This document shows positions 1 to 64,000 of a stretch of 64,000 bases of DNA, one piece after another. Below the pieces are notes generated by a model. That model saw nothing but the letters and a program-made list of their open reading frames with translations, ran no database searches and was not told where the DNA came from. The DNA is taken from the IMG/VR virus record IMGVR_UViG_3300022200_000019, positions 1 to 64,000 of that record. One strand, 5' to 3'. Each line of letters opens with the position of its first letter. Within the stretch, counting starts at the first letter, position 1. The translations under genes were made by a program, and so were the position numbers.

Positions 1-64
1 ACATCATCAGCATTAAAAAGTTGGCGGGGCTTTAATCTAAGTTGCAATTTGGAGATTATATAAA

Positions 65-1255
65 ATGTCACAAGAACTATTAGAAAGCCGTTGGAGCGAG
101 ACCAAAGAAGCCCTACTAGAAGGCCTAGCTGGTTCTCGCCGCAACACCATGGCAGCAGTATTAGAAAATACTCGCGGCCATTTAACAGAAAGTGCAACCG
201 CAGGTGCAACCGCATCTGGTAACGTTGCTACACTTAACCGTGTAATTTTACCAGTTATCCGCCGTGTAATGCCAACCGTTATTGCTAACGAAATTGTTGG
301 TGTTCAGCCAATGACTGGTCCAGTAGGTCAGATCCACACTCTACGTGTGCGTTACGCTACTACAATGAACGACACTTCAGGTACTAACACTGATACCACA
401 GCAGGCGAAGAAGCTCTAAGCCCATTCAAGATTGCTACTGCATATTCTGCTGGTACTGGTGCTACCCAAGCTGATTACCGTGGTGGTCCAACAGCTACTC
501 TAGAAGGTACTGGCGGCCGTTCAATCAGCGTACAAATTCTAAAGCAAACAGTCGAAGCTCGTACACGTAAGTTACAAGCTCGCTGGACTTTCGAAGCTGC
601 ACAAGATGCACAAGCAATGCATGGTCTAGATGTTGAAGCAGAAATCATGGCTGCACTAGCTCAAGAAATCACTGCTGAAATCGACCAGGAAATCCTATAC
701 AGCCTACGTTCATTAGCTGCACAGGACTTCACATACAACCAAGCCACTGTTAGTGGTACTGCAACTTTCGTTGGTGATGAGCACGCAGCTCTAGCAGTTC
801 TAATGAACCGTGCTGCTAACCAAATCGCTCAACGTACACGTCGCGGTGCTGGTAACTGGGCAGTTGTAAGCCCAGCAGCACTAACTGTTCTACAGAGTGC
901 TACTACTTCAGCATTTGCTCGTACTACTGAAGGTGCTTTTGAAGCTCCGACTAACACTAAGTTTGTTGGTACACTAAACAGCGCAATGAAGGTATACGTT
1001 GACAGCTATGCTAGCGACACCCAAGCTGTACTAGTTGGCTATAAAGGTTCTTCAGAAGCAGACGCAGCAGCGTTCTACTGCCCATACATTCCATTGATGA
1101 GCAGCGGCGTTGTACTAGATCCACAAAACTTCGAACCAGTTGTGAGCTTCATGACTCGTTACGGATATGTTGAACTAAGCAACACTGCTTCTTCGCTAGG
1201 TAACGCAGGCGACTACGTCAGCGAAATCGGCGTAAGCAACCTATCGTTCAGCTAA
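65..1255 (+). CDS. gp23: Major capsid protein (T4 gp23 family)
   Basis: VILPVIRRVMPTVIANEIVGVQPMTGPVGQIHTLRVRY, TRKLQARWTFEAAQD and FYCPYIPL...FMTRYG motifs; AGGA-like RBS upstream; LTE|S probable prohead-protease site near residue 43. Confidence 0.97.
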   Translation: MSQELLESRWSETKEALLEGLAGSRRNTMAAVLENTRGHLTESATAGATASGNVATLNRVILPVIRRVMPTVIANEIVGVQPMTGPVGQIHTLRVRYATTMNDTSGTNTDTTAGEEALSPFKIATAYSAGTGATQADYRGGPTATLEGTGGRSISVQILKQTVEARTRKLQARWTFEAAQDAQAMHGLDVEAEIMAALAQEITAEIDQEILYSLRSLAAQDFTYNQATVSGTATFVGDEHAALAVLMNRAANQIAQRTRRGAGNWAVVSPAALTVLQSATTSAFARTTEGAFEAPTNTKFVGTLNSAMKVYVDSYASDTQAVLVGYKGSSEADAAAFYCPYIPLMSSGVVLDPQNFEPVVSFMTRYGYVELSNTASSLGNAGDYVSEIGVSNLSFS

Positions 1256-1274
1256 TAGTTTTACTATTACTAAC

Positions 1275-1300
1275 AAAAAAGCCCCGCAAGGGGCTTTTTT
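1275..1300. terminator. Bidirectional intrinsic terminator after gp23
   Basis: AAAAAAGCCCC-GCAA-GGGGCTTTTTT, GNRA loop, A/T tracts on both sides. Confidence 0.92.
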
Positions 1301-1313
1301 ATTGAGTGTACAT

Positions 1314-1321
1314 CATAAATA
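1314..1321 (+). promoter_or_regulatory. T4-like late promoter box (CATAAATA)
   Basis: Variant of TATAAATA upstream of a structural gene; the TAAATA core recurs before many late genes in this window. Confidence 0.7.
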
Positions 1322-1393
1322 ATATTGTTCATAGTAACTTATGCAGTTTTGCCACTGCGTATGGCCTAGAACGTCACATTAAGGAGAAAACAA

Positions 1394-2029
1394 ATGGCAA
1401 GAGCATTAAAAACACAAAAAACCAACACAGTTGATTCTGGTTTTCCATGGGTTGATCTGTACAATATTGGCGTAGTTGGTGGTAACACTGCATTAACTGG
1501 TGCACAAATCAAAACTCGCGTTAAAATTGGTTCTGCTTCTGAAGCAGACGGTTACATTATTCGTCAGAAAGGTGCCAAGAAGTTTTTGGTAACTGACGCC
1601 GCTAGCGTAAGTGCTGGTAGCTTTGTTGTCGGCCAATCATATATCGTTTTGACAGCAGGCAATACTGATTTCCAGGCAATTGGCGCTGATGCATCCTATG
1701 CAGCAGGTACAATTTTTACTGCAACTGGCGCTGGTACTGGTACTGGCACAGCAGCTCGCGTGGGCACATGTGTGCTGAGCGATCTGGCAGATGGTAGCTT
1801 GACCGCAGATACCATGACTGTGTCTGTTATTGAAACAGATTCAGGTGTAATTCGTCTGGCACGTATCAGCAACAAATGGGGCGTCGGCTTCGATGGTGTA
1901 CAACGTGCATTATCATTCACTGACTTTGCTGATTCATCCGTGGGCACACAAGCTGAAACTATTAAATCAGGTACCAAAGATCTGTACGTGGAAATCGTTC
2001 AGGTTGATAACGATTATACCTGGGGTTAA
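1394..2029 (+). CDS. Hypothetical virion (possibly head-associated) protein
   Basis: Strong RBS (AAGGAGAA), late box, lies directly after gp23; contains a Gly/Thr-rich SAGSFVVGQSY...TATGAGTGTGTA segment. Confidence 0.6.
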   Translation: MARALKTQKTNTVDSGFPWVDLYNIGVVGGNTALTGAQIKTRVKIGSASEADGYIIRQKGAKKFLVTDAASVSAGSFVVGQSYIVLTAGNTDFQAIGADASYAAGTIFTATGAGTGTGTAARVGTCVLSDLADGSLTADTMTVSVIETDSGVIRLARISNKWGVGFDGVQRALSFTDFADSSVGTQAETIKSGTKDLYVEIVQVDNDYTWG

Positions 2030-2102
2030 TATTTAATTAACGTTAAGATAATTTTACTTGACTAATATCCCTCTAAGATACATACACTTAGAGGGATTTT
2101 TT

Positions 2103-2678
2103 ATGACTGCATTTGTGCTTGGCAACGGCGTTAGCCGAAAAGGGATTAATTTATACAAACTGGAAAATCACGGTGATATCTACGGATGCAATGCTCTGTA
2201 TCGTGAGTTTACACCAACTGTGTTAGTAGCAACTGATCCAGGAATTAGTCGTGCAATTCAGGAATCTGGATACGCACAAAATAACAGATTTTATACACGT
2301 CGACCATTTTCAGACAGTGGCGCACACGCATTGGATGCCAAATACAAAGGCATGAGCAGTGGCCCCAACGCTGTTAATCTGGCTGTGAAAGACAGCCACA
2401 AACAGATATTTTTGTTGGGATTTGATTTTGGCAGTGTTAATGGCTTGTTTAACAATGTTTACGCAGACACCGAATTCTATAAAAAATCCACAGATAAGCC
2501 CACATTTGGTGGAAATTGGATGAATCAGATCAAACAAATCATGCACGAAAATCCAGACGTAATTTTTACCAGAGTGGTCAATGGTTACAGTCAACAATTT
2601 AACATTGATTGGAAGAGTTGCCGAAATTACACCGAGATACCAGTGGACCAGTTTCAGGATGAGTATAAATACACATAA
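2103..2678 (+). CDS. MptE/Maf (DUF115)-like protein, possible glycosyltransferase
   Basis: Start refined to ATG 2103 (GAGGG RBS). Motifs AFVLGNGVSR, IYGCNALY, VATD, SSGPNAVNLA and IFLLGFD match the GNGxS...GCN...LLGFD pattern of the DUF115/Maf/sialyltransferase-like fold. Confidence 0.6.
   Translation: MTAFVLGNGVSRKGINLYKLENHGDIYGCNALYREFTPTVLVATDPGISRAIQESGYAQNNRFYTRRPFSDSGAHALDAKYKGMSSGPNAVNLAVKDSHKQIFLLGFDFGSVNGLFNNVYADTEFYKKSTDKPTFGGNWMNQIKQIMHENPDVIFTRVVNGYSQQFNIDWKSCRNYTEIPVDQFQDEYKYT
2664..2671 (+). promoter_or_regulatory. T4-like late promoter, perfect TATAAATA
   Basis: Exact T4 consensus, followed by an AAAGGA RBS and the 2691 ATG that begins the structural run. Confidence 0.8.
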
Positions 2679-2690
2679 AGGAACTAATCT

Positions 2691-3386
2691 ATGTCGCTCA
2701 CAGTTAAACGTATCACTGGTGATTATGAAATTCAGACAGTTAATCTGGCTGGTAGTACTGAAAACCAGATTATATTTACAACAGACCAAGTGTTAATTCG
2801 CGGTGATTTACAAGTTACTGGAGATTATAACACAACGACAGTTACTGAAAGTAACCTTTCACTAAAAGACAGATTTATTTTACTTAATGAAGGTGAAACA
2901 GGATCAGGTGTAAGTGCTGGAACATATTCAGGCATTGAAGTTGACCGTGGCAGTTTGGATAAATCTGTTTTTTATTTTAATGAAACCACAGACAAATGGG
3001 TTATTGGCACGGTTAACACATCAACTGGTACTGTAACTGAAATTGGCGATGTATTGACTACTGGTGCTGGTGGCGGGTTAACAGATGTAGTTGATGATAT
3101 TACTCCACAACTGGGTGGTGATTTAGATGTTAACAGTCAATCAATTGTTTCGGTATCTAACGGCGACATTGTGCTTGCTCCAGATGGTACCGGTACTGTC
3201 AAGATTGAAAGCACAGAACTAGCATTTGATAAACTAGCAAGCGATCCAACCGCACAAGCAGATTATAACTTGCTGTACCACAAAACAGAAGGTTCTGGCG
3301 GAACTGGTTTATATTTTAAAACGAGTTCAACTGCCGACGAACTTGTATCAAAAGCAAAAGCAATCGTTTACGGTATTATTTTTTAA
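2691..3386 (+). CDS. Virion structural protein (tail/baseplate-associated)
   Basis: Carries the TTTV..S.L...D..I.LN...G....GIE..RG......F.ETTDKW module shared with the fibres, plus PQLGGDLDVN. Confidence 0.65.
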   Translation: MSLTVKRITGDYEIQTVNLAGSTENQIIFTTDQVLIRGDLQVTGDYNTTTVTESNLSLKDRFILLNEGETGSGVSAGTYSGIEVDRGSLDKSVFYFNETTDKWVIGTVNTSTGTVTEIGDVLTTGAGGGLTDVVDDITPQLGGDLDVNSQSIVSVSNGDIVLAPDGTGTVKIESTELAFDKLASDPTAQADYNLLYHKTEGSGGTGLYFKTSSTADELVSKAKAIVYGIIF

Positions 3387-3396
3387 GGATTAAACA

Positions 3397-3714
3397 ATGG
3401 CAATAACAACAGCAACAGTAGCACAAACTACCCCAGCCGCAGTTTACACAAGCAGCGGTAATACTGCTGTAACATGGGCAACATTTACAAATTATATTGG
3501 TTCAGCGGCAACCTTAACACTACATATTGTTCCAAATGGTGGCAGCGCAACAGATCAAAACATGATTTTAGACGCAGAATCTATTGTAGCAGGTGATACA
3601 TTAAATTTGTATACAGCCGGCGAAAAGATTTTACTTGAAAGCGGCGATGCAATTTATGCTGCTTCAGATACCGCTACCGCAGTTAACGCAGTTTTTAGCT
3701 ATACGAGTATCTAA
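3397..3714 (+). CDS. Small beta-rich structural protein
   Basis: RBS AAGGA; operon context; Thr/Ala-rich. Confidence 0.55.
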   Translation: MAITTATVAQTTPAAVYTSSGNTAVTWATFTNYIGSAATLTLHIVPNGGSATDQNMILDAESIVAGDTLNLYTAGEKILLESGDAIYAASDTATAVNAVFSYTSI

Positions 3715-3719
3715 TTAAC

Positions 3720-4136
3720 GTGCCAATTGGACAGTTTCTCAAAAATAGACGAACTGGTAACTCTAGACAGGTTGTAATTCCGTCTGGGCCTGGTTCTGAC
3801 AGACCAGATGAACCTATTTTTGGTAGTTTTAGATTTAATACAACAGCAGGTACACTAGAAGTATTTGACGGGAGTGCCTTTAAGTTGCTTGCTGTTGAAG
3901 GATTAACAAATGTTGTAGTTGACGACTTTACAGGTGATGGATCAACAGTAGTGTTTGGATCAATGACAAATACTGTAACCAGCGCAACAGATGTTCTAGT
4001 ATTTGTTGGCGGCGTGTATCAAATACCAACTACAAATTACACAGTTGACGGTAGTTACGATATTACGTTTACTACTGCTATTCCAAATAGTGTGCCAATT
4101 AACATTATTCATAACTTGAACTCAACGACGGTATAA
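3720..4136 (+). CDS. Baseplate/tail accessory structural protein
   Basis: G.FRFNTT.G.LEVFDG and FTGDGST..F...VLVFVGGVYQ.P...YTV.G...ITF modules, also present in the 6690 and 13481 proteins. Confidence 0.6.
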   Translation: MPIGQFLKNRRTGNSRQVVIPSGPGSDRPDEPIFGSFRFNTTAGTLEVFDGSAFKLLAVEGLTNVVVDDFTGDGSTVVFGSMTNTVTSATDVLVFVGGVYQIPTTNYTVDGSYDITFTTAIPNSVPINIIHNLNSTTV

Positions 4137-4137
4137 T

Positions 4138-6690
4138 ATGGCTATTAATAGAATTACCGCAGCAATGCTAGGCACTACAAACTTAGAACAAAGTGACTAC
4201 ATTCTAGCGACTGACGGCAGCGGTAATTTATACTGGACTGATGTAGGTTCTGTGTCAACAGGACACGACATTACGCTAGGAGATCCATCAGATACGTCTC
4301 TATTCCCTCCAGGAGCAATTAATAATTGGCAAAATTCAACAGTTGTTACGGATGCAATCGACGACTTAAATGAATTAGCAGCAAACATAATAAACAATAC
4401 TGCTGTTGCTAATGTTGATTTTACTGCAAGTCCGACAGCAGGCGGTGCAGGAACAGCAGTTACATTAACTATTACGGCTAATGGCAATCCAGACAGATAT
4501 ACAATTAACTGGGGTGATGGAACTACAACAACCGGAACTGCTAACAGCACACCAACACATACATATTCGTCAAATGCCGGATCACCGTATGCTGTAACTG
4601 TTACAGCATATAATTCAAATGGAACTGGTACAGGAAGTTCTGTAAGTAAAGAACGTGATGATTATGTTATTATTTACACGGCAGATCCTGTAGTGAGTTA
4701 TGATTTTTATAGAACTCCTACGGGTGGCACAGCACTAAGTGGAAACAATTTATATGTTATCGAAGGCGAAAGTCTATACCTTGATAACAACACAACTAAT
4801 ATTGGTGCTGCTACCGTTGATTATTCAATGGCATGGGGTGACAGCAGCGCAGATTCTAGTATTGTTTCTGATTCTGCTGCTGGTGGCACAGCAGGCGCAC
4901 GCTTACAACATACATGGGGAGCAGGAACTAGTTCAGGTAACGGAAAAGACACTACACAATTAACATTAAACAGCCACAACACCGCAGATCCTGCTGTAAT
5001 ACCTACTAGTAACACAGTACGTTTAAAAGTATACGCAAGCAATCCAACTGCTCCGTATGGTTTAACGGAAACTTCAATTGGATATTCAGGATCTGTTGGG
5101 ATTAATCCAAGATTGGCAGTAGGATTCACTGATAATACATCTGTTGCAATATATTCAGCAGGCGATGATGTTAATCGTACAGTAGCGACTACTGGTGATA
5201 TTGAATCTACTGTGACAACATCGTATACATACAATCCAGAATCTGGAACATTGAGTGCTAAAGTTAATGGAAATACAGATGGCTCAGTTATATTATCAGC
5301 ATCATTAACACCAGTTACCAACACGAGTCTTGTTATCACAGAAGTTGCTGATTATAACCTGTTAGATAGTTACGGAAATAGTGTATCGTTTGATAATAGC
5401 ATTTACTATCCAGGTGCATTTTCTGGATTCAAAGCAAAAGTATCAAAAACCGCTAGTAGCATTTCAGTTGGTGTGAACAGTTTTCAAATAACACACTCAG
5501 CAGGCGAGTCAACAGATCCTGTTGGGTTTGTTAAAGATGACTTAACAGCAATACCTACTGTAGATATTAGCAATGCTACATTAACAGAAAATGTCAGTGG
5601 GACTTATCGATATATTTCAGGAATCCCGTATTATAATAGTGGAAGTCCTAGTTTAACATTATCGGGTATTTTAATTTCAAACTTAGTTGGACAATGCTAC
5701 ACTAACCAAGCAAGTATTGTTGAAGTTAATGATGGAACTAATCAAGAAGGTACATCGGCAAACGCTGTTGTTGAGTCTTTTTACAGTTATGCAAATATTG
5801 ACGGTGCAACGACTATGCTATCAGGAGGTATTCCAAAGGTTAACATTGGAACTTCAACACCATATGCTATCGGTAACTTAACAATACCCATTACGTCAAG
5901 TACAGTTAGAACAGTAAGTCGTGTTAAAGTGTTAGCAAAAAATGTTAACGGAACAACTGATTACACTGACGATTTAGCGGTTAATGTACAAGTTCATAAA
6001 TCATCACAATCAGGCGTTAACGAGATCTCTATCCCTGTATCAGTTGACTTAGGTAACGGAGTATATGTAGATAACGGTGTACGAATTTTTGATTTCAACG
6101 CTGCTAGTACCAACACACCAGCGGTTAGTAACGCTATAAATTATTATACGAATAATGTGTATACTGAACTAAGTGATCCGGGCGTTGCTGGAACTAAAGA
6201 AGCAACTGTTAGACTTGGAGTACTAAAGCATGACACTACGGACTATAGCACAAATTATTTACCAGTAGGTCCGGATAGAAGTGCAGATACAGGAACACAA
6301 TATTTTACATTTGCTTTCCGTAGACAAGCAGTAGCGAACTTTTCGGTAAGAATCGTATCGTCCACTGGCATTTCGGGATGCTGGATTGCTGCACCTAATA
6401 CTGCAATCGATAATACATCGACGCTAAACGGATGGTTAGATTGTAGCACACAATATGCTGGTTCAGGAATTCCTGGTGCTGACACAAATAGTGGCGGTAA
6501 TGGTAGCAATGGCTGTGCTTTAACTGGAGCAGATAGAATTATTGCTGGCAGTAGTTTAAATACCTACTACACAATGACATTAGGAACAGAAAACATGAGC
6601 AACTCTACAGGTAACGTAGTTCTTGTTCGTATTGCGTTGAGTAGCGGAGAAAGCATTACCGCTTTAGAAGTAGCAGAGGGTAACAATTAA
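4138..6690 (+). CDS. PKD/Ig-like domain-containing virion protein
   Basis: Two PKD signatures (YTINWGDG...PTHTY and YSMAWGDS...LQHTW); Ser/Thr-rich. Confidence 0.7.
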   Translation: MAINRITAAMLGTTNLEQSDYILATDGSGNLYWTDVGSVSTGHDITLGDPSDTSLFPPGAINNWQNSTVVTDAIDDLNELAANIINNTAVANVDFTASPTAGGAGTAVTLTITANGNPDRYTINWGDGTTTTGTANSTPTHTYSSNAGSPYAVTVTAYNSNGTGTGSSVSKERDDYVIIYTADPVVSYDFYRTPTGGTALSGNNLYVIEGESLYLDNNTTNIGAATVDYSMAWGDSSADSSIVSDSAAGGTAGARLQHTWGAGTSSGNGKDTTQLTLNSHNTADPAVIPTSNTVRLKVYASNPTAPYGLTETSIGYSGSVGINPRLAVGFTDNTSVAIYSAGDDVNRTVATTGDIESTVTTSYTYNPESGTLSAKVNGNTDGSVILSASLTPVTNTSLVITEVADYNLLDSYGNSVSFDNSIYYPGAFSGFKAKVSKTASSISVGVNSFQITHSAGESTDPVGFVKDDLTAIPTVDISNATLTENVSGTYRYISGIPYYNSGSPSLTLSGILISNLVGQCYTNQASIVEVNDGTNQEGTSANAVVESFYSYANIDGATTMLSGGIPKVNIGTSTPYAIGNLTIPITSSTVRTVSRVKVLAKNVNGTTDYTDDLAVNVQVHKSSQSGVNEISIPVSVDLGNGVYVDNGVRIFDFNAASTNTPAVSNAINYYTNNVYTELSDPGVAGTKEATVRLGVLKHDTTDYSTNYLPVGPDRSADTGTQYFTFAFRRQAVANFSVRIVSSTGISGCWIAAPNTAIDNTSTLNGWLDCSTQYAGSGIPGADTNSGGNGSNGCALTGADRIIAGSSLNTYYTMTLGTENMSNSTGNVVLVRIALSSGESITALEVAEGNN

Positions 6691-9600
6691 TGGCAATTTC
6701 AGACAACCAAAAAGTTGACTATTTGTGGAAAAAGTTAGGTTACTCTGCTACAAAGACAGATACTAATGCTAACAAACTTGGTCCAAACGAAGCTATTCCA
6801 TCACCGTTGTTATTACGCGGTGACAATGTATGGGCAAATTCTGCTGACATTCCAACAGTTATGCCAGCAAGCTCAGCCGGTGTTGTTACTGTATATCCAA
6901 CAAGTGCACCACAAGAATGCACAATGGATAACACAGCAACAACAAACAGAACATGGAAAACTGGTTTAATAGATTGGATCCCGCCGGAGTTTGGATCTAC
7001 ATATCAAGTAAAAGTTTATATTTACACTAGTGGAGATGCAGCAAACGCAGCCGCTAGTGGTACACAAGTGTTTGCAACGGGTTCAGGAAATAATGATGAG
7101 TGGTTCTTTGACTATCAGTCGGGTGTTTTACATTTTATTGGCAGTAGCCTTCCTAACGGTGTTAGTTTTACAGGCAAATCAGTATACGTGTCTGGATCTC
7201 GTTACACTGGCGACAAAGGTGTAAGTTTAACTGGCGATTTTGTTTTTACGAATAATGAAATATCATTAGACCCAGACAATATTATTGTACTAGATACAAC
7301 AACTGGCTTAGTTATACCTACTGGTTCTAGTTTGCAACGTCCTGCTTCTGCTCCAGTAGGTACAATAAGATTTAATACCAATAACGGAAGTCATGAATAT
7401 TGGGACGGAACAGATTGGGTTATACTAAATGATCCGTTAGCAGGATTTGCGGTACAGGAAATTACAGGAGACGGGTCAACTACTAGCTTTACTCTTGACG
7501 CTGAAGTAAATAATGCATCAACTCTTGTAGTAACAATTGGCGGTGTGGTTCAAACCCCAGGACAAGGTTACACTTTAAGCGGTACAACAACTATTGTGTT
7601 TGCAGAAGCTCCGATTGCAACGGACGAAGTTGCTATCCGATTCTTTGGTAGTACTAGAAATGTTTATGTATCAGCATTGTTAAGTCCAAACTGGACTACG
7701 GAAGTTGCTGCAAACGACGCTAACGTTGCAATTAATATTAATAGCAGCAGTATTCTAACTGTTTCAGAAACTGAGACTACACTTGTTGGTGATTTCCTTC
7801 CGGCAGTAAACGAAGTATATGATCTTGGTAGTAGCACGTATAAGTGGAAAGATTTACACCTATCGGGAAATTCGATCTACCTAGGCGATCTAATATTAAA
7901 AGATAATGGCGACGGCACCTTTGGAATTTATAACAATAGCGATGGTTCCGAAGCGTCGATTACTATTACATCTGAAGATGCAGAAAAATGGACTACAGCT
8001 AGAACAATTACTGTCGATGGCGCAGTTACTGGTAGTGTTACACTCGACGGCAGCAGCAATGTTACATTAACAACAACATTAAATTTATCTGGAGCACCTA
8101 CTGCCCCAACAGCAACCGCAGGAACAAATACAACACAAATTGCAACAACGGCGTTTGTAACAACTGCGGTAGACACAGCAATTACAAATCTATTAGATGA
8201 TGCACCAGGTGTGTTAGACACATTAAATGAGTTAGCAGCAGCAATTGGTGACGATGCTAACTTTATAGGAACAATTAACGACAATATTGACTCTAAACTA
8301 AGTTTATCCGGCGGCACAATGACCGGCAACATTGATATGGGGTCTCATAGTTTAACTGGATTACCAGCACCGTTGTCATCAACAGACGCTGCAACTAAAT
8401 CATATGTGGATGCTGCACTATCCAGTACATTGTCAAGCGGTGAGATTGTTCTAGGTACAAATACCACTGGTAACTTCGTTTCAGTTATTACAGCCGGCGA
8501 AGGCATTGACGTTAGCGGAACATCGGGCGTATCGGCAGAAGTTGTTATTTCTGCCGAAGATGCAACAGCAACAAACAAAGGTATTGCAAGTTTTAACGTA
8601 AGCGATTTTACTGTTACTGACGGTAATGTAACTCTAGTTGAAGATAGATTATATGACTTAGTTGGTGAAGTATTCACCGGAAACTCAGTTGAAGGCATTA
8701 TTACTACATTCAATGATGCAACTGAAAAAGTTGACATATCGGTAACTGACTTTGATATTACACTAACAGGCGACATAACTGGTTCTACTTCTGTAACAAA
8801 TTTTGGGTCAAACATTGTAATCAACACAACATCAAACGCAATCGTTGGTATTACAGTACAAGATGATTATGTTGATTTAGGTGATTCTGGAACAGTTAAT
8901 ACGCTAAGTTTTAACGGTGACAACATTACACTTGTTCGTTCAGGTAATACTGTTACTGTTGAAGTAGATGCTGGTTTAACTGAATCAGATGTTCGAGACA
9001 CAATAGGTAATACTGTTAAAGGAACTATTCGAGATCCGGACACTGAAGTTGAAACTGAGTCAGGTATTACTGTAAATTATGATTACGAAAACAATACTGT
9101 TGAATTAGGTGTTAGAGAATTTGACATTACGCTAGTTGGTGACATCACAGGTTCAGGTACTGTATCAAGACTGCAAGACGTAACAATTACTACAGTTGCT
9201 GACTTTATTGCTGGTATTACGGTACAAGATGATAACGTTGATCTTGGGTCTGCTGGAACTGTTAACACTTTAAGTTTTGACGGTAGTAATATTGTTGCTA
9301 CACGCAATGGCGACAAAGTTAATATTAGTATTCCAACTGGGTTAACTGAAGATGACGTTCGCGACACAATCGGTGCAACTGTTAAAGGAACAGTTAGAGA
9401 CCCAGAAACAGCACTTGAAACTGAAACTGGTATTACTGTAAACTATAACTCGGAAAATAATACAGTTGAATTAGGCGTTAGAGAATTTGATATTAACTTA
9501 TCAGGAGCGGTAACCGGTAGTGCAACAGTATCAAGATTACAAGATGTAACTATTATTACAGATACTGATGCAATTGAAGGCTTAACTGTTACTAAGAACA

Positions 9601-10484
9601 GTACAGCAGTTGGATCAATAGAGCAAATTAAATCTCTAAATTTCGTTGGTGCTAACTTAGAAGTAGGAGTTAGCAATACAGATTCATCTGTACTTGACAT
9701 TGCGGTTACTGGTATTGTTGACGAAAACTCAATTGTAGATATCATTAGACCTAAACTTGCTGGTGACCACGACGGTGTAACTGTAACATACGATAATTAT
9801 AACCGCGTTTTTGATATTGCAGTTGATCCAATTACTGTAACGCTTGCTGGTGCAGTTACTGGATCTGGTACAATTACTTTTGATGGTTCGGGAACAGACA
9901 GTACACTAAACATTAATACAGCACTTGGTGGCGGAACTGCTGAAATTAGTGTTTCCGACGAATATGAAACACAAGGTACTGTATCGTCAATTAACTTTGT
10001 AGGTGGCGGCATTACTACAGCAGTAAGTTTAGATGGAACAACAGCAACAGTTTACGTTCCAAACTCACCTGCTAATGAACCGTTCCTAACAGTTGAAGCA
10101 GGAAGTGAAAATGTTCCTAATGCAAGACGTTTAGTAGCAGGCACTGGCATTAGTATTACAGATGGTGGAGCTGGTAGAACATTAACAATTAGTGCTGCAA
10201 GCGACGCAATTTTAGCAAGAAGCCAAATAGCACAAGATGACACACTAGTTGGACAACAAATTGAACTGAATTTTAAAGGTAGTCGGTTTGTACAGCCAGT
10301 TATTGAAGATGACGGCGACAATGATAGAATAAATATAACTATCTACGATATTAAGGAATATTGGTTTAGATCTGATTTTGATTGTGGTTATCTAACTGAT
10401 GATGAAGGTGCTATATTAAATATGGGCAATGATCTAAAGAAAGGTATCTTTGAAACTAAACCAGATCTAGGTTCGATATCATAA
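6690..10484 (+). CDS. Large tail fibre/baseplate structural protein with internal repeats
   Basis: 1264 aa; LDTLNELAAAIGDDANF, APTAPTA..GTNTTQIATTAFV and DAATKSYVD fibre motifs; 122-aa tandem repeat. Confidence 0.75.
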   Translation: MAISDNQKVDYLWKKLGYSATKTDTNANKLGPNEAIPSPLLLRGDNVWANSADIPTVMPASSAGVVTVYPTSAPQECTMDNTATTNRTWKTGLIDWIPPEFGSTYQVKVYIYTSGDAANAAASGTQVFATGSGNNDEWFFDYQSGVLHFIGSSLPNGVSFTGKSVYVSGSRYTGDKGVSLTGDFVFTNNEISLDPDNIIVLDTTTGLVIPTGSSLQRPASAPVGTIRFNTNNGSHEYWDGTDWVILNDPLAGFAVQEITGDGSTTSFTLDAEVNNASTLVVTIGGVVQTPGQGYTLSGTTTIVFAEAPIATDEVAIRFFGSTRNVYVSALLSPNWTTEVAANDANVAININSSSILTVSETETTLVGDFLPAVNEVYDLGSSTYKWKDLHLSGNSIYLGDLILKDNGDGTFGIYNNSDGSEASITITSEDAEKWTTARTITVDGAVTGSVTLDGSSNVTLTTTLNLSGAPTAPTATAGTNTTQIATTAFVTTAVDTAITNLLDDAPGVLDTLNELAAAIGDDANFIGTINDNIDSKLSLSGGTMTGNIDMGSHSLTGLPAPLSSTDAATKSYVDAALSSTLSSGEIVLGTNTTGNFVSVITAGEGIDVSGTSGVSAEVVISAEDATATNKGIASFNVSDFTVTDGNVTLVEDRLYDLVGEVFTGNSVEGIITTFNDATEKVDISVTDFDITLTGDITGSTSVTNFGSNIVINTTSNAIVGITVQDDYVDLGDSGTVNTLSFNGDNITLVRSGNTVTVEVDAGLTESDVRDTIGNTVKGTIRDPDTEVETESGITVNYDYENNTVELGVREFDITLVGDITGSGTVSRLQDVTITTVADFIAGITVQDDNVDLGSAGTVNTLSFDGSNIVATRNGDKVNISIPTGLTEDDVRDTIGATVKGTVRDPETALETETGITVNYNSENNTVELGVREFDINLSGAVTGSATVSRLQDVTIITDTDAIEGLTVTKNSTAVGSIEQIKSLNFVGANLEVGVSNTDSSVLDIAVTGIVDENSIVDIIRPKLAGDHDGVTVTYDNYNRVFDIAVDPITVTLAGAVTGSGTITFDGSGTDSTLNINTALGGGTAEISVSDEYETQGTVSSINFVGGGITTAVSLDGTTATVYVPNSPANEPFLTVEAGSENVPNARRLVAGTGISITDGGAGRTLTISAASDAILARSQIAQDDTLVGQQIELNFKGSRFVQPVIEDDGDNDRINITIYDIKEYWFRSDFDCGYLTDDEGAILNMGNDLKKGIFETKPDLGSIS
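8847..9578 (+). repeat. Two tandem 366-nt (122-aa) repeats
   Basis: GITVQDD..DLG..GTVNTLSF.G...DVRDTIG.TVKGT.RDP...ETE.GITVNY..ENNTVELGVREFDI starting at 8847 and 9213. Confidence 0.9.
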
Positions 10485-10494
10485 CAGGATTAAC

Positions 10495-13371
10495 ATGGCA
10501 AGTCAATTACAATTTAGAAGAGGCACAGATTTAGAGCATGATGCGTTTACTGGTGCAGAAGCTGAAATTACAGTAAACACAACTAATAAAAGTGCTCATG
10601 TACACGATGGCGTAACAGCCGGTGGTATTGAACTAGCTCGTGCCGATTTAAATAATATCGATGATGCTACATTCTTAGCAAAAGCAGTAGCAGCAGGTGT
10701 CGAAGCAAGTGGTAGCGGATCCGCAACAGCAACCGTTACTAATATTACAAATGCAAATCCTGCTGTTGTAACCACATTGACTGCCCATGATTTTGCGGAA
10801 AACGCACAAGTAACATTTGTAGATGTTACTGGTATGACCGAAGTCAACGGTGTTGCGTTTTATATTGATGTACTGACTGCGACAACATTTGCGTTATACA
10901 CTGATGTAACATTATCAACAACATATAATGCAATTGCAAACAATTCATATTCTAGTGGAGGCACGGCTACTGCCAGTGCGCCAATTGGTGCCCCATCTAC
11001 AGCAGCATATGTTACTGTAGGTAACAATTCTACATTACCGAACGAGCGAGCATTAACTGCTGGTAACGGTATTACTATTACTGACGGCGGTGCCGGCGGC
11101 GGAATTAGTGTTGCTGCTAAACTTTCAGCAACTGTTCCAAGTAATTTAGGTTCAGCAGCCGCAGGCGTTTCGACTAACATTGCTCGTGCCGATCACGTAC
11201 ATGCTATGCCATCTGCTAGCGACGTAGGGGCTGTACCAACTGCCAGAACCGTTTCGGCAGGATCGGGTTTAAGCGGCGGAGGCGCATTAAGTTCAAACAT
11301 TACTTTAGCGTTAGACGCAGATATTGGTGATTTGGGCGATGTTACTATAACTTCGGCAGCCAATGGCGACATTTTAATTTATAACTCAGCAACTTCCGCC
11401 TGGGAAAATAGTTCAGCACTTGCTCGATTAACAGTTGAAAGTGCCGATTCTACAGTAGGTACAGCATTGGCTATCACTACGTTGAACTTTACCGGTACCG
11501 CAGTCACAGATGGCTCTGTTGTAGTATCTGCCGAAGCAGGCAATAACTCTCAAGTAAATGTTAATATTCCTCGCATTTATACAGAAGAACAAATTCAAGA
11601 TATTGTCGGCGCAATGGTATCAGGCAATACCGAAAGCGGTGTTACTGTAACATACGATGATGCTAGTGGTAAACTAAATTTTGGAAATGACTCATTTGAT
11701 TTGTCATTATCCGGAGATGTTCAAGGTACTGCAACAATTGACCATACTGGTAATGTATCAATGACTACTACTATTTCTGCAGATTCTGTTGCTCTTGGAA
11801 CAGACACAACAGGCAATTATGTGTCAACACTAACTGCTGGTACTGGACTAAGTTTAACAAATGCCGCAGCTGGCGCAGAAGGCGCACAGTATACTATCGC
11901 ATTAAATTTAGATGGTAATACTAGCTTATCTGAATTTGTTGCTGATACTGTTGGTAGTATGGTTACATCTAATACAGAATCTGGAATTAGTGTAACTTAT
12001 CAAGATACTGATAATACATTAGACTTTGATGTTGCTGATTTTACTATTACCTTAACTGGTGATGTTACTGGTACCGGAACAGTTACTAATTTAGGTAACG
12101 TATCGTTTGCAACACAAGTAGCCAATGATTCAATTGCACTAGGTACAAAAACTACTGGTAACTACGTTGCTACATTAACAGCAGGCTCTGGAGTTTCTAT
12201 AACAAATGGTGCCGCTGGTCTAGAAGGATCAGCGTATACAATTGCGCTAGATTTAGGCGGCGCTAGTGGTCTTGATGAATATATTTCCGATACTATCGGT
12301 ACAATGGTTACATCTAACACTGAATCAGGAATTAGTGTAACTTACCAAGACGCTGATAATACATTAGATTTTGACGTTGCTGACTTTACTATTACCTTAG
12401 GTGGTGACTTATCGGGCAATGTTACTATTACTAATTTAGCTAGTGCTACGCTTACTGCTCAAATTGCGGCTGATGCAGTAGAACTAGGTACTAATACTAC
12501 TGGTAACTATGTTAAATCTATTTCAAACGGATCGTATATTACTGGCGCAGGAGCATCTGAAGGTGCAGAAATTACACTAGCAGTTGATGCTACTTCTGCT
12601 AACACAGCAAGTAAAATTGTTGCACGTGATGCATCAGGAAACTTTAGTGCTGGAACTATTACTGCAAACTTAACAGGGACAGCAACATTAGTTAACTGTA
12701 CAGCAAATAATACAACCAATGAATCTGTTTACATTGCGTTTGTTGACGGTGCAACTGGTTCGCAAGGCATTGAAACGGACACGAATTTAGTATATAACCC
12801 AAGCACTAATACATTAACTGTTGACAATTTTGCAGGTACAGCAACGTTAGTTAACTGTACGGCAAACAATACAGCTAATGAAACAACCTATATTACTTTT
12901 GTTGATGGTGCAACTGGCTCACAAGGGTTAGAAACTGACACTGGATTAACATATAATCCAAGCACAGGATCATTAACAGCAACCGAATTTAACGGTACTG
13001 CAACATCTGCAGAGTATGCTGACTTAGCAGAAAGATACTTAGCAGATGACAATTATCAAGCAGGCACAGTTATTGCAGTCGGAGGCGAAGCAGAAGTTAC
13101 AGCAGCACACGCAGGTATCGCACATTCAGTACTAGGTGTCGTTTCAGAGAATCCTGCTTACTTAATGAATAGCACCTTAGAAAATGGCCTAGCTATTGCG
13201 CTTAAAGGACGTGTAAAAGTATTGGTGTTAGGCGAGGTAAATAAAGGTGATAGACTAGTACCATCGACTAGTGCAGGCTATGCTGTTGCTAATAACGACC
13301 GTAATGCTTGGTCATTTGCCATAGCACTAGAAAACAGCTCTACAGGCATTGTAGAAGCAGTTATACTTTAG
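10495..13371 (+). CDS. Tail fibre with C-terminal peptidase-G2-type intramolecular chaperone
   Basis: N-terminal QLQFRRGT motif; FCCH-like segment ITNANPAVVTT...HDF...VTGMTEVNG; C-terminal YADLAERY...GTV...GG...GVVSENPAYLMN...ALKGRV. Confidence 0.78.
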   Translation: MASQLQFRRGTDLEHDAFTGAEAEITVNTTNKSAHVHDGVTAGGIELARADLNNIDDATFLAKAVAAGVEASGSGSATATVTNITNANPAVVTTLTAHDFAENAQVTFVDVTGMTEVNGVAFYIDVLTATTFALYTDVTLSTTYNAIANNSYSSGGTATASAPIGAPSTAAYVTVGNNSTLPNERALTAGNGITITDGGAGGGISVAAKLSATVPSNLGSAAAGVSTNIARADHVHAMPSASDVGAVPTARTVSAGSGLSGGGALSSNITLALDADIGDLGDVTITSAANGDILIYNSATSAWENSSALARLTVESADSTVGTALAITTLNFTGTAVTDGSVVVSAEAGNNSQVNVNIPRIYTEEQIQDIVGAMVSGNTESGVTVTYDDASGKLNFGNDSFDLSLSGDVQGTATIDHTGNVSMTTTISADSVALGTDTTGNYVSTLTAGTGLSLTNAAAGAEGAQYTIALNLDGNTSLSEFVADTVGSMVTSNTESGISVTYQDTDNTLDFDVADFTITLTGDVTGTGTVTNLGNVSFATQVANDSIALGTKTTGNYVATLTAGSGVSITNGAAGLEGSAYTIALDLGGASGLDEYISDTIGTMVTSNTESGISVTYQDADNTLDFDVADFTITLGGDLSGNVTITNLASATLTAQIAADAVELGTNTTGNYVKSISNGSYITGAGASEGAEITLAVDATSANTASKIVARDASGNFSAGTITANLTGTATLVNCTANNTTNESVYIAFVDGATGSQGIETDTNLVYNPSTNTLTVDNFAGTATLVNCTANNTANETTYITFVDGATGSQGLETDTGLTYNPSTGSLTATEFNGTATSAEYADLAERYLADDNYQAGTVIAVGGEAEVTAAHAGIAHSVLGVVSENPAYLMNSTLENGLAIALKGRVKVLVLGEVNKGDRLVPSTSAGYAVANNDRNAWSFAIALENSSTGIVEAVIL
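11614..12510 (+). repeat. Three tandem 345-nt (115-aa) repeats, third partial
   Basis: MV(S/T).NTESG(V/I).VTY.D starts at 11614, 11959 and 12304, a constant 345-nt period. Confidence 0.9.
12679..12996 (+). repeat. Two tandem 159-nt (53-aa) repeats
   Basis: TATLVNCTANNT.NE..YI.FVDGATGSQG.ETDT.L.YNPST at 12679 and 12838. Confidence 0.9.
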
Positions 13372-13431
13372 TAAAATACTCAATTACCTTATTAAAAATA
13401 AGGGCTTACACCTTTTTTATCTCCTTTTTAC

Positions 13432-13439
13432 GATAAATA
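13432..13439 (+). promoter_or_regulatory. Late promoter box (GATAAATA)
   Basis: TAAATA core in the intergenic region before the 2384-aa fibre gene. Confidence 0.65.
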
Positions 13440-13480
13440 CTTTTGCTTTAATTAAGGCAATCTATAGGGGATAATACAAC

Positions 13481-16400
13481 ATGGCTATTACACGTATTAA
13501 GAATAACCAGATTACCGACCTAACGATCACCGCGGCAAAACTTGCCAACAATACGATCACAGCAGGTAAACTGGAAGACAACTTAACTTATGGATCTAAC
13601 TTAACAATTACTGGTAATTTAACAGTTAACGGTGCTTCAACTACCGTTAACTCAACTACCGTTGCTGTTGACGATCCTATTTTGCTTTTAGCTCCTGATC
13701 AAGCCGGCGCAGGCGCCTTAGATATTGGTTTCATCGGTGAACGTGGAACTGATACAAACGTCGCGTTTGTTTGGGACGAAAGTGCAGACAAGTTTGTAGC
13801 TGCTCTAACTTCAAGTGCAGATTCAAGCTCAACAATCACAGTCAGCAGCTATGCTGATATGCAAGTTAACGATTTAGACTTAGCAGCATTAACTGCTACT
13901 GGTAACGCTTCAATTGGTGGTACACTAGGCGTAACTGGCGCAACTACACTAACTGGCGCATTAGCTGCTAACGGTGGTATTACTGTTGACACATCAAACT
14001 TTACTGTTGACGGTTCAACTGGTGCTGTTACTACAGCGTCAACTATCACTGCTACTGGTGCTATTTCTTCAAGCGCAGGCGTTTCTGGTACAACTGGTAC
14101 ATTCAGCAGCAACGTTTCAGCAGGTGGCACACTAGCTTCAACTGGTGATTTTAGTGTTAACACTAATAAGTTTACTGTAGCTTCTGCTTCAGGCAACACT
14201 AGCATTGCTGGTACACTAGGTGTAACTGGTAATACAACAATTGGCGGTACACTAGGCATCACTGGCGAAACTACACTAGCTTCTGCTATTGTTAGTGATT
14301 TAACTGCTGGACGTGTTGTACTAGCTGGTACAGCAGGTGCTCTAGAAGATAACAACAACCTACAATTTGATGGATCAGAGCTAGGCATTACTGGTTCTAT
14401 TGACGTTTCATCTAACGTTGTTATTGGTGGTAACTTAACTGTTAACGGTACAACTACTACTGTTAACTCAACTGTTGTTACAATTGATGACACAATCTTC
14501 ACACTAGGTGGTGATTCAGCTCCAGCTAGCGATGACGATAAAGACCGTGGTATTTCATTCCACTGGCACAACGGCACAGCAGCTAAGTACGGCTTCTTTG
14601 GTTATGATGACTCACTAGGTGAGTTTGTATTCATCCAAGACGGTTCAGAAACTGCTGGTGTAATGTCAGCTTCATCTGGACTAGGTAGTGCTGCTTTTGG
14701 TAGCATGCGTGTTACAGACCTAACAAATGGTCGTGTACTACTAGCTGGTGCTTCTGGTGAAATTGCTGATTCAGGTAACTTAACATTTAATGGTTCTGCA
14801 TTATCTGTTACTGGTACTGCTACAATTTCTAGCAATGCTACAGTTAACGGCAACTTAGACGTTAACGGCGCAACCACAATGGGTAACCTAACTATTGACG
14901 GTACTTCAACTGTTGATATGGGTGCTAACCGTGTTACTAATGTTGCGACTCCGACTGCAACAAGCGATGCAGCTACTAAAGCATATGTTGACCAAGAAGT
15001 TAGTGCTGGTGGTTCTGTTCTAAAGATTTCTGGCGATACTGGAACTGATAGCGTAACTACTGGTGCTGCTAATGACACATTAGCGTTCTCAGGTACTGCT
15101 AACGAAATTGTAACTGCTGTTACTGATAACACCGTTACAGTCAGCTTACCAGATAATGTTACAATTGGTAACAACCTATCTGTTACTACTGACGCTTCAG
15201 TTAGCGGCGCATTGACTGTTACTGGTGCTACTACAGCATCTACAATTGATGCTTCGGGCGCAGTTGGTGTTGATGGTAACTTTGATGTTAATACTAACAA
15301 GTTTACTGTTGCTGCTGCTACAGGTAACACAACAGTTGCTGGTACACTAGGCGTAACTGGTGCTACTACAATGAGTTCTGTTACTACAACTGGTAACGTA
15401 ACTGTTGGTGGTAACTTAACAGTTTCTGGTACAACAACCACAGTTAACTCAACAACTGTTACAGTTGACGATCCAATCTTCACCCTAGGCGGCGACACAG
15501 CTCCTGCTTCGGATGATAACAAGGACCGTGGTATTGAGTTTAACTACCACAATGGCACAGCCGCTAAGGTTGGCTTCTTTGGTTGGGACGACAGCGCAGG
15601 TGAATTTGTATTCATTTCTGACGCAACTAACGTTGCAGAAGTAATGTCAGGTAGCTTAGGTAATGCTGCTTTTGGTTCAGCTCGTGTTGACGATCTAACA
15701 CAAAACCGTTTAGTAATTGTTGGTGCTTCAGGTGAACTAGCAGACAACAGTAACTTAACTTACTCAAGCGATCGTTTAACTGTTGCTGGTACCAATGGTA
15801 TTAGTGTTTCTAACGCAGCAATCCTATCAGGTAACACTGAAGTAGGTGGTACTTTCCAAGTTACTGGTGCTACATCATTAAATGGTAATGTAACACTAGG
15901 CGACGCAGGTGCTGACGCTGTTACTGTTACTGGTACTGCTACATTTGCTCAGCCAGCTGATTTTGACGGTGGTTTCACTGTTGCTGGTTCGCAAACAATT
16001 AACGTAGGTTCTAACCGCATCCAAGCTGTTGCTACTCCAAGTGCTGGCACTGACGCAGTTAACAAATCATACGTTGATAACCTACTAAGTGCAGGTTTTG
16101 ACATTAGCGACGGTACTGACAGCCAAACAATTTCACAAGGAGATACCTTTATTATTAACGGTACTCCAAGCGAGGTTAACGTTGCTGTAAGTGCTACTGA
16201 TACACTAACAATTGGCCTACCAGACAGCGTTACTATTAGCGACGCATTAACTGTTACTGGTGCTGCTACTGTTGGTACAACACTAGGCGTAACTGGTGCT
16301 ACTACACTAAGCTCAACTTTAGCTGCTGGTAACACTACTATTACTGGTACACTAAGCACTTCTGGTGCTGCTACACTAAACTCAGCATCTGTTACTAACA

Positions 16401-19400
16401 ATGCTACAGTTGGTGGTACACTAGGTGTAACTGGTGCTACAGGTATTGATGGCAACTTTGACATTAACACTAACAAGTTTACAGTCAACGCTACTTCAGG
16501 TAACACAGCGATTGCTGGTACATTAGGTGTAACTGGTGCTACTACATTAAGCAGCACATTAGGTGTAACTGGTAATACAACAGTTGGTGGTACATTAGGT
16601 GTAACTGGCGAATCAACATTAGCTTCAGCTACAGTATCAGATCTAACTGCTGGACGTGTTGTACTAGCTGGCACAGCAGGTGCAATTGAAGACTCAGGTA
16701 ACTTAACATTCAATGGTACTGAACTAGGTGTTACTGGTACATTAGATGTTTCTTCGGACGCATCAGTAGGCGGTAACCTAAGCGTTACAGGTAATACTAC
16801 AATTAGTGGTAACCTAACAGTTTCTGGTACAACTACTACTGTTAACTCAACCGTTGTTGAAGTTGCTGACCCAATTATGACAATTGGTGATGATGCTTCA
16901 GATGATAACTTAGACCGTGGTCTAAAATTCAAATGGCATAACGGTACTGCTGCTAAGGCTGGCTTCTTTGGTTATGATGAGTCAACTGGCGAGTTTGTAT
17001 TCATCGAAGACGCAACTGATACAGCAAGTGTAATGAGTGGTTCACTAGGTGCTGCGGCATTTGGTACAATGCGTGTAGCTGATTTAACAGATAACCGCGT
17101 ACTATTAGCCGGTGCTTCGGGTGAAATTGAAGATTCAGGTAACTTGACATTTGACGGTTCTGCTTTAGCAGTAACTGGCACAGCATCGATTAGCAGCAAT
17201 GCAACAGTCGGTGGTACATTAGGTGTTACAGGTGAATCAACTCTGGCAAGTGCTACAGTATCCGATTTAACATCAGGTCGTGTTGTACTAGCTGGCACAG
17301 CCGGATCACTAGAAGATTCAGGTAACTTAACATTTAATGGTACACTACTTTCTGTAACTGGTAACGCTTCTACAAGCGGTAACATTACAGCAGGCGGTAC
17401 TTTAAGTGTAACTGGCACTTCAACATTCACTGGCGCTGTAACTGCTTCTAGCAATGCTACAGTCGGTGGCACTTTAGACGTAACTGGTGCTACATCATTA
17501 AGCAACACATTAACTGTTTCTGGTGCTACTGCGCTAAACGGTGGCTTAACAATGGACACCAACAAGTTTACTGTTGCTGACACAACTGGTAACGTTGCTA
17601 CTGCTGGTACATTAGATGTAACTGGTGCTACGACATTAACTGGTTTACTAACAGCTAACGGTGGTATTACTGCTGATTCTGGAGTATTCACAGTTGCTGA
17701 CACAACTGGTAATGTACACACAGGTGGCACATTAAATGCTGATGGCGCTGCTACACTAGGTTCAACACTAGGCGTTACAGGTGCTACTACATTAAGCAGC
17801 ACGTTAGCTGTAACTGGTGCTACAACACTAACAGGTGCTTTAACTGCTAATGGCACAGTAAGTTTAGACGATGCTGTTGTTATTAACGAAAGTGGTGCTG
17901 ATGTAGACTTCCGTGTTGAAGGCTCTACTAACGCTAACATGTTAATTGTTGACGCTGGTACAGACTCTGTATTAATTGGAACAGCTACTCCAGTAACTGA
18001 CGCTTCATTTGTAATTGGTACTACTGACTCGTTCATGCTACCAGTTGGTTCAAACGCAGAACGTCCAGCAACTGGTGTTCAAGGTATGTTCCGTTTCAAC
18101 AACATCTCAACCACTCCAGAATACTATGATGGTTCTAAGTGGACACAGATGTCAACTGAATTCACTGTTATTGCTTCAGAAACATTTAACGGTGACGGGG
18201 CAACTACTGCGTTTACACTACAAAGCAGTCAAACAACTGCTAGCACAATTGTTAGCATCAACGGTGTTGTTCAGCTACCAACTACAGCATACGCTGTAAG
18301 CGGCACTACATTAACATTTACTGAAGCTCCTGCTACAGGCGACGTTATTGAAGTACGTGAACTAACTACCACTGAAACTGTTGTTAGCCTATCTAACACA
18401 GCTGGTACAGCAACAATTGAATGCTCTGAAGCTAACAGCAACATCGCAGTTGATTGCGGTACAATGACTATTAATGGTAACTTAGTTGCTACTGGTAGCA
18501 TTACTGCTAACGGCGACCTAGCATTTGGTGACGCTAACACTGATAGCATTACATTTAACGCTGACGTTGCTTCAAGCATCCTTCCAGATGTTGACGCAAC
18601 TTATAACTTAGGTTCAAGCAGCGCCAAGTGGAACAATGTATATGGTGTGAATGTTACAGCAACAGGTACTACTACAGTAGCTGATCTAACTGTTGGCGCA
18701 GGCTCAACAATTAGCATGGGCAGCAACAAGATCACTGGCGTAGCAGCTCCAACTGCTTCAACTGACGCAGCTACTAAGGGTTATGTTGATGGTCTACTAA
18801 GTGCTGGTACTGACATTTTCTCAATGGCAGGCGATACTGGTACAGCAAGCACAATGCAAACAGGTGATACTATTACTATCTCAGGTGGTACTGGTTTATC
18901 TTCTGCTTCAACTGCTGATACAATCACAATCAACCTAGATAACAGTGGTGTAACTGCTGGTTCTTATGGTAGTTCAACTGCTATTCCAACCTTCACAGTT
19001 AACGCACAAGGTCAAATCACTGCTGCTGGTACAACATCGATTAGTTCAGACATGTCTATTGCAGCTGACGCAGGCACAGGTGGCCCAATTACAGTTGGCA
19101 CAGACACGTTTACTATCGCTGGTGGTACTAACGTTAATACTTCGGTATTTGGTGATACTATTACTGTTAACTTAGATGCTAGCCCAAGCGTTACTAACCT
19201 AACTGCTAGTGGTACAATCACTGGTGCGTTAAGCGGCAACGTAACTGGTAACGTTACAGGTAACTTAACTGGTAATGTAACATCAACTGGTACATCATCA
19301 TTTGGTACGGTATCAACTAGCGGTAATTTAACTGTTGGCGGTACGTTAAACTCAGACGACATTACAGCTTCAACTGTAACTGTTTCTGGTAACGCTACTA

Positions 19401-20635
19401 TTACTGGTAACTTAACAGTACAAGGTACTACAACTACTGTTAACTCTAACACAGTTAACATTGGTGACTCAATTATCACTCTAAACAGTGACGAAGCTGG
19501 TGCTCCGTCGCAAAACGGCGGCTTTGAAATTGAGCGTGGTACTTCAACTAATGTTAGCCTAGTATGGGATGAAACAAATGATAAGTGGACAGTAGGTTCA
19601 CAAACATTTGTTGCTTCAACATTTGAAGGTGCTTTAACTGGTAACGTAACTGGTAACGTAACTGGTAACGTAACTGGTTCTTCTGGTTCGTGTACTGGTA
19701 ACGCTACAACAGCATCAGCACTACAAACTGCACGCACTATCGCATTAAGTGGTGACGTAAGCGGTTCTGTTAGCTTTGATGGTTCAGCGAATGCTACTAT
19801 TACTGCTACTGTTGCTAACGACAGCCACACACACGCAAGTTCAACTATTAGCGACTTCTCAGAAGCCGTTCAAGACGTTGCTGGTGCTATGTGGTCAACT
19901 AACACTGAATCAGGTGTTAGTGTTGTTTACCAGGACATTGACGGTACACTAGACATTGATGTAAATGACTTTACAATTACATTAAGCGGTGACGTAACTG
20001 GTTCTGGTACAGTAACTAACCTAGGTAACGTTAGCATTACAACTACTGTTGCTGCTAACTCTGTTGCGCTAGGTACTGACACAACTGGTAACTATGTTGC
20101 TAGTGGTGCTACATCAGGTAACGGTATTAGCGGTTCAGTAAGCAGCGAAGGTGGTACATTTACTGTAACATCAAACGCTACTTCTGCTAACACAGCAAGT
20201 ACTATTGTATTCCGTGATGCTAGCGGCAACTTCTCAGCAGGTACTATTACTGGTACAGCTACTACAGCACAATACGCTGACTTGGCAGAAATTTACTCAG
20301 CAGACGCTGAAATTGAGCCAGGTACTGTTGTATGCTTTGGTGGTGACGCAGAAGTAACTACTTGTAACCACGATATGGATCGTAAGGTAGCAGGTGTTGT
20401 TTCTACTAACCCAGCATACTTAATGAACAGTGAAGCAGACGGTGTTGCTGTAGCACTAACAGGTCGTGTTCCTTGTAAGGTAACTGGCACAATCCGTAAG
20501 GGTGATATGCTAGTATCAGCAGGTAACGGCATGGCACGTGCTGAAGAGAATCCAGCTATGGGTTCGGTTATTGGTAAGGCACTAGAAAACAGCGAAGGTG
20601 ATAACATCATTGAAGTTGTTGTAGGTCGCTTATAA
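13481..20635 (+). CDS. Giant tail fibre (2384 aa) with C-terminal peptidase-G2-type chaperone
   Basis: Extreme G/T/S/A/V bias, repeated GTLGVTGATTL units and several repeated larger modules; C-terminal YADLAEIY...VSTNPAYLMN...ALTGRVPCKV.G...KGD.LV...IGKALE. Confidence 0.8.
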   Translation: MAITRIKNNQITDLTITAAKLANNTITAGKLEDNLTYGSNLTITGNLTVNGASTTVNSTTVAVDDPILLLAPDQAGAGALDIGFIGERGTDTNVAFVWDESADKFVAALTSSADSSSTITVSSYADMQVNDLDLAALTATGNASIGGTLGVTGATTLTGALAANGGITVDTSNFTVDGSTGAVTTASTITATGAISSSAGVSGTTGTFSSNVSAGGTLASTGDFSVNTNKFTVASASGNTSIAGTLGVTGNTTIGGTLGITGETTLASAIVSDLTAGRVVLAGTAGALEDNNNLQFDGSELGITGSIDVSSNVVIGGNLTVNGTTTTVNSTVVTIDDTIFTLGGDSAPASDDDKDRGISFHWHNGTAAKYGFFGYDDSLGEFVFIQDGSETAGVMSASSGLGSAAFGSMRVTDLTNGRVLLAGASGEIADSGNLTFNGSALSVTGTATISSNATVNGNLDVNGATTMGNLTIDGTSTVDMGANRVTNVATPTATSDAATKAYVDQEVSAGGSVLKISGDTGTDSVTTGAANDTLAFSGTANEIVTAVTDNTVTVSLPDNVTIGNNLSVTTDASVSGALTVTGATTASTIDASGAVGVDGNFDVNTNKFTVAAATGNTTVAGTLGVTGATTMSSVTTTGNVTVGGNLTVSGTTTTVNSTTVTVDDPIFTLGGDTAPASDDNKDRGIEFNYHNGTAAKVGFFGWDDSAGEFVFISDATNVAEVMSGSLGNAAFGSARVDDLTQNRLVIVGASGELADNSNLTYSSDRLTVAGTNGISVSNAAILSGNTEVGGTFQVTGATSLNGNVTLGDAGADAVTVTGTATFAQPADFDGGFTVAGSQTINVGSNRIQAVATPSAGTDAVNKSYVDNLLSAGFDISDGTDSQTISQGDTFIINGTPSEVNVAVSATDTLTIGLPDSVTISDALTVTGAATVGTTLGVTGATTLSSTLAAGNTTITGTLSTSGAATLNSASVTNNATVGGTLGVTGATGIDGNFDINTNKFTVNATSGNTAIAGTLGVTGATTLSSTLGVTGNTTVGGTLGVTGESTLASATVSDLTAGRVVLAGTAGAIEDSGNLTFNGTELGVTGTLDVSSDASVGGNLSVTGNTTISGNLTVSGTTTTVNSTVVEVADPIMTIGDDASDDNLDRGLKFKWHNGTAAKAGFFGYDESTGEFVFIEDATDTASVMSGSLGAAAFGTMRVADLTDNRVLLAGASGEIEDSGNLTFDGSALAVTGTASISSNATVGGTLGVTGESTLASATVSDLTSGRVVLAGTAGSLEDSGNLTFNGTLLSVTGNASTSGNITAGGTLSVTGTSTFTGAVTASSNATVGGTLDVTGATSLSNTLTVSGATALNGGLTMDTNKFTVADTTGNVATAGTLDVTGATTLTGLLTANGGITADSGVFTVADTTGNVHTGGTLNADGAATLGSTLGVTGATTLSSTLAVTGATTLTGALTANGTVSLDDAVVINESGADVDFRVEGSTNANMLIVDAGTDSVLIGTATPVTDASFVIGTTDSFMLPVGSNAERPATGVQGMFRFNNISTTPEYYDGSKWTQMSTEFTVIASETFNGDGATTAFTLQSSQTTASTIVSINGVVQLPTTAYAVSGTTLTFTEAPATGDVIEVRELTTTETVVSLSNTAGTATIECSEANSNIAVDCGTMTINGNLVATGSITANGDLAFGDANTDSITFNADVASSILPDVDATYNLGSSSAKWNNVYGVNVTATGTTTVADLTVGAGSTISMGSNKITGVAAPTASTDAATKGYVDGLLSAGTDIFSMAGDTGTASTMQTGDTITISGGTGLSSASTADTITINLDNSGVTAGSYGSSTAIPTFTVNAQGQITAAGTTSISSDMSIAADAGTGGPITVGTDTFTIAGGTNVNTSVFGDTITVNLDASPSVTNLTASGTITGALSGNVTGNVTGNLTGNVTSTGTSSFGTVSTSGNLTVGGTLNSDDITASTVTVSGNATITGNLTVQGTTTTVNSNTVNIGDSIITLNSDEAGAPSQNGGFEIERGTSTNVSLVWDETNDKWTVGSQTFVASTFEGALTGNVTGNVTGNVTGSSGSCTGNATTASALQTARTIALSGDVSGSVSFDGSANATITATVANDSHTHASSTISDFSEAVQDVAGAMWSTNTESGVSVVYQDIDGTLDIDVNDFTITLSGDVTGSGTVTNLGNVSITTTVAANSVALGTDTTGNYVASGATSGNGISGSVSSEGGTFTVTSNATSANTASTIVFRDASGNFSAGTITGTATTAQYADLAEIYSADAEIEPGTVVCFGGDAEVTTCNHDMDRKVAGVVSTNPAYLMNSEADGVAVALTGRVPCKVTGTIRKGDMLVSAGNGMARAEENPAMGSVIGKALENSEGDNIIEVVVGRL
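19637..19678 (+). repeat. Perfect 12-nt in-frame tandem repeat (ACTGGTAACGTA x3 + ACTGGT), encoding TGNV
   Basis: Read directly from the sequence. Confidence 0.9.
20051..20248 (+). repeat. 66-aa module also present at 23005-23202 in another fibre gene
   Basis: AANSVALGTDTTGNYVA(S/A)GATSGNG...SNAT(S/N)ANTASTIVFRDASGNFSAGTI; 64 of 66 residues identical. Confidence 0.92.
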
Positions 20636-20656
20636 TCCTTTAGGGTTATAATACCA

Positions 20657-20688
20657 AAAAAGAAAGGGCGGAAACGCCCTTTCTTTTT
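20657..20688. terminator. Bidirectional intrinsic terminator
   Basis: AAAAAGAAAGGGCG-GAAA-CGCCCTTTCTTTTT. Confidence 0.92.
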
Positions 20689-20714
20689 GACTAAAATTTC
20701 TAATCACATAACCA

Positions 20715-20722
20715 GATAAATA
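20715..20722 (+). promoter_or_regulatory. Late promoter box (GATAAATA)
   Basis: After the terminator and before the 20744 ATG. Confidence 0.65.
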
Positions 20723-20743
20723 TGTAAAAAGGTAAAGAATACA

Positions 20744-21643
20744 ATGGGCTTAACTAGACCAAGACTTGGACAATTCCAAACTACTACAACAGCATTCGAT
20801 GACGCTATTATTGTATTAAACAATAACGCTAGTAATGCTGATAATAATACAAAAGATATTGGTATTGTATTTGAACGTGGGGCTGACCAGAATCAGGTTT
20901 TTCTATGGGACGAGTCTGCTGACGAATTTATTTTAGCTAGTTCAAACGAACAAGGCTCAACGTCCGGCGATGTAACGTTAATCGGGTACGCAAATCTACA
21001 TATTAATAATCTAATTGCTGAAGGCAGTATTACAATGAAGGGTAATGTTGTCCTCGGTGACGCAGTTACCGATACAGTTACATTCAATGGAGCATATACA
21101 TTCCCTAGTGCTGACGGAAGTGCCAATCAAGTACTAGCAACAGACGGTGCTGGCAACTTGAGTTTTGTTAATGTAGCCACAACATTAGATGCTGTTACTA
21201 CCAACGGTGCCACAACAACAAACGCTATTAGCACTGGCGCTATTACTGTTAGCGGTAATATTGTTCCGAGCGCAAACGAAACATATAGCTTAGGTACTCC
21301 AACAAATAGATTCTCTACACTACACGTTGCTCAAAGCACAGTATATTTAGGCGAAACAGCACTTAGTATTGTAAGTGGAGAGTTATATGTAGATGGAAAT
21401 CCTGTCGCTGGCGCAGGTGACGCTTGGCCAGGATATGATGGCGATTATGATTTAGCAAAAGCACTAGCACAAACAACTTCCGAAACTCCGTTTGAGGAAG
21501 GCGGTGAAGATCCATTTGGTGTTGTACTAACACTTGTGTTTGACAACATGGACCCAGGTGGGCAAATTATTACATATGATTTAGCCGGCACATACGCAAG
21601 CGGCACAGCAACCGGAAGCCCTGAGGCTTACTTGGGCGCATAA
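20744..21643 (+). CDS. Virion structural protein (fibre-related)
   Basis: DIGIVFERG...FLWDESADEF module; YTFPSADGSANQVLATDGAGNLSF and IVPSANETYSLGTPTNRF fibre motifs. Confidence 0.65.
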   Translation: MGLTRPRLGQFQTTTTAFDDAIIVLNNNASNADNNTKDIGIVFERGADQNQVFLWDESADEFILASSNEQGSTSGDVTLIGYANLHINNLIAEGSITMKGNVVLGDAVTDTVTFNGAYTFPSADGSANQVLATDGAGNLSFVNVATTLDAVTTNGATTTNAISTGAITVSGNIVPSANETYSLGTPTNRFSTLHVAQSTVYLGETALSIVSGELYVDGNPVAGAGDAWPGYDGDYDLAKALAQTTSETPFEEGGEDPFGVVLTLVFDNMDPGGQIITYDLAGTYASGTATGSPEAYLGA

Positions 21644-21646
21644 ATA
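21639..21646 (+). promoter_or_regulatory. Late promoter box (CATAAATA) overlapping the upstream stop codon
   Basis: Followed by an AGGA RBS and the 21670 ATG. Confidence 0.55.
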
Positions 21647-21669
21647 TAGATATCAAACAGGATTAGGAA

Positions 21670-23874
21670 ATGCCTACAGTACTACAATTAAGACGTGGAA
21701 CAACCGCACAAAACAACGCTTTCACTGGCTCCGCTGGCGAGCTTACATTCAACACATCAACTGGTGCATTAAGAGCGCACGATGGAACAACAGCAGGCGG
21801 TGCTGAGATGCTCGTTAATACTGGTAGTAACGCAAATATTTCCCAATCAGTTACATTAACTGGTGCAGTCACTGGTTCGGGTACTATTACTAATCTTGGC
21901 GATTTAACTATTGCTACAACTGCTACAAATGACCCAACTATTACACTAGCAGGTGATTTAACTGGTAGTTGCACACTAACTAACTTAGGAAATGCTACAT
22001 TAACAGCAACTATTGCTGCTAACTCAGTAGCACTTGGCACTGATACTACTGGTAATTATATGTCTAACATTTCTGCTGGTACCGGAATTAGTGTAAGCCA
22101 CACACCAGGCGAAGGATCAACAGGAACTATAGCATTATCACATCTAGGGATTCAATCACTAAGTGATCCTCTAGCTGATAGGATTTTAATGTGGGACAGT
22201 AGCGCAGGCGCAAGTGCTTGGTTAACTGTCGGATCAAATCTAACATTATCAGGAACTACATTAAGTGCCGACACACAAGCACCTGTTGCTGGTACCGGGA
22301 TTAGCGTATCCGGAACAACAGTTTCGTTAGGAACATCAGGAGTAACTGCCGGGAGTTACGGTAGTTCAAGTGCTGTTCCTGTATTAACTGTTGACGCATA
22401 TGGACGTATCACTAGCGCAAGTACAGCAAGTATTACAACTGACTTATCCATTGCTAGCGACTTAGGCACTGGCACAATTAGTTTAGCTAGTGAAACAATG
22501 ACAGTTACAGGCGGCACTAACGCTAATACGAGCATTAGTGGGAACACAATTACAGTAAATGTTGATTCAAGCCCGAGTTTTGGCGGCAATGTTACTATTG
22601 CTGGTAACTTAACAGTAAACGGTACTGTAACCACAGTAGCTACAACAAATACAACAATTAGCGATAGCTTAATTGAATTAAATTCGGGCGCAGCTTCAAA
22701 CGCAAGCGACTTAGGTATTGTAATGGAACGTGGTTTAACTGGAGATAATGCATTTATTGGGTGGGACGAATCCGCTGATAAGTTTATTGTAGGTACAACA
22801 ACAGCAACAGGATCAAGTACAGGCGATTTAGTTATTACTGCTGCTAACCTAACTGTAGCAACTCCTGTTGCTAGCACAGACGCAGCGACCAAAGGATATG
22901 TTGATTCTGCTGTTTCAACAAGTCCTGTAATTACATTAGCAGGCGATTTATCAGGAAGTTGTACATTAACTAACCTAGGAAGTGCTACGTTAACAGCAAC
23001 AATCGCTGCCAACTCAGTAGCATTAGGTACTGATACAACTGGTAATTATGTAGCAGCAGGCGCCACATCTGGCAACGGTATTTCAGGATCTGTAAGCAGC
23101 GAAGGTGGCACGTTTACTGTAACGTCAAATGCCACTAACGCAAATACAGCGAGTACTATTGTATTCCGTGATGCGTCAGGTAATTTCTCAGCAGGTACTA
23201 TTAGTGCTAATTTAACAGGTAATGTTACAGGTAATGTTACAGGTAATGTTACAGGTAGTTCAGGCTCATGCACAGGAAATGCTGCTACAGCAACAAATGC
23301 AACTAATGCTGCAAACGTACAAGTTGATGCTGATAATCTTACAAATGCTACCCACTACATCACTTTCTCGGGTGCTGCAACTGGTAACAACCGTCTAAAC
23401 AGCGATACAGGGTTAACATATAACCCATCAACAAATACATTATCAACTAGTATTTTTTCTGGTACGTCAACAACAGCGAGATATGCTGACTTGGCTGAAA
23501 ATTACATAGCAGATGAAGCATATTCCGCTGGTACTGTTGTAGCATTTGGTGGTGATGCAGAAGTTACAGTTGCTAACACATTTGCTTCGCGCAACACAGC
23601 AGGTGTAGTATCAACTAATCCAGCACACTTAATGAATTCGGAGTTAACTGGAGACACAGTAGTAGCATTAGCACTAGCAGGACGTGTTCCGTGTCGTGTA
23701 GTTGGTGTAGTACGTAAAGGCGACTTAATGGTTGCTTCAAATACTCCGGGGTGTGCTATAGCATGGGGAGAAGAATTACGCGATCCGCCAGCAGGCTCTA
23801 TTATTGGCAAAGCACTTGAAGATAAATCAGGTCAAGGTGAAGGAATTATCGAAGTAGTTGTTGGTGTACGATGA
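21670..23874 (+). CDS. Tail fibre with C-terminal peptidase-G2-type chaperone
   Basis: N-terminal VLQLRRGTTAQNNAFTG..GEL; C-terminal YADLAENY...VVSTNPAHLMN...ALAGRVPCRV. Confidence 0.78.
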   Translation: MPTVLQLRRGTTAQNNAFTGSAGELTFNTSTGALRAHDGTTAGGAEMLVNTGSNANISQSVTLTGAVTGSGTITNLGDLTIATTATNDPTITLAGDLTGSCTLTNLGNATLTATIAANSVALGTDTTGNYMSNISAGTGISVSHTPGEGSTGTIALSHLGIQSLSDPLADRILMWDSSAGASAWLTVGSNLTLSGTTLSADTQAPVAGTGISVSGTTVSLGTSGVTAGSYGSSSAVPVLTVDAYGRITSASTASITTDLSIASDLGTGTISLASETMTVTGGTNANTSISGNTITVNVDSSPSFGGNVTIAGNLTVNGTVTTVATTNTTISDSLIELNSGAASNASDLGIVMERGLTGDNAFIGWDESADKFIVGTTTATGSSTGDLVITAANLTVATPVASTDAATKGYVDSAVSTSPVITLAGDLSGSCTLTNLGSATLTATIAANSVALGTDTTGNYVAAGATSGNGISGSVSSEGGTFTVTSNATNANTASTIVFRDASGNFSAGTISANLTGNVTGNVTGNVTGSSGSCTGNAATATNATNAANVQVDADNLTNATHYITFSGAATGNNRLNSDTGLTYNPSTNTLSTSIFSGTSTTARYADLAENYIADEAYSAGTVVAFGGDAEVTVANTFASRNTAGVVSTNPAHLMNSELTGDTVVALALAGRVPCRVVGVVRKGDLMVASNTPGCAIAWGEELRDPPAGSIIGKALEDKSGQGEGIIEVVVGVR
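23215..23256 (+). repeat. Perfect 12-nt in-frame tandem repeat (ACAGGTAATGTT x3 + ACAGGT), encoding TGNV
   Basis: Read directly from the sequence. Confidence 0.9.
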
Positions 23875-24542
23875 TTGAAGAACAGTACAGAACAGAGTAC
23901 GAAGGCGAATTTGTAGTAACTGGTATTCACTACAAAAACGGTAAAAAAGAACAAACACGTGAGTGGATCGATAATCCACTTGAACTCAAATCAATTTCTG
24001 GACGTGCAGTATGCGTTAGTGACGGATTAACGGTTGATGATTTTAACTTGTCAAGATTAATGGCACGTCACGGACTGTTAAACACATTAGCACTACACGT
24101 ATACGGAACCAATAAATTATATCAAAAATTCCACCCAAACTTTCACGTAACGTTTGACAAAGAAGACTTAGAAGATTTAGTAGCACAAAACTTAACAGAA
24201 GAAATAATGGTATATACTAATACCAGCAACTGTTTAAAATACCCTGGTGAGTTCTTTATTATCCCTTATGGTATTAAAAGTACAAGCGAAGCGATTGCTG
24301 CTTGGTTAGCATGCTTTGATGGGCATAAAGAAATTTATCTATTAGGATACGATCAATACACTAGAGATTCTACGCGACGCACTAAGCTAATTGACTCTGT
24401 TGAACGAGTTATTAAAGCGTATAGTTCAACTAAGTTTATTCATGTTATTAGAAGCGGTGAAACACCCGATGAATGGCGTCAGCACCTAAATGTAAAAACA
24501 ATGACTAGACCGGAATTTATTAGTCATTGCGATATTTCATAA
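23871..24542 (+). CDS. Divergent paralogue of the 2103 MptE/Maf-like protein
   Basis: YGTNKLYQKFHPNFHVTFD aligns with YGCNALYREFTPTVLVATD; AAWLACFDGHKEIYLLGYD aligns with AVNLAVKDSHKQIFLLGFD. Confidence 0.6.
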   Translation: MIEEQYRTEYEGEFVVTGIHYKNGKKEQTREWIDNPLELKSISGRAVCVSDGLTVDDFNLSRLMARHGLLNTLALHVYGTNKLYQKFHPNFHVTFDKEDLEDLVAQNLTEEIMVYTNTSNCLKYPGEFFIIPYGIKSTSEAIAAWLACFDGHKEIYLLGYDQYTRDSTRRTKLIDSVERVIKAYSSTKFIHVIRSGETPDEWRQHLNVKTMTRPEFISHCDIS

Positions 24543-24970
24543 CTGTACAATTTTTCCACAGTTTCGATTTTATTATAGATATCTTCGATATTAATAGTAG
24601 CCCAAAGTCCCGGATGTAGAGGCTTTGGAATAATTCCTTTGTCAATCCACGAATATCCTAAGTGTTCGTCGTTGAGTTTTGGAATAAATTCGTCTGTTAC
24701 TAAGCAAAAGAATGTGTGGTATATAAAATGATTATTAGGTCCTGTAAACTGTTCAATAGGAACAAGTTTAATATACTCTGGTAAACTGCCCATTTCTTCA
24801 GAGCATTCGCGAGTAATAGTATCTAATAATGCTTCGCCATTTTCAACCTTGCCGCCAGGTAACCCCCAATGATAAGGATGTTTAGGATCATTACGCATTA
24901 AGTACAAATAACGTTGTGTGTTATAGGCGTAGAACCAAATACCTACTGCGTTTAGATCACCAGTGACCAT
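24524..24970 (-). CDS. NUDIX hydrolase
   Basis: Nudix box WGLPGGKVENGEALLDTITRECSEEMG; LNDEHLGYSW...PLHPG. Confidence 0.92.
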   Translation of the reverse strand: MVTGDLNAVGIWFYAYNTQRYLYLMRNDPKHPYHWGLPGGKVENGEALLDTITRECSEEMGSLPEYIKLVPIEQFTGPNNHFIYHTFFCLVTDEFIPKLNDEHLGYSWIDKGIIPKPLHPGLWATINIEDIYNKIETVEKLYSYEISQ

Positions 24971-26370
24971 TTGCCTCCCTGATACAACCCTTCATAACTG
25001 CGTACCCACACAGAACCATCCCATTTATATTGTAAACTGGTGGTCAAATTGGTAACATATTCTATTGATGCAGTAGTACTAGCATCAAAAACTACTGACC
25101 ATTGTGATCCGTTGTATTCAATGATATCATTGATGCCAGCAATTAATTCCTGATCATCTGTGCTTTTCCATGCTTGTGCCATGGGTGGAACAGTGGATCT
25201 ATCGTCAGAATCAGCACCATAACCAATGCTGTCTGTTAACAAATATCTCTGACCAACTGTGGCTACTGGCAGTTCTGCACCAGGGCCACTACGTTGTGGA
25301 TCGATGACAGCGTTAACTGGGGCTAGTGTGTTTGCAGGAAGCGTATCTTCGTCAACTGTGAACAGCATAATGCGATCATCAGTTGGATGATAAGCAACAG
25401 TACCTACAATCTCAATATCGTTAGTGTCATTTTCTAACCGAATTTGACTAATACCATCGCGTAACTTACCGTATTCTTCAACAACAGCGTGCCATAATAT
25501 AATGCTGTCGTCTTGCGTACTTAAACTTCCTAAATCTGTATTTGCTTCGTCTACGGCACTTGATTTTAGTACTTGCAATTGATTACCAATTAACAATACT
25601 TGATACCCATGCGGAGTAACTTGCAAACGAGTACCTAATAACAAATCATCGTTTTCTAATATGCTATTAGTATTACCGTTAGCATCAAATACACTGGCAA
25701 TGACTTTGTGAATAACACCAAGTTTAGTAACTTTAGCAGGCATACTGATCCATATTGGAAGAGTAAACGTTAGCGTCATAATATCAATTGGTTCATCATT
25801 GCCAACCGGAACGGTACGAGATGTATAGTTAATATCGTTAAGTTCAACAACAGTTAAACTAGTCCAATCAATATAATTATCAGTGCTTTGTATTTCTAAA
25901 CTTGGATTGAACATTGGAGAAATTTGTTCAAACAACTGCCATTTTTGATTTGTGTTTGTGGTCCAAATGTCTAACTTGATAGTTACATCATATGGAACTG
26001 GCATATGACGTTTAACAGTAAACGCATTGCCTTGCGTAGTTTCATAAGTTTCTGTGTCTGCATCCCAAGAACGCTGACGATAACTACGTGTGTCTACATG
26101 ATATGGTTCTTGCACACGTTCTCTTGCGTATTTTAATCCACTTACATAAAAACTCATCATCGGCGCACTAGGCATTGAATTAGCACTATTGTTTTGAATA
26201 ATGTTCTGAGCTTGGCGAGAAGCATCACCATAACGAATAGGAACTGTTAAGTAGGTTGGATTACCTGAGTCATCTTTGCCGTACTCTACTTGGAATCCCG
26301 AGAAGATTCTTGTAAATTGTAGCAAAAATCTACGTAATTGTTCGTCGTAGAAGAAATCAACTTGTGCCAT
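24952..26370 (-). CDS. gp15: Tail completion / sheath stabiliser (gp15-like) with C-terminal extension
   Basis: FFYDEQLRRFLLQF.RIFS, VPIRYGD, MPVPYDV.IKLDIWT.N..QK.QL.EQI.P.FNPS. Confidence 0.75.
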   Translation of the reverse strand: MAQVDFFYDEQLRRFLLQFTRIFSGFQVEYGKDDSGNPTYLTVPIRYGDASRQAQNIIQNNSANSMPSAPMMSFYVSGLKYARERVQEPYHVDTRSYRQRSWDADTETYETTQGNAFTVKRHMPVPYDVTIKLDIWTTNTNQKWQLFEQISPMFNPSLEIQSTDNYIDWTSLTVVELNDINYTSRTVPVGNDEPIDIMTLTFTLPIWISMPAKVTKLGVIHKVIASVFDANGNTNSILENDDLLLGTRLQVTPHGYQVLLIGNQLQVLKSSAVDEANTDLGSLSTQDDSIILWHAVVEEYGKLRDGISQIRLENDTNDIEIVGTVAYHPTDDRIMLFTVDEDTLPANTLAPVNAVIDPQRSGPGAELPVATVGQRYLLTDSIGYGADSDDRSTVPPMAQAWKSTDDQELIAGINDIIEYNGSQWSVVFDASTTASIEYVTNLTTSLQYKWDGSVWVRSYEGLYQGGKWSLVI

Positions 26371-27569
26371 TAGTTATCCGCCTCTGGTCGTAGCAAATCG
26401 CTTAGACTTTGTTTGCTTGGAATATTACCACGATCAGTTGTAGCTACTGTAGCATTGTTATTAACAAATGAACTACGTTGCGTAGTATTGTCATTGTTTA
26501 AGTAACTCATTTCAGTTCTTACATTATCTTCTACTTTCACCCAACGTGCTCCGTCATATCTAAATAATCTATTTGGATGATAATCCAAACGTAAACAATA
26601 GTCACCACTTCTTGCGTTAATTGGAAAACTAACTCCTGGTGTAACAGGCAAACCGTTTGGTGGCATTGTGTTGCCAGTTAAGTATCCAACCAGATATCCA
26701 TCAGATGTTGGGGACACCAAACTGCGGTCTGCTCTGACTGCACCCAGGTCTGCTGTTAACAATGAATTATCAGCACTGATACCTGTGCCATCCTCGGGTT
26801 CACCGTCGCTGCCATAAGGAGCAACATAAAACTTACTAACATCATATCCTGCTAGCGGAACTTCTACTTCTGCTTGGGCAAGAATTGCATCATTGATATC
26901 TTTGTTCTTATTGTATGTAGTTAGGTAATCGGTAAGGTCGCCAGTTTCGTTGCCCTTCTCATTGGTGTAGCCATCTAAAATATCTTTGTATTCTTGTGCG
27001 CCCACCATTGGAACTGCTTTAACACGCCAAATGTGCGGCATCCAGGTTTTACTAAAGCCTTCACTAGCAAATGATGCATCCTGAATAACATAAAATTTTG
27101 GCATTCCAATTGGAATATTGGAATCCAGTGGATGAAAATCTTTTAAATTGGGAACCTCAATAACATCGCCTGACATTAGTTTACGACCAACAGTATCAAT
27201 CATATCATTATAATGAAATGTTACAAAGATAGTATCGTTTTGAATGAATAATCCAAACTGACTTAGGTTAAAGTCAATGTCCTGTACATTGTACACACCC
27301 CGCAACCGATAAATAGATTCATCATAATCACGATCTCTGTTTTCCAGTGTAAACAAATCCTCAATAAACAATGGGTCGGTTTCTGAATACACAGGTCTGG
27401 TAACATCATAATTACTGGATTCTGATGAATAATCACCAGACACCTTTGGGCCCAGATACTTATGAATATAAATATCAAGTCCACCAACTGTATACTGCTC
27501 TGAGATCACACTGTCTAGATACTTGTAATCGTTGCGTTTTTCAGGAGACCATAAACTTAATCTTGGCAT
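26370..27569 (-). CDS. gp14: Neck / head-completion protein (gp14-like)
   Basis: FNLSQFGLFIQNDTIFVTFH...GDVIEVP; position in the neck-gene cluster next to gp15 and gp13. Confidence 0.65.
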   Translation of the reverse strand: MPRLSLWSPEKRNDYKYLDSVISEQYTVGGLDIYIHKYLGPKVSGDYSSESSNYDVTRPVYSETDPLFIEDLFTLENRDRDYDESIYRLRGVYNVQDIDFNLSQFGLFIQNDTIFVTFHYNDMIDTVGRKLMSGDVIEVPNLKDFHPLDSNIPIGMPKFYVIQDASFASEGFSKTWMPHIWRVKAVPMVGAQEYKDILDGYTNEKGNETGDLTDYLTTYNKNKDINDAILAQAEVEVPLAGYDVSKFYVAPYGSDGEPEDGTGISADNSLLTADLGAVRADRSLVSPTSDGYLVGYLTGNTMPPNGLPVTPGVSFPINARSGDYCLRLDYHPNRLFRYDGARWVKVEDNVRTEMSYLNNDNTTQRSSFVNNNATVATTDRGNIPSKQSLSDLLRPEADN

Positions 27570-27641
27570 ATTAAATAATCTTTATATGTTGTAATTTAAC
27601 CACAATAAGTACATTTTATGAACTCACGGCAAATTTTTATG

Positions 27642-27649
27642 TATTTATC
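27642..27649 (-). promoter_or_regulatory. Late promoter box (GATAAATA) for the gp14-gp15-NUDIX operon
   Basis: Minus-strand TAAATA core upstream of 27569. Confidence 0.6.
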
Positions 27650-27662
27650 CGCTTTGACTAGG

Positions 27663-27691
27663 TTGACAACATTGGTTCAGGGCTCTATAAT
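27663..27691 (+). promoter_or_regulatory. Host sigma70-type promoter, perfect consensus
   Basis: TTGACA (27663)-17 nt-TATAAT (27686); AGGAG RBS follows. Confidence 0.9.
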
Positions 27692-27720
27692 AAGCAGATA
27701 CTAACAAATAGGAGTTAGCA

Positions 27721-28845
27721 ATGGCCCGTAAGCCTCAAAGCAACAAAATCAAGGCAGCAGCCGCAGAAGCCAAATATGTAGGACAAGAGCCTACTTGGGC
27801 AGAACAGCCTGCTGAAGAAAGTCGCACATCAGCATTAGTTACTGCTATGAACTGGTACAACTATACTTGTGATAGCAAACAAGCCAAGCAAATGATGCTG
27901 GATTACTTCAAAGAGCAAGGCAAAGCCGATGCTTATAAAGTGATTAAAGGCACCGCAGATGCGAAGCTCACTAACACAGTGGGTTGGTTGTGTCGTATGA
28001 GCAATCAAGGGCTAGAGCTTAACGAAAACGAAGTTGAACGCATCAATTTTGAAGTGGAACGTCACGTAAACGATGCTCCGGAAGTTGAAGAAACAAAGGA
28101 AGAAGCAAAGCCCAAAGGTCCCACTATTCAGGAACGTATGCTTGAAAAGGCAAACGAAGCAGCAGGCGAGCTCGAAGGGCTACTAGACAACTTTATTCTC
28201 AATGGATGTAAGCCAGTTAAGGGCGAAAATCCTATTGATGTACTAAAAGTTGCTAACATCCTGCCGCAGCATATTTCAGTAATCACTGATATATGGGAAG
28301 CAAAGCTCGCTGAATTCCGTGCAGCACACGACGGTGACGAAGAAGTTGTTGAGTACTATGCTAATTACGGTAAGATTGAACTGCGCAACCTTGTAAAGTT
28401 TGCCGAACAAGTAATCGCTGACGCACTGAGTTATGTACAGTTTAAGAAGGTTGCCAAGACTCCGCGCCGTAAAAAGCCAGTTCCGCCTGAGAAAGTAGTA
28501 GCAAAACTCAAATATATGAAGGAATTTGGTGATATCAAGTCAGAGAAGCCTGTGAAAATTCTTGGTGCTAAGGAAATGTTTGTGTACAACACTAAGAATC
28601 GCAAGCTACAATACTATGTAGCAGACCAGCACTCAGGTGGGTTATACGTGAAGAACAATGCTATTATTGGTTATGACCCGACTCAAAGCGTTATGAAGAC
28701 GCTTCGTAAACCAGATGAGCAGATTAAAGAGCTTACAAAAGCAAGTAAACCTAACAGCCGTAAGTTCTTCAAAGATATTAAAGCAGTAGAATCTAAACTA
28801 AATGGACGTTTCAATGGGAACCTTGTTATCATTCGAATCCACTAA
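27721..28845 (+). CDS. Hypothetical early protein
   Basis: 374 aa, strong RBS and sigma70 promoter; basic C-terminal part (KLKY...GAKEMFVYNTKNRKLQYY); no function recognised. Confidence 0.6.
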   Translation: MARKPQSNKIKAAAAEAKYVGQEPTWAEQPAEESRTSALVTAMNWYNYTCDSKQAKQMMLDYFKEQGKADAYKVIKGTADAKLTNTVGWLCRMSNQGLELNENEVERINFEVERHVNDAPEVEETKEEAKPKGPTIQERMLEKANEAAGELEGLLDNFILNGCKPVKGENPIDVLKVANILPQHISVITDIWEAKLAEFRAAHDGDEEVVEYYANYGKIELRNLVKFAEQVIADALSYVQFKKVAKTPRRKKPVPPEKVVAKLKYMKEFGDIKSEKPVKILGAKEMFVYNTKNRKLQYYVADQHSGGLYVKNNAIIGYDPTQSVMKTLRKPDEQIKELTKASKPNSRKFFKDIKAVESKLNGRFNGNLVIIRIH

Positions 28846-29620
28846 TCCAATAATTGTATTTTATCCAACATTTGCTGGTGGAAAATTTATAGGAAACTGT
28901 CTATCTTTGAGCAAAAATGTTCTGCCAATGAAAAAAGATTGTGCTCTGTATCTTATGGAACATCCAACAGATTACTTGTATCGTTTAAAATGTATTATGC
29001 AAACAATACCTCCTAAAGATAATATGGATCAATGGAGGGATGGAATCGAATTTGGTGATACTGAATTTTATGGAATAGATTTTTTAGATCGTTGGCTATC
29101 TGGCAAGTTAGATAATACACATATTTTAAATAATCTTTTAAAGAAAGAGTTTAATTTTCTTATTACAGCACATGGAAATGGACATGGCTTGTCCCAAGTT
29201 GCAAAAATATTACAAAATAGCACAATTTTAATTTTATATAACTATCAAGATTTTTATAATATTTCTCTTTCGCTAAAAGGAGGTAATTTAAGTATTGATT
29301 ATTTAGGTAATTATAGAAAAGAAAAATACGAAGACGTGCTAGCTGGGCCTTCGTGGCCGTCCTGGAGTGAATTTAACAAATCATTATTTAATGTGCAATT
29401 TCTTAGCAAAAGTTATGATCATGTTAAGCAAGAAATTGACTATTTCTATGGAGGCGGAAACATTAAAAACAAAATTGTTGGATTTGATATGTCAACAATT
29501 TTTGATCAACAGTTATTTCTGAAAGAAATGCAATTATTATACACTAATATGGGGTATGATGATTTTAATGAAAAGATATTAAAAATTTTCTGGGAATCTT
29601 ACATAGCCCTTCATACTTAA
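28802..29620 (+). CDS. AT-rich cargo gene, possibly sulfotransferase/P-loop-like
   Basis: N-terminal IIVFYPTFAGGKFIGNCL resembles a PAPS-binding loop; GPSWPSWSEF motif. Both candidate ATGs (28802, 28814) overlap the upstream gene, so the start is uncertain. Confidence 0.35.
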   Translation: MDVSMGTLLSFESTNPIIVFYPTFAGGKFIGNCLSLSKNVLPMKKDCALYLMEHPTDYLYRLKCIMQTIPPKDNMDQWRDGIEFGDTEFYGIDFLDRWLSGKLDNTHILNNLLKKEFNFLITAHGNGHGLSQVAKILQNSTILILYNYQDFYNISLSLKGGNLSIDYLGNYRKEKYEDVLAGPSWPSWSEFNKSLFNVQFLSKSYDHVKQEIDYFYGGGNIKNKIVGFDMSTIFDQQLFLKEMQLLYTNMGYDDFNEKILKIFWESYIALHT

Positions 29621-29625
29621 TTTGC

Positions 29626-29633
29626 ACTAAATA
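29626..29633 (+). promoter_or_regulatory. Late promoter box (ACTAAATA)
   Basis: Upstream of gp13, followed by AGGA RBS. Confidence 0.55.
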
Positions 29634-29657
29634 GTGTAATAAGGATGGACAGGACAT

Positions 29658-30410
29658 ATGAGTTTAGATTCTCTAAAGCAAGATCTCTTTAAATACGTTG
29701 GATTAAGATTAGGCGATGGCATTATCGACATCGAACTTGATCCAGAACATTATGAGATCGCTTACCAAGAAGCACTTGGTATTTTTAGACAACGATCGCA
29801 GGCTAGCACGGAAGAAAGCTATGCGTTTTTAACACTCCAGGAAGGACAGGATACTTACACACTACCACAAGAGGTAACACATGTCCGTCAAATTTTCAGA
29901 CGTACTCTGGGGGACGCTACTGGCCCTTATAGTACTAGCTTTGACCCATTTAGCCAGGCTACTCTTAACGTCTACCTTCTAAACTACACTTATGCAGGTG
30001 GTTTAGCTACCTTTGAAATGTATTCACAGTACGTTGAACTTGCAATGCGTATGTTTGGCGGGTTTATGAACTACACATTCAATCCTGTAACAAAACAACT
30101 TCGTGTTGTGCGCGACCCAAAAGGCACAGGTGAAGAAATTCTACTTTGGGTATACAATGCTAAACCAGAAGTAACATTGCTACAAGACTATCAAACATCA
30201 CAGTGGATCAAGGACTATACTACTGCTGCCGCTAAAGTTATTATTGGGCAAGCACGTGAAAAATTTGCTAGTATTGCTGGTCCACAAGGTGGCTCTGCAT
30301 TAAATGGTTCTCAAATGAAGCAAGAAGGTATGTCCGAAAAGCAAGCATTGCTTGATGATTTGCGCAATTATGTAGATGGTTCACAACCAATTACATTCGT
30401 AATAGGATAA
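29658..30410 (+). CDS. gp13: Neck protein (gp13-like head-tail adaptor)
   Basis: LRLG..IIDIELDPEH...A, YTFNPVTKQLR, WIKDYT.A..K.IIGQAR.KF.SI.GPQGG..LNG. Confidence 0.82.
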   Translation: MSLDSLKQDLFKYVGLRLGDGIIDIELDPEHYEIAYQEALGIFRQRSQASTEESYAFLTLQEGQDTYTLPQEVTHVRQIFRRTLGDATGPYSTSFDPFSQATLNVYLLNYTYAGGLATFEMYSQYVELAMRMFGGFMNYTFNPVTKQLRVVRDPKGTGEEILLWVYNAKPEVTLLQDYQTSQWIKDYTTAAAKVIIGQAREKFASIAGPQGGSALNGSQMKQEGMSEKQALLDDLRNYVDGSQPITFVIG

Positions 30411-30414
30411 TAAG

Positions 30415-30882
30415 ATGCGAGCAGGCGAATTTATTCCTAAAGACGAACCGGATATATTAATTCGTATGCGCGATTTAATAAAGCGTATACAAACGATTAA
30501 AAATCCAGAACTAAAGGATAAACTACTACAACTAACTGCGTCTGTTAGAACTATGTCCGATATCGACATGATAGACAGCGCATTGTACAAGTTTGGCGTA
30601 AAAGAACTTAACGAACACGAAATGGTTTGGAGTCGTTCTAAAACTACAACACGCGGTGGTAAAGCAAAACTAAAATGGCGTTGTACTTCTGGCAAGCGTA
30701 AAGGACGTATTGTTCCTTCTGTTTCAGATTGCGACAAGCCAATTGACGTAGCCAAGCGTGAAAAAATGAAGCGCACAAGAGCGCAAACTTACAAACAACA
30801 AGCCCGCAGAAGCGAGCGTTCGAAACGTATTAACACAGCAAGCAGACTGATTCGTGCTTTAAATAAAGCACGCAAAGGTTGA
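30415..30882 (+). CDS. Basic putative prohead-core protein
   Basis: LNE protease-type motif followed by a very K/R-rich C-terminus (KWRCTSGKRKGRIV...KRINTASRLIRALNK), reminiscent of T4 gp68-type core proteins (inference). Confidence 0.45.
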   Translation: MRAGEFIPKDEPDILIRMRDLIKRIQTIKNPELKDKLLQLTASVRTMSDIDMIDSALYKFGVKELNEHEMVWSRSKTTTRGGKAKLKWRCTSGKRKGRIVPSVSDCDKPIDVAKREKMKRTRAQTYKQQARRSERSKRINTASRLIRALNKARKG

Positions 30883-30907
30883 CAACTACTTAACACTCTA
30901 CTATAAT
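30879..30907 (+). promoter_or_regulatory. Host sigma70-type promoter, perfect consensus
   Basis: TTGACA (30879)-17 nt-TATAAT (30902); the GTG start at 30914 sits at the expected +1. Confidence 0.9.
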
Positions 30908-30913
30908 ACCAGT

Positions 30914-31675
30914 GTGAACACAGATAAAAAAATTGTTCTTGTTTGGCCACCTAGTCTTGGCGGAAGCTGGGTTAGCCACACAATACACAAAATGCAAGAT
31001 GACAACAATACTGCATTCGATCAAGACAGTTATCATATGCGTATTTTTGATTCTGCTCCTAGGGAAAAAGGACTAAGCTGTGCGCATTATTATAATGCAA
31101 CACATAAGTTAGAGGTTCAAAGTATTCACAAGAATAACATCCTAAAAGTTTTATCAACACCGTATCCTTTTAATCACTATATTAATAAGGCACATAAAAT
31201 TGTTTTAAATGCCGAAATTTTAGATTATAATGTGTGCGACAAAACGTTAATAGAACAGTTCCACGAGCTTACTGACCATGCCTGGTACATATTAGATGAT
31301 GAATTTTATAAAGAAACATACTATCAAAACTACGACGTTGACTATCAACTAATTTTTACTAATCCTGTGGAATTTTTTGATACTATTTTTGAGTGGTACG
31401 CAGATCATAATATTCCCATTAAAAAAGATTATTCTATAATTGATACGATGGTTAATCAGTATAAACAAACATTATTGAACCCAACCGAGATATACGCAAA
31501 TTACCAAAATTTAATATGGCTTGCGTGGTGTCATGCTATATGTCTGCGTGATAGCATTGTTATAGATATAAACATTGACAACTCATGTACTTTATCGCAG
31601 ATATCAGATATTTTTAAGCTGCGTAGCGAATATTTTGAACAACAAACCAAAGATTTAATTTTTTATTGGGATTAA
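30914..31675 (+). CDS. AT-rich cargo gene, possibly sulfotransferase/P-loop-like
   Basis: IVLVWPPSLGGSWVSHTI resembles the N-terminus of the 28802 ORF. Confidence 0.35.
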   Translation: MNTDKKIVLVWPPSLGGSWVSHTIHKMQDDNNTAFDQDSYHMRIFDSAPREKGLSCAHYYNATHKLEVQSIHKNNILKVLSTPYPFNHYINKAHKIVLNAEILDYNVCDKTLIEQFHELTDHAWYILDDEFYKETYYQNYDVDYQLIFTNPVEFFDTIFEWYADHNIPIKKDYSIIDTMVNQYKQTLLNPTEIYANYQNLIWLAWCHAICLRDSIVIDINIDNSCTLSQISDIFKLRSEYFEQQTKDLIFYWD

Positions 31676-31677
31676 TT

Positions 31678-32199
31678 GTGGACTTAATGCTGGATATTGA
31701 AACTCTAGGTTCTGCACCTGACTCTGTGATTCTTACGATCGCGGCGTGTGCTTTTGATCCATTTTCCGGAACCATCTACGATAAGCATGCAATGTACCGT
31801 CGTATTGATACTGAATGTCAGGACGATAGAAGTATTGATGATCTAACTGTTGAATGGTGGGCAAAACAAAGTTTAGAAGCACAAGAAGAAGCGTTTGGAG
31901 AGCATGATCGTATTCCACTAGAAGATGCCCTTCAGGAACTCAGCAATTTGATCTGGAAATCAAATATTACCTGGGCCAATGGTATATCGTTTGATATTAC
32001 TATTTTGGAAAACGCATTCAAGAGTTATGGGATGCGATTGCCCTGGCAGTACTATAATGTTCTGGATGCCAGAACAGTCTATCGAATGAACCCAGATCAT
32101 GAACGTCTGGGAAACAGTCACCATGCATTCGAGGATGTTATTTTACAGATTAGTTTATTGCAACGTACTTTTAAAAAACTGGGTATCAAAAATCTCTGA
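31678..32199 (+). CDS. DEDDh 3'-5' exonuclease (DnaQ-like)
   Basis: LMLDIETL, WANGISFDITIL, VLDARTV, SHHAFEDVILQ; start refined to GTG 31678. Confidence 0.88.
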   Translation: MDLMLDIETLGSAPDSVILTIAACAFDPFSGTIYDKHAMYRRIDTECQDDRSIDDLTVEWWAKQSLEAQEEAFGEHDRIPLEDALQELSNLIWKSNITWANGISFDITILENAFKSYGMRLPWQYYNVLDARTVYRMNPDHERLGNSHHAFEDVILQISLLQRTFKKLGIKNL

Positions 32200-32533
32200 T
32201 CAGATCCCCTTGTTTCCAGGGCGATTCGCTCTTATCAATTTCCACAACACAATTTAAACAAACACTACGCAGATTTGTGATTGTAGCATCGTTTAAATCG
32301 CCGTTGATATGAAACACCACAGTTTGTGATGCATACTTGGCCTTGAATCCACACAAGTCACAGGTTAATTTTTTCTGATATCCTGTTTGTTTCCATCTGG
32401 GCACAAACGGTTTTTTTCTTTTCCCCTGGCGATGACATGCTCCACACTTGGATCGATAGTGTGGTACTCCATCTTTGTGGTAATTTACAGCACATACCTG
32501 CTTTCCACACACTGAACACATGGGTCTTTTCAT
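32186..32533 (-). CDS. Zinc-finger / degenerate HNH-like protein
   Basis: CSVC...CGAC, then CDLCGF...VFHINGDLND....NLRSVCLNC; start refined to ATG 32533 (late box + 5 nt). Confidence 0.65.
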   Translation of the reverse strand: MKRPMCSVCGKQVCAVNYHKDGVPHYRSKCGACHRQGKRKKPFVPRWKQTGYQKKLTCDLCGFKAKYASQTVVFHINGDLNDATITNLRSVCLNCVVEIDKSESPWKQGDLIRDF

Positions 32534-32538
32534 GTGTT

Positions 32539-32546
32539 TATTTAGC
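32539..32546 (-). promoter_or_regulatory. Late box GCTAAATA, 5 nt before the ATG (leaderless)
   Basis: GCTAAATA-AACAC-ATG, no SD. Confidence 0.65.
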
Positions 32547-32594
32547 ATAAGGCCTTTGCAAAGCCTTGGTAACCGTGCTTTTTACAGTGTATTC

Positions 32595-32602
32595 AATAAA
32601 TA
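32595..32602 (+). promoter_or_regulatory. Late promoter box (AATAAATA) for gp18
   Basis: Followed by GAGGA RBS and ATG 32637. Confidence 0.6.
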
Positions 32603-32636
32603 GATATAACAACAATTTATTGTGAGGACAAACAAA

Positions 32637-35600
32637 ATGGCATTAATTTCTCCAGGCGTTGAAGTTTCGATTGTCGATGAAAGCGCATACCGTTCATCTG
32701 CTACAAACAGCGTTCCTTTTATTCTAATTGCTACAGCACAGAATAAAGTTAACGCAGCAGGCACAGGTGTTGCTGCTGGTACACTTGCTTCAAATGCTAA
32801 CGCTACTTATTTAATTTCAAGCCAACGAGAGCTTGTAAACACTTTTGGTAATCCGTTCTTCTATAACACTACCTCTGGTACACCAATCAATGGTTATGAA
32901 CTAAACGAATATGGATTATTGGCAGCATACTCAGTACTGGGAGTCAGCAACCGTGCATATGTACAGCGTGTTGATGTTGATTTGGCTGAATTGGCTGCTA
33001 GTTTAACTCGTCCAACTGGTGCGCCATCGACTGGAACTTGGTGGTTAGACACTACCGAAAGCACGTGGGGGATTTTTGAATGGAATGCAACTACTAATAC
33101 ATTTGCAAACAAAACTCCAATTGTAATTACCAATACATCTGATCTTACCGCAGGGGTTCCTAATTCCAGCATTGGAACAGTAGGATCGTACGCAGTAGTA
33201 GCTACTAATGTGAACAATCCAGTATACTATAAAAATATCAGCAACAATTGGGTGTTGGTTGGCAGTGATGATTGGAAAAATAGTGTTCCAGCAGTTAGCG
33301 GATCAACCGCTTCACCATCACTTGTGGCAGGTGAAACAGTTACACTTAACGGAACCACAGTTACATTAAGTGGCACAACTGTATCAAGTTTTGCAAGTGA
33401 TATTAACAGTGCTGGTATTTCTGGCATCACAGCAGCAGTAGTTAGTAATAAACTTGTGATTTATGTGGCAGATTTATATGTAACTGGTACAGAAAGTGAC
33501 AGTTCTGAAGATCACAGCGTAGTATTAGCCGATACGTCAGGAACCCCATTTGCAGATTGTGGTATCACTGTTGGCACATACAATGCACCAACATTGCAGT
33601 ACAGCACGCACGCAGTAATCCCACGTTGGAGAAGTTCAGATACTACTCCTAGACCTACTGGAAGTGTTTGGGCTAAAACCACAAATGTTAACAGCGGTGC
33701 AAATTTAAGTGTTAAGAGATATGATGCTACAGTTGGTACTTTTGTGAGCCAAAGCGTACCATTGTATGCAAATGATGCTGCTGCAAACTATGCATTAGAT
33801 GCTAGTGGCGGCGGTACAAACATCTCTGCAAACAGCACTTATGCAGAATATGATGTAACAAACAACAACAGTGCGCTAGTTAAAATTTATCAGCGCCAAG
33901 CAAGTGGAAACACAGTTGTTACTGGTAGCAGCACTAGTCCCACGTTTACTAATGGTGAAACATTTAGAATTAGTGCAAGCGTTGCGGGCAGTACTAGTAT
34001 GAGTACTCCTGTGTTAGCAACACTTGGTGGAACCACTGCATCTGATTTTGTCGCGGCAGTGTTAGCAGCTAATGTAGCTAACGTAACAGCAACGGTGTTA
34101 ACTTCAGGAGCAGTTAGAATTACCCATACACAAGGTGGTGTAATCCATCTGTGGGAAGAGTCAGGAACACCTGTTGCTGATGCTGGCATCACAACCAGTG
34201 TTGACGGGGTTCGTGTTCTGTATGAAGATGGTACCAATGTAGGATTGGTACTAAGCAATTGGGTTCCTCTGGAAAACCCAGATGGCACAGCATACTCTGC
34301 TAATAGCACAGCACCAGGACAAGATCCAACAGACGGCACTTACTGGTATTACAGTGCTATTGATGAAGTGGACATCATGATCAACGACAATGGTTCTTGG
34401 AAGGGTTATTTAAATGTAACCAACGATGTTCGTGGATTTGATTTATCTAATACCGATAGTTATGGCCCACAAGTCAGCGCAACAGCACCAACCACGCAAA
34501 GCACGGCTAGTGGTGGTGGAGCACTTGAATATGGTGATTTGTGGATTGACACATCAGATTTAGAAAATTATCCGTTAATTAAACGTTGGGAAAACGTCGA
34601 TGGATTAGATCAATGGGTATTAATTGACAATACAGATCAAACCACAAGCAATGGTGTTATATTTGCAGATGCACGCTGGGCAGCAAATGGGTCAACTGAT
34701 CCTGTAACTGATAGCATTCCAGATATTGCTGCAACATTATTGTCTAGTAATTATGTTGATATTGATTGTCCAAGCGCAGCATTGTATCCAGATGGAACAC
34801 TATTGTTCAATACTCGCCGTTCAGGTTATAATGTTAAAGCATTTAGATCAAACTACTTTAATTCAACTGATTTCCCAAATGATGCGTTGCCAACCATCAA
34901 GGATGCCTGGGTAACTGCTAGCGGAAACAAAAATGATGGCAGCCCGTACATGGGCCGTCAAGCACAACGTAGTATTATTATCGAAGCGATGAGAAGTGGA
35001 ATTGACTCAAATACTGAGATCCGTGAAGAACAGAGAGCGTTTAATCTAATTTCTGCACCAGGGTATCCTGAGCTGATTTCAAACATGGTGGCATTAAACA
35101 ATGACAGAAACAATACTGCTTTTGTTGTTGGTGATACCCCACTTCGCTTAGATGATAGTGGAAGTAGCTTAATTGGTTGGGCCACCAATAACGGTGGTGA
35201 AGGTGTTAGCACTGCTGATGGACTAGCAAATAATGATCCATATCTGGGTGTTTTCTACCCAAGTGGACAAACAAATGATCTGAGTGGTAACACAGTAGTA
35301 GTGCCTGCAAGTCATATGATGATTCGCACAATTGTACGCAATGACGAGATTGGTTATCCATGGTTAGCACCGGCTGGTGTACGACGCGGTACAATTGATA
35401 ATGTCAACGCACTAGGATATGTAAATGCACAGACTGGCGCATTTGTACAAATTGCAAACCGCAACAGTGTCCGCGATACACTTTACGAAAATAACGTTAA
35501 CCCGTTAACCTTTATTCCTGGATCGGGATTGGTTAACTATGGTAACAAGACCACACAAAGCGGAACAGCGTTGGATCGTATTAATGTAGCTCGATTGGTT

Positions 35601-35894
35601 GCATTTGTTCGTCAACAGGTTGAATCAATTGGTAAAGGATATATTTTCGAACCAAATGATAAAATTACACGTGACGAAATCAAGAATCAGATCGAAGGTT
35701 TGATGAACGATCTAGTTGCAAAACGTGGTATTTACGATTACCTGGTTGTGTGTGATGAATCAAATAACACACCGAGCAGAATCGATCGTAATGAACTTTA
35801 CGTGGACATTGCTATCGAGCCAGTTAAAGCCGTGGAATTTGTGTACATTCCAGTACGCATCAAGAACACTGGCGAGATTTCAGCAGGTTTATAA
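32637..35894 (+). CDS. gp18: Tail sheath protein (gp18), enlarged
   Basis: MALISPGVEVSIVDES, ELVNTFGNP, WLAPAGVRRG, RDTLYENNVNPL, LDRINVARL, YIFEPND..TR, EPVKAVEFVYIP; start refined to ATG 32637. Confidence 0.96.
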   Translation: MALISPGVEVSIVDESAYRSSATNSVPFILIATAQNKVNAAGTGVAAGTLASNANATYLISSQRELVNTFGNPFFYNTTSGTPINGYELNEYGLLAAYSVLGVSNRAYVQRVDVDLAELAASLTRPTGAPSTGTWWLDTTESTWGIFEWNATTNTFANKTPIVITNTSDLTAGVPNSSIGTVGSYAVVATNVNNPVYYKNISNNWVLVGSDDWKNSVPAVSGSTASPSLVAGETVTLNGTTVTLSGTTVSSFASDINSAGISGITAAVVSNKLVIYVADLYVTGTESDSSEDHSVVLADTSGTPFADCGITVGTYNAPTLQYSTHAVIPRWRSSDTTPRPTGSVWAKTTNVNSGANLSVKRYDATVGTFVSQSVPLYANDAAANYALDASGGGTNISANSTYAEYDVTNNNSALVKIYQRQASGNTVVTGSSTSPTFTNGETFRISASVAGSTSMSTPVLATLGGTTASDFVAAVLAANVANVTATVLTSGAVRITHTQGGVIHLWEESGTPVADAGITTSVDGVRVLYEDGTNVGLVLSNWVPLENPDGTAYSANSTAPGQDPTDGTYWYYSAIDEVDIMINDNGSWKGYLNVTNDVRGFDLSNTDSYGPQVSATAPTTQSTASGGGALEYGDLWIDTSDLENYPLIKRWENVDGLDQWVLIDNTDQTTSNGVIFADARWAANGSTDPVTDSIPDIAATLLSSNYVDIDCPSAALYPDGTLLFNTRRSGYNVKAFRSNYFNSTDFPNDALPTIKDAWVTASGNKNDGSPYMGRQAQRSIIIEAMRSGIDSNTEIREEQRAFNLISAPGYPELISNMVALNNDRNNTAFVVGDTPLRLDDSGSSLIGWATNNGGEGVSTADGLANNDPYLGVFYPSGQTNDLSGNTVVVPASHMMIRTIVRNDEIGYPWLAPAGVRRGTIDNVNALGYVNAQTGAFVQIANRNSVRDTLYENNVNPLTFIPGSGLVNYGNKTTQSGTALDRINVARLVAFVRQQVESIGKGYIFEPNDKITRDEIKNQIEGLMNDLVAKRGIYDYLVVCDESNNTPSRIDRNELYVDIAIEPVKAVEFVYIPVRIKNTGEISAGL

Positions 35895-35921
35895 TAGAAT
35901 AAATTATTATAATAACTTTAT

Positions 35922-35949
35922 AAGGGGCCTTAAATGGCCCCTTTTTTTT
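35922..35949 (+). terminator. Intrinsic terminator after gp18
   Basis: AAGGGGCC-TTAAAT-GGCCCCTT followed by a T-run. Confidence 0.88.
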
Positions 35950-35963
35950 GTTTGGGTGATTTG

Positions 35964-35971
35964 CATAAATA
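35964..35971 (+). promoter_or_regulatory. Late promoter box (CATAAATA) for the tail tube gene
   Basis: Followed by AGGAG RBS and ATG 36003. Confidence 0.7.
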
Positions 35972-36002
35972 ATAGCATATACTTTAATTAGGAGAAACAA
36001 AA

Positions 36003-36620
36003 ATGGCGGTTTCATCATTAACAAGAATGACAGTGCCTTTATCGAGCGATCAATCAAGCTCGACCCAAGGTCTATTAATGCCAAAACTAAAATATCGCTT
36101 TCGCGTTATTTTTGAAAACTTTGGTGTATCAACACCACGTACAGAATTAACAAAACAAGTAATTGACTTTGCTCGACCAAGCGTAAGTTTTGATGATATG
36201 ACAATTGATATCTACAACTCAAAAGTACGTTTAGCCGGTAAGCATACTTGGGATGACACTACAGTTAACTTACGTGACGATGCAGGCGGTAATGTGCAAA
36301 AACTAGTTGGCGAACAACTACAGAAACAATTTGACTTTATGGAAATGAGTTCAGCAAGTTCTGGTATTGATTACAAGTTCATTACACGTTGTGAAATCCT
36401 AGACGGCGGTAATGGTGCTAACGAACCAACTGTGTTAGAAACTTGGGAACTTTATGGTTGCTACTTAACCAGCGTTAACTATAACGATTTAGCATATAGC
36501 GAAAGTGCCCCGGTTACAATGGGCCTAAACATCCGCTTTGATAACGCACTACAAACTCCGCTAGAAACTGGATTAGGTGTAAACGTAGGACGCACACTGG
36601 GCACAGTAATCACTGGTTAA
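36003..36620 (+). CDS. gp19: Tail tube protein (gp19 family)
   Basis: PKLKYRFRV, RPSVSF...YNSKV.LAGKHTW, WELYGCY, LAY.ES.PV...L.IRFDNA. Confidence 0.9.
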   Translation: MAVSSLTRMTVPLSSDQSSSTQGLLMPKLKYRFRVIFENFGVSTPRTELTKQVIDFARPSVSFDDMTIDIYNSKVRLAGKHTWDDTTVNLRDDAGGNVQKLVGEQLQKQFDFMEMSSASSGIDYKFITRCEILDGGNGANEPTVLETWELYGCYLTSVNYNDLAYSESAPVTMGLNIRFDNALQTPLETGLGVNVGRTLGTVITG

Positions 36621-36626
36621 TAACCC

Positions 36627-38021
36627 ATGTCATTTGGTAGTCAACTGAGCAGCATCTTTGGTGGATTCACCAAAGGATTATACCAAGGGCTGGTCGGTAC
36701 CGATACGGTCAAAGATTATAAACACGCTAGTAAGACGTTCTTGTCGGACGGCTATTCACTTGCGCCACAAACCAAATTTCTTTATCATGTTTATTTTAAT
36801 CTAAACACAGCACAAATAACTGGTTTAAGAAATTCCATGGGATCCGCCAAGGATCTCAGTCAATTGGGGATGATGGTCAAGACCGCTGAACTTCCGTCTT
36901 ATTCTATAGAAGTTGACACATTAAATCAGTACAATCGAAAGCGATATGTGCAACAAAAAATAACCTATAGACCAGTCACAATTTCATTTCATGATGACGG
37001 TAGTGATTTAATTCGTAGTATGTGGTATAACTATTATACCTATTATTTCTCAGACGCCAGACACAGTTATGATGGTATTAGCACAGGAAACAGCACTGGT
37101 AACCTGAGTAACGGGCCATTTGATTTTAATCGCAGAGACATCTATGATGATTTACGCAGCGTACATGAATGGGGGTACAATGCTGAAAGTGAGACTGGTG
37201 GTTATAAACCAAATTTCTTCAGAGATATCAGAATTTACGGATTAAACAGGGGCAACTTTGTGGAATACACTCTGATTAATCCGATTATCACTGATTGGAA
37301 TCACGATACTTTTGACTATGCCGATGGTGGTGGAACCATGACCAATCGAATGACACTGCAATATGAAACAGTTAAGTACCGTCGTGGAAAGATTGGAACG
37401 CCTGGTGACAGTGAAGTGCGTGGATGGGGCGACGATGCTAATTATGACAGCAGTCCAAGTAAACTGAGCCAGGGCGGAAGCACTACAAGCATCTTTGGTC
37501 AGGGCGGGTTACTGGATGCTGGTGCTAGTGTTATTTCTGATTTACAAAATGGAAACCCACTGGGTGCAATATTAACTGCTGGGCGGTCATATGAAACATT
37601 TAAAGATGCTGATCTAGGGAGCATATTAGCTGAAGAAGGCATACAACAAATCGTCACACAAGGCACAGTATTGGCGCAAAATCAGACCGTACAAAACAGT
37701 GTGTCAAATTTTATTTTTTCTAAACCAGATAGCAGCCTAACTGGATCAACACCACTGGGTAGTTCTACCACACAAAGCAATAGTGGATTTACTAGCGCAA
37801 CAAACTGGGTCAATCCAAATCTGTCTCCGCCGCCAGTAAACACAGGCGGATCGTTGTATGCATCGCAGCCAGTTGCAAAACCCTGGAAAAACCCAAATCT
37901 ACCAGTGTCTGATGCATCATTACGAGCGACATCGGTACCAGCCGACGTTTCCAGCAATGGTCAGGTTGCAAGTTATTCCATGCAAACTAATGCATCAGGA
38001 ACAACAAAACGGATTGATTAA
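36627..38021 (+). CDS. gp19-like tail tube / baseplate tube-initiator protein
   Basis: VKTAELPSY...TLNQYNRKR.VQ.KITY.PV.ISFHDD; LINP.IT.W.HD.FDY...L.YETV.Y. Confidence 0.7.
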   Translation: MSFGSQLSSIFGGFTKGLYQGLVGTDTVKDYKHASKTFLSDGYSLAPQTKFLYHVYFNLNTAQITGLRNSMGSAKDLSQLGMMVKTAELPSYSIEVDTLNQYNRKRYVQQKITYRPVTISFHDDGSDLIRSMWYNYYTYYFSDARHSYDGISTGNSTGNLSNGPFDFNRRDIYDDLRSVHEWGYNAESETGGYKPNFFRDIRIYGLNRGNFVEYTLINPIITDWNHDTFDYADGGGTMTNRMTLQYETVKYRRGKIGTPGDSEVRGWGDDANYDSSPSKLSQGGSTTSIFGQGGLLDAGASVISDLQNGNPLGAILTAGRSYETFKDADLGSILAEEGIQQIVTQGTVLAQNQTVQNSVSNFIFSKPDSSLTGSTPLGSSTTQSNSGFTSATNWVNPNLSPPPVNTGGSLYASQPVAKPWKNPNLPVSDASLRATSVPADVSSNGQVASYSMQTNASGTTKRID

Positions 38022-38023
38022 CG

Positions 38024-38380
38024 ATGTCAAGTATCAATGTACAAAAATCATCACAACAGACTAAAATTTATGACAAATATTATAATGTGGAGTTTGTGAT
38101 ATCCACACAAGAATATGACATTGTGTATGCATATTTTAAAAAAGTCATGAATGAAGATGAAGAAGTGGCTAAGAATTTTACAGCTAGCATCTTTAAGTTG
38201 TCAAAAGATACTGGTGTTAGTGCGCTAACTTATTTGGAAAATCTTAAAGGCCAAGACGCAGTTCAGCTAAGTTTAACCATGACATATTATTTAAATCAGG
38301 TTCGTTCAAATTCAACACTGCTGGGTGTTGGACAAATAATAACACCTAATTTTTATGCAGCACGCAATGTAGTGAGCTGA
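38024..38380 (+). CDS. Hypothetical protein
   Basis: 118-aa ORF tightly packed in the tail/packaging operon. Confidence 0.55.
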   Translation: MSSINVQKSSQQTKIYDKYYNVEFVISTQEYDIVYAYFKKVMNEDEEVAKNFTASIFKLSKDTGVSALTYLENLKGQDAVQLSLTMTYYLNQVRSNSTLLGVGQIITPNFYAARNVVS

Positions 38381-38381
38381 C

Positions 38382-38810
38382 ATGGCACGAACTAAATTCT
38401 CACAAGGAGTTTACGAAGTTCGCAATGCTAACAAGTATGTGGGCAAAGGCAAACCACGCTATCGCAGCAGTTGGGAACTTTCATTCATGCATTTTTGTGA
38501 CAATAATGAACATATTTTACAATGGGCAAGCGAAGCCATTAGTATTCCATATCGCAATCCACTAACCGGAAAAGCTACACAATATGTTCCAGACTTTTTT
38601 GTTTTGTATCGAACAAAAAACAACAAACAAGTAGCTGAACTAATTGAAATTAAGCCCAAAGCACAATCCATGATAACTGAAAAACAAAACGCCAATCAAC
38701 GTGCTGTGGTGGCAGTAAATCACGCCAAATGGGAAGCTGCACGTGCCTGGTGTAAACGAAATAAGTTGATTTTTCGTGTAATTACTGAAGACCAGATCTT
38801 CCACCGCTAA
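38382..38810 (+). CDS. gp4: Head completion nuclease (gp4, TnsA-N-like)
   Basis: YRSSWE..FM.FCD.N..IL.W.SE.I.IPY.NP..GK...YVPDF...LIEIKP. Confidence 0.92.
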   Translation: MARTKFSQGVYEVRNANKYVGKGKPRYRSSWELSFMHFCDNNEHILQWASEAISIPYRNPLTGKATQYVPDFFVLYRTKNNKQVAELIEIKPKAQSMITEKQNANQRAVVAVNHAKWEAARAWCKRNKLIFRVITEDQIFHR

Positions 38811-38813
38811 ATA
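38806..38813 (+). promoter_or_regulatory. Late box GCTAAATA, 5 nt before the ATG (leaderless)
   Basis: GCTAAATA-TTTTC-ATG(38819), no SD. Confidence 0.65.
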
Positions 38814-38818
38814 TTTTC

Positions 38819-39304
38819 ATGACTCGTAAACTCGAAGAACTTTTTGACTTGCCCTCAGCGTCTGCTGATGAAGAAGTAGACATTGTTAACGAACCTGAAG
38901 AATCATTTGGTGTTACACAAACATATGAAGGGTATAGCAATCTAGAAAAGATTGATGCTGCGCTGCCTGCTGTTAAAAATCTCGAAGCAAGCGACAAAGA
39001 AATGGATCAACTTGCTGAAACAGCGATGAAAACATATCAAGACTTAGTTGATTTGGGTATGAATGTTGAAGCACGCTTTAGTTCAGAAATCTTCAGTGTG
39101 GCAAGCTCATTACTTGGGCACGCTATAACTGCTAAAACTGCCAAAATGAACAAGAAACTTAAAATGATTGATCTGCAATTAAAGAAAGCAAAACTAGACG
39201 CAGACAGGGGCGATGCTGAAAGCGAGACAGCAAGTGGTCACGTATTAGATCGTAACGAACTTCTTGAAAAACTATTGAATCCAAATAAGAACAATGACGC
39301 ATAA
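38819..39304 (+). CDS. Putative terminase small subunit (gp16-like)
   Basis: Helical core (EIFSVASSLL..AITAK..K..KKLKMIDLQLKK); size and position next to gp4 fit; assignment is an inference. Confidence 0.5.
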   Translation: MTRKLEELFDLPSASADEEVDIVNEPEESFGVTQTYEGYSNLEKIDAALPAVKNLEASDKEMDQLAETAMKTYQDLVDLGMNVEARFSSEIFSVASSLLGHAITAKTAKMNKKLKMIDLQLKKAKLDADRGDAESETASGHVLDRNELLEKLLNPNKNNDA

Positions 39305-39307
39305 ATA
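39300..39307 (+). promoter_or_regulatory. Late promoter box (CATAAATA)
   Basis: Followed by AGGAG RBS and ATG 39331. Confidence 0.65.
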
Positions 39308-39330
39308 TACTTAACTCAGGAGTTAAGTAA

Positions 39331-39885
39331 ATGCGCTCGCTATCAGAATTTTTAACAGAATCAAAAAAATCATACACTTATCGTATTAAAATTGCAGGTG
39401 ATCTGCCCAAAGAACATGTGGATTCACTTAAAAAACTTTTTGCAAAGTTTGATATGACCAACATGAGTGATATTAAAAAAACACCAGTAATGAAATGTCC
39501 ATATGATTTCCCAGATATGGAAAACGAGTCAGTAAATATCATGGACGTTACTTTTGATTATCCAGCAAGTTCGCTACAATTACAGGAACTCATGCAGCCA
39601 TTGGGTATAAACCCAAATCGCGTCAAAATCATGAGTAATACCTTTGCAGATAGCATTGATATTGAAGCTGAATCAAAAGAACATGAAGGTGCCTTGCTTG
39701 ATGATGCAACGCTTCCTGAAACTACAGCAGAGCAAAAAGCGGCCGGCGAAGAATATGCCAAACCTGGCGAGCAACGTGCATCTGAAATGGAAACACGTGA
39801 ATATGAGTTCTCTGCTCCAAAAACACCTCGAGCTCAGACCACAAGTGATTTACCACAAGGCACAAAAAGCCCCATGGGGAGTTAA
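39331..39885 (+). CDS. Putative internal head protein
   Basis: Begins MRSLSEFLTE|S, a T4-type prohead-protease motif. Confidence 0.45.
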   Translation: MRSLSEFLTESKKSYTYRIKIAGDLPKEHVDSLKKLFAKFDMTNMSDIKKTPVMKCPYDFPDMENESVNIMDVTFDYPASSLQLQELMQPLGINPNRVKIMSNTFADSIDIEAESKEHEGALLDDATLPETTAEQKAAGEEYAKPGEQRASEMETREYEFSAPKTPRAQTTSDLPQGTKSPMGS

Positions 39886-39890
39886 TTACA

Positions 39891-41105
39891 ATGGATTTAT
39901 ATAACATCATGGAAAACATCAGAAGAGTAATGGAGGCTCCTGACGAATATTGCAAACGCCGTATGAATCATGTGCCCTTGCCAATTGATGAATATAAGTA
40001 TGATCCTATTCGCAAATACATGGAAACTCCTGTGCCAGAAGGCTCAAACCACTGGAAGCCAGATTGTGATAATTTAAAATGGGTCCCAGCAACAAAAGAA
40101 GCTTCTGATTGGTATTATGAAGCAGAAGAACACTTAGCCGCCAGAAGTGCAAAATTAAGGCACGGTATGTTAGCTAATCTCAAAAGCACAGAAAAATGGA
40201 GTGTGATGTATCTACAACTACTTGATGCAATTAATGAAAATCCTAAAGCTAGAAAATGGTATAATCAGTATGATGTTGGACAGATAATCGATATTATTAA
40301 ACGAACTGCGCAAGCTGTTGCTGAGATATATGTGCAGGCCTTGGAGAAAAAAGAAATCACCGGTGGTGAAGTGATAGAAGCACCTAACTATCGAGATTAT
40401 TGGGTGGCTGAGGAAGAATTACTAAATCAGATGCTAGAAGATCTAATGTTTGTTATACCATCTCCTGAAGATGTTGCGAGACAACATGGTAGTACTACAA
40501 AAAAACCTACCAAAAATGAAGATATAAATGAGACTGCCATTGTATTTTCTGATGCCAACGGACATCATTTAAAAAATGCTGATGGCGAAATAGTTCAGAG
40601 TTTTGATAAAACACCTGAAGGTTTGCGTGCAGCACGGAATGCCCTGTATGCAAACTATAATGTTTTAAGCATGGAAAAACCCAAGGAAAGCACCATGAAC
40701 GAATATGAAGAAAAATATAACAATGCTCTTAATGAGTCATTAACCATTAACACTACTGCTGGCACAGATCAATCAGACACAGTTAATGTTACAGCCACTG
40801 ATGAAGATGCACACACGCTGGTTGCCATTCTTAAAGCAGCAGGGTTGCCATACAAAGAACAAGAAGCCAGACTAATGGCAACAACACCATGCGGTGCAGA
40901 AATGGGCGAACAAGTTGAAGAAGAGTACGCCAATACTCCCAACAATGCAAATGATTACGCCAGCACAGATACCCTATTAAAAATTCAGGGAGGACTAAAC
41001 CGAGAAAAGAAACAGTTTAGACGCGAATACCCTGGTGACAATCCAATGGCTGTGACTGAAGAAAACTTGATGCGTGGTCTTTGGGACTTATATAAAAAGG
41101 TGTAA
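39891..41105 (+). CDS. Putative internal head protein
   Basis: Acidic; several (V/I/L/M)xE motifs (VME|A, INE|T, LNE|S, VEE|E, VTE|E). Confidence 0.4.
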   Translation: MDLYNIMENIRRVMEAPDEYCKRRMNHVPLPIDEYKYDPIRKYMETPVPEGSNHWKPDCDNLKWVPATKEASDWYYEAEEHLAARSAKLRHGMLANLKSTEKWSVMYLQLLDAINENPKARKWYNQYDVGQIIDIIKRTAQAVAEIYVQALEKKEITGGEVIEAPNYRDYWVAEEELLNQMLEDLMFVIPSPEDVARQHGSTTKKPTKNEDINETAIVFSDANGHHLKNADGEIVQSFDKTPEGLRAARNALYANYNVLSMEKPKESTMNEYEEKYNNALNESLTINTTAGTDQSDTVNVTATDEDAHTLVAILKAAGLPYKEQEARLMATTPCGAEMGEQVEEEYANTPNNANDYASTDTLLKIQGGLNREKKQFRREYPGDNPMAVTEENLMRGLWDLYKKV

Positions 41106-41107
41106 AC

Positions 41108-41551
41108 ATGACAGAAGCAGACATTCTTAAAAGATATCAGGATATCATTTCCAGAGACTATATGCTAACTGAGAACCCATATAATGTTGTGGAGGGTTAT
41201 AACAACAAGCGTGAAGCACAAGCATATCTGGTTAAAGTATACAAAGAAAATGACTATGATATGCCTTATGATGAGTGGCTTGATGATATTCGTGCAGGAG
41301 GCTACTCACCTGCACTCACCAAAGCGGTTAATGCTATTGATACTATCAAAGAAGCCACAGATGAGAAGCGTTATTGGGTAACTGTTGGCATGATGATGTA
41401 TGCTGATAACGACGAAGCAATAGTTGAAAAAGCAGAAGCATTTGCGAGTGATCTTAGAGCAAAGCAAGATAATCGTGCTACTGTAATGAGTGTATATGAA
41501 AATCCGTTTGGTTCTTTGACAGATCGTAAAGTAATGGATAAAGGCGATTAA
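41108..41551 (+). CDS. Hypothetical (putative internal head) protein
   Basis: LTE|N, VVE|G and IKE|A motifs; same operon. Confidence 0.4.
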   Translation: MTEADILKRYQDIISRDYMLTENPYNVVEGYNNKREAQAYLVKVYKENDYDMPYDEWLDDIRAGGYSPALTKAVNAIDTIKEATDEKRYWVTVGMMMYADNDEAIVEKAEAFASDLRAKQDNRATVMSVYENPFGSLTDRKVMDKGD

Positions 41552-42543
41552 TGAAAAAACTCGCTGATTACATTTTGAATTCACAAAAACCACGCATTAA
41601 TGATAGCGTGATTATCAACGTCAACAATGAATATGTAATCGAAAGCAAAGTCACAGATGTATCAGATCGTATTACCATTGTAATGGATGCTGCAACAAAA
41701 GAATTATTAAAGCATGCACAAGCAAACCCGGTTAATGAAGGATCTGTTGTAGACTTTGATCGAATTGGTCGTTATAGCGCATGGGGACGTGCATTATTAC
41801 AGGTATTGAAATACTCTAATAACCCTAAGATCATGGATAAACACACAACGGATAATGACGTTGTTCTTGTTATACGTGATAATATCTTAAATCAAATACT
41901 AGAAAAAGAGACAGACGGAAAAATTACTTCTAATCAGATTGCCATGTATGCAAAAGCAATTCCAGAATTAGATTATCAGTGGGCACCTAAAAACAAACAG
42001 CACGTAATCACAATGCCTCGTGATTTAAAACTAGTATCGTTATCAAAACCAGATAAAACCAATGAAAATGAATTAACATTTGAAAATAATACATGGCATT
42101 TGAATATCTGGACCAGCAAACCAGTTAGCAAGATTGTTTCTGAAATCAAGCAACAACTAAACAATGTTTTGTTAGAGACTAACCAAAGAGCACCCAAATC
42201 AGGAAAACGTGTGGGTAACATGCCATTAAATTATTGGGAAGCGAACCCCGGATCAGTATACACTGCTGACAAGTATTATGATATGTATCGTGCCAGCATG
42301 ATTATTGGACGGTTACCTGAAGATCCAGGTGATCTGGATGTATACAGTTGGATCAACAATGCGCCAATGATGGTTACATATACTCCTGAGGAGCTTGAAA
42401 TGGCTAAAACAGCATTTAAGTTTATGGGAATTCCAATGAGGACGCACGTACCCCCAGGCAGTGACGAACCAGATGCTGTAAATAAAGTGTCACCATTTAA
42501 ACCATTTAAAGGATATAAAGGCGCTCAGCGTCGTTCTAAATAA
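41551..42543 (+). CDS. Hypothetical (putative internal head) protein
   Basis: VNE|G and LLE|T motifs; C-terminal DEPDAVNKVSPFKPFKGY segment. Confidence 0.4.
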   Translation: MKKLADYILNSQKPRINDSVIINVNNEYVIESKVTDVSDRITIVMDAATKELLKHAQANPVNEGSVVDFDRIGRYSAWGRALLQVLKYSNNPKIMDKHTTDNDVVLVIRDNILNQILEKETDGKITSNQIAMYAKAIPELDYQWAPKNKQHVITMPRDLKLVSLSKPDKTNENELTFENNTWHLNIWTSKPVSKIVSEIKQQLNNVLLETNQRAPKSGKRVGNMPLNYWEANPGSVYTADKYYDMYRASMIIGRLPEDPGDLDVYSWINNAPMMVTYTPEELEMAKTAFKFMGIPMRTHVPPGSDEPDAVNKVSPFKPFKGYKGAQRRSK

Positions 42544-42551
42544 GTATTTGC

Positions 42552-43691
42552 ATGAGCAAAACCTACTGTGCTGCTCCCTGGCACGGCCTTCACATCAATT
42601 CATTCGGAAATGTAAAAACCTGCTGCGCAGGCGATCCTAACATATTTGGTGATCTAAATACACAGAGTATTCAAGATATTCTGTTTGGTGAAAAAATGCA
42701 AGAATTACGTGCTACTCTTAGAGAAGGTCGTATGCATGAGCAATACTGCTACAATTGTATTCAAGCAGAACGATATGGTCGTAGCGAAAGATACTGGCAC
42801 AACGAGGTAAGCAAAGACTTCGATTGTTCACAAGCAGAGTTAGATTACCACCGACCCGTTCTAGTTGATGTTCGCTGGAATATTACCTGCAATCAGAGTT
42901 GTAATTACTGTGGGGATAAATGTAGTTCAAAATGGGCAGCATTAAACGGTATTCCGTTTAAATCGCAGGTGCGTCCTTATTATCAACAAGTGCATGATTA
43001 TTTAGAGCAGTATCAGGTTTGGATGCGAGAGATAGCACTGGTCGGTGGTGAACCTTTGTTGTTACCAGAAAATGAGCGACTATTAGACATTGTGCCAGAT
43101 GGTGTTACTATTACTGTTATTACTAATTTTAGTGTAGAGCTATCCGATAATAAAATATTTGAAAAACTATCAAACCGCAAGAATGTTGGCTGGAGTTTGA
43201 GTTTTGACAACATAGGCAAACGTTATGAATATGTCAGATACGGTGGCAAATTTGCACAGCTAGAACGTAATATAGAATCACTCAAGCCTTTATTTAACCA
43301 AGGCCACTGGGCCGGTATTCATGCAGTATACAATTTATATAATTGCACACATCTAAATGAATTTACTGATTGGGCAAAAAGTCACAATCTATCAATACAA
43401 TGGCAAAGCCTATATCAACCAGAATGTCTAGATCCACTAAAGCACAACAATGAAGTTAGAAAGCTAGCACACACAGAACTCGAACAACTATTAAAAAGAA
43501 CAGATTTAACCGATAGCGAGCGCAACTTCTTTGAAACAGCACTAAATAATTTTAACAGTGCTGAAGAACAAGACGAGTCAGCAAAGCTCGCACAGCACGT
43601 AAATGATATAGAGACACTATATCACTCCGATAAAGCAGGCCAATTTCATAAGTTGTGGCCTGAACTGGTTTGTGCCTTAGGACCATTATAG
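42552..43691 (+). CDS. Radical SAM protein with N-terminal auxiliary Fe-S (SPASM/twitch-like) region
   Basis: CNQSCNYC (CxxxCxxC), GGEPLL; N-terminal CAAPW...TCC...CYNC. Confidence 0.92.
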   Translation: MSKTYCAAPWHGLHINSFGNVKTCCAGDPNIFGDLNTQSIQDILFGEKMQELRATLREGRMHEQYCYNCIQAERYGRSERYWHNEVSKDFDCSQAELDYHRPVLVDVRWNITCNQSCNYCGDKCSSKWAALNGIPFKSQVRPYYQQVHDYLEQYQVWMREIALVGGEPLLLPENERLLDIVPDGVTITVITNFSVELSDNKIFEKLSNRKNVGWSLSFDNIGKRYEYVRYGGKFAQLERNIESLKPLFNQGHWAGIHAVYNLYNCTHLNEFTDWAKSHNLSIQWQSLYQPECLDPLKHNNEVRKLAHTELEQLLKRTDLTDSERNFFETALNNFNSAEEQDESAKLAQHVNDIETLYHSDKAGQFHKLWPELVCALGPL

Positions 43692-43770
43692 GCACGGCTT
43701 GTGGCAAAATCCACAGGCGTCTGGTGCTAGCTACCCAGAAGCAACTCTCGCTACCATTGCTTTTAAAGTG
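43672..43770 (+). ncRNA. Candidate structured RNA (four consecutive hairpins)
   Basis: GTGCCT/AGGCAC, GCTTGTGG/CCACAGGC, TCTGG/CCAGA and AGCAA/TTGCT stems; GCTACC occurs twice; GC-richer than flanks; followed by a terminator. Confidence 0.4.
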
Positions 43771-43773
43771 AGG

Positions 43774-43796
43774 AGCCCGTGAAAACGGGCTTTTTT
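43774..43796. terminator. Intrinsic terminator between convergent genes
   Basis: AGCCCGT-GAAA-ACGGGCT followed by TTTTT. Confidence 0.9.
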
Positions 43797-44337
43797 ATCG
43801 CTGATTAACGACAATAGGATCTTGTTCTAGATTTAAATATTGCGCCCAGGAAGGGTGGTTAATGCGAAGTTGTGTTTTACGTATTGAATTTGCCAATTGA
43901 TAGTAGTCTGGTGTAAACGGAGCACGTTTAGGTTTAATCAATTTGTCGCTTTTGTCCCAATTGCATGGTTTACAAGCAGTTACACAATTATCCCATTCTG
44001 TTTTGCCGCCCATGCTTTTGGGAACAACATGATCAATGGTTAGTTGCGCTGGTACAAATGTGTCGCCGCAATATTGACACTGGAACATGTCACGAACATA
44101 CAGATTTGTTCTACTAAATGTTTTTGTTTTGCGTTTAGTATAACCGCTCTTTAGTGCAATTACACTAGGAACACGCATGACAGTTTTTTGGCTATGAACC
44201 GCCCAATCATCGTACCACTCTAGTACATGAACTTTTTCTAAAAACAAGAGTTTAACTGCTTGCTGCCAGTGAACAGCACTAAGTGGGATATAACTTAATG
44301 GTTGGTAATCTGGACCTAAAACTAATGTGTGAGCCAT
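43795..44337 (-). CDS. HNH endonuclease
   Basis: CQYCG...LTIDHVVPKSMGGKTEWDNCVTACKPCNWDK. Confidence 0.93.
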   Translation of the reverse strand: MAHTLVLGPDYQPLSYIPLSAVHWQQAVKLLFLEKVHVLEWYDDWAVHSQKTVMRVPSVIALKSGYTKRKTKTFSRTNLYVRDMFQCQYCGDTFVPAQLTIDHVVPKSMGGKTEWDNCVTACKPCNWDKSDKLIKPKRAPFTPDYYQLANSIRKTQLRINHPSWAQYLNLEQDPIVVNQR

Positions 44338-44341
44338 CGTT

Positions 44342-44357
44342 GTATTTAATTAAATAC
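44342..44357. promoter_or_regulatory. Perfect 16-bp palindrome forming back-to-back late boxes for HNH (-) and gp17 (+)
   Basis: GTATTTAATTAAATAC carries ATTAAATA on both strands; the minus copy is 5 nt before the HNH ATG. Confidence 0.7.
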
Positions 44358-44376
44358 GTTATTAAGGTATCAGAAT

Positions 44377-45942
44377 ATGTCCAAGAGTCTTGACGGAGTA
44401 CTTACAAAACGTGCCCATATAAGGATGAATTATACTCCTGAACAAATACAGGAGTTTGCAAAATGTGCTGATCCAGTATCTGGCCCATTTTATTTCATGG
44501 ACAATTTTTTCCACATTCAGCATCCTACCAAGGGCAAGATGAACTATCATCCGTTTGAATATCAGAAACACCTGATCGACACCTATCATAATTACAGATT
44601 TAGTATTAGCCTGATGCCCAGACAAACTGGCAAAAGCACCAGCGCAGCGGGTTACTTGTTGTGGTACGGTATGTTTAAACCTGATTCGACTATTCTTATT
44701 GCTGCACACAAATACGCTGGAGCACAGGAAATTATGCAGCGTATTCGTTATGCGTATGAATTGTGTCCAGATCATATACGTGCAGGTGTAACTTCATACA
44801 ACAAGGGATCAATTGAGTTTGATAATGGATCGCGCATTGTGGCGCAAGCAACTACAGAAAATACTGGACGTGGTATGAGTATTACACTACTTTACGCAGA
44901 TGAATTTGCATTTGTGCGGCCTACTATTGCAAAAGAATTCTGGACTAGTATTTCACCAACACTTGCAACAGGCGGTAAGGCTATTATTACAAGTACGCCT
45001 AACTCGGACGAAGACCAATTTGCACTAATTTGGAAACAGGCAAATAAAACTGAGGATGAGTTTGGCAATGAAACAGAGCTGGGCATTAATGGGTTTCGTG
45101 CATACAGAGCTCACTGGAGTGAACATCCAGACAGAGACGAAAAATGGGCAGCAGAAGAACGTGGGCGCATTGGTGAAGAACGATTCCGACGCGAGCATGA
45201 ATGTGAATTCATTATCAACGATGAGACTCTTATTAATGCTACAACACTGGTAGATCTGGAAGGTACAGAACCAGTGCGCAAGACAGGACAAGTTCGCTGG
45301 TATGATGAAGTTAAGAAAAATCACATATATGTGGTTGCACTGGATCCCAGCCTGGGCACAGGAGGCGATCCTGCTGCAATACAAGTTTTTGATGCAAATA
45401 CCACTGTGCAGGTTGCAGAATGGAAACATAACAAAACACCTATTCCAACACAGATACGTATTCTCAACGATATTGTAAAAGCAATTTACGAAAAAACACA
45501 AGACGGTACGAGCATTTATTACTCAATTGAAAATAACACAATTGGCGAAGCAGCACTTATTAGTTTAGCAGAGTTTGGTGAAGACAACTTCCCAGGTATG
45601 ATGTTAAGTGAACCTAAATCAGCAGGAACAGGAAGACGTTTCCGCAAAGGATTTAATACTACTAACAAATCTAAAATTTCTGCCTGCGCTAAACTTAAAA
45701 ACTTAGTTGAAACTAAGAAAATGATAGTAAACAGCAAAAGTCTTATTTCTGAATTTAAGACGTTTGTAGCACATGGTACAAGTTATGCTGCTAAAATTGG
45801 CGAAACTGACGATTTAGTAATGGCAACTGTTCTTGCTGTGCGTATGATGCAAGTACTTCAAAACTATCATGCAGAACTTAACACACAAATTGCTGATTTT
45901 GGTGATGAAGAAATTCCCCCTATGCCATTTATAATGTTTTGA
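44377..45942 (+). CDS. gp17: Terminase large subunit
   Basis: Walker A PRQTGKST, Walker B LLYADEFAF, ITSTPN, nuclease ALDPSLGTGGD and DDLVMA; no intein seen. Confidence 0.98.
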   Translation: MSKSLDGVLTKRAHIRMNYTPEQIQEFAKCADPVSGPFYFMDNFFHIQHPTKGKMNYHPFEYQKHLIDTYHNYRFSISLMPRQTGKSTSAAGYLLWYGMFKPDSTILIAAHKYAGAQEIMQRIRYAYELCPDHIRAGVTSYNKGSIEFDNGSRIVAQATTENTGRGMSITLLYADEFAFVRPTIAKEFWTSISPTLATGGKAIITSTPNSDEDQFALIWKQANKTEDEFGNETELGINGFRAYRAHWSEHPDRDEKWAAEERGRIGEERFRREHECEFIINDETLINATTLVDLEGTEPVRKTGQVRWYDEVKKNHIYVVALDPSLGTGGDPAAIQVFDANTTVQVAEWKHNKTPIPTQIRILNDIVKAIYEKTQDGTSIYYSIENNTIGEAALISLAEFGEDNFPGMMLSEPKSAGTGRRFRKGFNTTNKSKISACAKLKNLVETKKMIVNSKSLISEFKTFVAHGTSYAAKIGETDDLVMATVLAVRMMQVLQNYHAELNTQIADFGDEEIPPMPFIMF

Positions 45943-45943
45943 A

Positions 45944-45951
45944 CATAAATA
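45944..45951 (+). promoter_or_regulatory. Late promoter box (CATAAATA)
   Basis: Immediately after the gp17 stop, before ATG 45973. Confidence 0.65.
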
Positions 45952-45972
45952 CGACATTAACGCAGAAGAATT

Positions 45973-48900
45973 ATGGATAGCACAGCAACAAATCTCTTTA
46001 ATTTACTTGTAAGTCGCGATTACACAGTTAAAACGTTAACTAGTCAAGGTAAGCCAGAAGTTAATCCTGGCGATGCTGAAATGTTCTCGTTTGACTTTGA
46101 AACAGCTCGCAATAACTACGGAACAGTGGTTATTTTGCTGGATGACGAAAGTAATTTTGAAGTATATTATGGCGACAATGTTGGTAAAAACATGGAAGCC
46201 GAGGACAAAGATGCTTGGTACGATTTTTTAAATCAACTAAAAACATTCGCCACACGTAATTTATTAACCTTTACATTAAAGAATCTAAATAAGTTAAAAT
46301 ATAGCATGCAAGGTATGGCTGCTATTAACGAAGGTTTATTTGAAGGATGGAGCGGAACTAAACGCACTAGCTACAATGATAAACCAGGAACAACTCGCTT
46401 AAAAATTGTTCATAGTCGAGAACTAGGTGAAGGCGAACAGCGTTTTCGTAATATTGAAAAATTATACGTTGAAAATACCGAAGGCGAGCGTTTTAAGTTA
46501 CCATTTACTACCTTAGTAGGCGGACGTGCAATGGCTCGTCACGTTGCTGAAGGTGGTACACCATACGATGTGTTTGGACAACACATTACAGATATGGTGC
46601 GCGAGGCCAATATTCTAAGTAAATTTGTAAGAACAACACGAGCAATTACTGAAGATGATGCTGAACAATATGAAGTTGTTACAGCAGGGCGAGATCGCTA
46701 TCAAACAGTACGTAGTAGATTAAAGAGCCTGGCTGGAAAACGTAGATATCATGCATATAAAGAATCCTGGGATCCTGCTATACTAGAACAAGACAGTGCT
46801 ATCGTTGATGCACTCCGGGGATCATTTATTACAACATCTGTGCCAGCACAGATTGAAGAAGCACTTCCGTACATCGCACAAAACATTCAATCAACCGACA
46901 CCAAGGAATCAACTATGAAAGAATTTAATCAATTTGCCAATTGGGCAGAAACTGTAACTGAAGGCACCTGGGCTATTCCAGATGACGAAGCTAAAATTAA
47001 AAAATTAAAAGAAATTCTAGCAAAACCACTACCAGTTGGTGTTGACGCAATGAATGCTACCGGCGTTCTATATGATATTATTGGTGATGATGAATTGTTT
47101 GATAGTTTAGCAGCATTGGCAGAAGATGATCCAGAAGCAGATGCTCGTCCAGTAATTGAACATTGGCTTGAGATATATACCGATTCTTATCCGGGTTTAG
47201 AAGATTTAGCAGATCGTGTACTTGGTGGAAATGATGAATTGGAATTCGACGAGGCTGCGGATGTTGGTGCACGTGGAATGAACAAATATGGAATGAGTGC
47301 TATTAAAACAGCGCAAGGTTTCTTTGCACTATTAAATGGTAAGGTAGTAGCTGGTCCATTTGATAGTATTGAAGAACTAAAAGCATATCAAGAAGAAGAA
47401 TTAAACAAAGATGTTAACGAGCAATTAGACATCGATACAGGAAAAGAACAGCGTAAACAAGAACGTGATGCAATGTTAGAAATGAGTGCATGGCGTAAAC
47501 TAGCTGGCATGCAAGAAAAAGTTTATGAAGATTTTACTGCGTTCCAGGAACCAACCACTGTAAACGAAACACAATTTAGCGATACTCCATTGCGTGATCG
47601 AGAAGATTACCTAGAAAAAAGTAAAGCACTATATGATTTACTACGCGATCCAAGTTTATTTGATGACGAAGAAGCACAACAAGCAATCCAACAGCGCATT
47701 CTACGTTTAAATGACGAAGCACGTGAGATGGGATTAATTGAAATGTCCGAATCAGAATATGCTTCAAAATTAGAACAAGACATTTTAGAAGATTGGGGTT
47801 CGAGTGATTGGTCTGCTGCTGTTAAGATGTTTAAAGAATATCTAGATCAAGGCATGAGTATTATTGATGCAGCAGAGTGGGTTGTGGAACATTTTGAAGA
47901 TTATGGTGAAGACGGTGAACCAGCATTTACAGCACAACAACTGATTCATGTCGCCGCTGCTAGAGATCCTGAAATTGAAGAATTAGTTGCAGGTTTTTAT
48001 CGTTTATTTGCTGAACGTGATGTTAAAGAAGCAAACGCTAGCGATCTAGGCAAAGAAGGTGTTGATTGGTTTGCTCCTGCAGACACAGAACCATACGATC
48101 CAGAACGCGATGATCCACGTGATGATCCTAATTATGGTTTTGACCGCAAGCCAACTAAACCACAGCCAACAATTGCGCCAGGTGCAAAAAAGACACAAGA
48201 GGCTAACGCCGGTAAATTTGGCGCAGCAGACGGTAACGAAGAAGAAGCAGAACAAATCGTTCCCGGCGAAAACAACGCAGAAGTAGAAAAAATCGAAGAA
48301 GCACCAGGCGATGAACAATTGCCACCGGGGTATTCTCGTGTAGGTCCTAGAGGTGTTTTAGTAGGTCCGTCGGGTAATTTATCAAATTGGAGAGATCCAA
48401 ACATGGATCCAGACTACTGGGCCAGAGATAACATGACCAAGTACGACATGGATGCTGATAATGAATGGGATGAAATTGAGAACTGGTTAACTAGCGGTTC
48501 ATATAAGGCAGGCAACGATCTTCGTAGATCAATGATGCTTAAGAAGTACGGACTAGATCAAGGAGTCACTCCAGAAAAACTAGCAAAAGCAAGAGAGAAA
48601 GCAGATGCTATTAAAAAAGCAGCACAAGATAAAGAAGACAAATTTTATAAAGATATGGAAATTGCTCGTATCTTAGGACGCGATGCAGGTTCTACAGCAG
48701 ACTATGAAAGAAACCGTGCTGAAACAGAAAAAGAACTTGCTGGTATTAGAAAGAACGCTGGACTAGCTACTTCTATTAAAGCAACACCATTAAATACCTT
48801 AAACAAAGATGGTTCTAAAGGTTCTGTTAACGTAGGCCAAGGCTGGAGCGATCAGATGGACATTGATGATTTAGATCGTGTAAGTGCTAAGTACAGCACC

Positions 48901-49662
48901 AGTCCTTCTTCAGATCAAACCGCAGCATTAGCACACCAAGAGCGTGACTTTGCTCCAGGTAGCGATGAAGCGTGGGATCAATACGTAGCGAAGCACGGTA
49001 GCAAGAACAAAGTTCCAACTACCAGAAAGATGGGTATGGACGTAATGGATCTTGGGCTAAAAGGCGAAAGCAAAGAAGCTCAACAGAAAAAGGTTAGTGA
49101 AGCGGGTAAGCCAGATTTCTTAGACTTAGACAAGGACGGTGATAAAAAAGAGCCAATGAAGCAAGCTGCTCGAGACGCTGAAAAGAAAGGTGATAAAGAA
49201 CTCGATGAACGCTCGTTAACAAAAGGCGAGGAAAAGAAACGCGAAAAATATGTTAAGGGTATGAAGAAATCAAAAGCAGACTTCAAAAAGCGTTACGGTA
49301 AGCGTGGCGAAGAAGTAATGTACGCAACTGCTACCAAGATGGCAAAAGAAGGTGAAGGCGAAACTTCCGGAGGAACAAACGTGTACGGTAAAGGAATTTA
49401 TGAAAGTTTAACAGAACTTGAAAACGATTTAGACTTAGAGCTAGGTCATGGCATTACTGCTACTAGTCAGTTAGATAACAAACCGGTTGATTTAATTGAA
49501 CCGGAAGAAGTTGGCACAACTGATATTGCTGTAGTAGCACCAATTGAAGAACCTAAAGAAAAGAACTTAGGCGATAAGATCGCCGATAAAGGCGCAGAAC
49601 TAAGCGCACAAATTGATGCCGCACTAGCGGATATTAAACGATTAGCGGGAATGGGCAACTAA
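45973..49662 (+). CDS. Large acidic putative internal head / prohead-core polyprotein
   Basis: 1229 aa; many hydrophobic-x-Glu motifs separating short cassettes; DFLDLDKDGDKKEPMK segment. Confidence 0.5.
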   Translation: MDSTATNLFNLLVSRDYTVKTLTSQGKPEVNPGDAEMFSFDFETARNNYGTVVILLDDESNFEVYYGDNVGKNMEAEDKDAWYDFLNQLKTFATRNLLTFTLKNLNKLKYSMQGMAAINEGLFEGWSGTKRTSYNDKPGTTRLKIVHSRELGEGEQRFRNIEKLYVENTEGERFKLPFTTLVGGRAMARHVAEGGTPYDVFGQHITDMVREANILSKFVRTTRAITEDDAEQYEVVTAGRDRYQTVRSRLKSLAGKRRYHAYKESWDPAILEQDSAIVDALRGSFITTSVPAQIEEALPYIAQNIQSTDTKESTMKEFNQFANWAETVTEGTWAIPDDEAKIKKLKEILAKPLPVGVDAMNATGVLYDIIGDDELFDSLAALAEDDPEADARPVIEHWLEIYTDSYPGLEDLADRVLGGNDELEFDEAADVGARGMNKYGMSAIKTAQGFFALLNGKVVAGPFDSIEELKAYQEEELNKDVNEQLDIDTGKEQRKQERDAMLEMSAWRKLAGMQEKVYEDFTAFQEPTTVNETQFSDTPLRDREDYLEKSKALYDLLRDPSLFDDEEAQQAIQQRILRLNDEAREMGLIEMSESEYASKLEQDILEDWGSSDWSAAVKMFKEYLDQGMSIIDAAEWVVEHFEDYGEDGEPAFTAQQLIHVAAARDPEIEELVAGFYRLFAERDVKEANASDLGKEGVDWFAPADTEPYDPERDDPRDDPNYGFDRKPTKPQPTIAPGAKKTQEANAGKFGAADGNEEEAEQIVPGENNAEVEKIEEAPGDEQLPPGYSRVGPRGVLVGPSGNLSNWRDPNMDPDYWARDNMTKYDMDADNEWDEIENWLTSGSYKAGNDLRRSMMLKKYGLDQGVTPEKLAKAREKADAIKKAAQDKEDKFYKDMEIARILGRDAGSTADYERNRAETEKELAGIRKNAGLATSIKATPLNTLNKDGSKGSVNVGQGWSDQMDIDDLDRVSAKYSTSPSSDQTAALAHQERDFAPGSDEAWDQYVAKHGSKNKVPTTRKMGMDVMDLGLKGESKEAQQKKVSEAGKPDFLDLDKDGDKKEPMKQAARDAEKKGDKELDERSLTKGEEKKREKYVKGMKKSKADFKKRYGKRGEEVMYATATKMAKEGEGETSGGTNVYGKGIYESLTELENDLDLELGHGITATSQLDNKPVDLIEPEEVGTTDIAVVAPIEEPKEKNLGDKIADKGAELSAQIDAALADIKRLAGMGN

Positions 49663-49688
49663 GCTCAAGCGATATACGCTAAAACACA

Positions 49689-49711
49689 ACGGGCCCAATG
49701 GGCCCGTTTTT
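49689..49711 (+). terminator. Intrinsic terminator
   Basis: ACGGGCCC-AAT-GGGCCCGT followed by TTTT. Confidence 0.88.
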
Positions 49712-49712
49712 C

Positions 49713-49720
49713 GTTAAATA
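49713..49720 (+). promoter_or_regulatory. Late box GTTAAATA, 5 nt before the ATG (leaderless)
   Basis: GTTAAATA-ATTTT-ATG(49726), no SD. Confidence 0.6.
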
Positions 49721-49725
49721 ATTTT

Positions 49726-50595
49726 ATGCATGCAGTAGCACTTATAAACTATCCAGGACATTTCTTATCAACACTGGGAACCATTAAAAATTTCCTGGAA
49801 ATAACCAAATGGCGACCGCCTTGGTATATTTTTGTAGATGATCTAGGACCACAGTGGGAAGCCTGGCCAGATTATCTAAACGATCTAAAATCAGCAATTG
49901 ATTTAAACTTTCCCAATCTAAATCCAACCTATATTTTATTCTCAGAATTTGAATTCCCCTATGTGTGGGATGGATGGTTAAGGCAGCAAATGGTAAAACT
50001 TAATCTGGATAGATTCTTACCAGGAGATCTTTGGTATGTAACAGACGGAGATGTTGTCTGTGAAAGGTTAATCAGCGCCAACGAAATACCATATAACTAT
50101 CAAACAACACATAATCCTCTTATTAACGCACAACAGTATACATATATTAAGCATATGCTAGGCATAGATGAAAAATTAAAATTACACAACGAAGATGTAT
50201 ATACACACCACATTCCAGTGCGTTGGGTTAGCCGAGATGATTTGCACGGACTTTACAGACATGTATCAGATACGGTGGGCAATGACGCAAATATTGCGCA
50301 TTTTAATCTAATGCGCGAAGAATGTATCATAGGTTATGGTCCAACATCCGAACATATGAGCATGACAGAATGGGACTTGCTAGAAACCTGGCGAATATTA
50401 ATAGATGGCCAAACATCCAATTTTCGATATTGGGTTATCGACGATGGCGCAGTGCCCAGACAAAACGTACCGGTTACACGCTTAAAGACATTTTTTGGCA
50501 CAGATCGGGACTTTTCTCAAGAATATTTTGAAAAACAAGGATTACAGGTGCCTACAGACGCATGGGAAAAGGTTTGTGAAATTTCTCGCACATAA
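49726..50595 (+). CDS. GT-A-like protein (DUF6492-like)
   Basis: GWLRQQMVKL signature followed by a DxD-like motif (WYVTDGD). Confidence 0.6.
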   Translation: MHAVALINYPGHFLSTLGTIKNFLEITKWRPPWYIFVDDLGPQWEAWPDYLNDLKSAIDLNFPNLNPTYILFSEFEFPYVWDGWLRQQMVKLNLDRFLPGDLWYVTDGDVVCERLISANEIPYNYQTTHNPLINAQQYTYIKHMLGIDEKLKLHNEDVYTHHIPVRWVSRDDLHGLYRHVSDTVGNDANIAHFNLMREECIIGYGPTSEHMSMTEWDLLETWRILIDGQTSNFRYWVIDDGAVPRQNVPVTRLKTFFGTDRDFSQEYFEKQGLQVPTDAWEKVCEISRT

Positions 50596-50610
50596 TTTAC
50601 CGTTTTCTAG

Positions 50611-50640
50611 TTGACTTACTAAATACTTTTGTGTTATACT
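50611..50640 (+). promoter_or_regulatory. Sigma70-type promoter for gp32, with an embedded late box
   Basis: TTGACT-18 nt-TATACT; CTAAATA lies inside the spacer. Confidence 0.7.
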
Positions 50641-50687
50641 TACTTGGTAAGTGTAGCAATTTTTGTTTGTTTTAGTAAAAACATTCT

Positions 50688-50733
50688 AGGCATACACTTA
50701 GGCATAAGGTAAAAAACATAGGCATAAGGCATA
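50688..50733 (+). repeat. Four AGGCATA copies in the gp32 5' leader
   Basis: Copies at 50688, 50700, 50720 and 50727; the last abuts the AGGAG RBS. Confidence 0.85.
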
Positions 50734-50746
50734 AGGAGATAATACT

Positions 50747-51706
50747 ATGGCATCTTTAGCAGATATTCGTGCCCGACTAGCAGCACAAGAAAACAAGGCT
50801 AGTGGTTCAACTTTCCAAGGCGACAACGCCATTTATCCACACTGGAACATTGCAGAAGGCGAAACCGCAACTGTTCGCTTCCTTCCAGATGGTGACACAT
50901 CTAATCCGTTCTTTTGGGTTGAACGCCAAATGATTCGTTTGCCATTTAACGGCGTGGTAGGCGGAGATAACAAGCAGGTTGTTGTGTCAGTGCCCTGCGT
51001 AGAAATGTGGAACGAAACGTGTCCGATTTTGACAGAAGTTCGTGCTTGGTTCAAGGATCCTTCGCTAGAAGATATGGGTCGCAAATATTGGAAGAAGCGT
51101 AGTTACTTGTTCCAGGGTTTTGTACACACTAATCCAATGGAAGACGACAAGACACCTGAGAATCCAATTCGTCGGTTCATTATTTCACCGCAAATCTTTA
51201 CCACTATTAAGGCATCACTAATGGATCCTGATATGGAAGAATTGCCAACTGATTACAATAATGGACTTGACTTCCGCATTACTAAGACCACAAAGGGTGG
51301 TTATGCTGATTATTCAACTTCAAGTTGGGCTCGTAAGGAATCTGCACTTAATGCAGACGAAATGGAAGCGATTGAAAAGTATGGCTTATTTGATCTCAAA
51401 TCGTTCCTTCCTAACAAGCCGGGCGACATTGAGTTGAAGGTTATGGCCGAAATGTTTGAAGCATCGGTTGATGGCAAGGCATATGATCCGGATAAGTGGG
51501 GGTCTTATTTCAAACCAGCAGGCATGAACTTCGGTGATTCAGAAACAGCAGCACCCAAAGCAGCACCTGCGGCAGTTGAAGCACCGTTTGAAACTGCTCC
51601 ACAAGCAGCACCTGTAGTAGAACCTAAGGTAGAAGCAGCGCCAGCAGCGGGTGCAGACAAGGCACAAGACATCCTTGCTATGATCCGCGCACGGCAGTCC
51701 TCATAA
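50747..51706 (+). CDS. gp32: Single-stranded DNA-binding protein
   Basis: VRFLPDGD, CP I..EV..WF, KKRSYLFQGFV, IRRFII.PQIF, G.DF.I.KT.KGGYADYSTS.W. Confidence 0.93.
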   Translation: MASLADIRARLAAQENKASGSTFQGDNAIYPHWNIAEGETATVRFLPDGDTSNPFFWVERQMIRLPFNGVVGGDNKQVVVSVPCVEMWNETCPILTEVRAWFKDPSLEDMGRKYWKKRSYLFQGFVHTNPMEDDKTPENPIRRFIISPQIFTTIKASLMDPDMEELPTDYNNGLDFRITKTTKGGYADYSTSSWARKESALNADEMEAIEKYGLFDLKSFLPNKPGDIELKVMAEMFEASVDGKAYDPDKWGSYFKPAGMNFGDSETAAPKAAPAAVEAPFETAPQAAPVVEPKVEAAPAAGADKAQDILAMIRARQSS

Positions 51707-51720
51707 TTTAAGGGTACAAT

Positions 51721-51760
51721 ACTCAACACCCGAGGAAGACCTCGGGTGTTGAGTCCTTTT
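51721..51760 (+). terminator. Perfect 15-bp inverted repeat, probable terminator after gp32
   Basis: ACTCAACACCCGAGG-AAGA-CCTCGGGTGTTGAGT then CCTTTT. Confidence 0.75.
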
Positions 51761-51794
51761 TAATCCAGACTACTCTAGTAAAAATTTTTCATAT

Positions 51795-52730
51795 ATGATC
51801 ATTATCAACAATTACGGCAAGTTAATTGTAAAATCTAACAAATATCTCATAGGAGATCATCTTGGTGGTTTTGATCAAAATTTGCATTCGACTGTATTAG
51901 ATCAGGTTATTAGTTTAGCAATTGATAATAATATCGGCTCAATTTATACTGCGTATGTATTTCCTGATAATTTTAAAATAAAAAATATTAAATTCAAATA
52001 TTTAGAACGGTTAATTGGTGGTAACGGTTGGGAAGATCTCCGGAACTATAATATACATCCTGAAATTGAGTATAAGAATTTTATTTGTAGCTTTAATGGA
52101 TCAGATCATGTTAGCAGACAATTATTATCTTCTATACTAAACAACCAAGGTCATTTCAATCCAAAATACTCTAGTAAAAATTTTGCATATGATAACGATT
52201 GGGTAACATCTCATTTGGAAAACTTAAACTTAACAGATATTGAAATTCAATTATATTCTAGGTTTTTTGTTAATAACGATGAATTTAACAGCTCGGTATA
52301 TTCTTTTGGACACGTGCAATACGATCATAAAAACAATATCTATAATCTAGAAGATAAGTTAACAGGTAGTTTTTTACATATTGTAAGCGAATCAATGGCT
52401 ACAAGTTATTATCCGTTTGTAACTGAAAAATTTTTATATAGTATTGTGACACGAGGATTGTTTTTAGCATATGCGCACCCAGGCTGGCATGCACATATTG
52501 AAAAATATTATGGATTTAAATTATACAACACTATTTTTGATTACTCGTTTGATACAATAAAAAATCCAGTTAAACGTTTGATTAGATTAATAGAGACAGT
52601 ATCAAAATTTTCAACACTATCTGTAGATGATTGGAAAGATTTATATCATATGGAACAGGATAATATTGAATATAATTACGATCATTATTTTAGCGGTAGA
52701 TACAAAGAACATCTTGCACAATTTGAATAG
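51795..52730 (+). CDS. AT-rich cargo gene, GT-B-like (GT10 fucosyltransferase-like C-terminal motif)
   Basis: FLHIVSES...PFVTEKFLYSIV...FLAY...YGFKLY..IFDYSFD. Confidence 0.5.
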   Translation: MIIINNYGKLIVKSNKYLIGDHLGGFDQNLHSTVLDQVISLAIDNNIGSIYTAYVFPDNFKIKNIKFKYLERLIGGNGWEDLRNYNIHPEIEYKNFICSFNGSDHVSRQLLSSILNNQGHFNPKYSSKNFAYDNDWVTSHLENLNLTDIEIQLYSRFFVNNDEFNSSVYSFGHVQYDHKNNIYNLEDKLTGSFLHIVSESMATSYYPFVTEKFLYSIVTRGLFLAYAHPGWHAHIEKYYGFKLYNTIFDYSFDTIKNPVKRLIRLIETVSKFSTLSVDDWKDLYHMEQDNIEYNYDHYFSGRYKEHLAQFE

Positions 52731-52764
52731 ATCGTTTATAATATAATTTTTAAAAGGATAAATT

Positions 52765-53895
52765 ATGGCAAAACCATTTGACGTGAGCAAATTCCGCAAA
52801 GACATTACAAAAAGTATCGATGGACTTAGCATTGGTTTTAATGACCCAACTGATTGGGTATCTACAGGCAACTATGCCTTAAACTACCTTATCTCCGGTG
52901 ACTTCCACAGGGGTGTGCCAATGGGTAAGGTTACTGTGTTTGCAGGTGAATCGGGCGCAGGTAAATCATACTTTGTGTCTGGTAATATTGCTAAACATGC
53001 CCAACAACAGGGTATTTTTGTAGTAATGATTGACACAGAGAATGCACTCGACGAGCAATGGCTACACGCATTAGGTGTTGATACTAGTGAAGATAAACTA
53101 CTGAAACTTAGCATGAGCATGATCGATGATGTTGCTAAGACTATTTCGATGTTTATGAAGGATTATAAATCAATGCCTGAAGAAGAACGTCCTAAGGTAT
53201 TGTTTATTATTGACTCGCTAGGTATGTTGTTAACGCCAACTGATGTTGACCAGTTTGAAAAAGGTGATATGAAGGGTGATTTAGGCCGTAAGCCTAAGGC
53301 ACTTACTGCACTTGTGCGCAACACCGTAAACATGATTGGTGCTTACAACGTAGGTTTGGTAGCAACCAATCACACATACGCATCGCAAGATATGTTTGAT
53401 CCAGATGATAAAATTTCAGGTGGTCAAGGATTTATCTACGCATCGTCAATTGTAGTAGCAATGCGTAAACTAAAGCTCAAAGAAGACGAAGATGGTAATA
53501 AGACTTCTGACGTACATGGCATTCGCGCTGCATGTAAGGTTATGAAGACTCGCTACGCAAAACCATTTGAAGCAGTACAAGTTAAGATCCCGTATGAGAC
53601 TGGTATGAATCCATATTCTGGATTAGTCGATTTGGCTGAAAAGAAAGGTTTGTTAACCAAGTCTGGCAACCGTTTGCGTTTTGTAGAACGTAGTACGGGC
53701 GAAGAGGTACTTGCGTTTCGTAAAGCGTGGGAAAACAACGATGATGGAATTCTTGATAGACTCATGCAAGATTTTTCTTTTGTGGAAGAGCAGATAAGTA
53801 GCCAAGAAGCAAACATTACAGACAATGTCGCAGATCATGTTGTTGAAGAAGATGTTGCTGATTCACTAGGAGTACAAAAAGATTATGAGTCCTGA
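52765..53895 (+). CDS. uvsX: RecA-like recombinase
   Basis: STGNYALNYLISG, Walker A GESGAGKS, IDTENALD, IIDSLGML, ATNHTYASQDMF, SGGQGFIYASSIV. Confidence 0.96.
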   Translation: MAKPFDVSKFRKDITKSIDGLSIGFNDPTDWVSTGNYALNYLISGDFHRGVPMGKVTVFAGESGAGKSYFVSGNIAKHAQQQGIFVVMIDTENALDEQWLHALGVDTSEDKLLKLSMSMIDDVAKTISMFMKDYKSMPEEERPKVLFIIDSLGMLLTPTDVDQFEKGDMKGDLGRKPKALTALVRNTVNMIGAYNVGLVATNHTYASQDMFDPDDKISGGQGFIYASSIVVAMRKLKLKEDEDGNKTSDVHGIRAACKVMKTRYAKPFEAVQVKIPYETGMNPYSGLVDLAEKKGLLTKSGNRLRFVERSTGEEVLAFRKAWENNDDGILDRLMQDFSFVEEQISSQEANITDNVADHVVEEDVADSLGVQKDYES

Positions 53896-54127
53896 TATGG
53901 CTATGGAAATTTGGGAAGCATTACGCTCGCATATTAGCGGCGGCTTCCAACAAGCAGCTGATGATTTTGCAGCCGTGTTAATTGAAAACGGTATGAATGC
54001 CAGCGATATTGCTGCTGTTGCACAAGATAGTTATGTTATCAAAAGTCTTGCCGAATATGCTGATGAAGAATTGGTGTATGAAGAAGATGATAATGATGAT
54101 TATGAATTTTACGAAGACGACGGATAA
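53885..54127 (+). CDS. Small protein with a highly acidic C-terminus
   Basis: 80 aa, overlaps the uvsX stop; ends EELVYEEDDNDDYEFYEDDG. Confidence 0.6.
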   Translation: MSPDMAMEIWEALRSHISGGFQQAADDFAAVLIENGMNASDIAAVAQDSYVIKSLAEYADEELVYEEDDNDDYEFYEDDG

Positions 54128-54133
54128 TTATTA

Positions 54134-55381
54134 ATGGAAGAAAATCACTTCTTTCCAATAGCATCTAATACGGCATGTCAATTAAAATGGGTTTGGAATA
54201 CACTATATTTAAACTCGGGTAAAAGTTTTTCTTGTCATCGCACTGGTGGTACTATTCTTACAGAAGATAATTTTGATAATTTTCATAATACTTCAGTATT
54301 ACTTTCAGATAGAAAAAATATGCTCAACGGGAAGTGGCCTACACAAAGTTGTTCATATTGCCGACAGATCGAAGAACAAGGCGGTGTAAGTGATCGTATA
54401 CGCCAATGGTCGATACCGTATAAGGTTCCTCAAGAACTGGAAAAAAATCCAACTGCAATATCAGTTACTCCAACTGTACTAGAGGTATATTTTAGCAATG
54501 TTTGTAATATGGGGTGCCTGTACTGTACCTCGCAATTAAGTTCAGTTATTGAGGCCGAAAATACAAAATTTGGTGATTTTTTAAAAGGAACGGTTAAATT
54601 AGTTAATCATTCAAATCAATATCAAAAGTTACTACCGTTGTTTTGGAAATGGTTAGACAAGCACGGTCAAAACTTGTATAGATTAAACATTTTAGGAGGA
54701 GAGCCTTTTTTCCAACAAGAATTTAATACTTTACTTGAATATTTAACAGCTAACCCAATGCCAGAATGCGAACTCAACGTAGTAACAAATCTTAAAATTT
54801 CAAAGGTACAATTAGAAAAAATTGTACAGATATTTAGAACATTGCTTAAAAATAGGCATATAAGACGTGTTGATATCACATGCAGTATTGATTGCTGGGG
54901 CCCAGAACAAGAATATGTTAGATACGGAATGAATTTACAACAGTGGGAAGAAAATTTTAATTATTTGTTAACAAAAAAATGGCTAACATTAAATATCAAC
55001 CAAACAATATCACCATTAACAATTAAAACTATGCCTGAACTTTTAAGAAAACTGCGTAAGTGGAGACAAGAAAGAAAAATAGGTCATTGGTTTTCTGGAG
55101 TATCTCCGCAACCTGATTATTTAAAAGTTAATGTCCTCGGTGGCGATGTATTTGATCAAGACTTTAACGAAATTTTATACTTGATGCCAGATAATAACAA
55201 CGAAGATCGGTTAGCTAAAAAGTATATGGAAGGTATCTATAAAGAAACACATTCAACCGGTATAGTTCCTGATTTAGTTAATGATCTGTTCATTTTTCTT
55301 AATGAAAAAGATAGACGCAGAAATACAAATTGGCGAGATATCTTTCCTTGGTTAATTGACTTTGAAAATAAAATAAAATAA
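54134..55381 (+). CDS. Radical SAM protein, same family as 42552
   Basis: CNMGCLYC, GGEPFF, SID.WG...EYVRYG; N-terminal ACQLKW...SCH...CSYC. Confidence 0.92.
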   Translation: MEENHFFPIASNTACQLKWVWNTLYLNSGKSFSCHRTGGTILTEDNFDNFHNTSVLLSDRKNMLNGKWPTQSCSYCRQIEEQGGVSDRIRQWSIPYKVPQELEKNPTAISVTPTVLEVYFSNVCNMGCLYCTSQLSSVIEAENTKFGDFLKGTVKLVNHSNQYQKLLPLFWKWLDKHGQNLYRLNILGGEPFFQQEFNTLLEYLTANPMPECELNVVTNLKISKVQLEKIVQIFRTLLKNRHIRRVDITCSIDCWGPEQEYVRYGMNLQQWEENFNYLLTKKWLTLNINQTISPLTIKTMPELLRKLRKWRQERKIGHWFSGVSPQPDYLKVNVLGGDVFDQDFNEILYLMPDNNNEDRLAKKYMEGIYKETHSTGIVPDLVNDLFIFLNEKDRRRNTNWRDIFPWLIDFENKIK

Positions 55382-55390
55382 AATATATAC

Positions 55391-55843
55391 ATGTGGTATA
55401 ACAAAGTAACACAAGATCTTTCTCAACTTCCTCAATTTATTGATTATTATAACGATGAATTGCAGGAAGCTAAACGAGAAGTTCGTATCGGCGGTAATGT
55501 AGAACAAAACATTAAGTTATTGCCCGGTGTTACAGAACATCGGTTTAATCAGCTTCAGGAAATTGAAGCAGTATTAAATTATCTCAATATTGAGCTACGC
55601 AAAATCAGACGCCGGCATTTTCAGAAGTATTTAGAAGGTTATGCACGAGCATTAACAAGTCGCGATGCTGAAAAGTATGTTGACGGCGAAGCTGAAGTAA
55701 TTGACATGGAAATGTTAATCAATGAGGTAGCATTATTGCGTAATCGTTGGTTAGGTATCATGAAAGGTCTCGAAACCAAGCAGTGGCAGATGGGACATAT
55801 TGTTAAACTTCGAACAGCTGGAATGGAGGACGTAAGTGTTTAA
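55391..55843 (+). CDS. uvsY: Recombination mediator
   Basis: Y.EGY.RALTSRDAEKYVDGE.EV...NEVALLRN.WLGIMKGL..KQWQ.GHIVKLRTAG. Confidence 0.85.
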   Translation: MWYNKVTQDLSQLPQFIDYYNDELQEAKREVRIGGNVEQNIKLLPGVTEHRFNQLQEIEAVLNYLNIELRKIRRRHFQKYLEGYARALTSRDAEKYVDGEAEVIDMEMLINEVALLRNRWLGIMKGLETKQWQMGHIVKLRTAGMEDVSV

Positions 55844-56591
55844 AAACGATCAAGAAGCACACGAGCATGCACTTGAAACATTAAATCTATTGTGGCAATA
55901 CAGTAGTTTTATGGAAAGCGTTGATACTTTAGCTGACATGGGTTGTGGCAACGGGTTTGATTTAGAATGGTGGGCTAATGCTTATATCTTAGATGATGAT
56001 GATAACGAAATTCCGTTAAACATTAAATGCACTGGTGTCGACTTAAAACCAGATTTGCCAATGGCAAAACAATATAAAAATGTTGTATATGAACGCAGAG
56101 ATTTTGAAACGTACTCGCTAAACAAAGAACAAAAAGGATTTGATGTTATTTGGTGCAATAACGCATTTCAATATGCAATCAATCCATTAGAAACACTTAG
56201 AACATGGTATGATTTAATGACCGACGGTGCTATGTTGTGTATAACAGTACCATCTACAACAGAAATTGAGTTTAATAGGCATAGAATTTCACAACATGAC
56301 TATTCATATTATCATTACACTCCTGTCAGTTTAATGCATATGCTGGCAGTCTCTGGGTTCGATTGTGCATTTATGAAAAAGGACGTTACTGAACCCTGGA
56401 TTAGAGCTGTGGTATACAAATCAGATATTAATCCAATGGATCCAAAAACTACCCGTTGGTATGATTTAGCAGAAACTGGGCTGCTTCCAGAAAGTGCTGT
56501 TAAGTGTATTAATTCTTATGGATATCTTAGACAACAAGATCTTGTACTTGAATGGTTAGACCGTAGTCTTCGCTGGCTTGGTGAAGATTAA
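55836..56591 (+). CDS. Class I SAM-dependent methyltransferase
   Basis: LADMGCGNG motif I; TGVDL; FDVIWC.NAFQY...P. Confidence 0.9.
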   Translation: MFKNDQEAHEHALETLNLLWQYSSFMESVDTLADMGCGNGFDLEWWANAYILDDDDNEIPLNIKCTGVDLKPDLPMAKQYKNVVYERRDFETYSLNKEQKGFDVIWCNNAFQYAINPLETLRTWYDLMTDGAMLCITVPSTTEIEFNRHRISQHDYSYYHYTPVSLMHMLAVSGFDCAFMKKDVTEPWIRAVVYKSDINPMDPKTTRWYDLAETGLLPESAVKCINSYGYLRQQDLVLEWLDRSLRWLGED

Positions 56592-56609
56592 ATCGTAAAC
56601 TACGCATAT

Positions 56610-56617
56610 AATAAATA
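56610..56617 (+). promoter_or_regulatory. Late box AATAAATA, 5 nt before the pseudogene ATG
   Basis: AATAAATA-CTACA-ATG(56623). Confidence 0.6.
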
Positions 56618-56622
56618 CTACA

Positions 56623-56775
56623 ATGAAAATTGTAGTAGTCACCGGGGCGTTAGCCCTATCTACAGAGAACATACCCGCTAGCTACAAGCAGCAAAAGCGT
56701 TAGCGCATACTTAAATGTGAGCGTTAATACTGATGATTGTTTTGTTAGCGAAAGTAAGTGGATTGTACGGTAATC
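56623..56775 (+). pseudogene. Decayed cytidylyltransferase (HIGH-motif, RfaE-C/TagD-like)
   Basis: MKIVVVTG, frameshift, PIYREHTR*LQAAKAL, frameshift, AYLNVSVNTDDCFVS; mirrors the family pattern MKIVxxTGGFDPxHxGHxxYLxAAKxLGDxLxVGVNSDxW. Confidence 0.75.
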
Positions 56776-56803
56776 GCTGCAAAGAAAAAGATAAAGGAAG
56801 ATT

Positions 56804-57487
56804 ATGAAACCAATTCCTATTTTTATTGGGTACGACCCACGAGAAGCAATAGCATATCACACATGCGCTAATTCAATTATTAGACACGCAAGTAAACCAG
56901 TGTCAATTATTCCATTGGCATTGAACTTGTTTGATGATTATAAAGAAACGCACACGGACGGAAGCAATCACTTCATCTACAGTAGATTCCTTGTTCCGCA
57001 TTTAATGGATTATCAAGGATGGGCAATCTTTATGGACGGTGATATGATTGTGCGTGATGACATTGTTAAACTATGGGAATTACGTGAGATGGACAAAGAC
57101 GTAATGGTAGTTAAACATGATTACAAAACACGTATGGAAACAAAGTATCTTGGTGCTAAGAACGAAGACTATCCTCGCAAGAACTGGTCGAGCGTTATTC
57201 TTTGGAATTGTAATAGTCACCCTAATAGGATTTTAAAGCCAAAGTATATTCAAAATTCAACTGGCTCACACTTGCATCGTTTTAGCTGGATTAAAGACGA
57301 GCGGATAGGCGAACTGCCAGCAGAGTGGAATTGGCTTCCGGATGAATATGGAGAGAATCCAGATGCTAAATTGTTGCATTACACATTAGGTACACCAAGT
57401 TTTCACGAATTTGCCAATACACCAATGGGTAGTGAATGGCATCGTGAACGTATTTTAACCGAGTATTGCGAACAGCACGGTTTATGA
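56804..57487 (+). CDS. Glycosyltransferase (GT-A, GT8-like)
   Basis: IFIGYDPRE, FIYSRFLVP, AIFMDGD (DxD), YPRKNWSSV.LWNC, LP.EWNWL, LLHYTLGTP. Confidence 0.88.
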   Translation: MKPIPIFIGYDPREAIAYHTCANSIIRHASKPVSIIPLALNLFDDYKETHTDGSNHFIYSRFLVPHLMDYQGWAIFMDGDMIVRDDIVKLWELREMDKDVMVVKHDYKTRMETKYLGAKNEDYPRKNWSSVILWNCNSHPNRILKPKYIQNSTGSHLHRFSWIKDERIGELPAEWNWLPDEYGENPDAKLLHYTLGTPSFHEFANTPMGSEWHRERILTEYCEQHGL

Positions 57488-57981
57488 TCTTAAAAATTGA
57501 GTTTGGCTGCGGAGAAACTCCGCACAAAGAAGACTTTAAAACTTGCGATATACGAAATTTGCCAGGAATTGATTTTGTTTGCGCTGCATGGGATATTAAC
57601 AAGTATGTTCCTCCAAATTCAGTAAGTGAGATATATTCGAGACATTTCTTTGAACATTTAACGTTTACTCAAGGCCAAACAGTATTAGATGCCTGGTACG
57701 AAATCTTAATGTCAGGTGGCACAATCGAAATGAGCGTGCCTAACATGTTATATCACCTACATCAATGGATAGATTCTCGCAACGATCCTAAAAAGTTTGC
57801 TCATGCTCTTGCTGGGATATGGGGTTGGCAGCGCGGTGAATTCAACGACGTGTGGGATGTACACAAAAGTGGGTATGATGAACAATCTCTATACGAGTTA
57901 TTGAAAAATCATAAGTTTCAAAATATTGAAATCTGGACTTCAAAAAAATCTAAACATTTACATTGTAAATGTTCAAAATAA
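57484..57981 (+). CDS. SAM-dependent methyltransferase (type 11-like)
   Basis: Start refined to ATG 57484; KIEFGCG, CDIR, SEIYSRHFFEHL, L..GG.IE.SVP. Confidence 0.85.
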   Translation: MILKIEFGCGETPHKEDFKTCDIRNLPGIDFVCAAWDINKYVPPNSVSEIYSRHFFEHLTFTQGQTVLDAWYEILMSGGTIEMSVPNMLYHLHQWIDSRNDPKKFAHALAGIWGWQRGEFNDVWDVHKSGYDEQSLYELLKNHKFQNIEIWTSKKSKHLHCKCSK

Positions 57982-57996
57982 TAAAAAGAAAATACA

Positions 57997-59112
57997 ATGT
58001 CTAATCTTAGATTTCAAGCAATTGATGGTGTTTTCAGGTCGCATGTTCCCTTGCCAGATATGGAGTGTGTTGAATTTGTAACCAATGAAAGATCATTGTC
58101 GGGACCAATACCTGATGTGTATTTGCAATACAACATCGGAGAGTCTAAATTTGCAAAACGCTTCCGTAATATTTACAGTAGAATATATCATAGCGGCAAG
58201 CCCTGGATAGTAGTTGAAGAGGCTGCATTTAGAAAAGGCACAAATTCAAAACTGCCGTATTACCGATGGAGTTGGTTTTCATACTATAATGATTCTGGTA
58301 TACATTATATGCCGGATAGCCCTGGCGATAGATGGGATCAAATCCAACAAGAAAACGGAATTGAGATTTTTCCCTGGGAGTCACGAGGAGATAATATACT
58401 GTTTATGATGCAGCGTCCTATGGATACTAGTCTGGCTCCAATGGAGCAGAAATACGGCACCTACGCCAAATTTGTCGAACACAGTTTACATAAAATACGA
58501 GCTAATACCGACAGACCTATACGTATTAGGATGCATCCGTTGCGATGGGTTCAACAGATGGCATTCTTGCAACCGATTTTAGATCAAATTAAAGATTGTA
58601 CCATTAGTGAGCATAGTATACGCATTGATGCCGACGGTGTAGCTAGTGGTGGTAATAGTTTGTATAAAGATTTTGATTCTGCTTGGGCTGTAGTAGGGGC
58701 TAATTCAAATAGTCTGACAGAAAGTGTATGTTATGGCATACCAACATGGACGTTAGATTCTAGTGCTATGGCCTGGCCAGTAGCGAATAAACATCTGCAT
58801 CTCATTGAATCTCCAAACTTTCCATGTCGGCAACAATGGTTAAACAATATGGGGTATACCCAATGGCGTGTAGATGAAATTAAACATGGCGATCCATTAG
58901 TGCATTTGATGCAATGGTATCCAAAAGTTGTTGAATTGCGCAAACAAAGAGTTGATTGGTTGATCATACAAGAAAAATTAAGATTTTACCATGACGCCTT
59001 AAATATGTTTTTGAACGATAATCATCCTTGGCCTATTAAGAAGGATTTTAAGGCACATATCGATACTGTTACTCGACGAATGTTAAAAAAATCTAATAAG
59101 AATAAACCATGA
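57997..59112 (+). CDS. KpsS/Capsule_synth-like GT-B protein (paralogue 1)
   Basis: TDRPIRIRMHP; AWAVVGANSNSLTESVCYGIP; QWL..MGYTQW..DEI. Confidence 0.6.
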   Translation: MSNLRFQAIDGVFRSHVPLPDMECVEFVTNERSLSGPIPDVYLQYNIGESKFAKRFRNIYSRIYHSGKPWIVVEEAAFRKGTNSKLPYYRWSWFSYYNDSGIHYMPDSPGDRWDQIQQENGIEIFPWESRGDNILFMMQRPMDTSLAPMEQKYGTYAKFVEHSLHKIRANTDRPIRIRMHPLRWVQQMAFLQPILDQIKDCTISEHSIRIDADGVASGGNSLYKDFDSAWAVVGANSNSLTESVCYGIPTWTLDSSAMAWPVANKHLHLIESPNFPCRQQWLNNMGYTQWRVDEIKHGDPLVHLMQWYPKVVELRKQRVDWLIIQEKLRFYHDALNMFLNDNHPWPIKKDFKAHIDTVTRRMLKKSNKNKP

Positions 59113-60524
59113 TATCAAACTTATCAAAAAATATAAAGCATCTTTGGCTAATTGAAATTGACGGCACCATATTAAAATATAATAGTTTATTACGCACCAA
59201 TGATAAGTTATTGCCAGGAGTCAAAGAGTTCTGGCAGAGCATTCCGTCAAACGATATTATTTTTTTACTCAGTACTAGACATGAGCAGTATCGAGATGAA
59301 ACATTGAATTTTTTATCTGAGCAAGGTCTGCGGTTTGATCATGCTATTTTTGGCCTTCCGCCGGGAGAGCGCATTTTAATCAGTAATATAAAGCCAAATG
59401 CTTTATTTAAAAATGCGTTAGCATTTGATGTTCTACGTAACGCAGGGTTCGATGACAACACGTTTGAATCTAATACTACGATAATAAGCCAAAAAGATCT
59501 TAAAAAATTAGCTAAAAAAGAAGCGCAAATTCAGAAAATGGAAGCATTGGCAGAACGTATTGAAAATGCTGAACAAAACATTGATATCGAAGACTTAAAT
59601 TATTCTAAAGAACATCGTAATTTGTTTAGTCATATTGTAGACTTTGTGAAAAATCCTAAAGACGTTGATGATTTAGAACTTATTATTAACAAATTAGAAA
59701 GTATGCATTCTGATATACAGTTAGTAGGATTAAGTGAACCAGAAGATGTAACAGCAAACGCAAGACGTAAAGGAATAACAGTGGACCCAATTGTAGAAAA
59801 TTTTGTACTAGGCGCCGCCGGGCGTATTGGCACATGGGATGGCGATGCTGACAACATTAATAATCCTATCGCATTGCGTAGTATTGCTAAACGCAAGCAA
59901 ATGAAGGCTTGTTTAGAAACCGGAAGAGATTTTTATTATATTGACACCGGTTATTTTGGTAATGGTAAAAGTAAAAAATATCATAGAGTTACACGTAATG
60001 CAATGCAGTGGTTAGGCGAAATTGAAGATCGCCCTAGCGATCGCTGGGAGGAAACTGGCGAAAAGTTAAAAAAACATACTCCAGGTAGTAAAATTTTACT
60101 CTGCCCGCCTAGCCAAAAAGCGTTAAAATACTGGGATATTGATCTCAGTGAATGGTTAGAAGAAACAATTAATAATATTAGAAACAACACTGATAGAGAA
60201 ATAATAATTAGAACTAAGCCAACCAGAACCGAGCGTATTACTACTAATACTATGGAACAGGCGCTTGCTGACGATGTACATTGTATGGTAACATTTAATA
60301 GCATCGCAGCCGTTGAGAGTTTAATGAATGGTAAACCAGTGTTTACAATGGGCCCTAATGCTGCGCATCATCTAAGTAACCAAGATTTATCTAATATCGA
60401 AAATCCTTTTATGCCTGATCAAGACCAAGTCTATAATCTGGTAAAATGCTTGGCATACCATCAATTTACTGTGCCTGAATTACGCAATGGGTTTGCTTGG
60501 GCAATGTTAAATGGAAAGGCATAA
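59109..60524 (+). CDS. Fusion: degenerate HAD-like domain + KpsS/Capsule_synth-like domain (paralogue 2)
   Basis: N-terminal LIEIDGTIL...LLPGVKEF...LSTR...RFDHAIFGLPPGERILI; C-terminal TDREIIIRTKP, CMVTFNSIAAVESLMNGKP, LAYHQFT..EL..G.AW. Confidence 0.6.
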   Translation: MISNLSKNIKHLWLIEIDGTILKYNSLLRTNDKLLPGVKEFWQSIPSNDIIFLLSTRHEQYRDETLNFLSEQGLRFDHAIFGLPPGERILISNIKPNALFKNALAFDVLRNAGFDDNTFESNTTIISQKDLKKLAKKEAQIQKMEALAERIENAEQNIDIEDLNYSKEHRNLFSHIVDFVKNPKDVDDLELIINKLESMHSDIQLVGLSEPEDVTANARRKGITVDPIVENFVLGAAGRIGTWDGDADNINNPIALRSIAKRKQMKACLETGRDFYYIDTGYFGNGKSKKYHRVTRNAMQWLGEIEDRPSDRWEETGEKLKKHTPGSKILLCPPSQKALKYWDIDLSEWLEETINNIRNNTDREIIIRTKPTRTERITTNTMEQALADDVHCMVTFNSIAAVESLMNGKPVFTMGPNAAHHLSNQDLSNIENPFMPDQDQVYNLVKCLAYHQFTVPELRNGFAWAMLNGKA

Positions 60525-61472
60525 ATGAACACAGTTGCAGTATATGTAAGCGGCGTTCCTGCTAAAACGAAACATACCGAAAAGCGAGAGCTATTGCATC
60601 GTTTTGGCCGAGGTGTTAAACGAGCTGGGGATAAATTAAAAATCGTTGACGGATTTCAGGTGTTAGATGCTGACATAGCGGTAATTCAGGGCTGGATCGG
60701 TATGAAAATTGGCGCACACTTAAAATTGCGTGAAACAGTAATTAATTATCAACGACAACGCGGTAAGCACACACTTGTTATTGATAGAAATTTATTTGGA
60801 TTTTTAAATCCAAATAACAGAGATCAATACTTGTGTTATAGTTTAGATGGCATTTTTCCAACAACTGGTTTTTATTTTAATACTCGTATTGACAAGCAAC
60901 GGTGGGAATCTATTAAACGTAATTACGGATTTACAGAACGTCCTTGGAAACAAGGAGATAATATTTTAATTACATTACAACGTAATCATGGGTGGAGTAT
61001 GGGACAGCAGCTTAGTGTTCAAGATTGGTTAAACAAAATTGTTCCCGAAATACGTCAATACACAGATCGACCAATTGTTATACGACCACATCCTGGCGAT
61101 GAGAAAACAATAAGAACACTTCGAATAACTGACAGGAATTGGAGATTTAGTAGCGAAGCGGATATCCGAGGAGATTTTGAGAATGCCTGGGCAACAGTAA
61201 CATATAACTCAAGCCCAGGAGCCGCTAGTTTAATTTGGGGTGTTCCAGCTTTTGTAACAGATCCTGAACCAGAAAGAAGTCAATCTTATCCATGGGCAAG
61301 TGCTGATTTGTCAACCATTGCGCAACCTTATATGCCAGACCGCAGACAATTTTATAATATAATTAGCCAGAGTCATTTTAATAACAACGAAATCGAATCA
61401 GGAGAAGCGTGGGCATTTATGAGGGAGAGATTAGCCGATGCTCCTAAAACACCAATCACTCCAATTCGTTAA
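60525..61472 (+). CDS. KpsS/Capsule_synth-like GT-B protein (paralogue 3)
   Basis: TDRPIVIRPHP; AWATVTYNSSPGAASLIWGVP; SQSHF...EI.SG.AW. Confidence 0.6.
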   Translation: MNTVAVYVSGVPAKTKHTEKRELLHRFGRGVKRAGDKLKIVDGFQVLDADIAVIQGWIGMKIGAHLKLRETVINYQRQRGKHTLVIDRNLFGFLNPNNRDQYLCYSLDGIFPTTGFYFNTRIDKQRWESIKRNYGFTERPWKQGDNILITLQRNHGWSMGQQLSVQDWLNKIVPEIRQYTDRPIVIRPHPGDEKTIRTLRITDRNWRFSSEADIRGDFENAWATVTYNSSPGAASLIWGVPAFVTDPEPERSQSYPWASADLSTIAQPYMPDRRQFYNIISQSHFNNNEIESGEAWAFMRERLADAPKTPITPIR

Positions 61473-61475
61473 CTA

Positions 61476-62042
61476 TTAAATATATTTGGTGTTAACAAAA
61501 CATAGCCCGCTATTAAGTACCCAGGCTTTTTTCTTTTTCTTTAAATTCATAGTAGTTGCCTGTTTAACCTGGGCTGTTAGATCACTGTTAAATTCTAACC
61601 CATAATCACTGAAAGTTTTAATCCAATATTCTGCTGGTTTTAGATTAACGTGATGATATCCGTTTGGGTCTTGGCTATACGTCATTGTAACATATTTTGC
61701 TTGTTGAAATGCTGGCATGTACATGGGAACATATTCTTCATGTACATGCTCTACAAATTCGCAACTCCATGCTAAATCAAATTCTTCGTTAATTGGTGCT
61801 GGGCCTGAGGTAAAATCATGTAAGATAAATGACTCCGCAGGCGAACGGTTGATAGTGAAATCACCATCGACTCCAATAGCGTATAAATCCATTTCTTGAG
61901 CCAAATTTACCATTCCGCCTGGACCACAGCCGATGTCCAACATTGATTTAATGTTAAACGTAGATTTAAAAAATTCTAATGTACCAACATCTAAATGTGT
62001 TTTATTTTGATGCCCACCTAAATGTTTAGGAAGTTCTTTCAT
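61476..62042 (-). CDS. Class I SAM-dependent methyltransferase
   Basis: MLDIGCGPG, GVDGD, FDLAWSCEFVEHV, GYHHVN. Confidence 0.9.
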   Translation of the reverse strand: MKELPKHLGGHQNKTHLDVGTLEFFKSTFNIKSMLDIGCGPGGMVNLAQEMDLYAIGVDGDFTINRSPAESFILHDFTSGPAPINEEFDLAWSCEFVEHVHEEYVPMYMPAFQQAKYVTMTYSQDPNGYHHVNLKPAEYWIKTFSDYGLEFNSDLTAQVKQATTMNLKKKKKAWVLNSGLCFVNTKYI

Positions 62043-62664
62043 TACAATACTTTATCCATTGGTCTTTAGTGATATCAAGATACCAAGCACGCAGTGGTTT
62101 TCCAACCTTCTCACCATTGGGTCGTTGATTTGAAAACCACGCAAATCCTTTCTCAAGTAACCATGATGTCGCCCACCGATCTCGTTTTGCAGTCCAGTTC
62201 ATTTTCATAAACACTCGATTAGTGTAATTAAAGATATCGTTTAAGAAATATTCCCAATCGCCTGCGTCTTTGTCAAATGCTCGGTCAAATTCGGTGCGAG
62301 TGGCAAAAATAATGTCATAGTGTTTTGGTAGATTCATCGGAGTTTGTGGATGAATCCATAATTCGTATCGATTAACACCTAATAAATCACAACATTCTTT
62401 AAATAATCCGTCTTGTACATCAGTACAATCGCATTCGATTCCTCGTTCACGCAAAATAGCAGCAAGGACGCCAATTCCTGCTCCTATATCTAGCGCAGTT
62501 TTAACATTATCAATTCCGCCGTTTCTACTGTTAGCATAGTCAACAACATGTTGTTTTTCTTCATAATACCAATCCCATTTACGTCCGTATTTTGCTCCTG
62601 ACTGATATTTGTCAACTTCAAAACATCTTTTGATAACCGCTTGTTTATAATCGTCAAGTGTCAT
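62026..62664 (-). CDS. Class I SAM-dependent methyltransferase
   Basis: ALDIGAGIG, CTDV, YDIIFA. Confidence 0.8.
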   Translation of the reverse strand: MTLDDYKQAVIKRCFEVDKYQSGAKYGRKWDWYYEEKQHVVDYANSRNGGIDNVKTALDIGAGIGVLAAILRERGIECDCTDVQDGLFKECCDLLGVNRYELWIHPQTPMNLPKHYDIIFATRTEFDRAFDKDAGDWEYFLNDIFNYTNRVFMKMNWTAKRDRWATSWLLEKGFAWFSNQRPNGEKVGKPLRAWYLDITKDQWIKYCNERTS

Positions 62665-62671
62665 GATGACT

Positions 62672-62679
62672 TATTTATT
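62672..62679 (-). promoter_or_regulatory. Late box AATAAATA, 7 nt before the 62664 ATG
   Basis: AATAAATA-AGTCATC-ATG on the minus strand, no SD. Confidence 0.45.
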
Positions 62680-63481
62680 GCCAATAAGGTTCTGCTCGGT
62701 TGACCTTGAGATCTTTTGCCTTGCTACGACCAAGTTCTTTGCGTTTACCTTTTAAATGATCCAGATACGCACCCCACTCGGTATTAATGAGTGGATGCCC
62801 TTCACCACCGTCTAAATGTGCTGACCAATCCTGGTTGTGCATTTCAGGCATACGTCCTCGAACAATATCAAAAACATAACTATCATGCCACTCTTTAAGT
62901 GTAAAGATACCGTTTTCTGCATCTTCGTACATATGTTCAAAGTTTTCTAAAAACTTACTAGCATTTGCATGTTCTAAATTTATTGCGTATAAACCGCATT
63001 CGGTATACTTTTTGCCACGACCTAAATAACTCATATCATATTGTTCAGGAATCAAGCGTTTGATCGTCTGCATTGAAATTGGACTGTGGCAATAGTTATC
63101 GCCGTCCATCCATACAAGAATTCCATCCTTCACTTCTTCAGCACACGCAAAAATGGCATATACCTTGTGAGCAAATCTAATGGCATCCCATTTAAATGCT
63201 TTTTTGCCATCTTTGCGGTCTGTTCTTGAAGGATCGGTATCATTATGCCCAGTAGCACGAGGATCATTCTTCCAGCGTTCTTTAAACGCCACAAGTTTTG
63301 GACTTGCTGTATTTAAATTTCTAACAATCAAATTGGGTGCGCTTTCTGCAACATCAAAGCCTTCTGCGTACACATAGAGTGCAATTTCAGATGGCCAATT
63401 TTGGAGAAATGATTGAACCATACGCTTTCCATATAAGTCATATCCGTTTTTGTTAAATGTAGTAACTACTGTATATTGCAT
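62675..63481 (-). CDS. Glycosyltransferase-like protein (GT-A, DxD)
   Basis: VVTTF...GY..YG.RMV.SF, KWDAIRFAHKVYAI, LVWMDGD, ECG.YAIN, EWHDSYVFD..R, DHLKG.RK. Confidence 0.75.
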   Translation of the reverse strand: MQYTVVTTFNKNGYDLYGKRMVQSFLQNWPSEIALYVYAEGFDVAESAPNLIVRNLNTASPKLVAFKERWKNDPRATGHNDTDPSRTDRKDGKKAFKWDAIRFAHKVYAIFACAEEVKDGILVWMDGDNYCHSPISMQTIKRLIPEQYDMSYLGRGKKYTECGLYAINLEHANASKFLENFEHMYEDAENGIFTLKEWHDSYVFDIVRGRMPEMHNQDWSAHLDGGEGHPLINTEWGAYLDHLKGKRKELGRSKAKDLKVNRAEPYWQ

Positions 63482-63487
63482 AATTAA

Positions 63488-63495
63488 TATTTATA
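63488..63495 (-). promoter_or_regulatory. Perfect TATAAATA late box, 6 nt before the 63481 ATG
   Basis: TATAAATA-TTAATT-ATG on the minus strand, no SD. Confidence 0.7.
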
Positions 63496-64000
63496 TGGCG
63501 CAAAAGAGCATAGCATACTTTCCAAAACAGGTCGCACTCAATGGTTCTGGTGTACTCAAAGATTTTTTAAAAGGTGCGATTAAACACGGAATAGTTCCTG
63601 TGGAAAATAGCATGGATGCTGATTATGCTGTGATATGGTCTGTGCTCTGGAACGGCAAGATGACTGCAAACCAGCGTGTATATGAGCATTACAGGCATTT
63701 CAATAAACCGGTATTTGTAATTGATGTGGGCGCACTGCATCGTGAAGTTACTTGGAAAGTGGCACTCAATAACATCAATGCACACGGTTACTATGGTCAT
63801 GAACTGAATTTAGATCCAGATCGTCCGAAAACTCTGGGAATTAGTTTACGAACTCAAACCCGCAACAACGGCAAAATTTTAATTGCCGCGCAGCACCGCA
63901 GGAGCCAACAAGTCAAAGATGTTAACATTGAACAATGGACCAATCAGATGTACAATAAAATTACATCAATTACTGATCGACCAGTGGTAATACGCCCACA
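63495..64000 (+). CDS. KpsS/Capsule_synth-like protein (paralogue 4), runs off the window end; absent from the ORF track
   Basis: Open from ATG 63495 to the end: MAQKSIAYFP...DYAVIWSVLW.G.M..NQ.VY...IDVG.L.R...KILIAAQH...TDRPVVIRP. Confidence 0.7.
   Translation, partial: MAQKSIAYFPKQVALNGSGVLKDFLKGAIKHGIVPVENSMDADYAVIWSVLWNGKMTANQRVYEHYRHFNKPVFVIDVGALHREVTWKVALNNINAHGYYGHELNLDPDRPKTLGISLRTQTRNNGKILIAAQHRRSQQVKDVNIEQWTNQMYNKITSITDRPVVIRP

What the first reader, a model, noticed from the sequence alone, without database searches (positions are those of the whole stretch)
2103..24542. Two paralogous Maf/DUF115-like genes bracket the Ser/Thr-rich fibre cluster
Seen: the 2103 and 23871 ORFs align (YGCNALYREFTPTVLVATD / YGTNKLYQKFHPNFHVTFD; HKQIFLLGFD / HKEIYLLGYD). 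They are the only enzyme-like genes in the run from gp23 to the last fibre gene and sit at its two ends. Known: Maf proteins O-glycosylate flagellin Ser/Thr with nonulosonic acids using CMP-sugars. Inference: these could be dedicated fibre O-glycosyltransferases. The second copy has SDG in place of GNG and may be a non-catalytic partner.
Basis: partly seen in the sequence, partly recalled or inferred. Interest (0 to 1): 0.72.

Follow-up and report, generated by a model that had tools for sequence, protein, structure and literature searches.

The report
Sialyltransferase-fold gene pair flanking phage fibres
Two distantly related genes with the sialyltransferase/Maf fold do sit at the two ends of the tail-fibre genes of this uncultured giant phage; the first looks like a working enzyme, the second has lost the family's conserved residues, and fibre glycosylation remains untested.

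Summary
Gene A (2103-2678, 191 aa) and gene B (23871-24542, 223 aa) are true but distant homologues: BLASTP E 8e-7, and profile against profile 99.6% probability, E 8e-25.

A keeps residues that align with Cst-II's conserved N-terminal and central motifs. It has no conserved histidine for the GT42 catalytic base and none of Maf's flanking domains. B has lost nearly all of A's invariant residues, carries its own invariants and is translationally coupled to the last fibre gene.

Gene order is conserved in metagenomic relatives, but B is optional, and the cultured relatives PA5oct and Vibrio phage 2.275.O have neither gene. More distant A relatives lie away from fibres, beside sugar-modifying genes. 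The 213-kb record holds no sugar-activation genes.

A is probably a small glycosyltransferase that uses a CMP-activated sugar. That the fibres are its target rests on gene position alone.

The parts
65..1255 (+). Major capsid protein (gp23 family); upstream landmark of the module
   Evidence: Pfam Gp23 E 7e-98, phrog_138; 66-68% identical to the capsid proteins of Vibrio phage 2.275.O and Pseudomonas phage PA5oct
1394..2029 (+). p211: conserved protein of unknown function, rich in Gly/Ala/Thr; the constant upstream neighbour of gene A
   Evidence: A homologue lies directly upstream of A in 63 of 80 IMG/VR loci. No PDB or PHROG match and only a sub-threshold Pfam hit
2067..2097 (+). Hairpin followed by a U-run that ends at A's ATG; the GAGGG ribosome-binding site lies in its 3' arm (terminator and/or translational damper)
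   Evidence: Free energy -15.7 kcal/mol, z -5.2, 0 of 200 shuffles fold as well; kept with compensatory changes in two relatives
2103..2678 (+). Gene A: 191-aa minimal enzyme-like protein of the GT42/Maf superfamily, with motifs G7-N8-G9-x-S11-R12, C29-N30, S86-G87, G106-x-D108, N117-N118-x-Y120 and Y126
2691..4136 (+). Three small conserved genes (231, 105 and 138 aa) that follow A in about 33 of 80 related loci; weak likeness to fibre-connector and fibre proteins
   Evidence: phrog_677 and tail-fibre PHROGs, weak; gene order
4138..23874 (+). Array of six fibre-like genes (850, 1264, 958, 2384, 299 and 734 aa); their number and sizes vary between relatives
   Evidence: Tail-fibre PHROGs, Mtd_N and a shared C-terminal domain (phrog_22593/19602); 19-28% Ser+Thr
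23871..24542 (+). Gene B: 223-aa degenerate paralogue of A with a beta-hairpin extension at the N-terminus; its ATG overlaps the stop of the last fibre gene (ATGA)
24524..24970 (-). NUDIX hydrolase gene, convergent with B and overlapping its 3' end by 19 nt
   Evidence: Pfam NUDIX E 3e-17; follows B in 80 of 80 IMG/VR loci
24952..26370 (-). gp15-like tail sheath stabiliser; downstream landmark
   Evidence: Pfam T4-gp15_tss E 9e-32; present in 80 of 80 loci

Best explanation
Gene A encodes a minimal, single-domain enzyme of the superfamily that holds the GT42 sialyltransferases (Cst-I, Cst-II), the Maf flagellin glycosyltransferases and the Kdo transferase WaaZ. It most likely binds a CMP-activated acidic sugar supplied by the host. 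CMP-Kdo is my own suggestion from general knowledge, because Gram-negative hosts make it; a host nonulosonic acid is the other candidate. A would then transfer that sugar to a product of the virion module it heads: the fibres, the three small conserved proteins after it, or p211. It seems to be made in small amounts, since a conserved hairpin and U-run buries its ribosome-binding site. Gene B is an old duplicate that kept the fold but lost the family's conserved motifs. It is translated together with the last fibre gene and most likely acts without catalysis, as an adaptor, specificity factor or assembly helper for that fibre. Shown: homology, fold, motif conservation in A and loss in B, gene order. 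Inferred: the donor, the acceptor and any contact between A, B and the fibres.
Against: There is no direct evidence that any virion protein is glycosylated. Family A has no conserved histidine, whereas His188 (Cst-II) and His202 (Cst-I) are the catalytic bases of GT42 (PMC4202792). Pfam scores for CST-I and MptE-like stay below the curated cut-offs. A lacks any acceptor-binding domain. Pelagiphage relatives of A lie between the helicase-loader and ssDNA-binding genes, not beside fibres. One relative has A without B, and PA5oct and Vibrio phage 2.275.O keep the same frame with neither gene, so neither is needed to build fibres as such. The available 213 kb (61% of the genome) holds no NeuB, cytidylyltransferase, epimerase, GT2 or GT4 gene.
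Confidence: 0.4

Rival explanations
1. A is a glycosyltransferase of this superfamily but acts on a host surface glycan (lipopolysaccharide core, lipooligosaccharide or capsule), as Cst and WaaZ do. It would mask receptors or remodel the infected cell. Its place beside the fibre genes would then be only conserved gene order.
For: The closest sequence relatives (GT42) and the top Swiss-Prot fold match (WaaZ) all act on lipooligosaccharide or lipopolysaccharide, not on protein. Relatives of A in pelagiphages lie between a helicase-loader gene and an ssDNA-binding-protein gene, not in virion modules. Cultured relatives build fibres without A.
Against: In this clade A is kept at the head of the fibre array inside a structural gene block. 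The proteins look soluble, though signal peptides and membrane segments were not tested.
Confidence: 0.17
2. A is not a glycosyltransferase but an ATP-dependent pyrophosphokinase or other nucleotide-using enzyme of the MptE or thiamine-pyrophosphokinase type, acting on a small molecule or a hydroxymethyl group.
Against: These matches cover only 118-130 residues and end near residue 160, whereas the glycosyltransferases align to the end. The family profile reaches E 5e-8 for GT42 chains and no PDB kinase chain at E up to 10. No pterin-binding (DHPS) gene is present in the record.
Confidence: 0.15
3. Neither protein is catalytic here. Both are fibre-assembly or attachment helpers that reuse an old nucleotide-binding fold.
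For: B is translationally coupled to the last fibre gene, which by general knowledge is where fibre chaperone genes usually lie. B and the third paralogue C have lost the conserved motifs.
Against: A keeps an invariant set of residues that align with Cst-II's conserved motifs across 79 diverse sequences (mean column identity 30%; 29-49% identical to the window protein apart from four close relatives), which is hard to explain without ligand binding. A relative with A has no B.
Confidence: 0.1
4. A modifies phage DNA, by adding a sugar or activating a modified base.
For: In pelagiphages the relatives lie between replication genes and beside 2OG-Fe(II) oxygenases.
Against: Those oxygenases are annotated as the phytanoyl-CoA dioxygenase type. 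In this clade A lies in the virion module. No known DNA glycosyltransferase appeared among the fold matches.
Confidence: 0.05

Closest known systems
GT42 sialyltransferases Cst-I and Cst-II of Campylobacter jejuni and the Pasteurella enzyme 9c08 (Pfam CST-I, PF06002)
   Different: A is 191 aa against 259-291 aa. It has no conserved histidine in place of His188/His202. Its lid segment has a different signature (NNxYxxxxxY). Pfam scores are below the cut-off. The known enzymes act on lipooligosaccharide, not protein.
Maf flagellin nonulosonic-acid O-glycosyltransferases (PDB 5mu5; Pfam PF01973/DUF115 core)
   Different: The solved Maf chain has 632 residues, with regions on either side of the core; one Maf uses a C-terminal TPR domain, or a partner GlfM, to pick the acceptor. 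A and B are the bare core. The family A profile does not hit 5mu5 by sequence. The PF01973 score is 16.7 bits against a cut-off of 34.6. No flagellin or nonulosonic-acid genes lie nearby.
MptE, the archaeal 6-hydroxymethyl-7,8-dihydropterin pyrophosphokinase (PDB 8sd5), and thiamine pyrophosphokinases
   Different: For A only 118-130 residues align and the C-terminal unit is not matched. No sequence-level hit. No pterin or folate gene context.
WaaZ, the probable Kdo III transferase of the E. coli and Salmonella lipopolysaccharide core
   Same: Top Swiss-Prot AlphaFold match for A (E 2.7e-4, TM 0.56, residues 2-190). The nearest named cluster in the protein atlas carries MptE-like plus WaaZ_KDO_III.
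   Different: The profile comparison with E. coli WaaZ is not significant (probability 1.2%). WaaZ is 283 aa and acts on lipopolysaccharide.

Membership tests
GT42 (Pfam CST-I, PF06002) | Modified GT-A / single Rossmann-like fold shared with Cst-I and Cst-II | tested here: met
GT42 (Pfam CST-I, PF06002) | Conserved Cst-II motifs G8-N9-G10, C30-N31, S132-G133 and G152-x-D154 (their role in CMP binding is from general knowledge, not tested here) | tested here: met
   For A they align with G7-N8-G9, C29-N30, S86-G87 and G106-x-D108, all invariant or nearly invariant in 79 sequences. For B not met: these positions vary or are replaced.
GT42 (Pfam CST-I, PF06002) | Catalytic base histidine (His188 in Cst-II, His202 in Cst-I; PMC4202792) | tested here: not met
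   No histidine is conserved at 85% or more anywhere in family A. His188 aligns with the non-conserved residue G136 of the window protein.
GT42 (Pfam CST-I, PF06002) | Score above Pfam's gathering cut-off | tested here: not met
   13 of 29 close relatives hit CST-I only at E about 2e-3 or weaker; the window protein has no CST-I hit.
Maf flagellin glycosyltransferase (PF01973 core plus flanking domains) | Central DUF115 domain fold | tested here: met
Maf flagellin glycosyltransferase (PF01973 core plus flanking domains) | Score above the PF01973 gathering cut-off | tested here: not met
   A scores 16.7 bits against 34.6; B has no hit.
Maf flagellin glycosyltransferase (PF01973 core plus flanking domains) | Flanking acceptor-binding domains (the 5mu5 chain has 632 residues) or a GlfM-type partner | tested here: not met
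   A is 191 aa and B 223 aa, each a single domain. The A+B complex prediction gave no verdict.
Maf flagellin glycosyltransferase (PF01973 core plus flanking domains) | Genomic link to nonulosonic-acid synthesis and activation genes | tested here: not met
   No NeuB or CTP_transf_3 in the 213-kb record, which is 61% complete, so absence from the whole genome is not proven.
Maf flagellin glycosyltransferase (PF01973 core plus flanking domains) | O-glycosylation of Ser/Thr of the target protein | not testable with these tools
   Needs mass spectrometry of virion or co-expressed proteins.
MptE-type pterin diphosphokinase | Full-length fold match and pterin pathway context | tested here: not met
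GT73 / WaaZ Kdo transferase | Sequence-level homology to WaaZ | tested here: inconclusive
   The fold match is top in Swiss-Prot, but hhalign against E. coli WaaZ gives probability 1.2%, with only the SG...GxD motif aligned.

The most novel reading that the evidence does not exclude
A clade of uncultured giant phages decorates its own tail fibres, or neighbouring virion proteins, with a host-supplied CMP-activated acidic sugar (Kdo or a nonulosonic acid). It would do so with a stripped-down 191-aa Maf/GT42-like transferase that uses a catalytic base other than histidine, while a pseudoenzyme paralogue made together with the last fibre serves as acceptor-specificity or assembly factor. I know of no earlier report of sialic-acid-type O-glycosylation of a virion protein in a phage of Gram-negative bacteria; the four paper searches aimed at this question found none.
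Probability: 0.15. Interest if true: 0.8.

Novelty: new variant of a known kind. Interest (0 to 1): 0.5.

Why it matters
Family A is large: 1538 clusters at 50% identity in metagenomes. It is almost entirely viral, unnamed wherever a source gives a name, and reaches no Pfam cut-off. It would be the smallest known form of the GT42/Maf/WaaZ fold.

If it glycosylates virion proteins, that could affect receptor recognition, resistance to proteases or escape from host defences in abundant aquatic giant phages. A 191-aa enzyme with this fold could also be a useful tool for attaching sialic-acid-type sugars.

The one apparently intact copy beside two degenerate copies in a single genome is also a clean case of pseudoenzyme evolution in a virus.

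Tried and rejected
- **A+B complex prediction**: score 0.02, no verdict. This counts neither for nor against binding.
- **WaaZ at sequence level**: not significant.
- **NCBIfam** for A, B, C and their neighbours: nothing.
- **PDB profile search with family B**: nothing meaningful.
- **tblastn of A and B against 50,697 phage records**: only pelagiphage relatives of A, none of B.
- **p211 family** against PDB and PHROGs: nothing. Its Hydantoinase_A hit (22.7 bits against a cut-off of 22.9) is treated as chance.
- **T4 late promoter TATAAATA**: 3 sites against 6.7 expected, so not informative.
- **Ser/Thr richness of the fibres**: rejected as evidence for glycosylation.
- **Literature searches** for DUF115 in phages and for an MptE structure paper: nothing usable.
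- **Active-site superposition**: no model coordinates were available in the script box, so residue equivalences rest on HMM alignments.
Full report
**Setting.** The window is the first 64 kb of a 212,917-bp IMG/VR virus record, estimated 61% complete. Its major capsid protein is 66-68% identical to those of the giant myoviruses Vibrio phage 2.275.O and Pseudomonas phage PA5oct. At the DNA level only about 160 nt of the capsid gene match the E. coli 121Q and PBECO4 group. The gene order is:
- capsid gene gp23 (65-1255)
- an unknown 211-aa gene, here called p211 (1394-2029)
- gene A (2103-2678)
- three small genes (2691-4136)
- six fibre-like genes (4138-23874)
- gene B (23871-24542)
- on the other strand, a NUDIX gene (24524-24970) and a gp15-like sheath stabiliser (24952-26370)

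**The observation.**
- A and B align by BLASTP at 27% identity over 116 aa, E 8e-7.
- Each has many metagenomic relatives: more than 2,700 clusters at 90% identity for A and 95 for B in the word-indexed search. IMG/VR holds at least 599 loci for A and 581 for B.
- Profiles of the two families align over their whole length with probability 99.6% and E 8e-25. A 79-sequence profile of A also hits all 80 B genes fetched from IMG/VR.
- A and B are therefore real but old paralogues.
- A third, still more divergent copy, C, lies outside the window at 114561-115142 of the record.

**Fold.** AlphaFold2 with family alignments gave confident models: A at pLDDT 95.8 and pTM 0.92, B at pLDDT 91.0 and pTM 0.89.
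- Foldseek against the PDB ranks the GT42 sialyltransferases first for both (9c08, Cst-II, Cst-I; E 9e-5 to 9e-4). GT29 sialyltransferases, M. jannaschii HPPK/MptE, thiamine pyrophosphokinases and Maf (5mu5) follow.
- Among Swiss-Prot models the top hit for A is WaaZ, the probable Kdo transferase, over residues 2-190.
The fold alone still cannot separate a glycosyltransferase from a kinase.

**Sequence signature of A.** Pfam gives only sub-threshold hits. The window protein scores 16.7 bits for MptE-like against a cut-off of 34.6. Of 29 close relatives, 15 touch MptE-like and 13 touch CST-I, at E 1e-3 or weaker. PHROGs place A in phrog_30607 (unknown function) and, weakly, in phrog_4603, which is labelled alpha-2,3-sialyltransferase.

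A profile of 79 diverse members hits nine distinct GT42 sequences in the PDB at E 4.8e-8 to 1.1e-6, and no Maf, MptE or pyrophosphokinase chain at E up to 10. The aligned motifs are:

| Family A | Cst-II |
|---|---|
| G7-N8-G9-x-S11 | G8-N9-G10-x-S12 |
| C29-N30 | C30-N31 |
| S86-G87 | S132-G133 |
| G106-x-D108 | G152-x-D154 |

- These residues, together with R12, D45, N117, N118, Y120 and Y126, are invariant or nearly so across the family.
- No histidine is conserved anywhere in the family. His188 of Cst-II and His202 of Cst-I are the catalytic bases of GT42 (PMC4202792).
- A therefore resembles a GT42 or Maf core in these conserved motifs but fails one defining feature of GT42. It also lacks the regions that flank the core in the 632-residue Maf chain. 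I file it in the superfamily, not in any of the named families.

**Gene B.** In a joint alignment, B's family has lost N8, R12, C29-N30 and G87. It keeps the aspartate that matches D108 in only 61% of members, and it lacks the whole NNxYxxxxxY segment.
- B has its own invariant residues: an N-terminal beta-hairpin extension (R7, Y10, G12, E13, G24, E31), plus C121, P132, F149-D150-G151-H152, Y184, N207 and D221.
- It is therefore a constrained, functional protein that is unlikely to bind the same ligand as A.
- Its ATG overlaps the stop codon of the last fibre gene (ATGA).

**Gene order in relatives.**
- For B, in 80 IMG/VR loci with 39-100% identity to the window protein:
  - the convergent NUDIX and gp15 genes follow in 80 of 80;
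  - B overlaps the upstream ORF by 4 or 1 nt in 62 of 78. In most loci that ORF is fibre-like, matching the last fibre of the window.
- For A, in 80 loci with 40-100% identity:
  - a p211 homologue lies directly upstream in 63, usually about 48 nt away;
  - the capsid gene lies upstream in about 50;
  - A is followed by the three small genes in about 33 loci. In the eleven other loci I inspected it is followed directly by large ORFs, mostly Ser/Thr-rich.
- Three other contigs show the layout:
  - a 30.5-kb JGI contig and the IMG/VR record G005 carry the full A...B bracket;
  - a 335-kb contig shows the A end;
  - a 346-kb contig shows the B end.
- Limits:
  - record G003 has p211, A and two giant fibre genes, and then NUDIX directly, with no B;
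  - PA5oct keeps the same frame, with capsid gene, fibre gene, NUDIX and gp15, but has neither A nor B, and Vibrio phage 2.275.O also has neither;
  - both genes are thus lineage-specific additions at the edges of the fibre array, and B is optional.

**Relatives of A further away.**
- Pelagibacter phages HTVC008M and Mosig carry longer A-like genes between the helicase-loader and ssDNA-binding genes.
- HTVC008M has two copies (gp002 and gp007) that bracket a NodU-like carbamoyltransferase and two 2OG-Fe(II) oxygenases.
- Another phage contig has an A-like gene beside two GT4 glycosyltransferases.
- One protein is a tandem double domain.
- In this genome, paralogue C lies three genes downstream of a gene of the UDP-glucose/GDP-mannose dehydrogenase family.
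- Across these lineages the repeated theme is sugar chemistry, not fibres.

**Donor supply.** The 213 kb at hand holds no NeuB, CMP-sugar synthetase (CTP_transf_3), NAD-dependent epimerase, GT2 or GT4 gene, and no pterin-binding (DHPS) gene. Any CMP-sugar would have to come from the host. Maf enzymes can use CMP-Kdo as well as CMP-Neu5Ac (10.1101/2020.06.03.131540). By general knowledge, every Gram-negative host makes CMP-Kdo.

**Expression.** A hairpin at 2067-2097 (-15.7 kcal/mol, z -5.2) and a U-run end at A's ATG, with the GAGGG ribosome-binding site inside the 3' arm. Two relatives keep it with compensatory changes. This fits a low-abundance enzyme placed downstream of capsid-module genes, which by general knowledge are strongly expressed. 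That reading is an inference.

**Conclusion.** The homology, the fold assignment, the degenerate state of B and the conserved positions are shown. It is likely that A is a CMP-sugar glycosyltransferase, but this is not shown: the conserved motifs are kept while the catalytic base of GT42 is absent. That its acceptors are the fibres rests on gene position alone and is weakened by the different contexts of the wider family. The idea that B is A's partner got no verdict from the one complex prediction. Analogy with the Maf-2/GlfM system and B's coupling to the last fibre make an adaptor or chaperone role for B the most economical reading.

Noticed in passing
window 2067-2097: A strong hairpin and U-run end exactly at gene A's start codon and bury its ribosome-binding site. 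Two relatives keep it with compensatory base changes.
   Followed up: partly
window 1394-2029: p211 is a conserved protein rich in Gly/Ala/Thr with no match in the PDB or PHROGs and only a sub-threshold Pfam hit. It is the most constant neighbour of gene A (63 of 80 loci), so it is itself a candidate substrate or partner.
   Followed up: partly
own record G000 110619-115142 (outside the window; locus L009 2619-7142): A third, degenerate paralogue C (114561-115142; hhalign against family A E 1e-9) lies three genes downstream of a gene of the UDP-glucose/GDP-mannose dehydrogenase family. ClpP and radical-SAM genes follow.
   Followed up: partly
L005 (Pelagibacter phage HTVC008M) 752-4983: Two A-like genes (gp002 and gp007) bracket a NodU-like carbamoyltransferase and two 2OG-Fe(II) oxygenases. 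This looks like a sugar or small-molecule tailoring cluster beside replication genes.
   Followed up: no
window 24524-24542: The 3' ends of gene B and the convergent NUDIX gene overlap by 19 nt. In 74 of 80 related loci the two ORFs overlap by 4-34 nt.
   Followed up: partly
window 10495-13371, 13481-20635, 21670-23874: Three of the fibre proteins end in the same C-terminal domain of about 120 aa (phrog_22593/19602). Two of them also share an Mtd_N-like or phrog_9648 N-terminus, which suggests modular swapping of fibre bodies.
   Followed up: no
L177 (IMG/VR record G003) 1155-13993: A close relative has gene A followed by only two giant fibre genes (1322 and 2591 aa) and then NUDIX directly, with no gene B.
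   Followed up: yes
L012 3578-5585: A 435-aa protein made of two tandem A-like domains lies next to a further 237-aa A-like gene. Several copies of this fold per phage seem common.
   Followed up: no

What the first reader, a model, noticed from the sequence alone, without database searches (positions are those of the whole stretch)
32533..63495. Recurrent TAAATA-N5-ATG architecture implies leaderless late mRNAs
Seen: a late box exactly 5 nt before an SD-less ATG at 32533(-), 38819(+), 44337(-), 49726(+) and 56623(+); 6 nt at 63481(-); 7 nt at 62664(-). Major structural genes (2691, 21670, 29658, 32637, 36003, 39331) instead have the box followed by a leader with an AGGA-type SD. A sigma70 promoter likewise puts +1 on the GTG at 30914. 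Known: the T4 late box lies at about -13 to -6, so the A of ATG would be +1. Inference: two translation tiers, with SD-led mRNA for abundant parts and leaderless mRNA for enzymes and minor proteins. This may also hint at a host rich in leaderless transcripts.
Basis: partly seen in the sequence, partly recalled or inferred. Interest (0 to 1): 0.62.

Follow-up and report, generated by a model that had tools for sequence, protein, structure and literature searches.

The report
Late promoters fused to start codons
In this giant phage and its environmental relatives, about a third of the promoters sit so close to a gene's ATG that the mRNA should begin at the start codon with no ribosome-binding leader, and this layout is conserved across many relatives but absent from T4 and the enterobacterial relative CBB.

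Summary
All seven sites exist as written. The pattern is far beyond chance. In the 213-kb record, TAAATA ends 4-7 nt before 18 gene starts. The box-to-start distance is bimodal: a sharp peak at 4-7 nt (mode 5), almost nothing at 8-16, and a broad peak at 17-45. Genes in the 4-7 class never have a Shine-Dalgarno (SD) site; 60-78% of the 17-45 class do.

Orthologues in IMG/VR relatives keep the spacing: 47/47 for gene 38819 and 8/8 for 44337. Single genes flip between about 5 nt and about 20 nt with an SD, never in between. Near-consensus sigma70 promoters show the same fusion with a mode of 6 nt, as their -10 geometry predicts.

The phage belongs to the Rak2/GAP32/CBB jumbo group, where ATAAATA is already the predicted late promoter. 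CBB has 0 of 53 boxes in the fused position, and T4 shows no enrichment.

The best reading is leaderless or near-leaderless mRNAs from both promoter classes, as a lineage- or host-specific design. No RNA data could be obtained, so start sites remain inferred. The abundance-tier idea holds only loosely. Site 56623 more likely heads a structured RNA.

The parts
32539..32544 (-). Late box TAAATA, N5, then ATG at 32533 (115-aa protein with a weak HNH-like match). A conserved hairpin lies upstream of the box.
   Evidence: In orthologues 18 of 25 keep the box at N4/N5, and at least 3 of the other 7 carry the variant TAAGTA at N5. PHROG match.
38808..38813 (+). Late box TAAATA, N5, then ATG at 38819 (161-aa conserved protein next to the tail tube genes). 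The box's TAA is also the stop codon of gene 38382..38810.
   Evidence: All 47 distinct relatives (55-100% aa identity) have the box at N4 or N5 with no SD, while the position of the upstream stop codon varies.
42541..42546 (+). Variant box TAAGTA (ATAAGTA), N5, then ATG at 42552 (radical SAM protein). It overlaps a TAAATA that sits at N9.
   Evidence: Relatives carry ATAAGTA-N5-ATG or TAAATA-N4-6-ATG. PHROG match.
44343..44348 (-). Late box TAAATA, N5, then ATG at 44337 (HNH endonuclease). It lies back to back with the terminase box, 2 nt apart.
   Evidence: All 8 orthologues keep N5. In L026 and L028 both divergent genes are N5, within a 24-nt intergenic region.
44351..44356 (+). Late box TAAATA, 20-nt spacer with an AAGG SD-like element, then ATG at 44377 (terminase large subunit).
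   Evidence: In relatives the same gene has the box at N5-7 (7 cases) or N19-20 (2 cases), and never in between.
49686..49720 (+). Terminator hairpin with a T-run (49686-49714), followed directly by the box TAAATA (49715-49720), N5, then ATG at 49726 (289-aa protein of unknown function).
   Evidence: Relatives at 78% aa identity keep the hairpin through compensatory changes. They have a 5-nt indel upstream of the box, an unchanged N5 spacing, and 4 of the 5 spacer bases changed.
56612..56617 (+). Box ATAAATA, N5, then ATG at 56623. The ORF has only 26 codons and the ATG lies in a 7-bp hairpin. This is probably the promoter of a structured 186-nt leader or non-coding RNA ahead of gene 56804.
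   Evidence: The fold has z = -3.8. In 4 relatives the 56804 orthologue itself has the box at N5.
62672..62677 (-). Late box TAAATA, N7, then ATG at 62664 (212 aa). The box's TAA is the stop codon of gene 62675..63481.
   Evidence: A relative at 96% aa identity (L170) has a 10-nt insertion carrying GAGG, which converts N7 to an SD-led N17.
63488..63495 (-). Full TATAAATA box, N6, then ATG at 63481 (268 aa).
   Evidence: Relatives at 58-85% identity keep N5/N6. More distant relatives have N25-32 with an SD, or no box at all.
30879..30916 (+). Perfect sigma70-type promoter TTGACA-N17-TATAAT, N6, then GTG at 30914 (253-aa accessory gene with no orthologue in the held relatives).
   Evidence: No SD precedes the next in-frame ATGs, and GTG is the only start codon upstream of the N-terminal KKIVLVWPP strand.
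2664..2671 (+). SD-led late promoter: TATAAATA, 19-nt spacer with AAGGA, then ATG at 2691.
21641..21646 (+). SD-led late promoter: box, 23 nt with CAGGA, then ATG at 21670 (tail fibre or minor tail protein).
29628..29633 (+). SD-led late promoter: box, 24 nt with AAGGA, then ATG at 29658 (head-tail adaptor).
   Evidence: All 15 orthologues have the box at 17-25 nt.
32597..32602 (+). SD-led late promoter: box, 34 nt with GAGGA, then ATG at 32637 (tail sheath).
   Evidence: All 25 orthologues have the box at 26-34 nt.
35966..35971 (+). SD-led late promoter: box, 31 nt with AGGAG, then ATG at 36003 (tail tube).
   Evidence: All 35 orthologues have the box at 18-39 nt.
39302..39307 (+). SD-led late promoter: box, 23 nt with AGGAG, then ATG at 39331 (virion structural protein). 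The box's TAA is the stop codon of gene 38819..39304.
   Evidence: All 44 orthologues have the box at 17-24 nt.

Best explanation
TAAATA, often (T)ATAAATA, is the -10-like late promoter of this Rak2/GAP32/CBB-group jumbo phage. It is most likely read by host RNA polymerase carrying a phage gp55-family sigma factor.

The promoter is used in two discrete layouts.
- Leadered: the box lies 17-45 nt upstream of the ATG. The transcript starts about 6 nt after the box, usually at an A preceded by T, and carries a leader of about 12-40 nt with an AGGAG-type SD.
- Fused: the box ends 4-7 nt (mode 5) before an SD-less ATG. The same start-site rule then puts +1 on, or within 1-2 nt of, the A of the ATG. 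This gives a leaderless or near-leaderless mRNA that has to be translated by direct ribosome recognition of a 5'-terminal AUG.

The host-type sigma70 early promoters of the phage are used in the same two layouts, with TATAAT-N6-ATG as the fused form.

The design belongs to this environmental lineage. Individual genes switch between the two layouts during evolution. The design is absent from enterobacterial relatives, which points to a host, or a phage-modified ribosome, that translates leaderless mRNA well.

Shown here: the motif, its spacing, the absence of an SD, the conservation, and the lineage restriction. Inferred: the transcription start sites, the sigma factor used in this particular genome, and translation from the 5' end.
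For: Bimodal spacing. Box-to-start distance in G000 gives 18 genes at 4-7 nt, 4 at 8-16 nt and 33 at 17-45 nt. G002 gives 30/6/36 and G003 gives 16/10/27.

No SD in the fused class. None of the fused genes has an SD with dG <= -5, against 60-78% of leadered genes (MWU P = 5e-7 to 2e-8).

Only two signals at that position. Just SD-type hexamers and TAAATA are enriched 4-7 nt before starts: 64 against 1.5 expected.

Same promoter in both layouts. Both classes share the A preceding the box. Leadered boxes carry T at the 5th and A at the 6th base after the box (67% A in G000). That is the position occupied by the A of the ATG in the N5 class. It matches the T4 geometry of a box at -13 to -6.

Orthologue conservation. 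Gene 38819 keeps the fused spacing in 47/47 relatives, 44337 in 8/8, and 32533 in 18/25 plus TAAGTA variants at N5. Sheath, tube, adaptor and 39331 are always leadered. Operon-internal genes have no box.

Discrete flips.
- Gene 45973: 11 fused against 5 leadered.
- Terminase: 7 fused against 2 leadered.
- Gene 63481: N5-6 against N25-32.
- Gene 62664: a 10-nt insertion carrying GAGG converts N7 to N17 at 96% aa identity.

Places with no room for anything else.
- A terminator is followed directly by box-N5-ATG at 49726 and at G000 160751.
- A 24-nt divergent intergenic region reads CAT-N5-TATTTA-cg-TAAATA-N5-ATG in L026 and L028.

A second promoter class behaves alike. Start codons fused to near-consensus TTGACA/TATAAT promoters number 8/36 in G000, 8/58 in G002 and 6/41 in G003, with a mode of N6.

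Lineage contrast. CBB has 0 of 53 late boxes and 1 ATG among 96 sigma70 promoters in the fused position. T4 shows no enrichment.

Sigma factor. A gp55-like sigma is present in G002 and G003, in the synteny sigma-gp47-gp46-portal-MCP. ATAAATA is already the predicted late promoter in CBB and GAP32.
Against: No RNA evidence of any kind was obtained.

No gp55-like sigma, gp33 or gp45 was found in the held 213 kb. The sigma is inferred from synteny to lie beyond the left end of the contig.

Spacings of N4, N6 and N7 need some start-site flexibility, or 1-2-nt leaders. In E. coli such leaders weaken leaderless translation (my own knowledge of the field, not tested here).

About half of the fused genes follow a same-strand gene that ends within 25 nt, so they could also be translated by coupling from read-through transcripts.

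One fused site (56623) is probably not a coding start. The 30914 case would need a 5'-terminal GUG.

The host is unknown.
Confidence: 0.7

Rival explanations
1. The boxes are real promoters, but the adjacent gene is not translated from the transcript they start. It is translated from read-through polycistronic mRNA by termination-reinitiation or 70S coupling. The box sits there only because the genome is compact, and it serves the downstream genes.
For: In 33 of 64 fused cases a same-strand gene ends within 25 nt of the start. In 12 of 64 the box's TAA is that gene's stop codon. Site 38819 and site 62664 are examples.
Against: In 31 of 64 cases no same-strand gene ends within 25 nt. These include starts directly after terminators and starts in divergent intergenic regions.

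In the 38819 orthologues the upstream stop codon moves while the box-to-ATG spacing stays at 4-5 nt.

Compaction alone predicts a smooth spread of spacings. It does not predict a peak at 5 with gaps at 0-3 and 8-16.

Tightly packed genes without a box carry SDs inside the upstream gene (class C).
Confidence: 0.13
2. In the fused position TAAATA acts at the RNA level. It would be an A/U-rich, SD-independent ribosome-recruiting element (for example an S1-binding element) rather than a promoter.
For: The box occupies exactly the place where an SD would sit, and it is mutually exclusive with SDs. A/U-rich leaders are known translation enhancers (my own knowledge of the field).
Against: The identical heptamer is found 17-45 nt upstream of SD-led genes, with a T-A start-site signature 5-6 nt downstream. 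There it cannot be replacing an SD.

S1 binding is not known to be base-specific, yet the hexamer is invariant across 47 diverged orthologues.

Sigma70-type -10 boxes show the same fusion, shifted by 1 nt as promoter geometry predicts. A translational role for TAAATA would not explain that.
Confidence: 0.07
3. The motif marks an RNA processing site. An endonuclease cut in or near UAAAUA, sometimes presented in a small hairpin loop, would generate mRNAs whose 5' end lies next to the AUG.
For: Short inverted repeats flank the fused boxes in GC-richer relatives. At least 4 bp are present in 30% of the 38819 orthologues against 3% of shuffles.
Against: The window's own sites mostly lack the inverted repeat. 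The motif matches a known promoter class. Processing does not explain the sigma70-type fusions or the divergent back-to-back boxes.
Confidence: 0.05
4. The pattern is chance in an A+T-rich genome, or an artefact of start-codon calling.
For: TAAATA is a short A+T-rich hexamer. At N6 its TAA is in frame with the ATG and so makes that ATG the first start of the ORF.
Against: P is about 1e-15 in this genome and about 1e-78 when pooled. Permuted-hexamer controls are about 7-fold lower. The peak is at N5, not at N6. The histogram made without gene calls shows the same peak. Orthologue alignments begin at these ATGs.
Confidence: 0.02

Closest known systems
Bacteriophage T4 late promoters (TATAAATA at -13 to -6, gp55 sigma with gp33 and the gp45 clamp)
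   Same: The core motif is the same ((T)ATAAATA). No conserved -35 element is seen. The motif sits in front of virion genes, and the sequence downstream of the box is A/T-rich. The T/A signature at the 5th and 6th bases after the box fits T4's box-to-+1 distance. Relatives encode a gp55-family sigma.
   Different: T4 shows no enrichment of box-N3-9-ATG: 6 hits against 11 for the reversed control. No gp33 or gp45 homologue was found here or in the relatives. Here the leading T of the octamer is usually missing: there are only 13 TATAAATA in 213 kb.
Predicted ATAAATA late promoter of Pectobacterium phage CBB and Cronobacter phage GAP32 (PMC5259590)
   Same: The phage group is the same: the major capsid protein is 64% identical to CBB's. 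The heptamer is the same, it precedes structural genes, and the phage has a gp55-like sigma without gp33 or gp45.
   Different: In CBB none of the 53 boxes near gene starts lies 4-7 nt from the start, and all are leadered. In this lineage about one third are fused to the ATG.
Lambda cI mRNA from PRM and other single leaderless phage mRNAs (PMC10491246)
   Same: The promoter is placed so that +1 is the A of the AUG. There is no SD, and translation runs from a 5'-terminal AUG.
   Different: Lambda has a single regulatory gene of this kind. Here there are dozens of genes per genome, spread over two promoter classes, and they include late and structural genes.
Leaderless-rich bacteria such as mycobacteria (PMC4633059)
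   Same: A sizeable fraction of genes have a -10 element placed a fixed short distance from an SD-less start codon, alongside SD-led genes.
   Different: That is a property of cellular genomes. Here it is seen in a phage whose host is unknown and whose close enterobacterial relatives lack it.
Jumbo phages with mapped transcription start sites (phiKZ, PMC8244752; AR9, PMC5312081)
   Same: They are also giant phages with several promoter classes.
   Different: phiKZ showed no leaderless transcript. AR9 5' UTRs are 26-491 nt long. Both use their own multisubunit RNA polymerases rather than a gp55-type sigma.

Membership tests
T4-type (gp55-dependent) late promoter | A conserved (T)ATAAATA -10-like box upstream of late or virion genes. 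| tested here: met
   TAAATA occurs 19 times against 1.5 expected near starts. ATAAATA is the consensus. The box is found before the sheath, tube, adaptor and fibre genes and is conserved in their orthologues.
T4-type (gp55-dependent) late promoter | No conserved -35 element. | tested here: met
   No position in the 8 nt upstream of the box reaches consensus apart from the A next to the box. Positions further upstream were inspected only by eye.
T4-type (gp55-dependent) late promoter | The phage encodes a gp55-family sigma factor. | tested here: inconclusive
   None was found in the held 213 kb. One is present in the near-complete relatives G002 and G003, upstream of the portal and MCP genes. 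This contig begins at the MCP gene, so the syntenic position lies off its left end.
T4-type (gp55-dependent) late promoter | A gp33 co-activator and a gp45 sliding-clamp activator. | tested here: not met
   There is no hit with the T4 proteins or with phrog_223 in G000, and none with the T4 proteins in G002 or G003. The same was reported for CBB.
T4-type (gp55-dependent) late promoter | Transcription starts about 6 nt after the last A of the box. | not testable with these tools
   There are no RNA data. The only indirect sign is T at the 5th and A at the 6th base after leadered boxes.
Leaderless mRNA | The primary 5' end lies at, or within a few nt of, the start codon. | not testable with these tools
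   This is predicted from the box-N4-7-ATG and TATAAT-N5-8-ATG geometry, but it was not observed.
Leaderless mRNA | No Shine-Dalgarno sequence upstream of the start. | tested here: met
   None of the 64 fused genes has an anti-SD duplex with dG <= -5 kcal/mol, against 60-78% of leadered genes.
Leaderless mRNA | AUG as the start codon. | tested here: met
   All 18 fused late genes in G000 start with ATG, as do 28 of 30 in G002. The exception is the sigma70-fused GTG at 30914.
Translational coupling / termination-reinitiation | An upstream ORF on the same strand ends at, or within a few nt of, the start codon. | tested here: not met
   This holds for only 33 of 64 fused genes. The other 31 have no same-strand gene ending within 25 nt.

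The most novel reading that the evidence does not exclude
The lineage runs a dedicated leaderless translation channel. Late in infection the phage would alter the host ribosome so that 5'-terminal-AUG mRNAs are favoured. The alteration could come through its own bS21 (G000 98969..99202, itself behind a TATAAATA-N6-ATG) or through another factor. The promoter-to-ATG fusion would then be a phage-specific way to privilege or time the translation of a third of its genes, and not just a reflection of a leaderless-tolerant host.
Probability: 0.1. Interest if true: 0.85.

Novelty: new variant of a known kind. Interest (0 to 1): 0.62.

Why it matters
Leaderless mRNAs in phages are known as isolated cases such as lambda cI. 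The jumbo phages with mapped start sites showed none (phiKZ) or long leaders (AR9).

Here a T4-type late promoter and the host-type early promoter are both fused to start codons at dozens of genes per genome. The layout is conserved across many environmental relatives and is missing in enterobacterial cousins.

If confirmed, this has several uses.
- It gives a sequence-only rule for start-codon and promoter annotation in a large group of uncultured giant phages. Gene callers that rely on SD sites will mis-start these genes.
- It provides a natural series of on/off switches between leaderless and SD-led expression of the same gene.
- It offers a handle on host translation biology, and perhaps on the role of phage-encoded bS21.

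Tried and rejected
- Megablast of 8 kb against the phage collection found nothing.
- T4 gp55 and gp45 as single queries, phrog_234, phrog_12791 and phrog_223, and T4 gp33 and CBB_244 by tblastn found no convincing hit in the 213 kb. Two weak hits near 142.3-142.6 kb are not colinear and I judged them spurious.
- Host inference from the phage bS21 through genome contigs gave only two 46% matches to Holospora, which is uninformative. The host is left unknown.
- bS21 as the cause of the layout is not supported as a requirement. G002 has 30 fused genes and no bS21.
- No structure prediction, complex prediction or large protein search was run, because the claim does not rest on them.
- Literature searches for leaderless late mRNAs in T4-like or jumbo phages found no prior description in the held library. 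That library is incomplete.

Full report
**What the window is.** The window is the first 64 kb of a 212,917-bp IMG/VR virus record. CheckV rates it 61% complete, and it has 39% G+C. My ORF-based gene calls give 248 genes, 229 of them on the + strand. The major capsid protein (65..1255) is 64% identical to that of Pectobacterium phage CBB. The tail sheath is 42-45% identical to those of PA5oct and Atu_ph07. So this is a jumbo myovirus of the Rak2/GAP32/CBB/PA5oct group, distantly related to T4. The window encodes sheath, tube, adaptor, terminase, fibre-like giants, two HNH endonucleases and a radical SAM protein.

**Checking the observation.** So are the SD-led examples and the TTGACA-N17-TATAAT-N6-GTG at 30879-30916.
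- The full T4 octamer TATAAATA is rare, with 13 copies in the genome. The working motif is TAAATA, usually ATAAATA.
- A histogram of TAAATA-to-ATG spacing that uses no gene calls peaks at 4-6 nt on the coding strand: 6, 8 and 8 against a background of about 2.5.
- Among all hexamers lying -18..-3 from gene starts, TAAATA (19 against 1.5 expected, P about 6e-15) is equal top with the SD hexamers AAGGAG and AGGAGT.
- Composition-matched permutations of the hexamer average 2.7 genes at 4-7 nt, against 18 for TAAATA.

**Anatomy.** The distance from the box to the gene start is bimodal.
- The fused class has 18 genes at 4-7 nt (3, 7, 4 and 4 genes).
- Only 4 genes fall at 8-16 nt.
- The leadered class has about 33 genes at 17-45 nt.

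The two classes differ in SD use. None of the fused genes has an anti-SD duplex of -5 kcal/mol or better, against 65% of leadered genes.

Both classes share the A that precedes the box. In the leadered class the 5th and 6th bases after the box are T (55%) and A (67%), a pyrimidine-purine start-site signature. That is the position of the A of the ATG in the N5 class. It also agrees with the T4 geometry, where the first T of the box is at -13 and the last A at -6. The empty zone at 8-16 nt is what one expects if a leader must be either absent or long enough to hold an SD plus its spacing.

**Could it be translational coupling?** In 6 of the 18 fused genes the box's TAA is the stop codon of the upstream gene, and 38819 is one of them. 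Several leadered boxes show the same overlap. Pooled over three genomes, 31 of 64 fused genes have no same-strand gene ending within 25 nt. Several cases leave no room for coupling:
- At 49726, and at 160751 in the wider genome, a terminator hairpin is followed directly by box-N5-ATG.
- At 44337/44377 two boxes sit back to back, 2 nt apart, in a 39-nt divergent region.
- In relatives L026 and L028 that divergent region shrinks to 24 nt and reads CAT-N5-TATTTA-cg-TAAATA-N5-ATG.

**Relatives.** Three scans of viral contigs gave 133 loci. The main results are:

| Gene | Layout in relatives |
|---|---|
| 38819 | box at N4 or N5 in all 47 distinct relatives (55-100% aa identity); no SD; spacer sequence and upstream stop position vary |
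| 44337 | N5 in 8/8 |
| 32533 | N4/N5 in 18/25; TAAGTA at N5 in at least 3 of the other 7 |
| 49726 | N5 kept; 4 of 5 spacer bases changed; 5-nt indel placed upstream of the box |
| sheath (32637) | always leadered, 25/25 |
| tube (36003) | always leadered, 35/35 |
| adaptor (29658) | always leadered, 15/15 |
| 39331 | always leadered, 44/44 |
| operon-internal genes | no box |

The TAAGTA variant also identifies 42552 as a fused site.

Individual genes also switch between the two states and skip the middle ground:
- 45973 is fused in 11 relatives and leadered in 5.
- The terminase large subunit is fused in 7 and leadered in 2.
- 63481 has N5-6 in close relatives and N25-32 with an SD in distant ones.
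- 62664 has N7 here. A relative at 96% aa identity has N17, through a 10-nt insertion that brings in GAGG.

**Whole-genome comparison.** I fetched two near-complete relatives, G002 (345 kb) and G003 (316 kb), plus CBB.

| Genome | Boxes at 4-7 nt | 8-16 nt | 17-45 nt |
|---|---|---|---|
| G000 (this record) | 18 | 4 | 33 |
| G002 | 30 | 6 | 36 |
| G003 | 16 | 10 | 27 |
| CBB | 0 | 6 | 53 |

In the three lineage genomes pooled, the only hexamers enriched 4-7 nt before starts are SD-type hexamers and TAAATA (64 against 1.5 expected). In CBB only SD-type hexamers are enriched. T4 shows no enrichment of ATAAATA-N3-9-ATG: 6 hits against 11 for the reversed control.

**A second promoter class behaves the same way.** The genome has 12 perfect TTGACA-N16-18-TATAAT promoters. 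Among promoters with at most one mismatch, a start codon opening an ORF of at least 50 codons lies 4-8 nt after the -10 box in these numbers:
- G000: 8 of 36, including 30879 to the GTG at 30914.
- G002: 8 of 58.
- G003: 6 of 41.
- CBB: only one ATG among 96.

The mode is N6, one base longer than for the late box. That is expected, because the sigma70 -10 hexamer ends at -7 and the late box ends at -6. Two unrelated promoter types that each place +1 on a start codon are hard to explain by any RNA-level role of TAAATA.

**The sigma factor.** No gp55, gp33 or gp45 homologue was found in the held 213 kb. G002 and G003 both encode a gp55-like sigma. It is 37-38% identical to CBB_244, and T4 gp55 matches it at E about 2e-5. 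It lies in the order sigma, gp47, gp46, portal, MCP. This contig starts at the MCP gene, so the expected position lies beyond its left end. The CBB paper had already predicted ATAAATA as the late promoter, together with a gp55-like sigma lacking gp33 and gp45.

**Interpretation.** The best-supported reading is that both promoter classes come in two versions, leadered with an SD and fused to the start codon. The fused version would give leaderless or 1-2-nt-leader mRNAs.

The most abundant tail proteins are always SD-led. The fused class includes the following:
- HNH endonucleases.
- Radical SAM proteins.
- Ribosomal protein bS21.
- Many small proteins of unknown function.
- Virion structural proteins at 75876 and 160751.
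- In relatives, the portal (N7 in G002), the terminase and the 1229-aa structural protein.

Site 56623 is the weak member. Its ORF has 26 codons, and its ATG sits in a 7-bp hairpin at the 5' end of a 186-nt stretch that folds with z = -3.8. It more likely heads a structured leader or non-coding RNA for gene 56804.

At 30914 the GTG is the only start codon upstream of a conserved-looking N-terminal strand, and the next ATGs lack SDs. A 5'-terminal GUG is therefore plausible but unusual.

**Novelty.** Leaderless mRNA and T4-type late promoters are each well known, and the ATAAATA motif had been predicted for this phage group. The systematic fusion of these promoters to start codons appears to be undescribed. 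So does its strict spacing, its flipping among orthologues and its restriction to one lineage. Searches of the held literature found nothing on it. The jumbo phages with mapped start sites showed no leaderless transcripts (phiKZ) or long leaders (AR9). I therefore rate it a new variant of a known kind.

Noticed in passing
G000:C1:98969-99202 (outside the window; held as locus L151): The phage encodes a ribosomal protein bS21 (77 aa, phrog_21469, E = 5e-13), itself behind a TATAAATA-N6-ATG. A homologue is present in G003 but not in G002 or CBB. bS21 supports the anti-SD, and in E. coli its absence favours leaderless translation (PMC10491246). Phage bS21 expression is reported to be linked to late-stage replication (PMC9723584).
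   Followed up: partly
window 1320-1396 (+): There is an Rfam match to the freshwater-2 RNA motif (RF02980, 56.6 bits against a gathering score of 49.9). It lies in the gap between the major capsid gene (65..1255) and the next gene (1394..).
   Followed up: no
window 56618-56803 (+): A 186-nt intergenic stretch downstream of a late box folds unusually well (-53.6 kcal/mol, z = -3.8). It begins with the hairpin CTACAAT-gaaa-ATTGTAG, which contains the ATG at 56623. It is a candidate structured leader or non-coding RNA for gene 56804.
   Followed up: partly
L053, L063, L076 and others; G002 159798(-); G003 7172(+): In GC-richer relatives, short inverted repeats flank fused boxes (for example gcggTAAATAccgcATG). 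Stems of at least 4 bp occur in 30% of the 38819 orthologues against 3% of shuffles, and in none of the orthologues of three SD-led genes (sheath, tube, 39331). The SD-led adaptor gene 29658 shows them in 27% of 15 orthologues, against 6% of shuffles. The function is unknown, and the cases are not phylogenetically independent.
   Followed up: partly
window 32186-32533 (-) and 43795-44337 (-): Two HNH-type endonuclease genes lie on the minus strand inside the otherwise plus-strand tail and terminase module. Each is driven by a fused late box. The 32533 gene is conserved at this position in 25 relatives, behind a conserved hairpin.
   Followed up: partly
window 27663-27691 and 30879-30907; ten more in G000: There are twelve perfect-consensus TTGACA-N16-18-TATAAT promoters in 213 kb. 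Two of them lie inside the late structural region of the window. The one at 27663 is followed by a 29-nt leader with AGGAG before the ATG at 27721.
   Followed up: partly
window 62662-62677 (-) compared with L170: A relative at 96% aa identity carries a 10-nt insertion containing GAGG between the box and the ATG of the 62664 orthologue. This turns an N7 fused promoter into an N17 SD-led one, and so acts as a natural switch experiment.
   Followed up: yes
window 13481-20635 (+): A 2384-aa ORF, the largest in the window, lies among other giant fibre-like genes (850, 1264 and 958 aa). It is preceded by a terminator-like hairpin, a late box at N41 and an SD. I did not characterise it further.
   Followed up: no

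What the first reader, a model, noticed from the sequence alone, without database searches (positions are those of the whole stretch)
43672..43796. Multi-hairpin ncRNA candidate between the radical SAM and HNH genes
Seen: four consecutive stems (43672-43695, 43697-43718, 43720-43739, 43740-43761), more than a terminator needs. A GCTACC hexamer occurs in both of the last two hairpins. An alternative long-range pairing CCTTA(43675)/TGAGG(43769) could close a multibranch junction. A canonical terminator follows. I could not match it to tRNA, hammerhead, twister, pistol or HDV cores by eye. Inference: a small phage ncRNA or a processing element located near the terminase.
Basis: partly seen in the sequence, partly recalled or inferred. 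Interest (0 to 1): 0.6.

Follow-up and report, generated by a model that had tools for sequence, protein, structure and literature searches.

The report
Conserved structured RNA ending a phage operon
The four hairpins and the terminator are real, and they form a 125-nt RNA module that one clade of uncultured freshwater jumbo phages keeps almost unchanged while neighbouring genes have diverged heavily; it is a credible new phage non-coding RNA whose partner and function are unknown.

Summary
Window 43672-43796 (+) carries four hairpins and a GNRA-capped intrinsic terminator. It folds better than all 200 shuffles (z -3.25); the minus strand does not (z -1.76).

It matches no Rfam family, tRNA or tmRNA, and it occurs once in the 213-kb phage record.

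Twelve distinct relatives from metagenomes keep it at 94-98% identity. Four-fold degenerate sites in the flanking genes (ORF330, radical SAM, HNH, TerL) differ by 36-66%, including the HNH codons that touch the terminator. The block is kept whether the gene upstream is radical SAM or ORF330, and whether or not a GIY-YIG gene follows.

Substitutions mostly spare the pairing:
- two compensatory pairs in hairpin 2
- U.G changed to C-G or U-A
- terminator loops GAAA, GUAA and GCAA
- a divergent copy with a completely different hairpin-4 stem but the same loop, UCGCUACC

An aquatic metatranscriptome holds one 250-nt contig (depth 22.7) exactly here and nothing else across 1.4 kb.

Best reading: the structured 3' end of a late transcript, which terminates transcription and persists as a stable small RNA with sequence-specific loops. 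A purely cis role as terminator and stabiliser is the main rival. The kind is known; the family is new; the distribution is narrow.

The parts
43672..43695 (+). Hairpin H1 (GUGCCU/AGGCAC, 12-nt loop UAGGACCAUUAU). It carries the last codons and the TAG stop of the radical SAM gene. It marks the 5' border of the conserved core in relatives that lack radical SAM.
   Evidence: It is invariant in 12 variants apart from one loop position (A, U or deleted). The sequence, though not the full stem, is kept in the divergent copy L024. There is no covariation.
43697..43718 (+). Hairpin H2 (8 bp, loop CAAAAU).
   Evidence: Two adjacent pairs change on both sides (G-C/U-A to A-U/C-G) in 4 of 12 distinct sequences. 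U.G at 43699/43716 becomes C-G (4 sequences) or U-A (1). Three sequences have a mismatch at 43700/43715.
43720..43739 (+). Hairpin H3 (5 bp, 10-nt loop UGCUAGCUAC containing GCUACC).
   Evidence: An inserted G is bulged in L088, re-paired as G.U with a register shift in L022 (8-bp stem, z -4.81), and leaves one mismatch in L061. The loop G43730 is A in five variants. H3 is absent from L024.
43740..43761 (+). Hairpin H4 (AGCAA/UUGCU, 12-nt loop CUCUCGCUACCA), followed by UUUUAAAG.
   Evidence: Invariant stem in 12 variants. L024 has the stem AACAGA/UCUGUU instead, with the loop UCGCUACC and the trailing UUUUAAA retained.
43747..43772 (+). Alternative helix CUCGCU (43747-43752) with AGUGAG (43767-43772). 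It is either a rival to H4 or forms an H-type pseudoknot with it. RNAfold prefers it over H4.
   Evidence: MFE; one C-G to U.G change; otherwise invariant. Not conserved in L024. Status open.
43774..43796 (+). Intrinsic terminator: 7-bp G+C-rich stem, GNRA tetraloop and U6. The HNH stop codon on the minus strand overlaps the end of the U-run (43795-43797).
   Evidence: The loop is GAAA, GUAA or GCAA, and the closing pair is U-A or U.G across variants.
43535..43671 (+). Accessory conserved segment inside the radical SAM 3' end, found only in relatives that carry radical SAM. It has three more inverted repeats (43537-43543/43557-43563, 43605-43611/43617-43623, 43636-43642/43656-43662) and a late-promoter-like CTAAATAA at 43542-43549.
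   Evidence: Four-fold sites in the last 52 codons differ at 0-1 of 16-17 positions, against 52-66% in the rest of the gene. The fold of 43530-43800 gives z -4.06.
42552..43691 (+). Radical SAM/SPASM gene. It is an accessory gene, present or absent between ORF330 and H1 in different relatives.
   Evidence: Pfam and PHROGs; relatives without it.
42536..43543 (+). The feature itself is only 42536-42543: a late-promoter-like CTAAATAA that overlaps the ORF330 stop codon. It lies 16 nt before the radical SAM start here. In relatives without radical SAM the same motif sits 1-2 nt before H1.
   Evidence: Motif enrichment (A/C/T)TAAATA upstream of genes; sequences. The PWM rank is only moderately high. 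Inference only.
43795..44337 (-). HNH endonuclease gene, convergent with the RNA. It accompanies the element on every element-bearing contig that extends past the terminator.

Best explanation
This is the conserved, highly structured 3'-terminal domain of a late + strand transcript. That transcript comes from ORF330, or from the radical SAM gene where it is present.

Shown: hairpins H1-H4 are followed by a GNRA-capped intrinsic terminator. Nearly every nucleotide, including loops and linkers, is under strong purifying selection. The constraint acts on the + strand RNA. The module keeps its sequence whichever genes flank it.

Inferred mechanism: RNA polymerase stops at the terminator. The stacked hairpins protect the 3' end, so a fragment of roughly 105-160 nt outlives the mRNA body, either as a processed fragment or, in some lineages, started from a late-promoter-like CTAAATAA just upstream. 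The invariant single-stranded loops, above all UCGCUACC in H4, would be the contact surface for a specific protein or RNA partner. That partner is unidentified.
For: 1. Real and non-random fold on the + strand only.

2. Conservation. The element is 94-98% identical to the window copy in relatives. Their ORF330, radical SAM, HNH and TerL genes are 71-87% identical at nucleotide level and differ at 36-66% of four-fold sites, including the 60 HNH codons next to the terminator. In relatives without radical SAM the conserved block starts exactly at H1 and ends at the terminator.

3. Substitutions. There are two compensatory pairs in H2, changes from U.G to C-G or U-A, and an indel in H3 re-paired as G.U. 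All three terminator loops are GNRA. L024 swaps the whole H4 stem but keeps the loop. The five differences in the RNA contig lie in unpaired positions or keep a wobble pair.

4. Strand. Many U.G pairs exist on the + strand that would be C.A on the minus strand. Only one pair, in two sequences, favours the minus strand.

5. Expression. A 29-Mb metatranscriptome run holds a single 250-nt contig (depth 22.7) on 43634-43848, plus 35 further nt, and nothing else in 43000-44400.

6. The loops and linkers are as invariant as the stems. A plain terminator or stabiliser does not need that.
Against: - Covariation is thin. It amounts to one probable double event in H2 plus the single divergent copy L024. 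H1, H4 (within the close set) and most of the terminator never vary, so they say nothing either way.
- The RNA evidence is one assembled contig without strand or end information. It runs about 87 nt past the terminator into the HNH 3' end.
- No own promoter is demonstrated. The CTAAATAA motifs are hints only, and L024 lacks the internal one.
- No phage mRNA target stands out. The best loop-to-start-site duplex is -13.8 kcal/mol, weaker than shuffled loops give.
- The element is confined to one narrow clade and is absent from relatives with TerL at or below 78% and radical SAM at or below 64% identity.
- L024 lacks H3 and the strong terminator.
Confidence: 0.45

Rival explanations
1. The module acts only in cis. 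It would be a tandem terminator and 3'-end stabiliser that insulates the convergent late (+) and HNH (-) transcription units, with no separate RNA species and no specific partner.
For: It sits exactly between convergent genes. H4 followed by UUUU, and the strong hairpin followed by U6, look like tandem terminators; in L024 the H4-like hairpin with UUUU is the only terminator. The A-rich 5' flank and U-rich 3' flank would suit two-way termination. The RNA contig spans both sides of the terminator, as expected if the 3' ends of both convergent transcripts accumulate. TerL has its own promoter-like motif, so a stop here costs nothing.
Against: A terminator or stabiliser needs pairing, not sequence. 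Here the loops (12, 6, 10 and 12 nt) and the linker are almost invariant while neutral sites next door are about 50% different. H1-H3 have no U-tracts. The minus strand folds no better than many shuffles.
Confidence: 0.3
2. The constraint acts on DNA rather than RNA. The block could be a protein-binding or recombination site, such as a homing-endonuclease recognition region or a packaging or replication signal next to TerL.
For: Two endonuclease genes (HNH, and GIY-YIG in some relatives) sit immediately beside it. The GCTACC copies are 20 bp apart. Radical SAM and GIY-YIG are present or absent with borders exactly at the ends of the block. Several relatives' contigs end inside the block.
Against: The compensatory and wobble-preserving changes and the GNRA loop set are expected for RNA, not for duplex DNA. 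The contig ends fall at different positions, as assembly forks do. HNH itself is as diverged as other genes, so no recent homing sweep is seen. HNH homologues elsewhere lack the block.
Confidence: 0.1
3. The block has no function of its own. Its uniformity would reflect recent recombination or gene conversion spreading one copy through the clade.
For: H2 and terminator-loop variants occur in all combinations among relatives, which suggests recombination within the region. The locus is mosaic.
Against: A sweep would have to stop exactly at H1 on the left in lineages without radical SAM, and exactly at the U-run on the right. Adjacent HNH codons differ at 37-67% of four-fold sites. The few changes that did occur avoid breaking pairs.
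Confidence: 0.08
4. The block is a cis-regulatory leader (attenuator, riboswitch or antiterminator RNA) controlling the genes downstream on the + strand, for example TerL.
For: The arrangement is hairpins followed by a terminator. There is a weak full-length Rfam hit to Trp_leader (17.1 bits, E 0.8). In relatives without radical SAM a 6-codon mini-ORF starts in H1.
Against: The Trp_leader score is far below its gathering score of 41. The next sequence on the + strand is antisense HNH, and TerL lies 580 nt away with its own TTAAATAC motif. No alternative antiterminator pairing is conserved. Distant relatives express TerL without the element.
Confidence: 0.04

Closest known systems
3' UTR-derived bacterial small RNAs (for example GlnZ, 10.1101/2022.04.01.486790; CpxQ, SroC and DapZ from my own knowledge)
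   Same: It sits at the 3' end of a protein-coding transcript and shares that transcript's intrinsic terminator. It is more conserved than the coding sequence upstream. An A/U-rich stretch precedes the terminator hairpin and U-tail. There may be an internal promoter in the 3' end of the coding sequence (43542-43549), or the RNA may be released by processing.
   Different: It is phage-encoded, and no target, chaperone or processing site is known. There are several structured loops rather than an open seed region. The same module follows different genes in different relatives.
Small RNAs mapped in jumbo phages: 201phi2-1 sRNA005 and phiKZ sRNA upstream of gp182 (PMC11512511); PA5oct ncRNA001-004 (PMC7318152)
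   Same: These are short, structured, conserved transcripts of unknown function in large phages. PA5oct is the nearest cultured relative by TerL (54.6% identity).
   Different: Those RNAs derive from 5' UTRs or lie in the terminal repeat region, and none lies beside TerL. PA5oct has no gap or RNA upstream of its TerL. There is no sequence or Rfam relation.
Intrinsic (Rho-independent) terminators, including two-way terminators between convergent genes
   Same: The last hairpin has a G+C-rich 7-bp stem, a GNRA tetraloop and a U6 tail, with an A-rich 5' flank.
   Different: Three to four further hairpins with invariant loop sequences precede it. Termination does not require them.
phi29 packaging RNA (pRNA, Rfam RF00044)
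   Same: A small structured phage RNA, here encoded near packaging genes.
   Different: There is no Rfam match and no pair of mutually complementary loops. The phage has a T4-type large terminase rather than the phi29 motor.

Membership tests
Any Rfam 15 family (4227 models, including hammerhead, twister, pistol, HDV, HEARO, pRNA, tRNA and riboswitches) | Covariance-model score at or above the family's gathering score | tested here: not met
   The gathering scan of the whole window finds only freshwater-2 at 1320-1396. A permissive scan of 43500-43950 gives Trp_leader at 17.1 bits (gathering score 41) as the best hit, and the other hits are weaker.
tRNA / tmRNA | Cloverleaf or tmRNA architecture detectable by ARAGORN | tested here: not met
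   No gene in the window. None at 90% or 80% of the default thresholds. Only implausible intron-containing calls appear at 70%.
Intrinsic terminator | Stable G+C-rich stem-loop directly followed by a U-tract on the transcribed strand | tested here: met
   Stem 43774-43780 with 43785-43791, GAAA loop, U6 at 43791-43796. It is predicted in every variant. The simple scan missed it, probably because of stem extension into the U-run.
3' UTR-derived small RNA | Lies at the 3' end of an mRNA and shares its terminator | tested here: met
   It begins in the last codons of the radical SAM gene, or 1-2 nt after the ORF330 stop, and ends at the terminator.
3' UTR-derived small RNA | Discrete, stable transcript more abundant than the parent mRNA | tested here: inconclusive
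   An RNA-library contig of 250 nt (depth 22.7) covers only 43634-43848 plus 35 nt of the 1401 nt laid. It is an assembled contig without strand or end information.
3' UTR-derived small RNA | Conserved seed that pairs with target mRNAs | tested here: inconclusive
   The loops are conserved, but no phage start site pairs better than it does with shuffled loops. The host is unknown, so host targets could not be tested.
phi29-type pRNA | Complementary left and right loops for ring formation, and a phi29-type packaging ATPase | tested here: not met
   I found no complementary loop pair by inspecting the loops. TerL is Terminase_6N/6C, the T4 type.
HEARO / IscB omega RNA | RNA upstream of, and on the same strand as, a 400-500 aa IscB (RuvC plus HNH) | tested here: not met
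   The HNH protein is 180 aa with only an HNH domain. It is convergent with the RNA, and there is no HEARO hit.
Single-subunit (T7/SP6-like) RNA polymerase promoter, suggested by TTAGG...TATAGG in H1 | Repeated near-identical ~20-bp motif before many genes, with fixed spacing | tested here: not met
   The motif is unique in 212,917 bp even with 5 mismatches allowed. Its internal spacing varies by 1 nt among relatives. The phage instead shows a T4-like TAAATA motif.
Leader attenuator / riboswitch | Controls an ORF directly downstream on the same strand through alternative terminator and antiterminator pairing | tested here: not met
There is no + strand ORF directly downstream in the window, and no conserved alternative pairing to the terminator arm.

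The most novel reading that the evidence does not exclude
The module is a dedicated phage effector RNA. It would be a stable decoy or scaffold whose invariant loops (UCGCUACC and the H1 loop UAGGACC) bind a specific host or phage protein, for example to neutralise a host defence or RNA-binding regulator, or to assist the packaging machinery encoded next door. On this reading it was acquired once by this freshwater jumbo-phage clade, together with the HNH gene.
Probability: 0.12. Interest if true: 0.7.

Novelty: new member of a known kind. Interest (0 to 1): 0.4.

Why it matters
Few phage-encoded small RNAs have a known role, and almost none come from uncultured environmental jumbo phages. This RNA candidate has clear borders, very strong purifying selection and a first sign of expression. 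It also comes with natural variants (with or without the radical SAM gene, with or without GIY-YIG, and a short form in L024) that already mark out the core. That makes it a practical target for structure probing, pull-down of its partner and a proper covariance model. It also shows that nucleotide-level constraint reaches about 137 nt into the radical SAM coding sequence, which gene annotation should take into account.

Tried and rejected
- **Rfam (gathering and permissive) and ARAGORN, including lowered thresholds.** No family, tRNA or tmRNA.
- **T7/SP6-like promoter idea for H1.** The motif is unique in the genome.
- **Second copy in the phage.** The only other covariance-model hit (1180-1304, 16 bits) is just another terminator.
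- **Origin from a host gene.** Two pattern scans of 185,579 species genomes found nothing.
- **Part of a mobile HNH cassette.** HNH homologues at about 50% identity in other phages have no such element.
- **Analogous element in more distant relatives.** Not found before TerL or after radical SAM.
- **Homing co-conversion as the cause of conservation.** HNH four-fold sites are 36-53% different, and 37-67% in the 60 codons next to the element.
- **Trans targets among phage start sites.** None pairs better than with shuffled loops.
- **PWM for the late promoter.** It carries little information beyond the core heptamer.
- **Phage collection by BLASTN.** No match.
- **Hairpin-1 pattern in IMG/VR.** One extra hit (L078) was a chance match inside a coding sequence on the opposite strand.
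- **GCUACC-loop hairpins as a genome-wide family.** Not seen.
- **Not used.** The large protein searches, structure prediction and complex prediction were not needed for this question.

Full report
**Setting.** The window is the first 64 kb of a 212,917-bp IMG/VR virus record that CheckV estimates as 61% complete. By large terminase, its nearest cultured relatives are PA5oct-like Pseudomonas jumbo phages at 54.6% identity. The record comes from freshwater metagenomes.

Around the finding the genes run as follows:
- ORF330: 41551-42543, + strand, no family match
- radical SAM/SPASM gene: 42552-43691, + strand
- HNH endonuclease gene: 43795-44337, minus strand
- T4-type large terminase (TerL): 44377-45942, + strand

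The finding therefore lies where the + strand unit and the HNH gene converge.

**The observation.** All four stems, both GCTACC copies, the CCTTA/TGAGG pair and the terminator are at the stated coordinates. H1 is not intergenic: it carries the last six radical SAM codons and the TAG stop.

The 129-nt + strand folds at -46.1 kcal/mol against -34.5 for shuffles (z -3.25, none of 200 as good). The minus strand reaches only z -1.76. RNAfold keeps H1, H2, H3 and the terminator. In place of H4 it prefers CUCGCU (43747-43752) with AGUGAG (43767-43772). That pairing crosses H4, so the two could be alternatives or could form an H-type pseudoknot.

The simple terminator scan missed the last hairpin. I attribute this to the A-rich flank extending the stem into the U-run, because the hairpin with its U6 tail is plain in the sequence.

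**What it is not.** No Rfam family reaches its threshold. The best hit is Trp_leader at 17 bits against a gathering score of 41. ARAGORN finds nothing, even at 80% thresholds.

The H1 sequence looks a little like an SP6/T7 promoter, but it is unique in the 213-kb record. The element is also single-copy. No bacterial or archaeal species genome holds either of two diagnostic patterns.

**Relatives.** Protein-guided and pattern searches of IMG/VR and JGI metagenomes, followed by a covariance model built from four copies, gave 26 occurrences. They comprise 12 distinct full-length sequences plus one divergent copy, L024. Three facts stand out.

1. *The block is far more conserved than its surroundings.* It is 94-98% identical to the window copy. 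ORF330, the radical SAM body, HNH and TerL are 71-87% identical. Four-fold degenerate sites give the neutral baseline:

   | Region | Four-fold sites that differ |
   |---|---|
   | TerL | 48-63% |
   | ORF330 | 40-52% |
   | radical SAM, first 327 codons | 52-66% |
   | HNH, whole gene | 36-53% |
   | HNH, 60 codons abutting the terminator | 37-67% |

   Because HNH is itself this diverged, co-conversion by a recently spreading endonuclease gene cannot explain the uniformity.

2. *The block is modular.* In L019, L022, L061 and L088 the radical SAM gene is absent. The element then starts 1-2 nt after the ORF330 stop, exactly at H1, with a loop one nucleotide shorter. Within this group identity jumps from 0.7-0.87 in ORF330 to 0.95-0.98 in the element.

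   In L005, L022 and similar contigs a GIY-YIG gene (Pfam 27.3 bits) is inserted directly after the U-run, ahead of HNH. Several relatives' contigs stop inside the block at different positions. That is what an assembler does at a shared segment flanked by variable content.

3. *The element is clade-specific.* Relatives with TerL at or below 78% identity have other genes before TerL. Seventy-two contigs with radical SAM at 53-64% identity put its stop against the next gene, often TerL, and the covariance model finds nothing there. HNH homologues at about 50% identity elsewhere also lack it.

**Evidence for RNA structure.** Across the 12 variants 98.6% of pair cells are standard pairs.

- *H2.* Two adjacent pairs changed on both sides in four sequences. 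Its U.G pair became C-G in four sequences and U-A in one. Three sequences carry one mismatch.
- *H3.* A G inserted in H3 is a bulge in L088. It is re-paired as G.U with a register shift in L022, whose H3 becomes an 8-bp stem.
- *Terminator.* The loop is GAAA, GUAA or GCAA, all of the GNRA type. The closing pair alternates between U-A and U.G.
- *L024.* It keeps the H1 sequence and has a different hairpin in place of H2. It has a single hairpin whose stem (AACAGA/UCUGUU) shares little with H4 while the loop UCGCUACC and the trailing UUUUAAA are kept.
- *RNA contig.* The five differences in the contig all fall in unpaired positions or keep a wobble pair.

The many U.G pairs would be C.A on the other strand, which points to a + strand RNA.

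The limits are clear. The compensatory events are few and may each have happened once. H1, H4 and most of the terminator do not vary in the close set. The tool's shuffle control is not a probability.

**Extension into the coding sequence.** In relatives that carry radical SAM the constraint starts near 43535. The last 52 codons differ at 0-1 of 16-17 four-fold sites. The stretch holds three more inverted repeats, and two of them show U-A to U.G changes. The fold of 43530-43800 gives z -4.06.

It also holds CTAAATAA at 43542-43549. The phage has a T4-like (A/C/T)TAAATA motif 11-80 nt before some 59 genes; the ATAAATA core alone is 17-fold enriched. The motif occurs before TerL and before HNH in a palindrome (44342-44357), and at the ORF330 stop (42536-43543 region: 42536-42543). 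In relatives without radical SAM that last copy sits right before H1.

So the RNA may have its own late promoter in some lineages. This remains an inference: the PWM adds little, and L024 lacks the internal motif.

**Expression.** Of 24 public runs holding part of 43000-44400, one is RNA: an aquatic metatranscriptome from 2023 with 29 million letters. Laid on the stretch, it contributes one contig of 250 nt at depth 22.7. The contig covers 43634-43848 plus 35 more letters that resemble relatives' HNH 3' ends. Nothing else in the 1.4 kb is covered.

Uniform DNA carry-over would not give that pattern. It fits accumulation of the structured 3' end, possibly of both convergent transcripts. Contigs show neither strand nor true ends, so I count this as suggestive only.

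**Mechanism.** The anatomy, the strand evidence and the invariant loops together make the best reading a structured 3'-terminal RNA domain. It would stop the late transcript and survive as a stable small RNA, presenting fixed loops to a specific partner (confidence 0.45). A search for partner sites among phage translation start regions found nothing better than shuffled loops give. The host is unknown.

The rivals, with my confidence in each:
- a purely cis terminator, stabiliser and insulator (0.30)
- a DNA-level site (0.10)
- uniformity through recombination (0.08)
- a leader or attenuator (0.04)

**Comparison and novelty.** It works most like 3' UTR-derived small RNAs and like the still-uncharacterised small RNAs mapped in jumbo phages (PMC11512511, PMC7318152). 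It belongs to no described family. PA5oct has no RNA or gap before its TerL. I class it as a new member of a known kind, with a narrow distribution and no function yet, and I score interest as moderate.

Noticed in passing
window 1320-1396 (+): A freshwater-2 RNA (Rfam RF02980; 56.6 bits against a gathering score of 49.9) lies just before the start of the gene at 1394-2029. It follows a CATAAATA late-promoter-like motif and a strong terminator at about 1277-1300. It appears to be the 5' leader of a late gene in this phage.
   Followed up: partly
whole record G000; in the window e.g. 44350-44357 (TerL), 42536-42543, 45945-45952: A T4-like late-promoter motif (A/C/T)TAAATA sits 11-80 nt before about 59 of 236 crude ORF calls. 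The ATAAATA core alone is 17-fold enriched. This suggests T4-style late transcription by a modified host polymerase.
   Followed up: partly
window 44342-44357: A perfect 16-bp palindrome, GTATTTAATTAAATAC, lies in the 39-nt gap between the divergent HNH and TerL starts. It places a TAAATAC motif in front of each gene.
   Followed up: no
window 42544-43671 versus L019, L022, L061, L088: The radical SAM/SPASM gene is present or absent among close relatives, with clean borders: just after the ORF330 stop, and at the start of H1. More distant relatives (279 hits in IMG/VR) carry it directly before TerL.
   Followed up: partly
L022:1917-2447 (+), also L005/L020, L083, L087: A 176-aa GIY-YIG endonuclease gene is inserted right after the terminator's U-run in some relatives, ahead of HNH. 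The spot between the terminator and TerL therefore collects endonuclease genes.
   Followed up: partly
window 43535-43671 (+): The last 52 codons of the radical SAM gene are nearly frozen at synonymous sites and contain three inverted repeats. This is an overlapping non-coding constraint inside a coding sequence.
   Followed up: partly
L003/L013, L006/L016, L007/L085, L010, L011/L023: Five relatives' contigs end inside the conserved block, each at a different position. The likely cause is assembly forks where a shared segment meets variable flanks, rather than genome ends.
   Followed up: no
window 43616-43643 (-): This is the only sigma-70-like promoter match in 43300-44500 (TTGGCC, 16-nt spacer, TATAGT with an upstream TG). 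It lies on the minus strand inside the conserved radical SAM tail, pointing antisense to the radical SAM gene. Fewer matches were found than in shuffles, so it may be chance.
   Followed up: no
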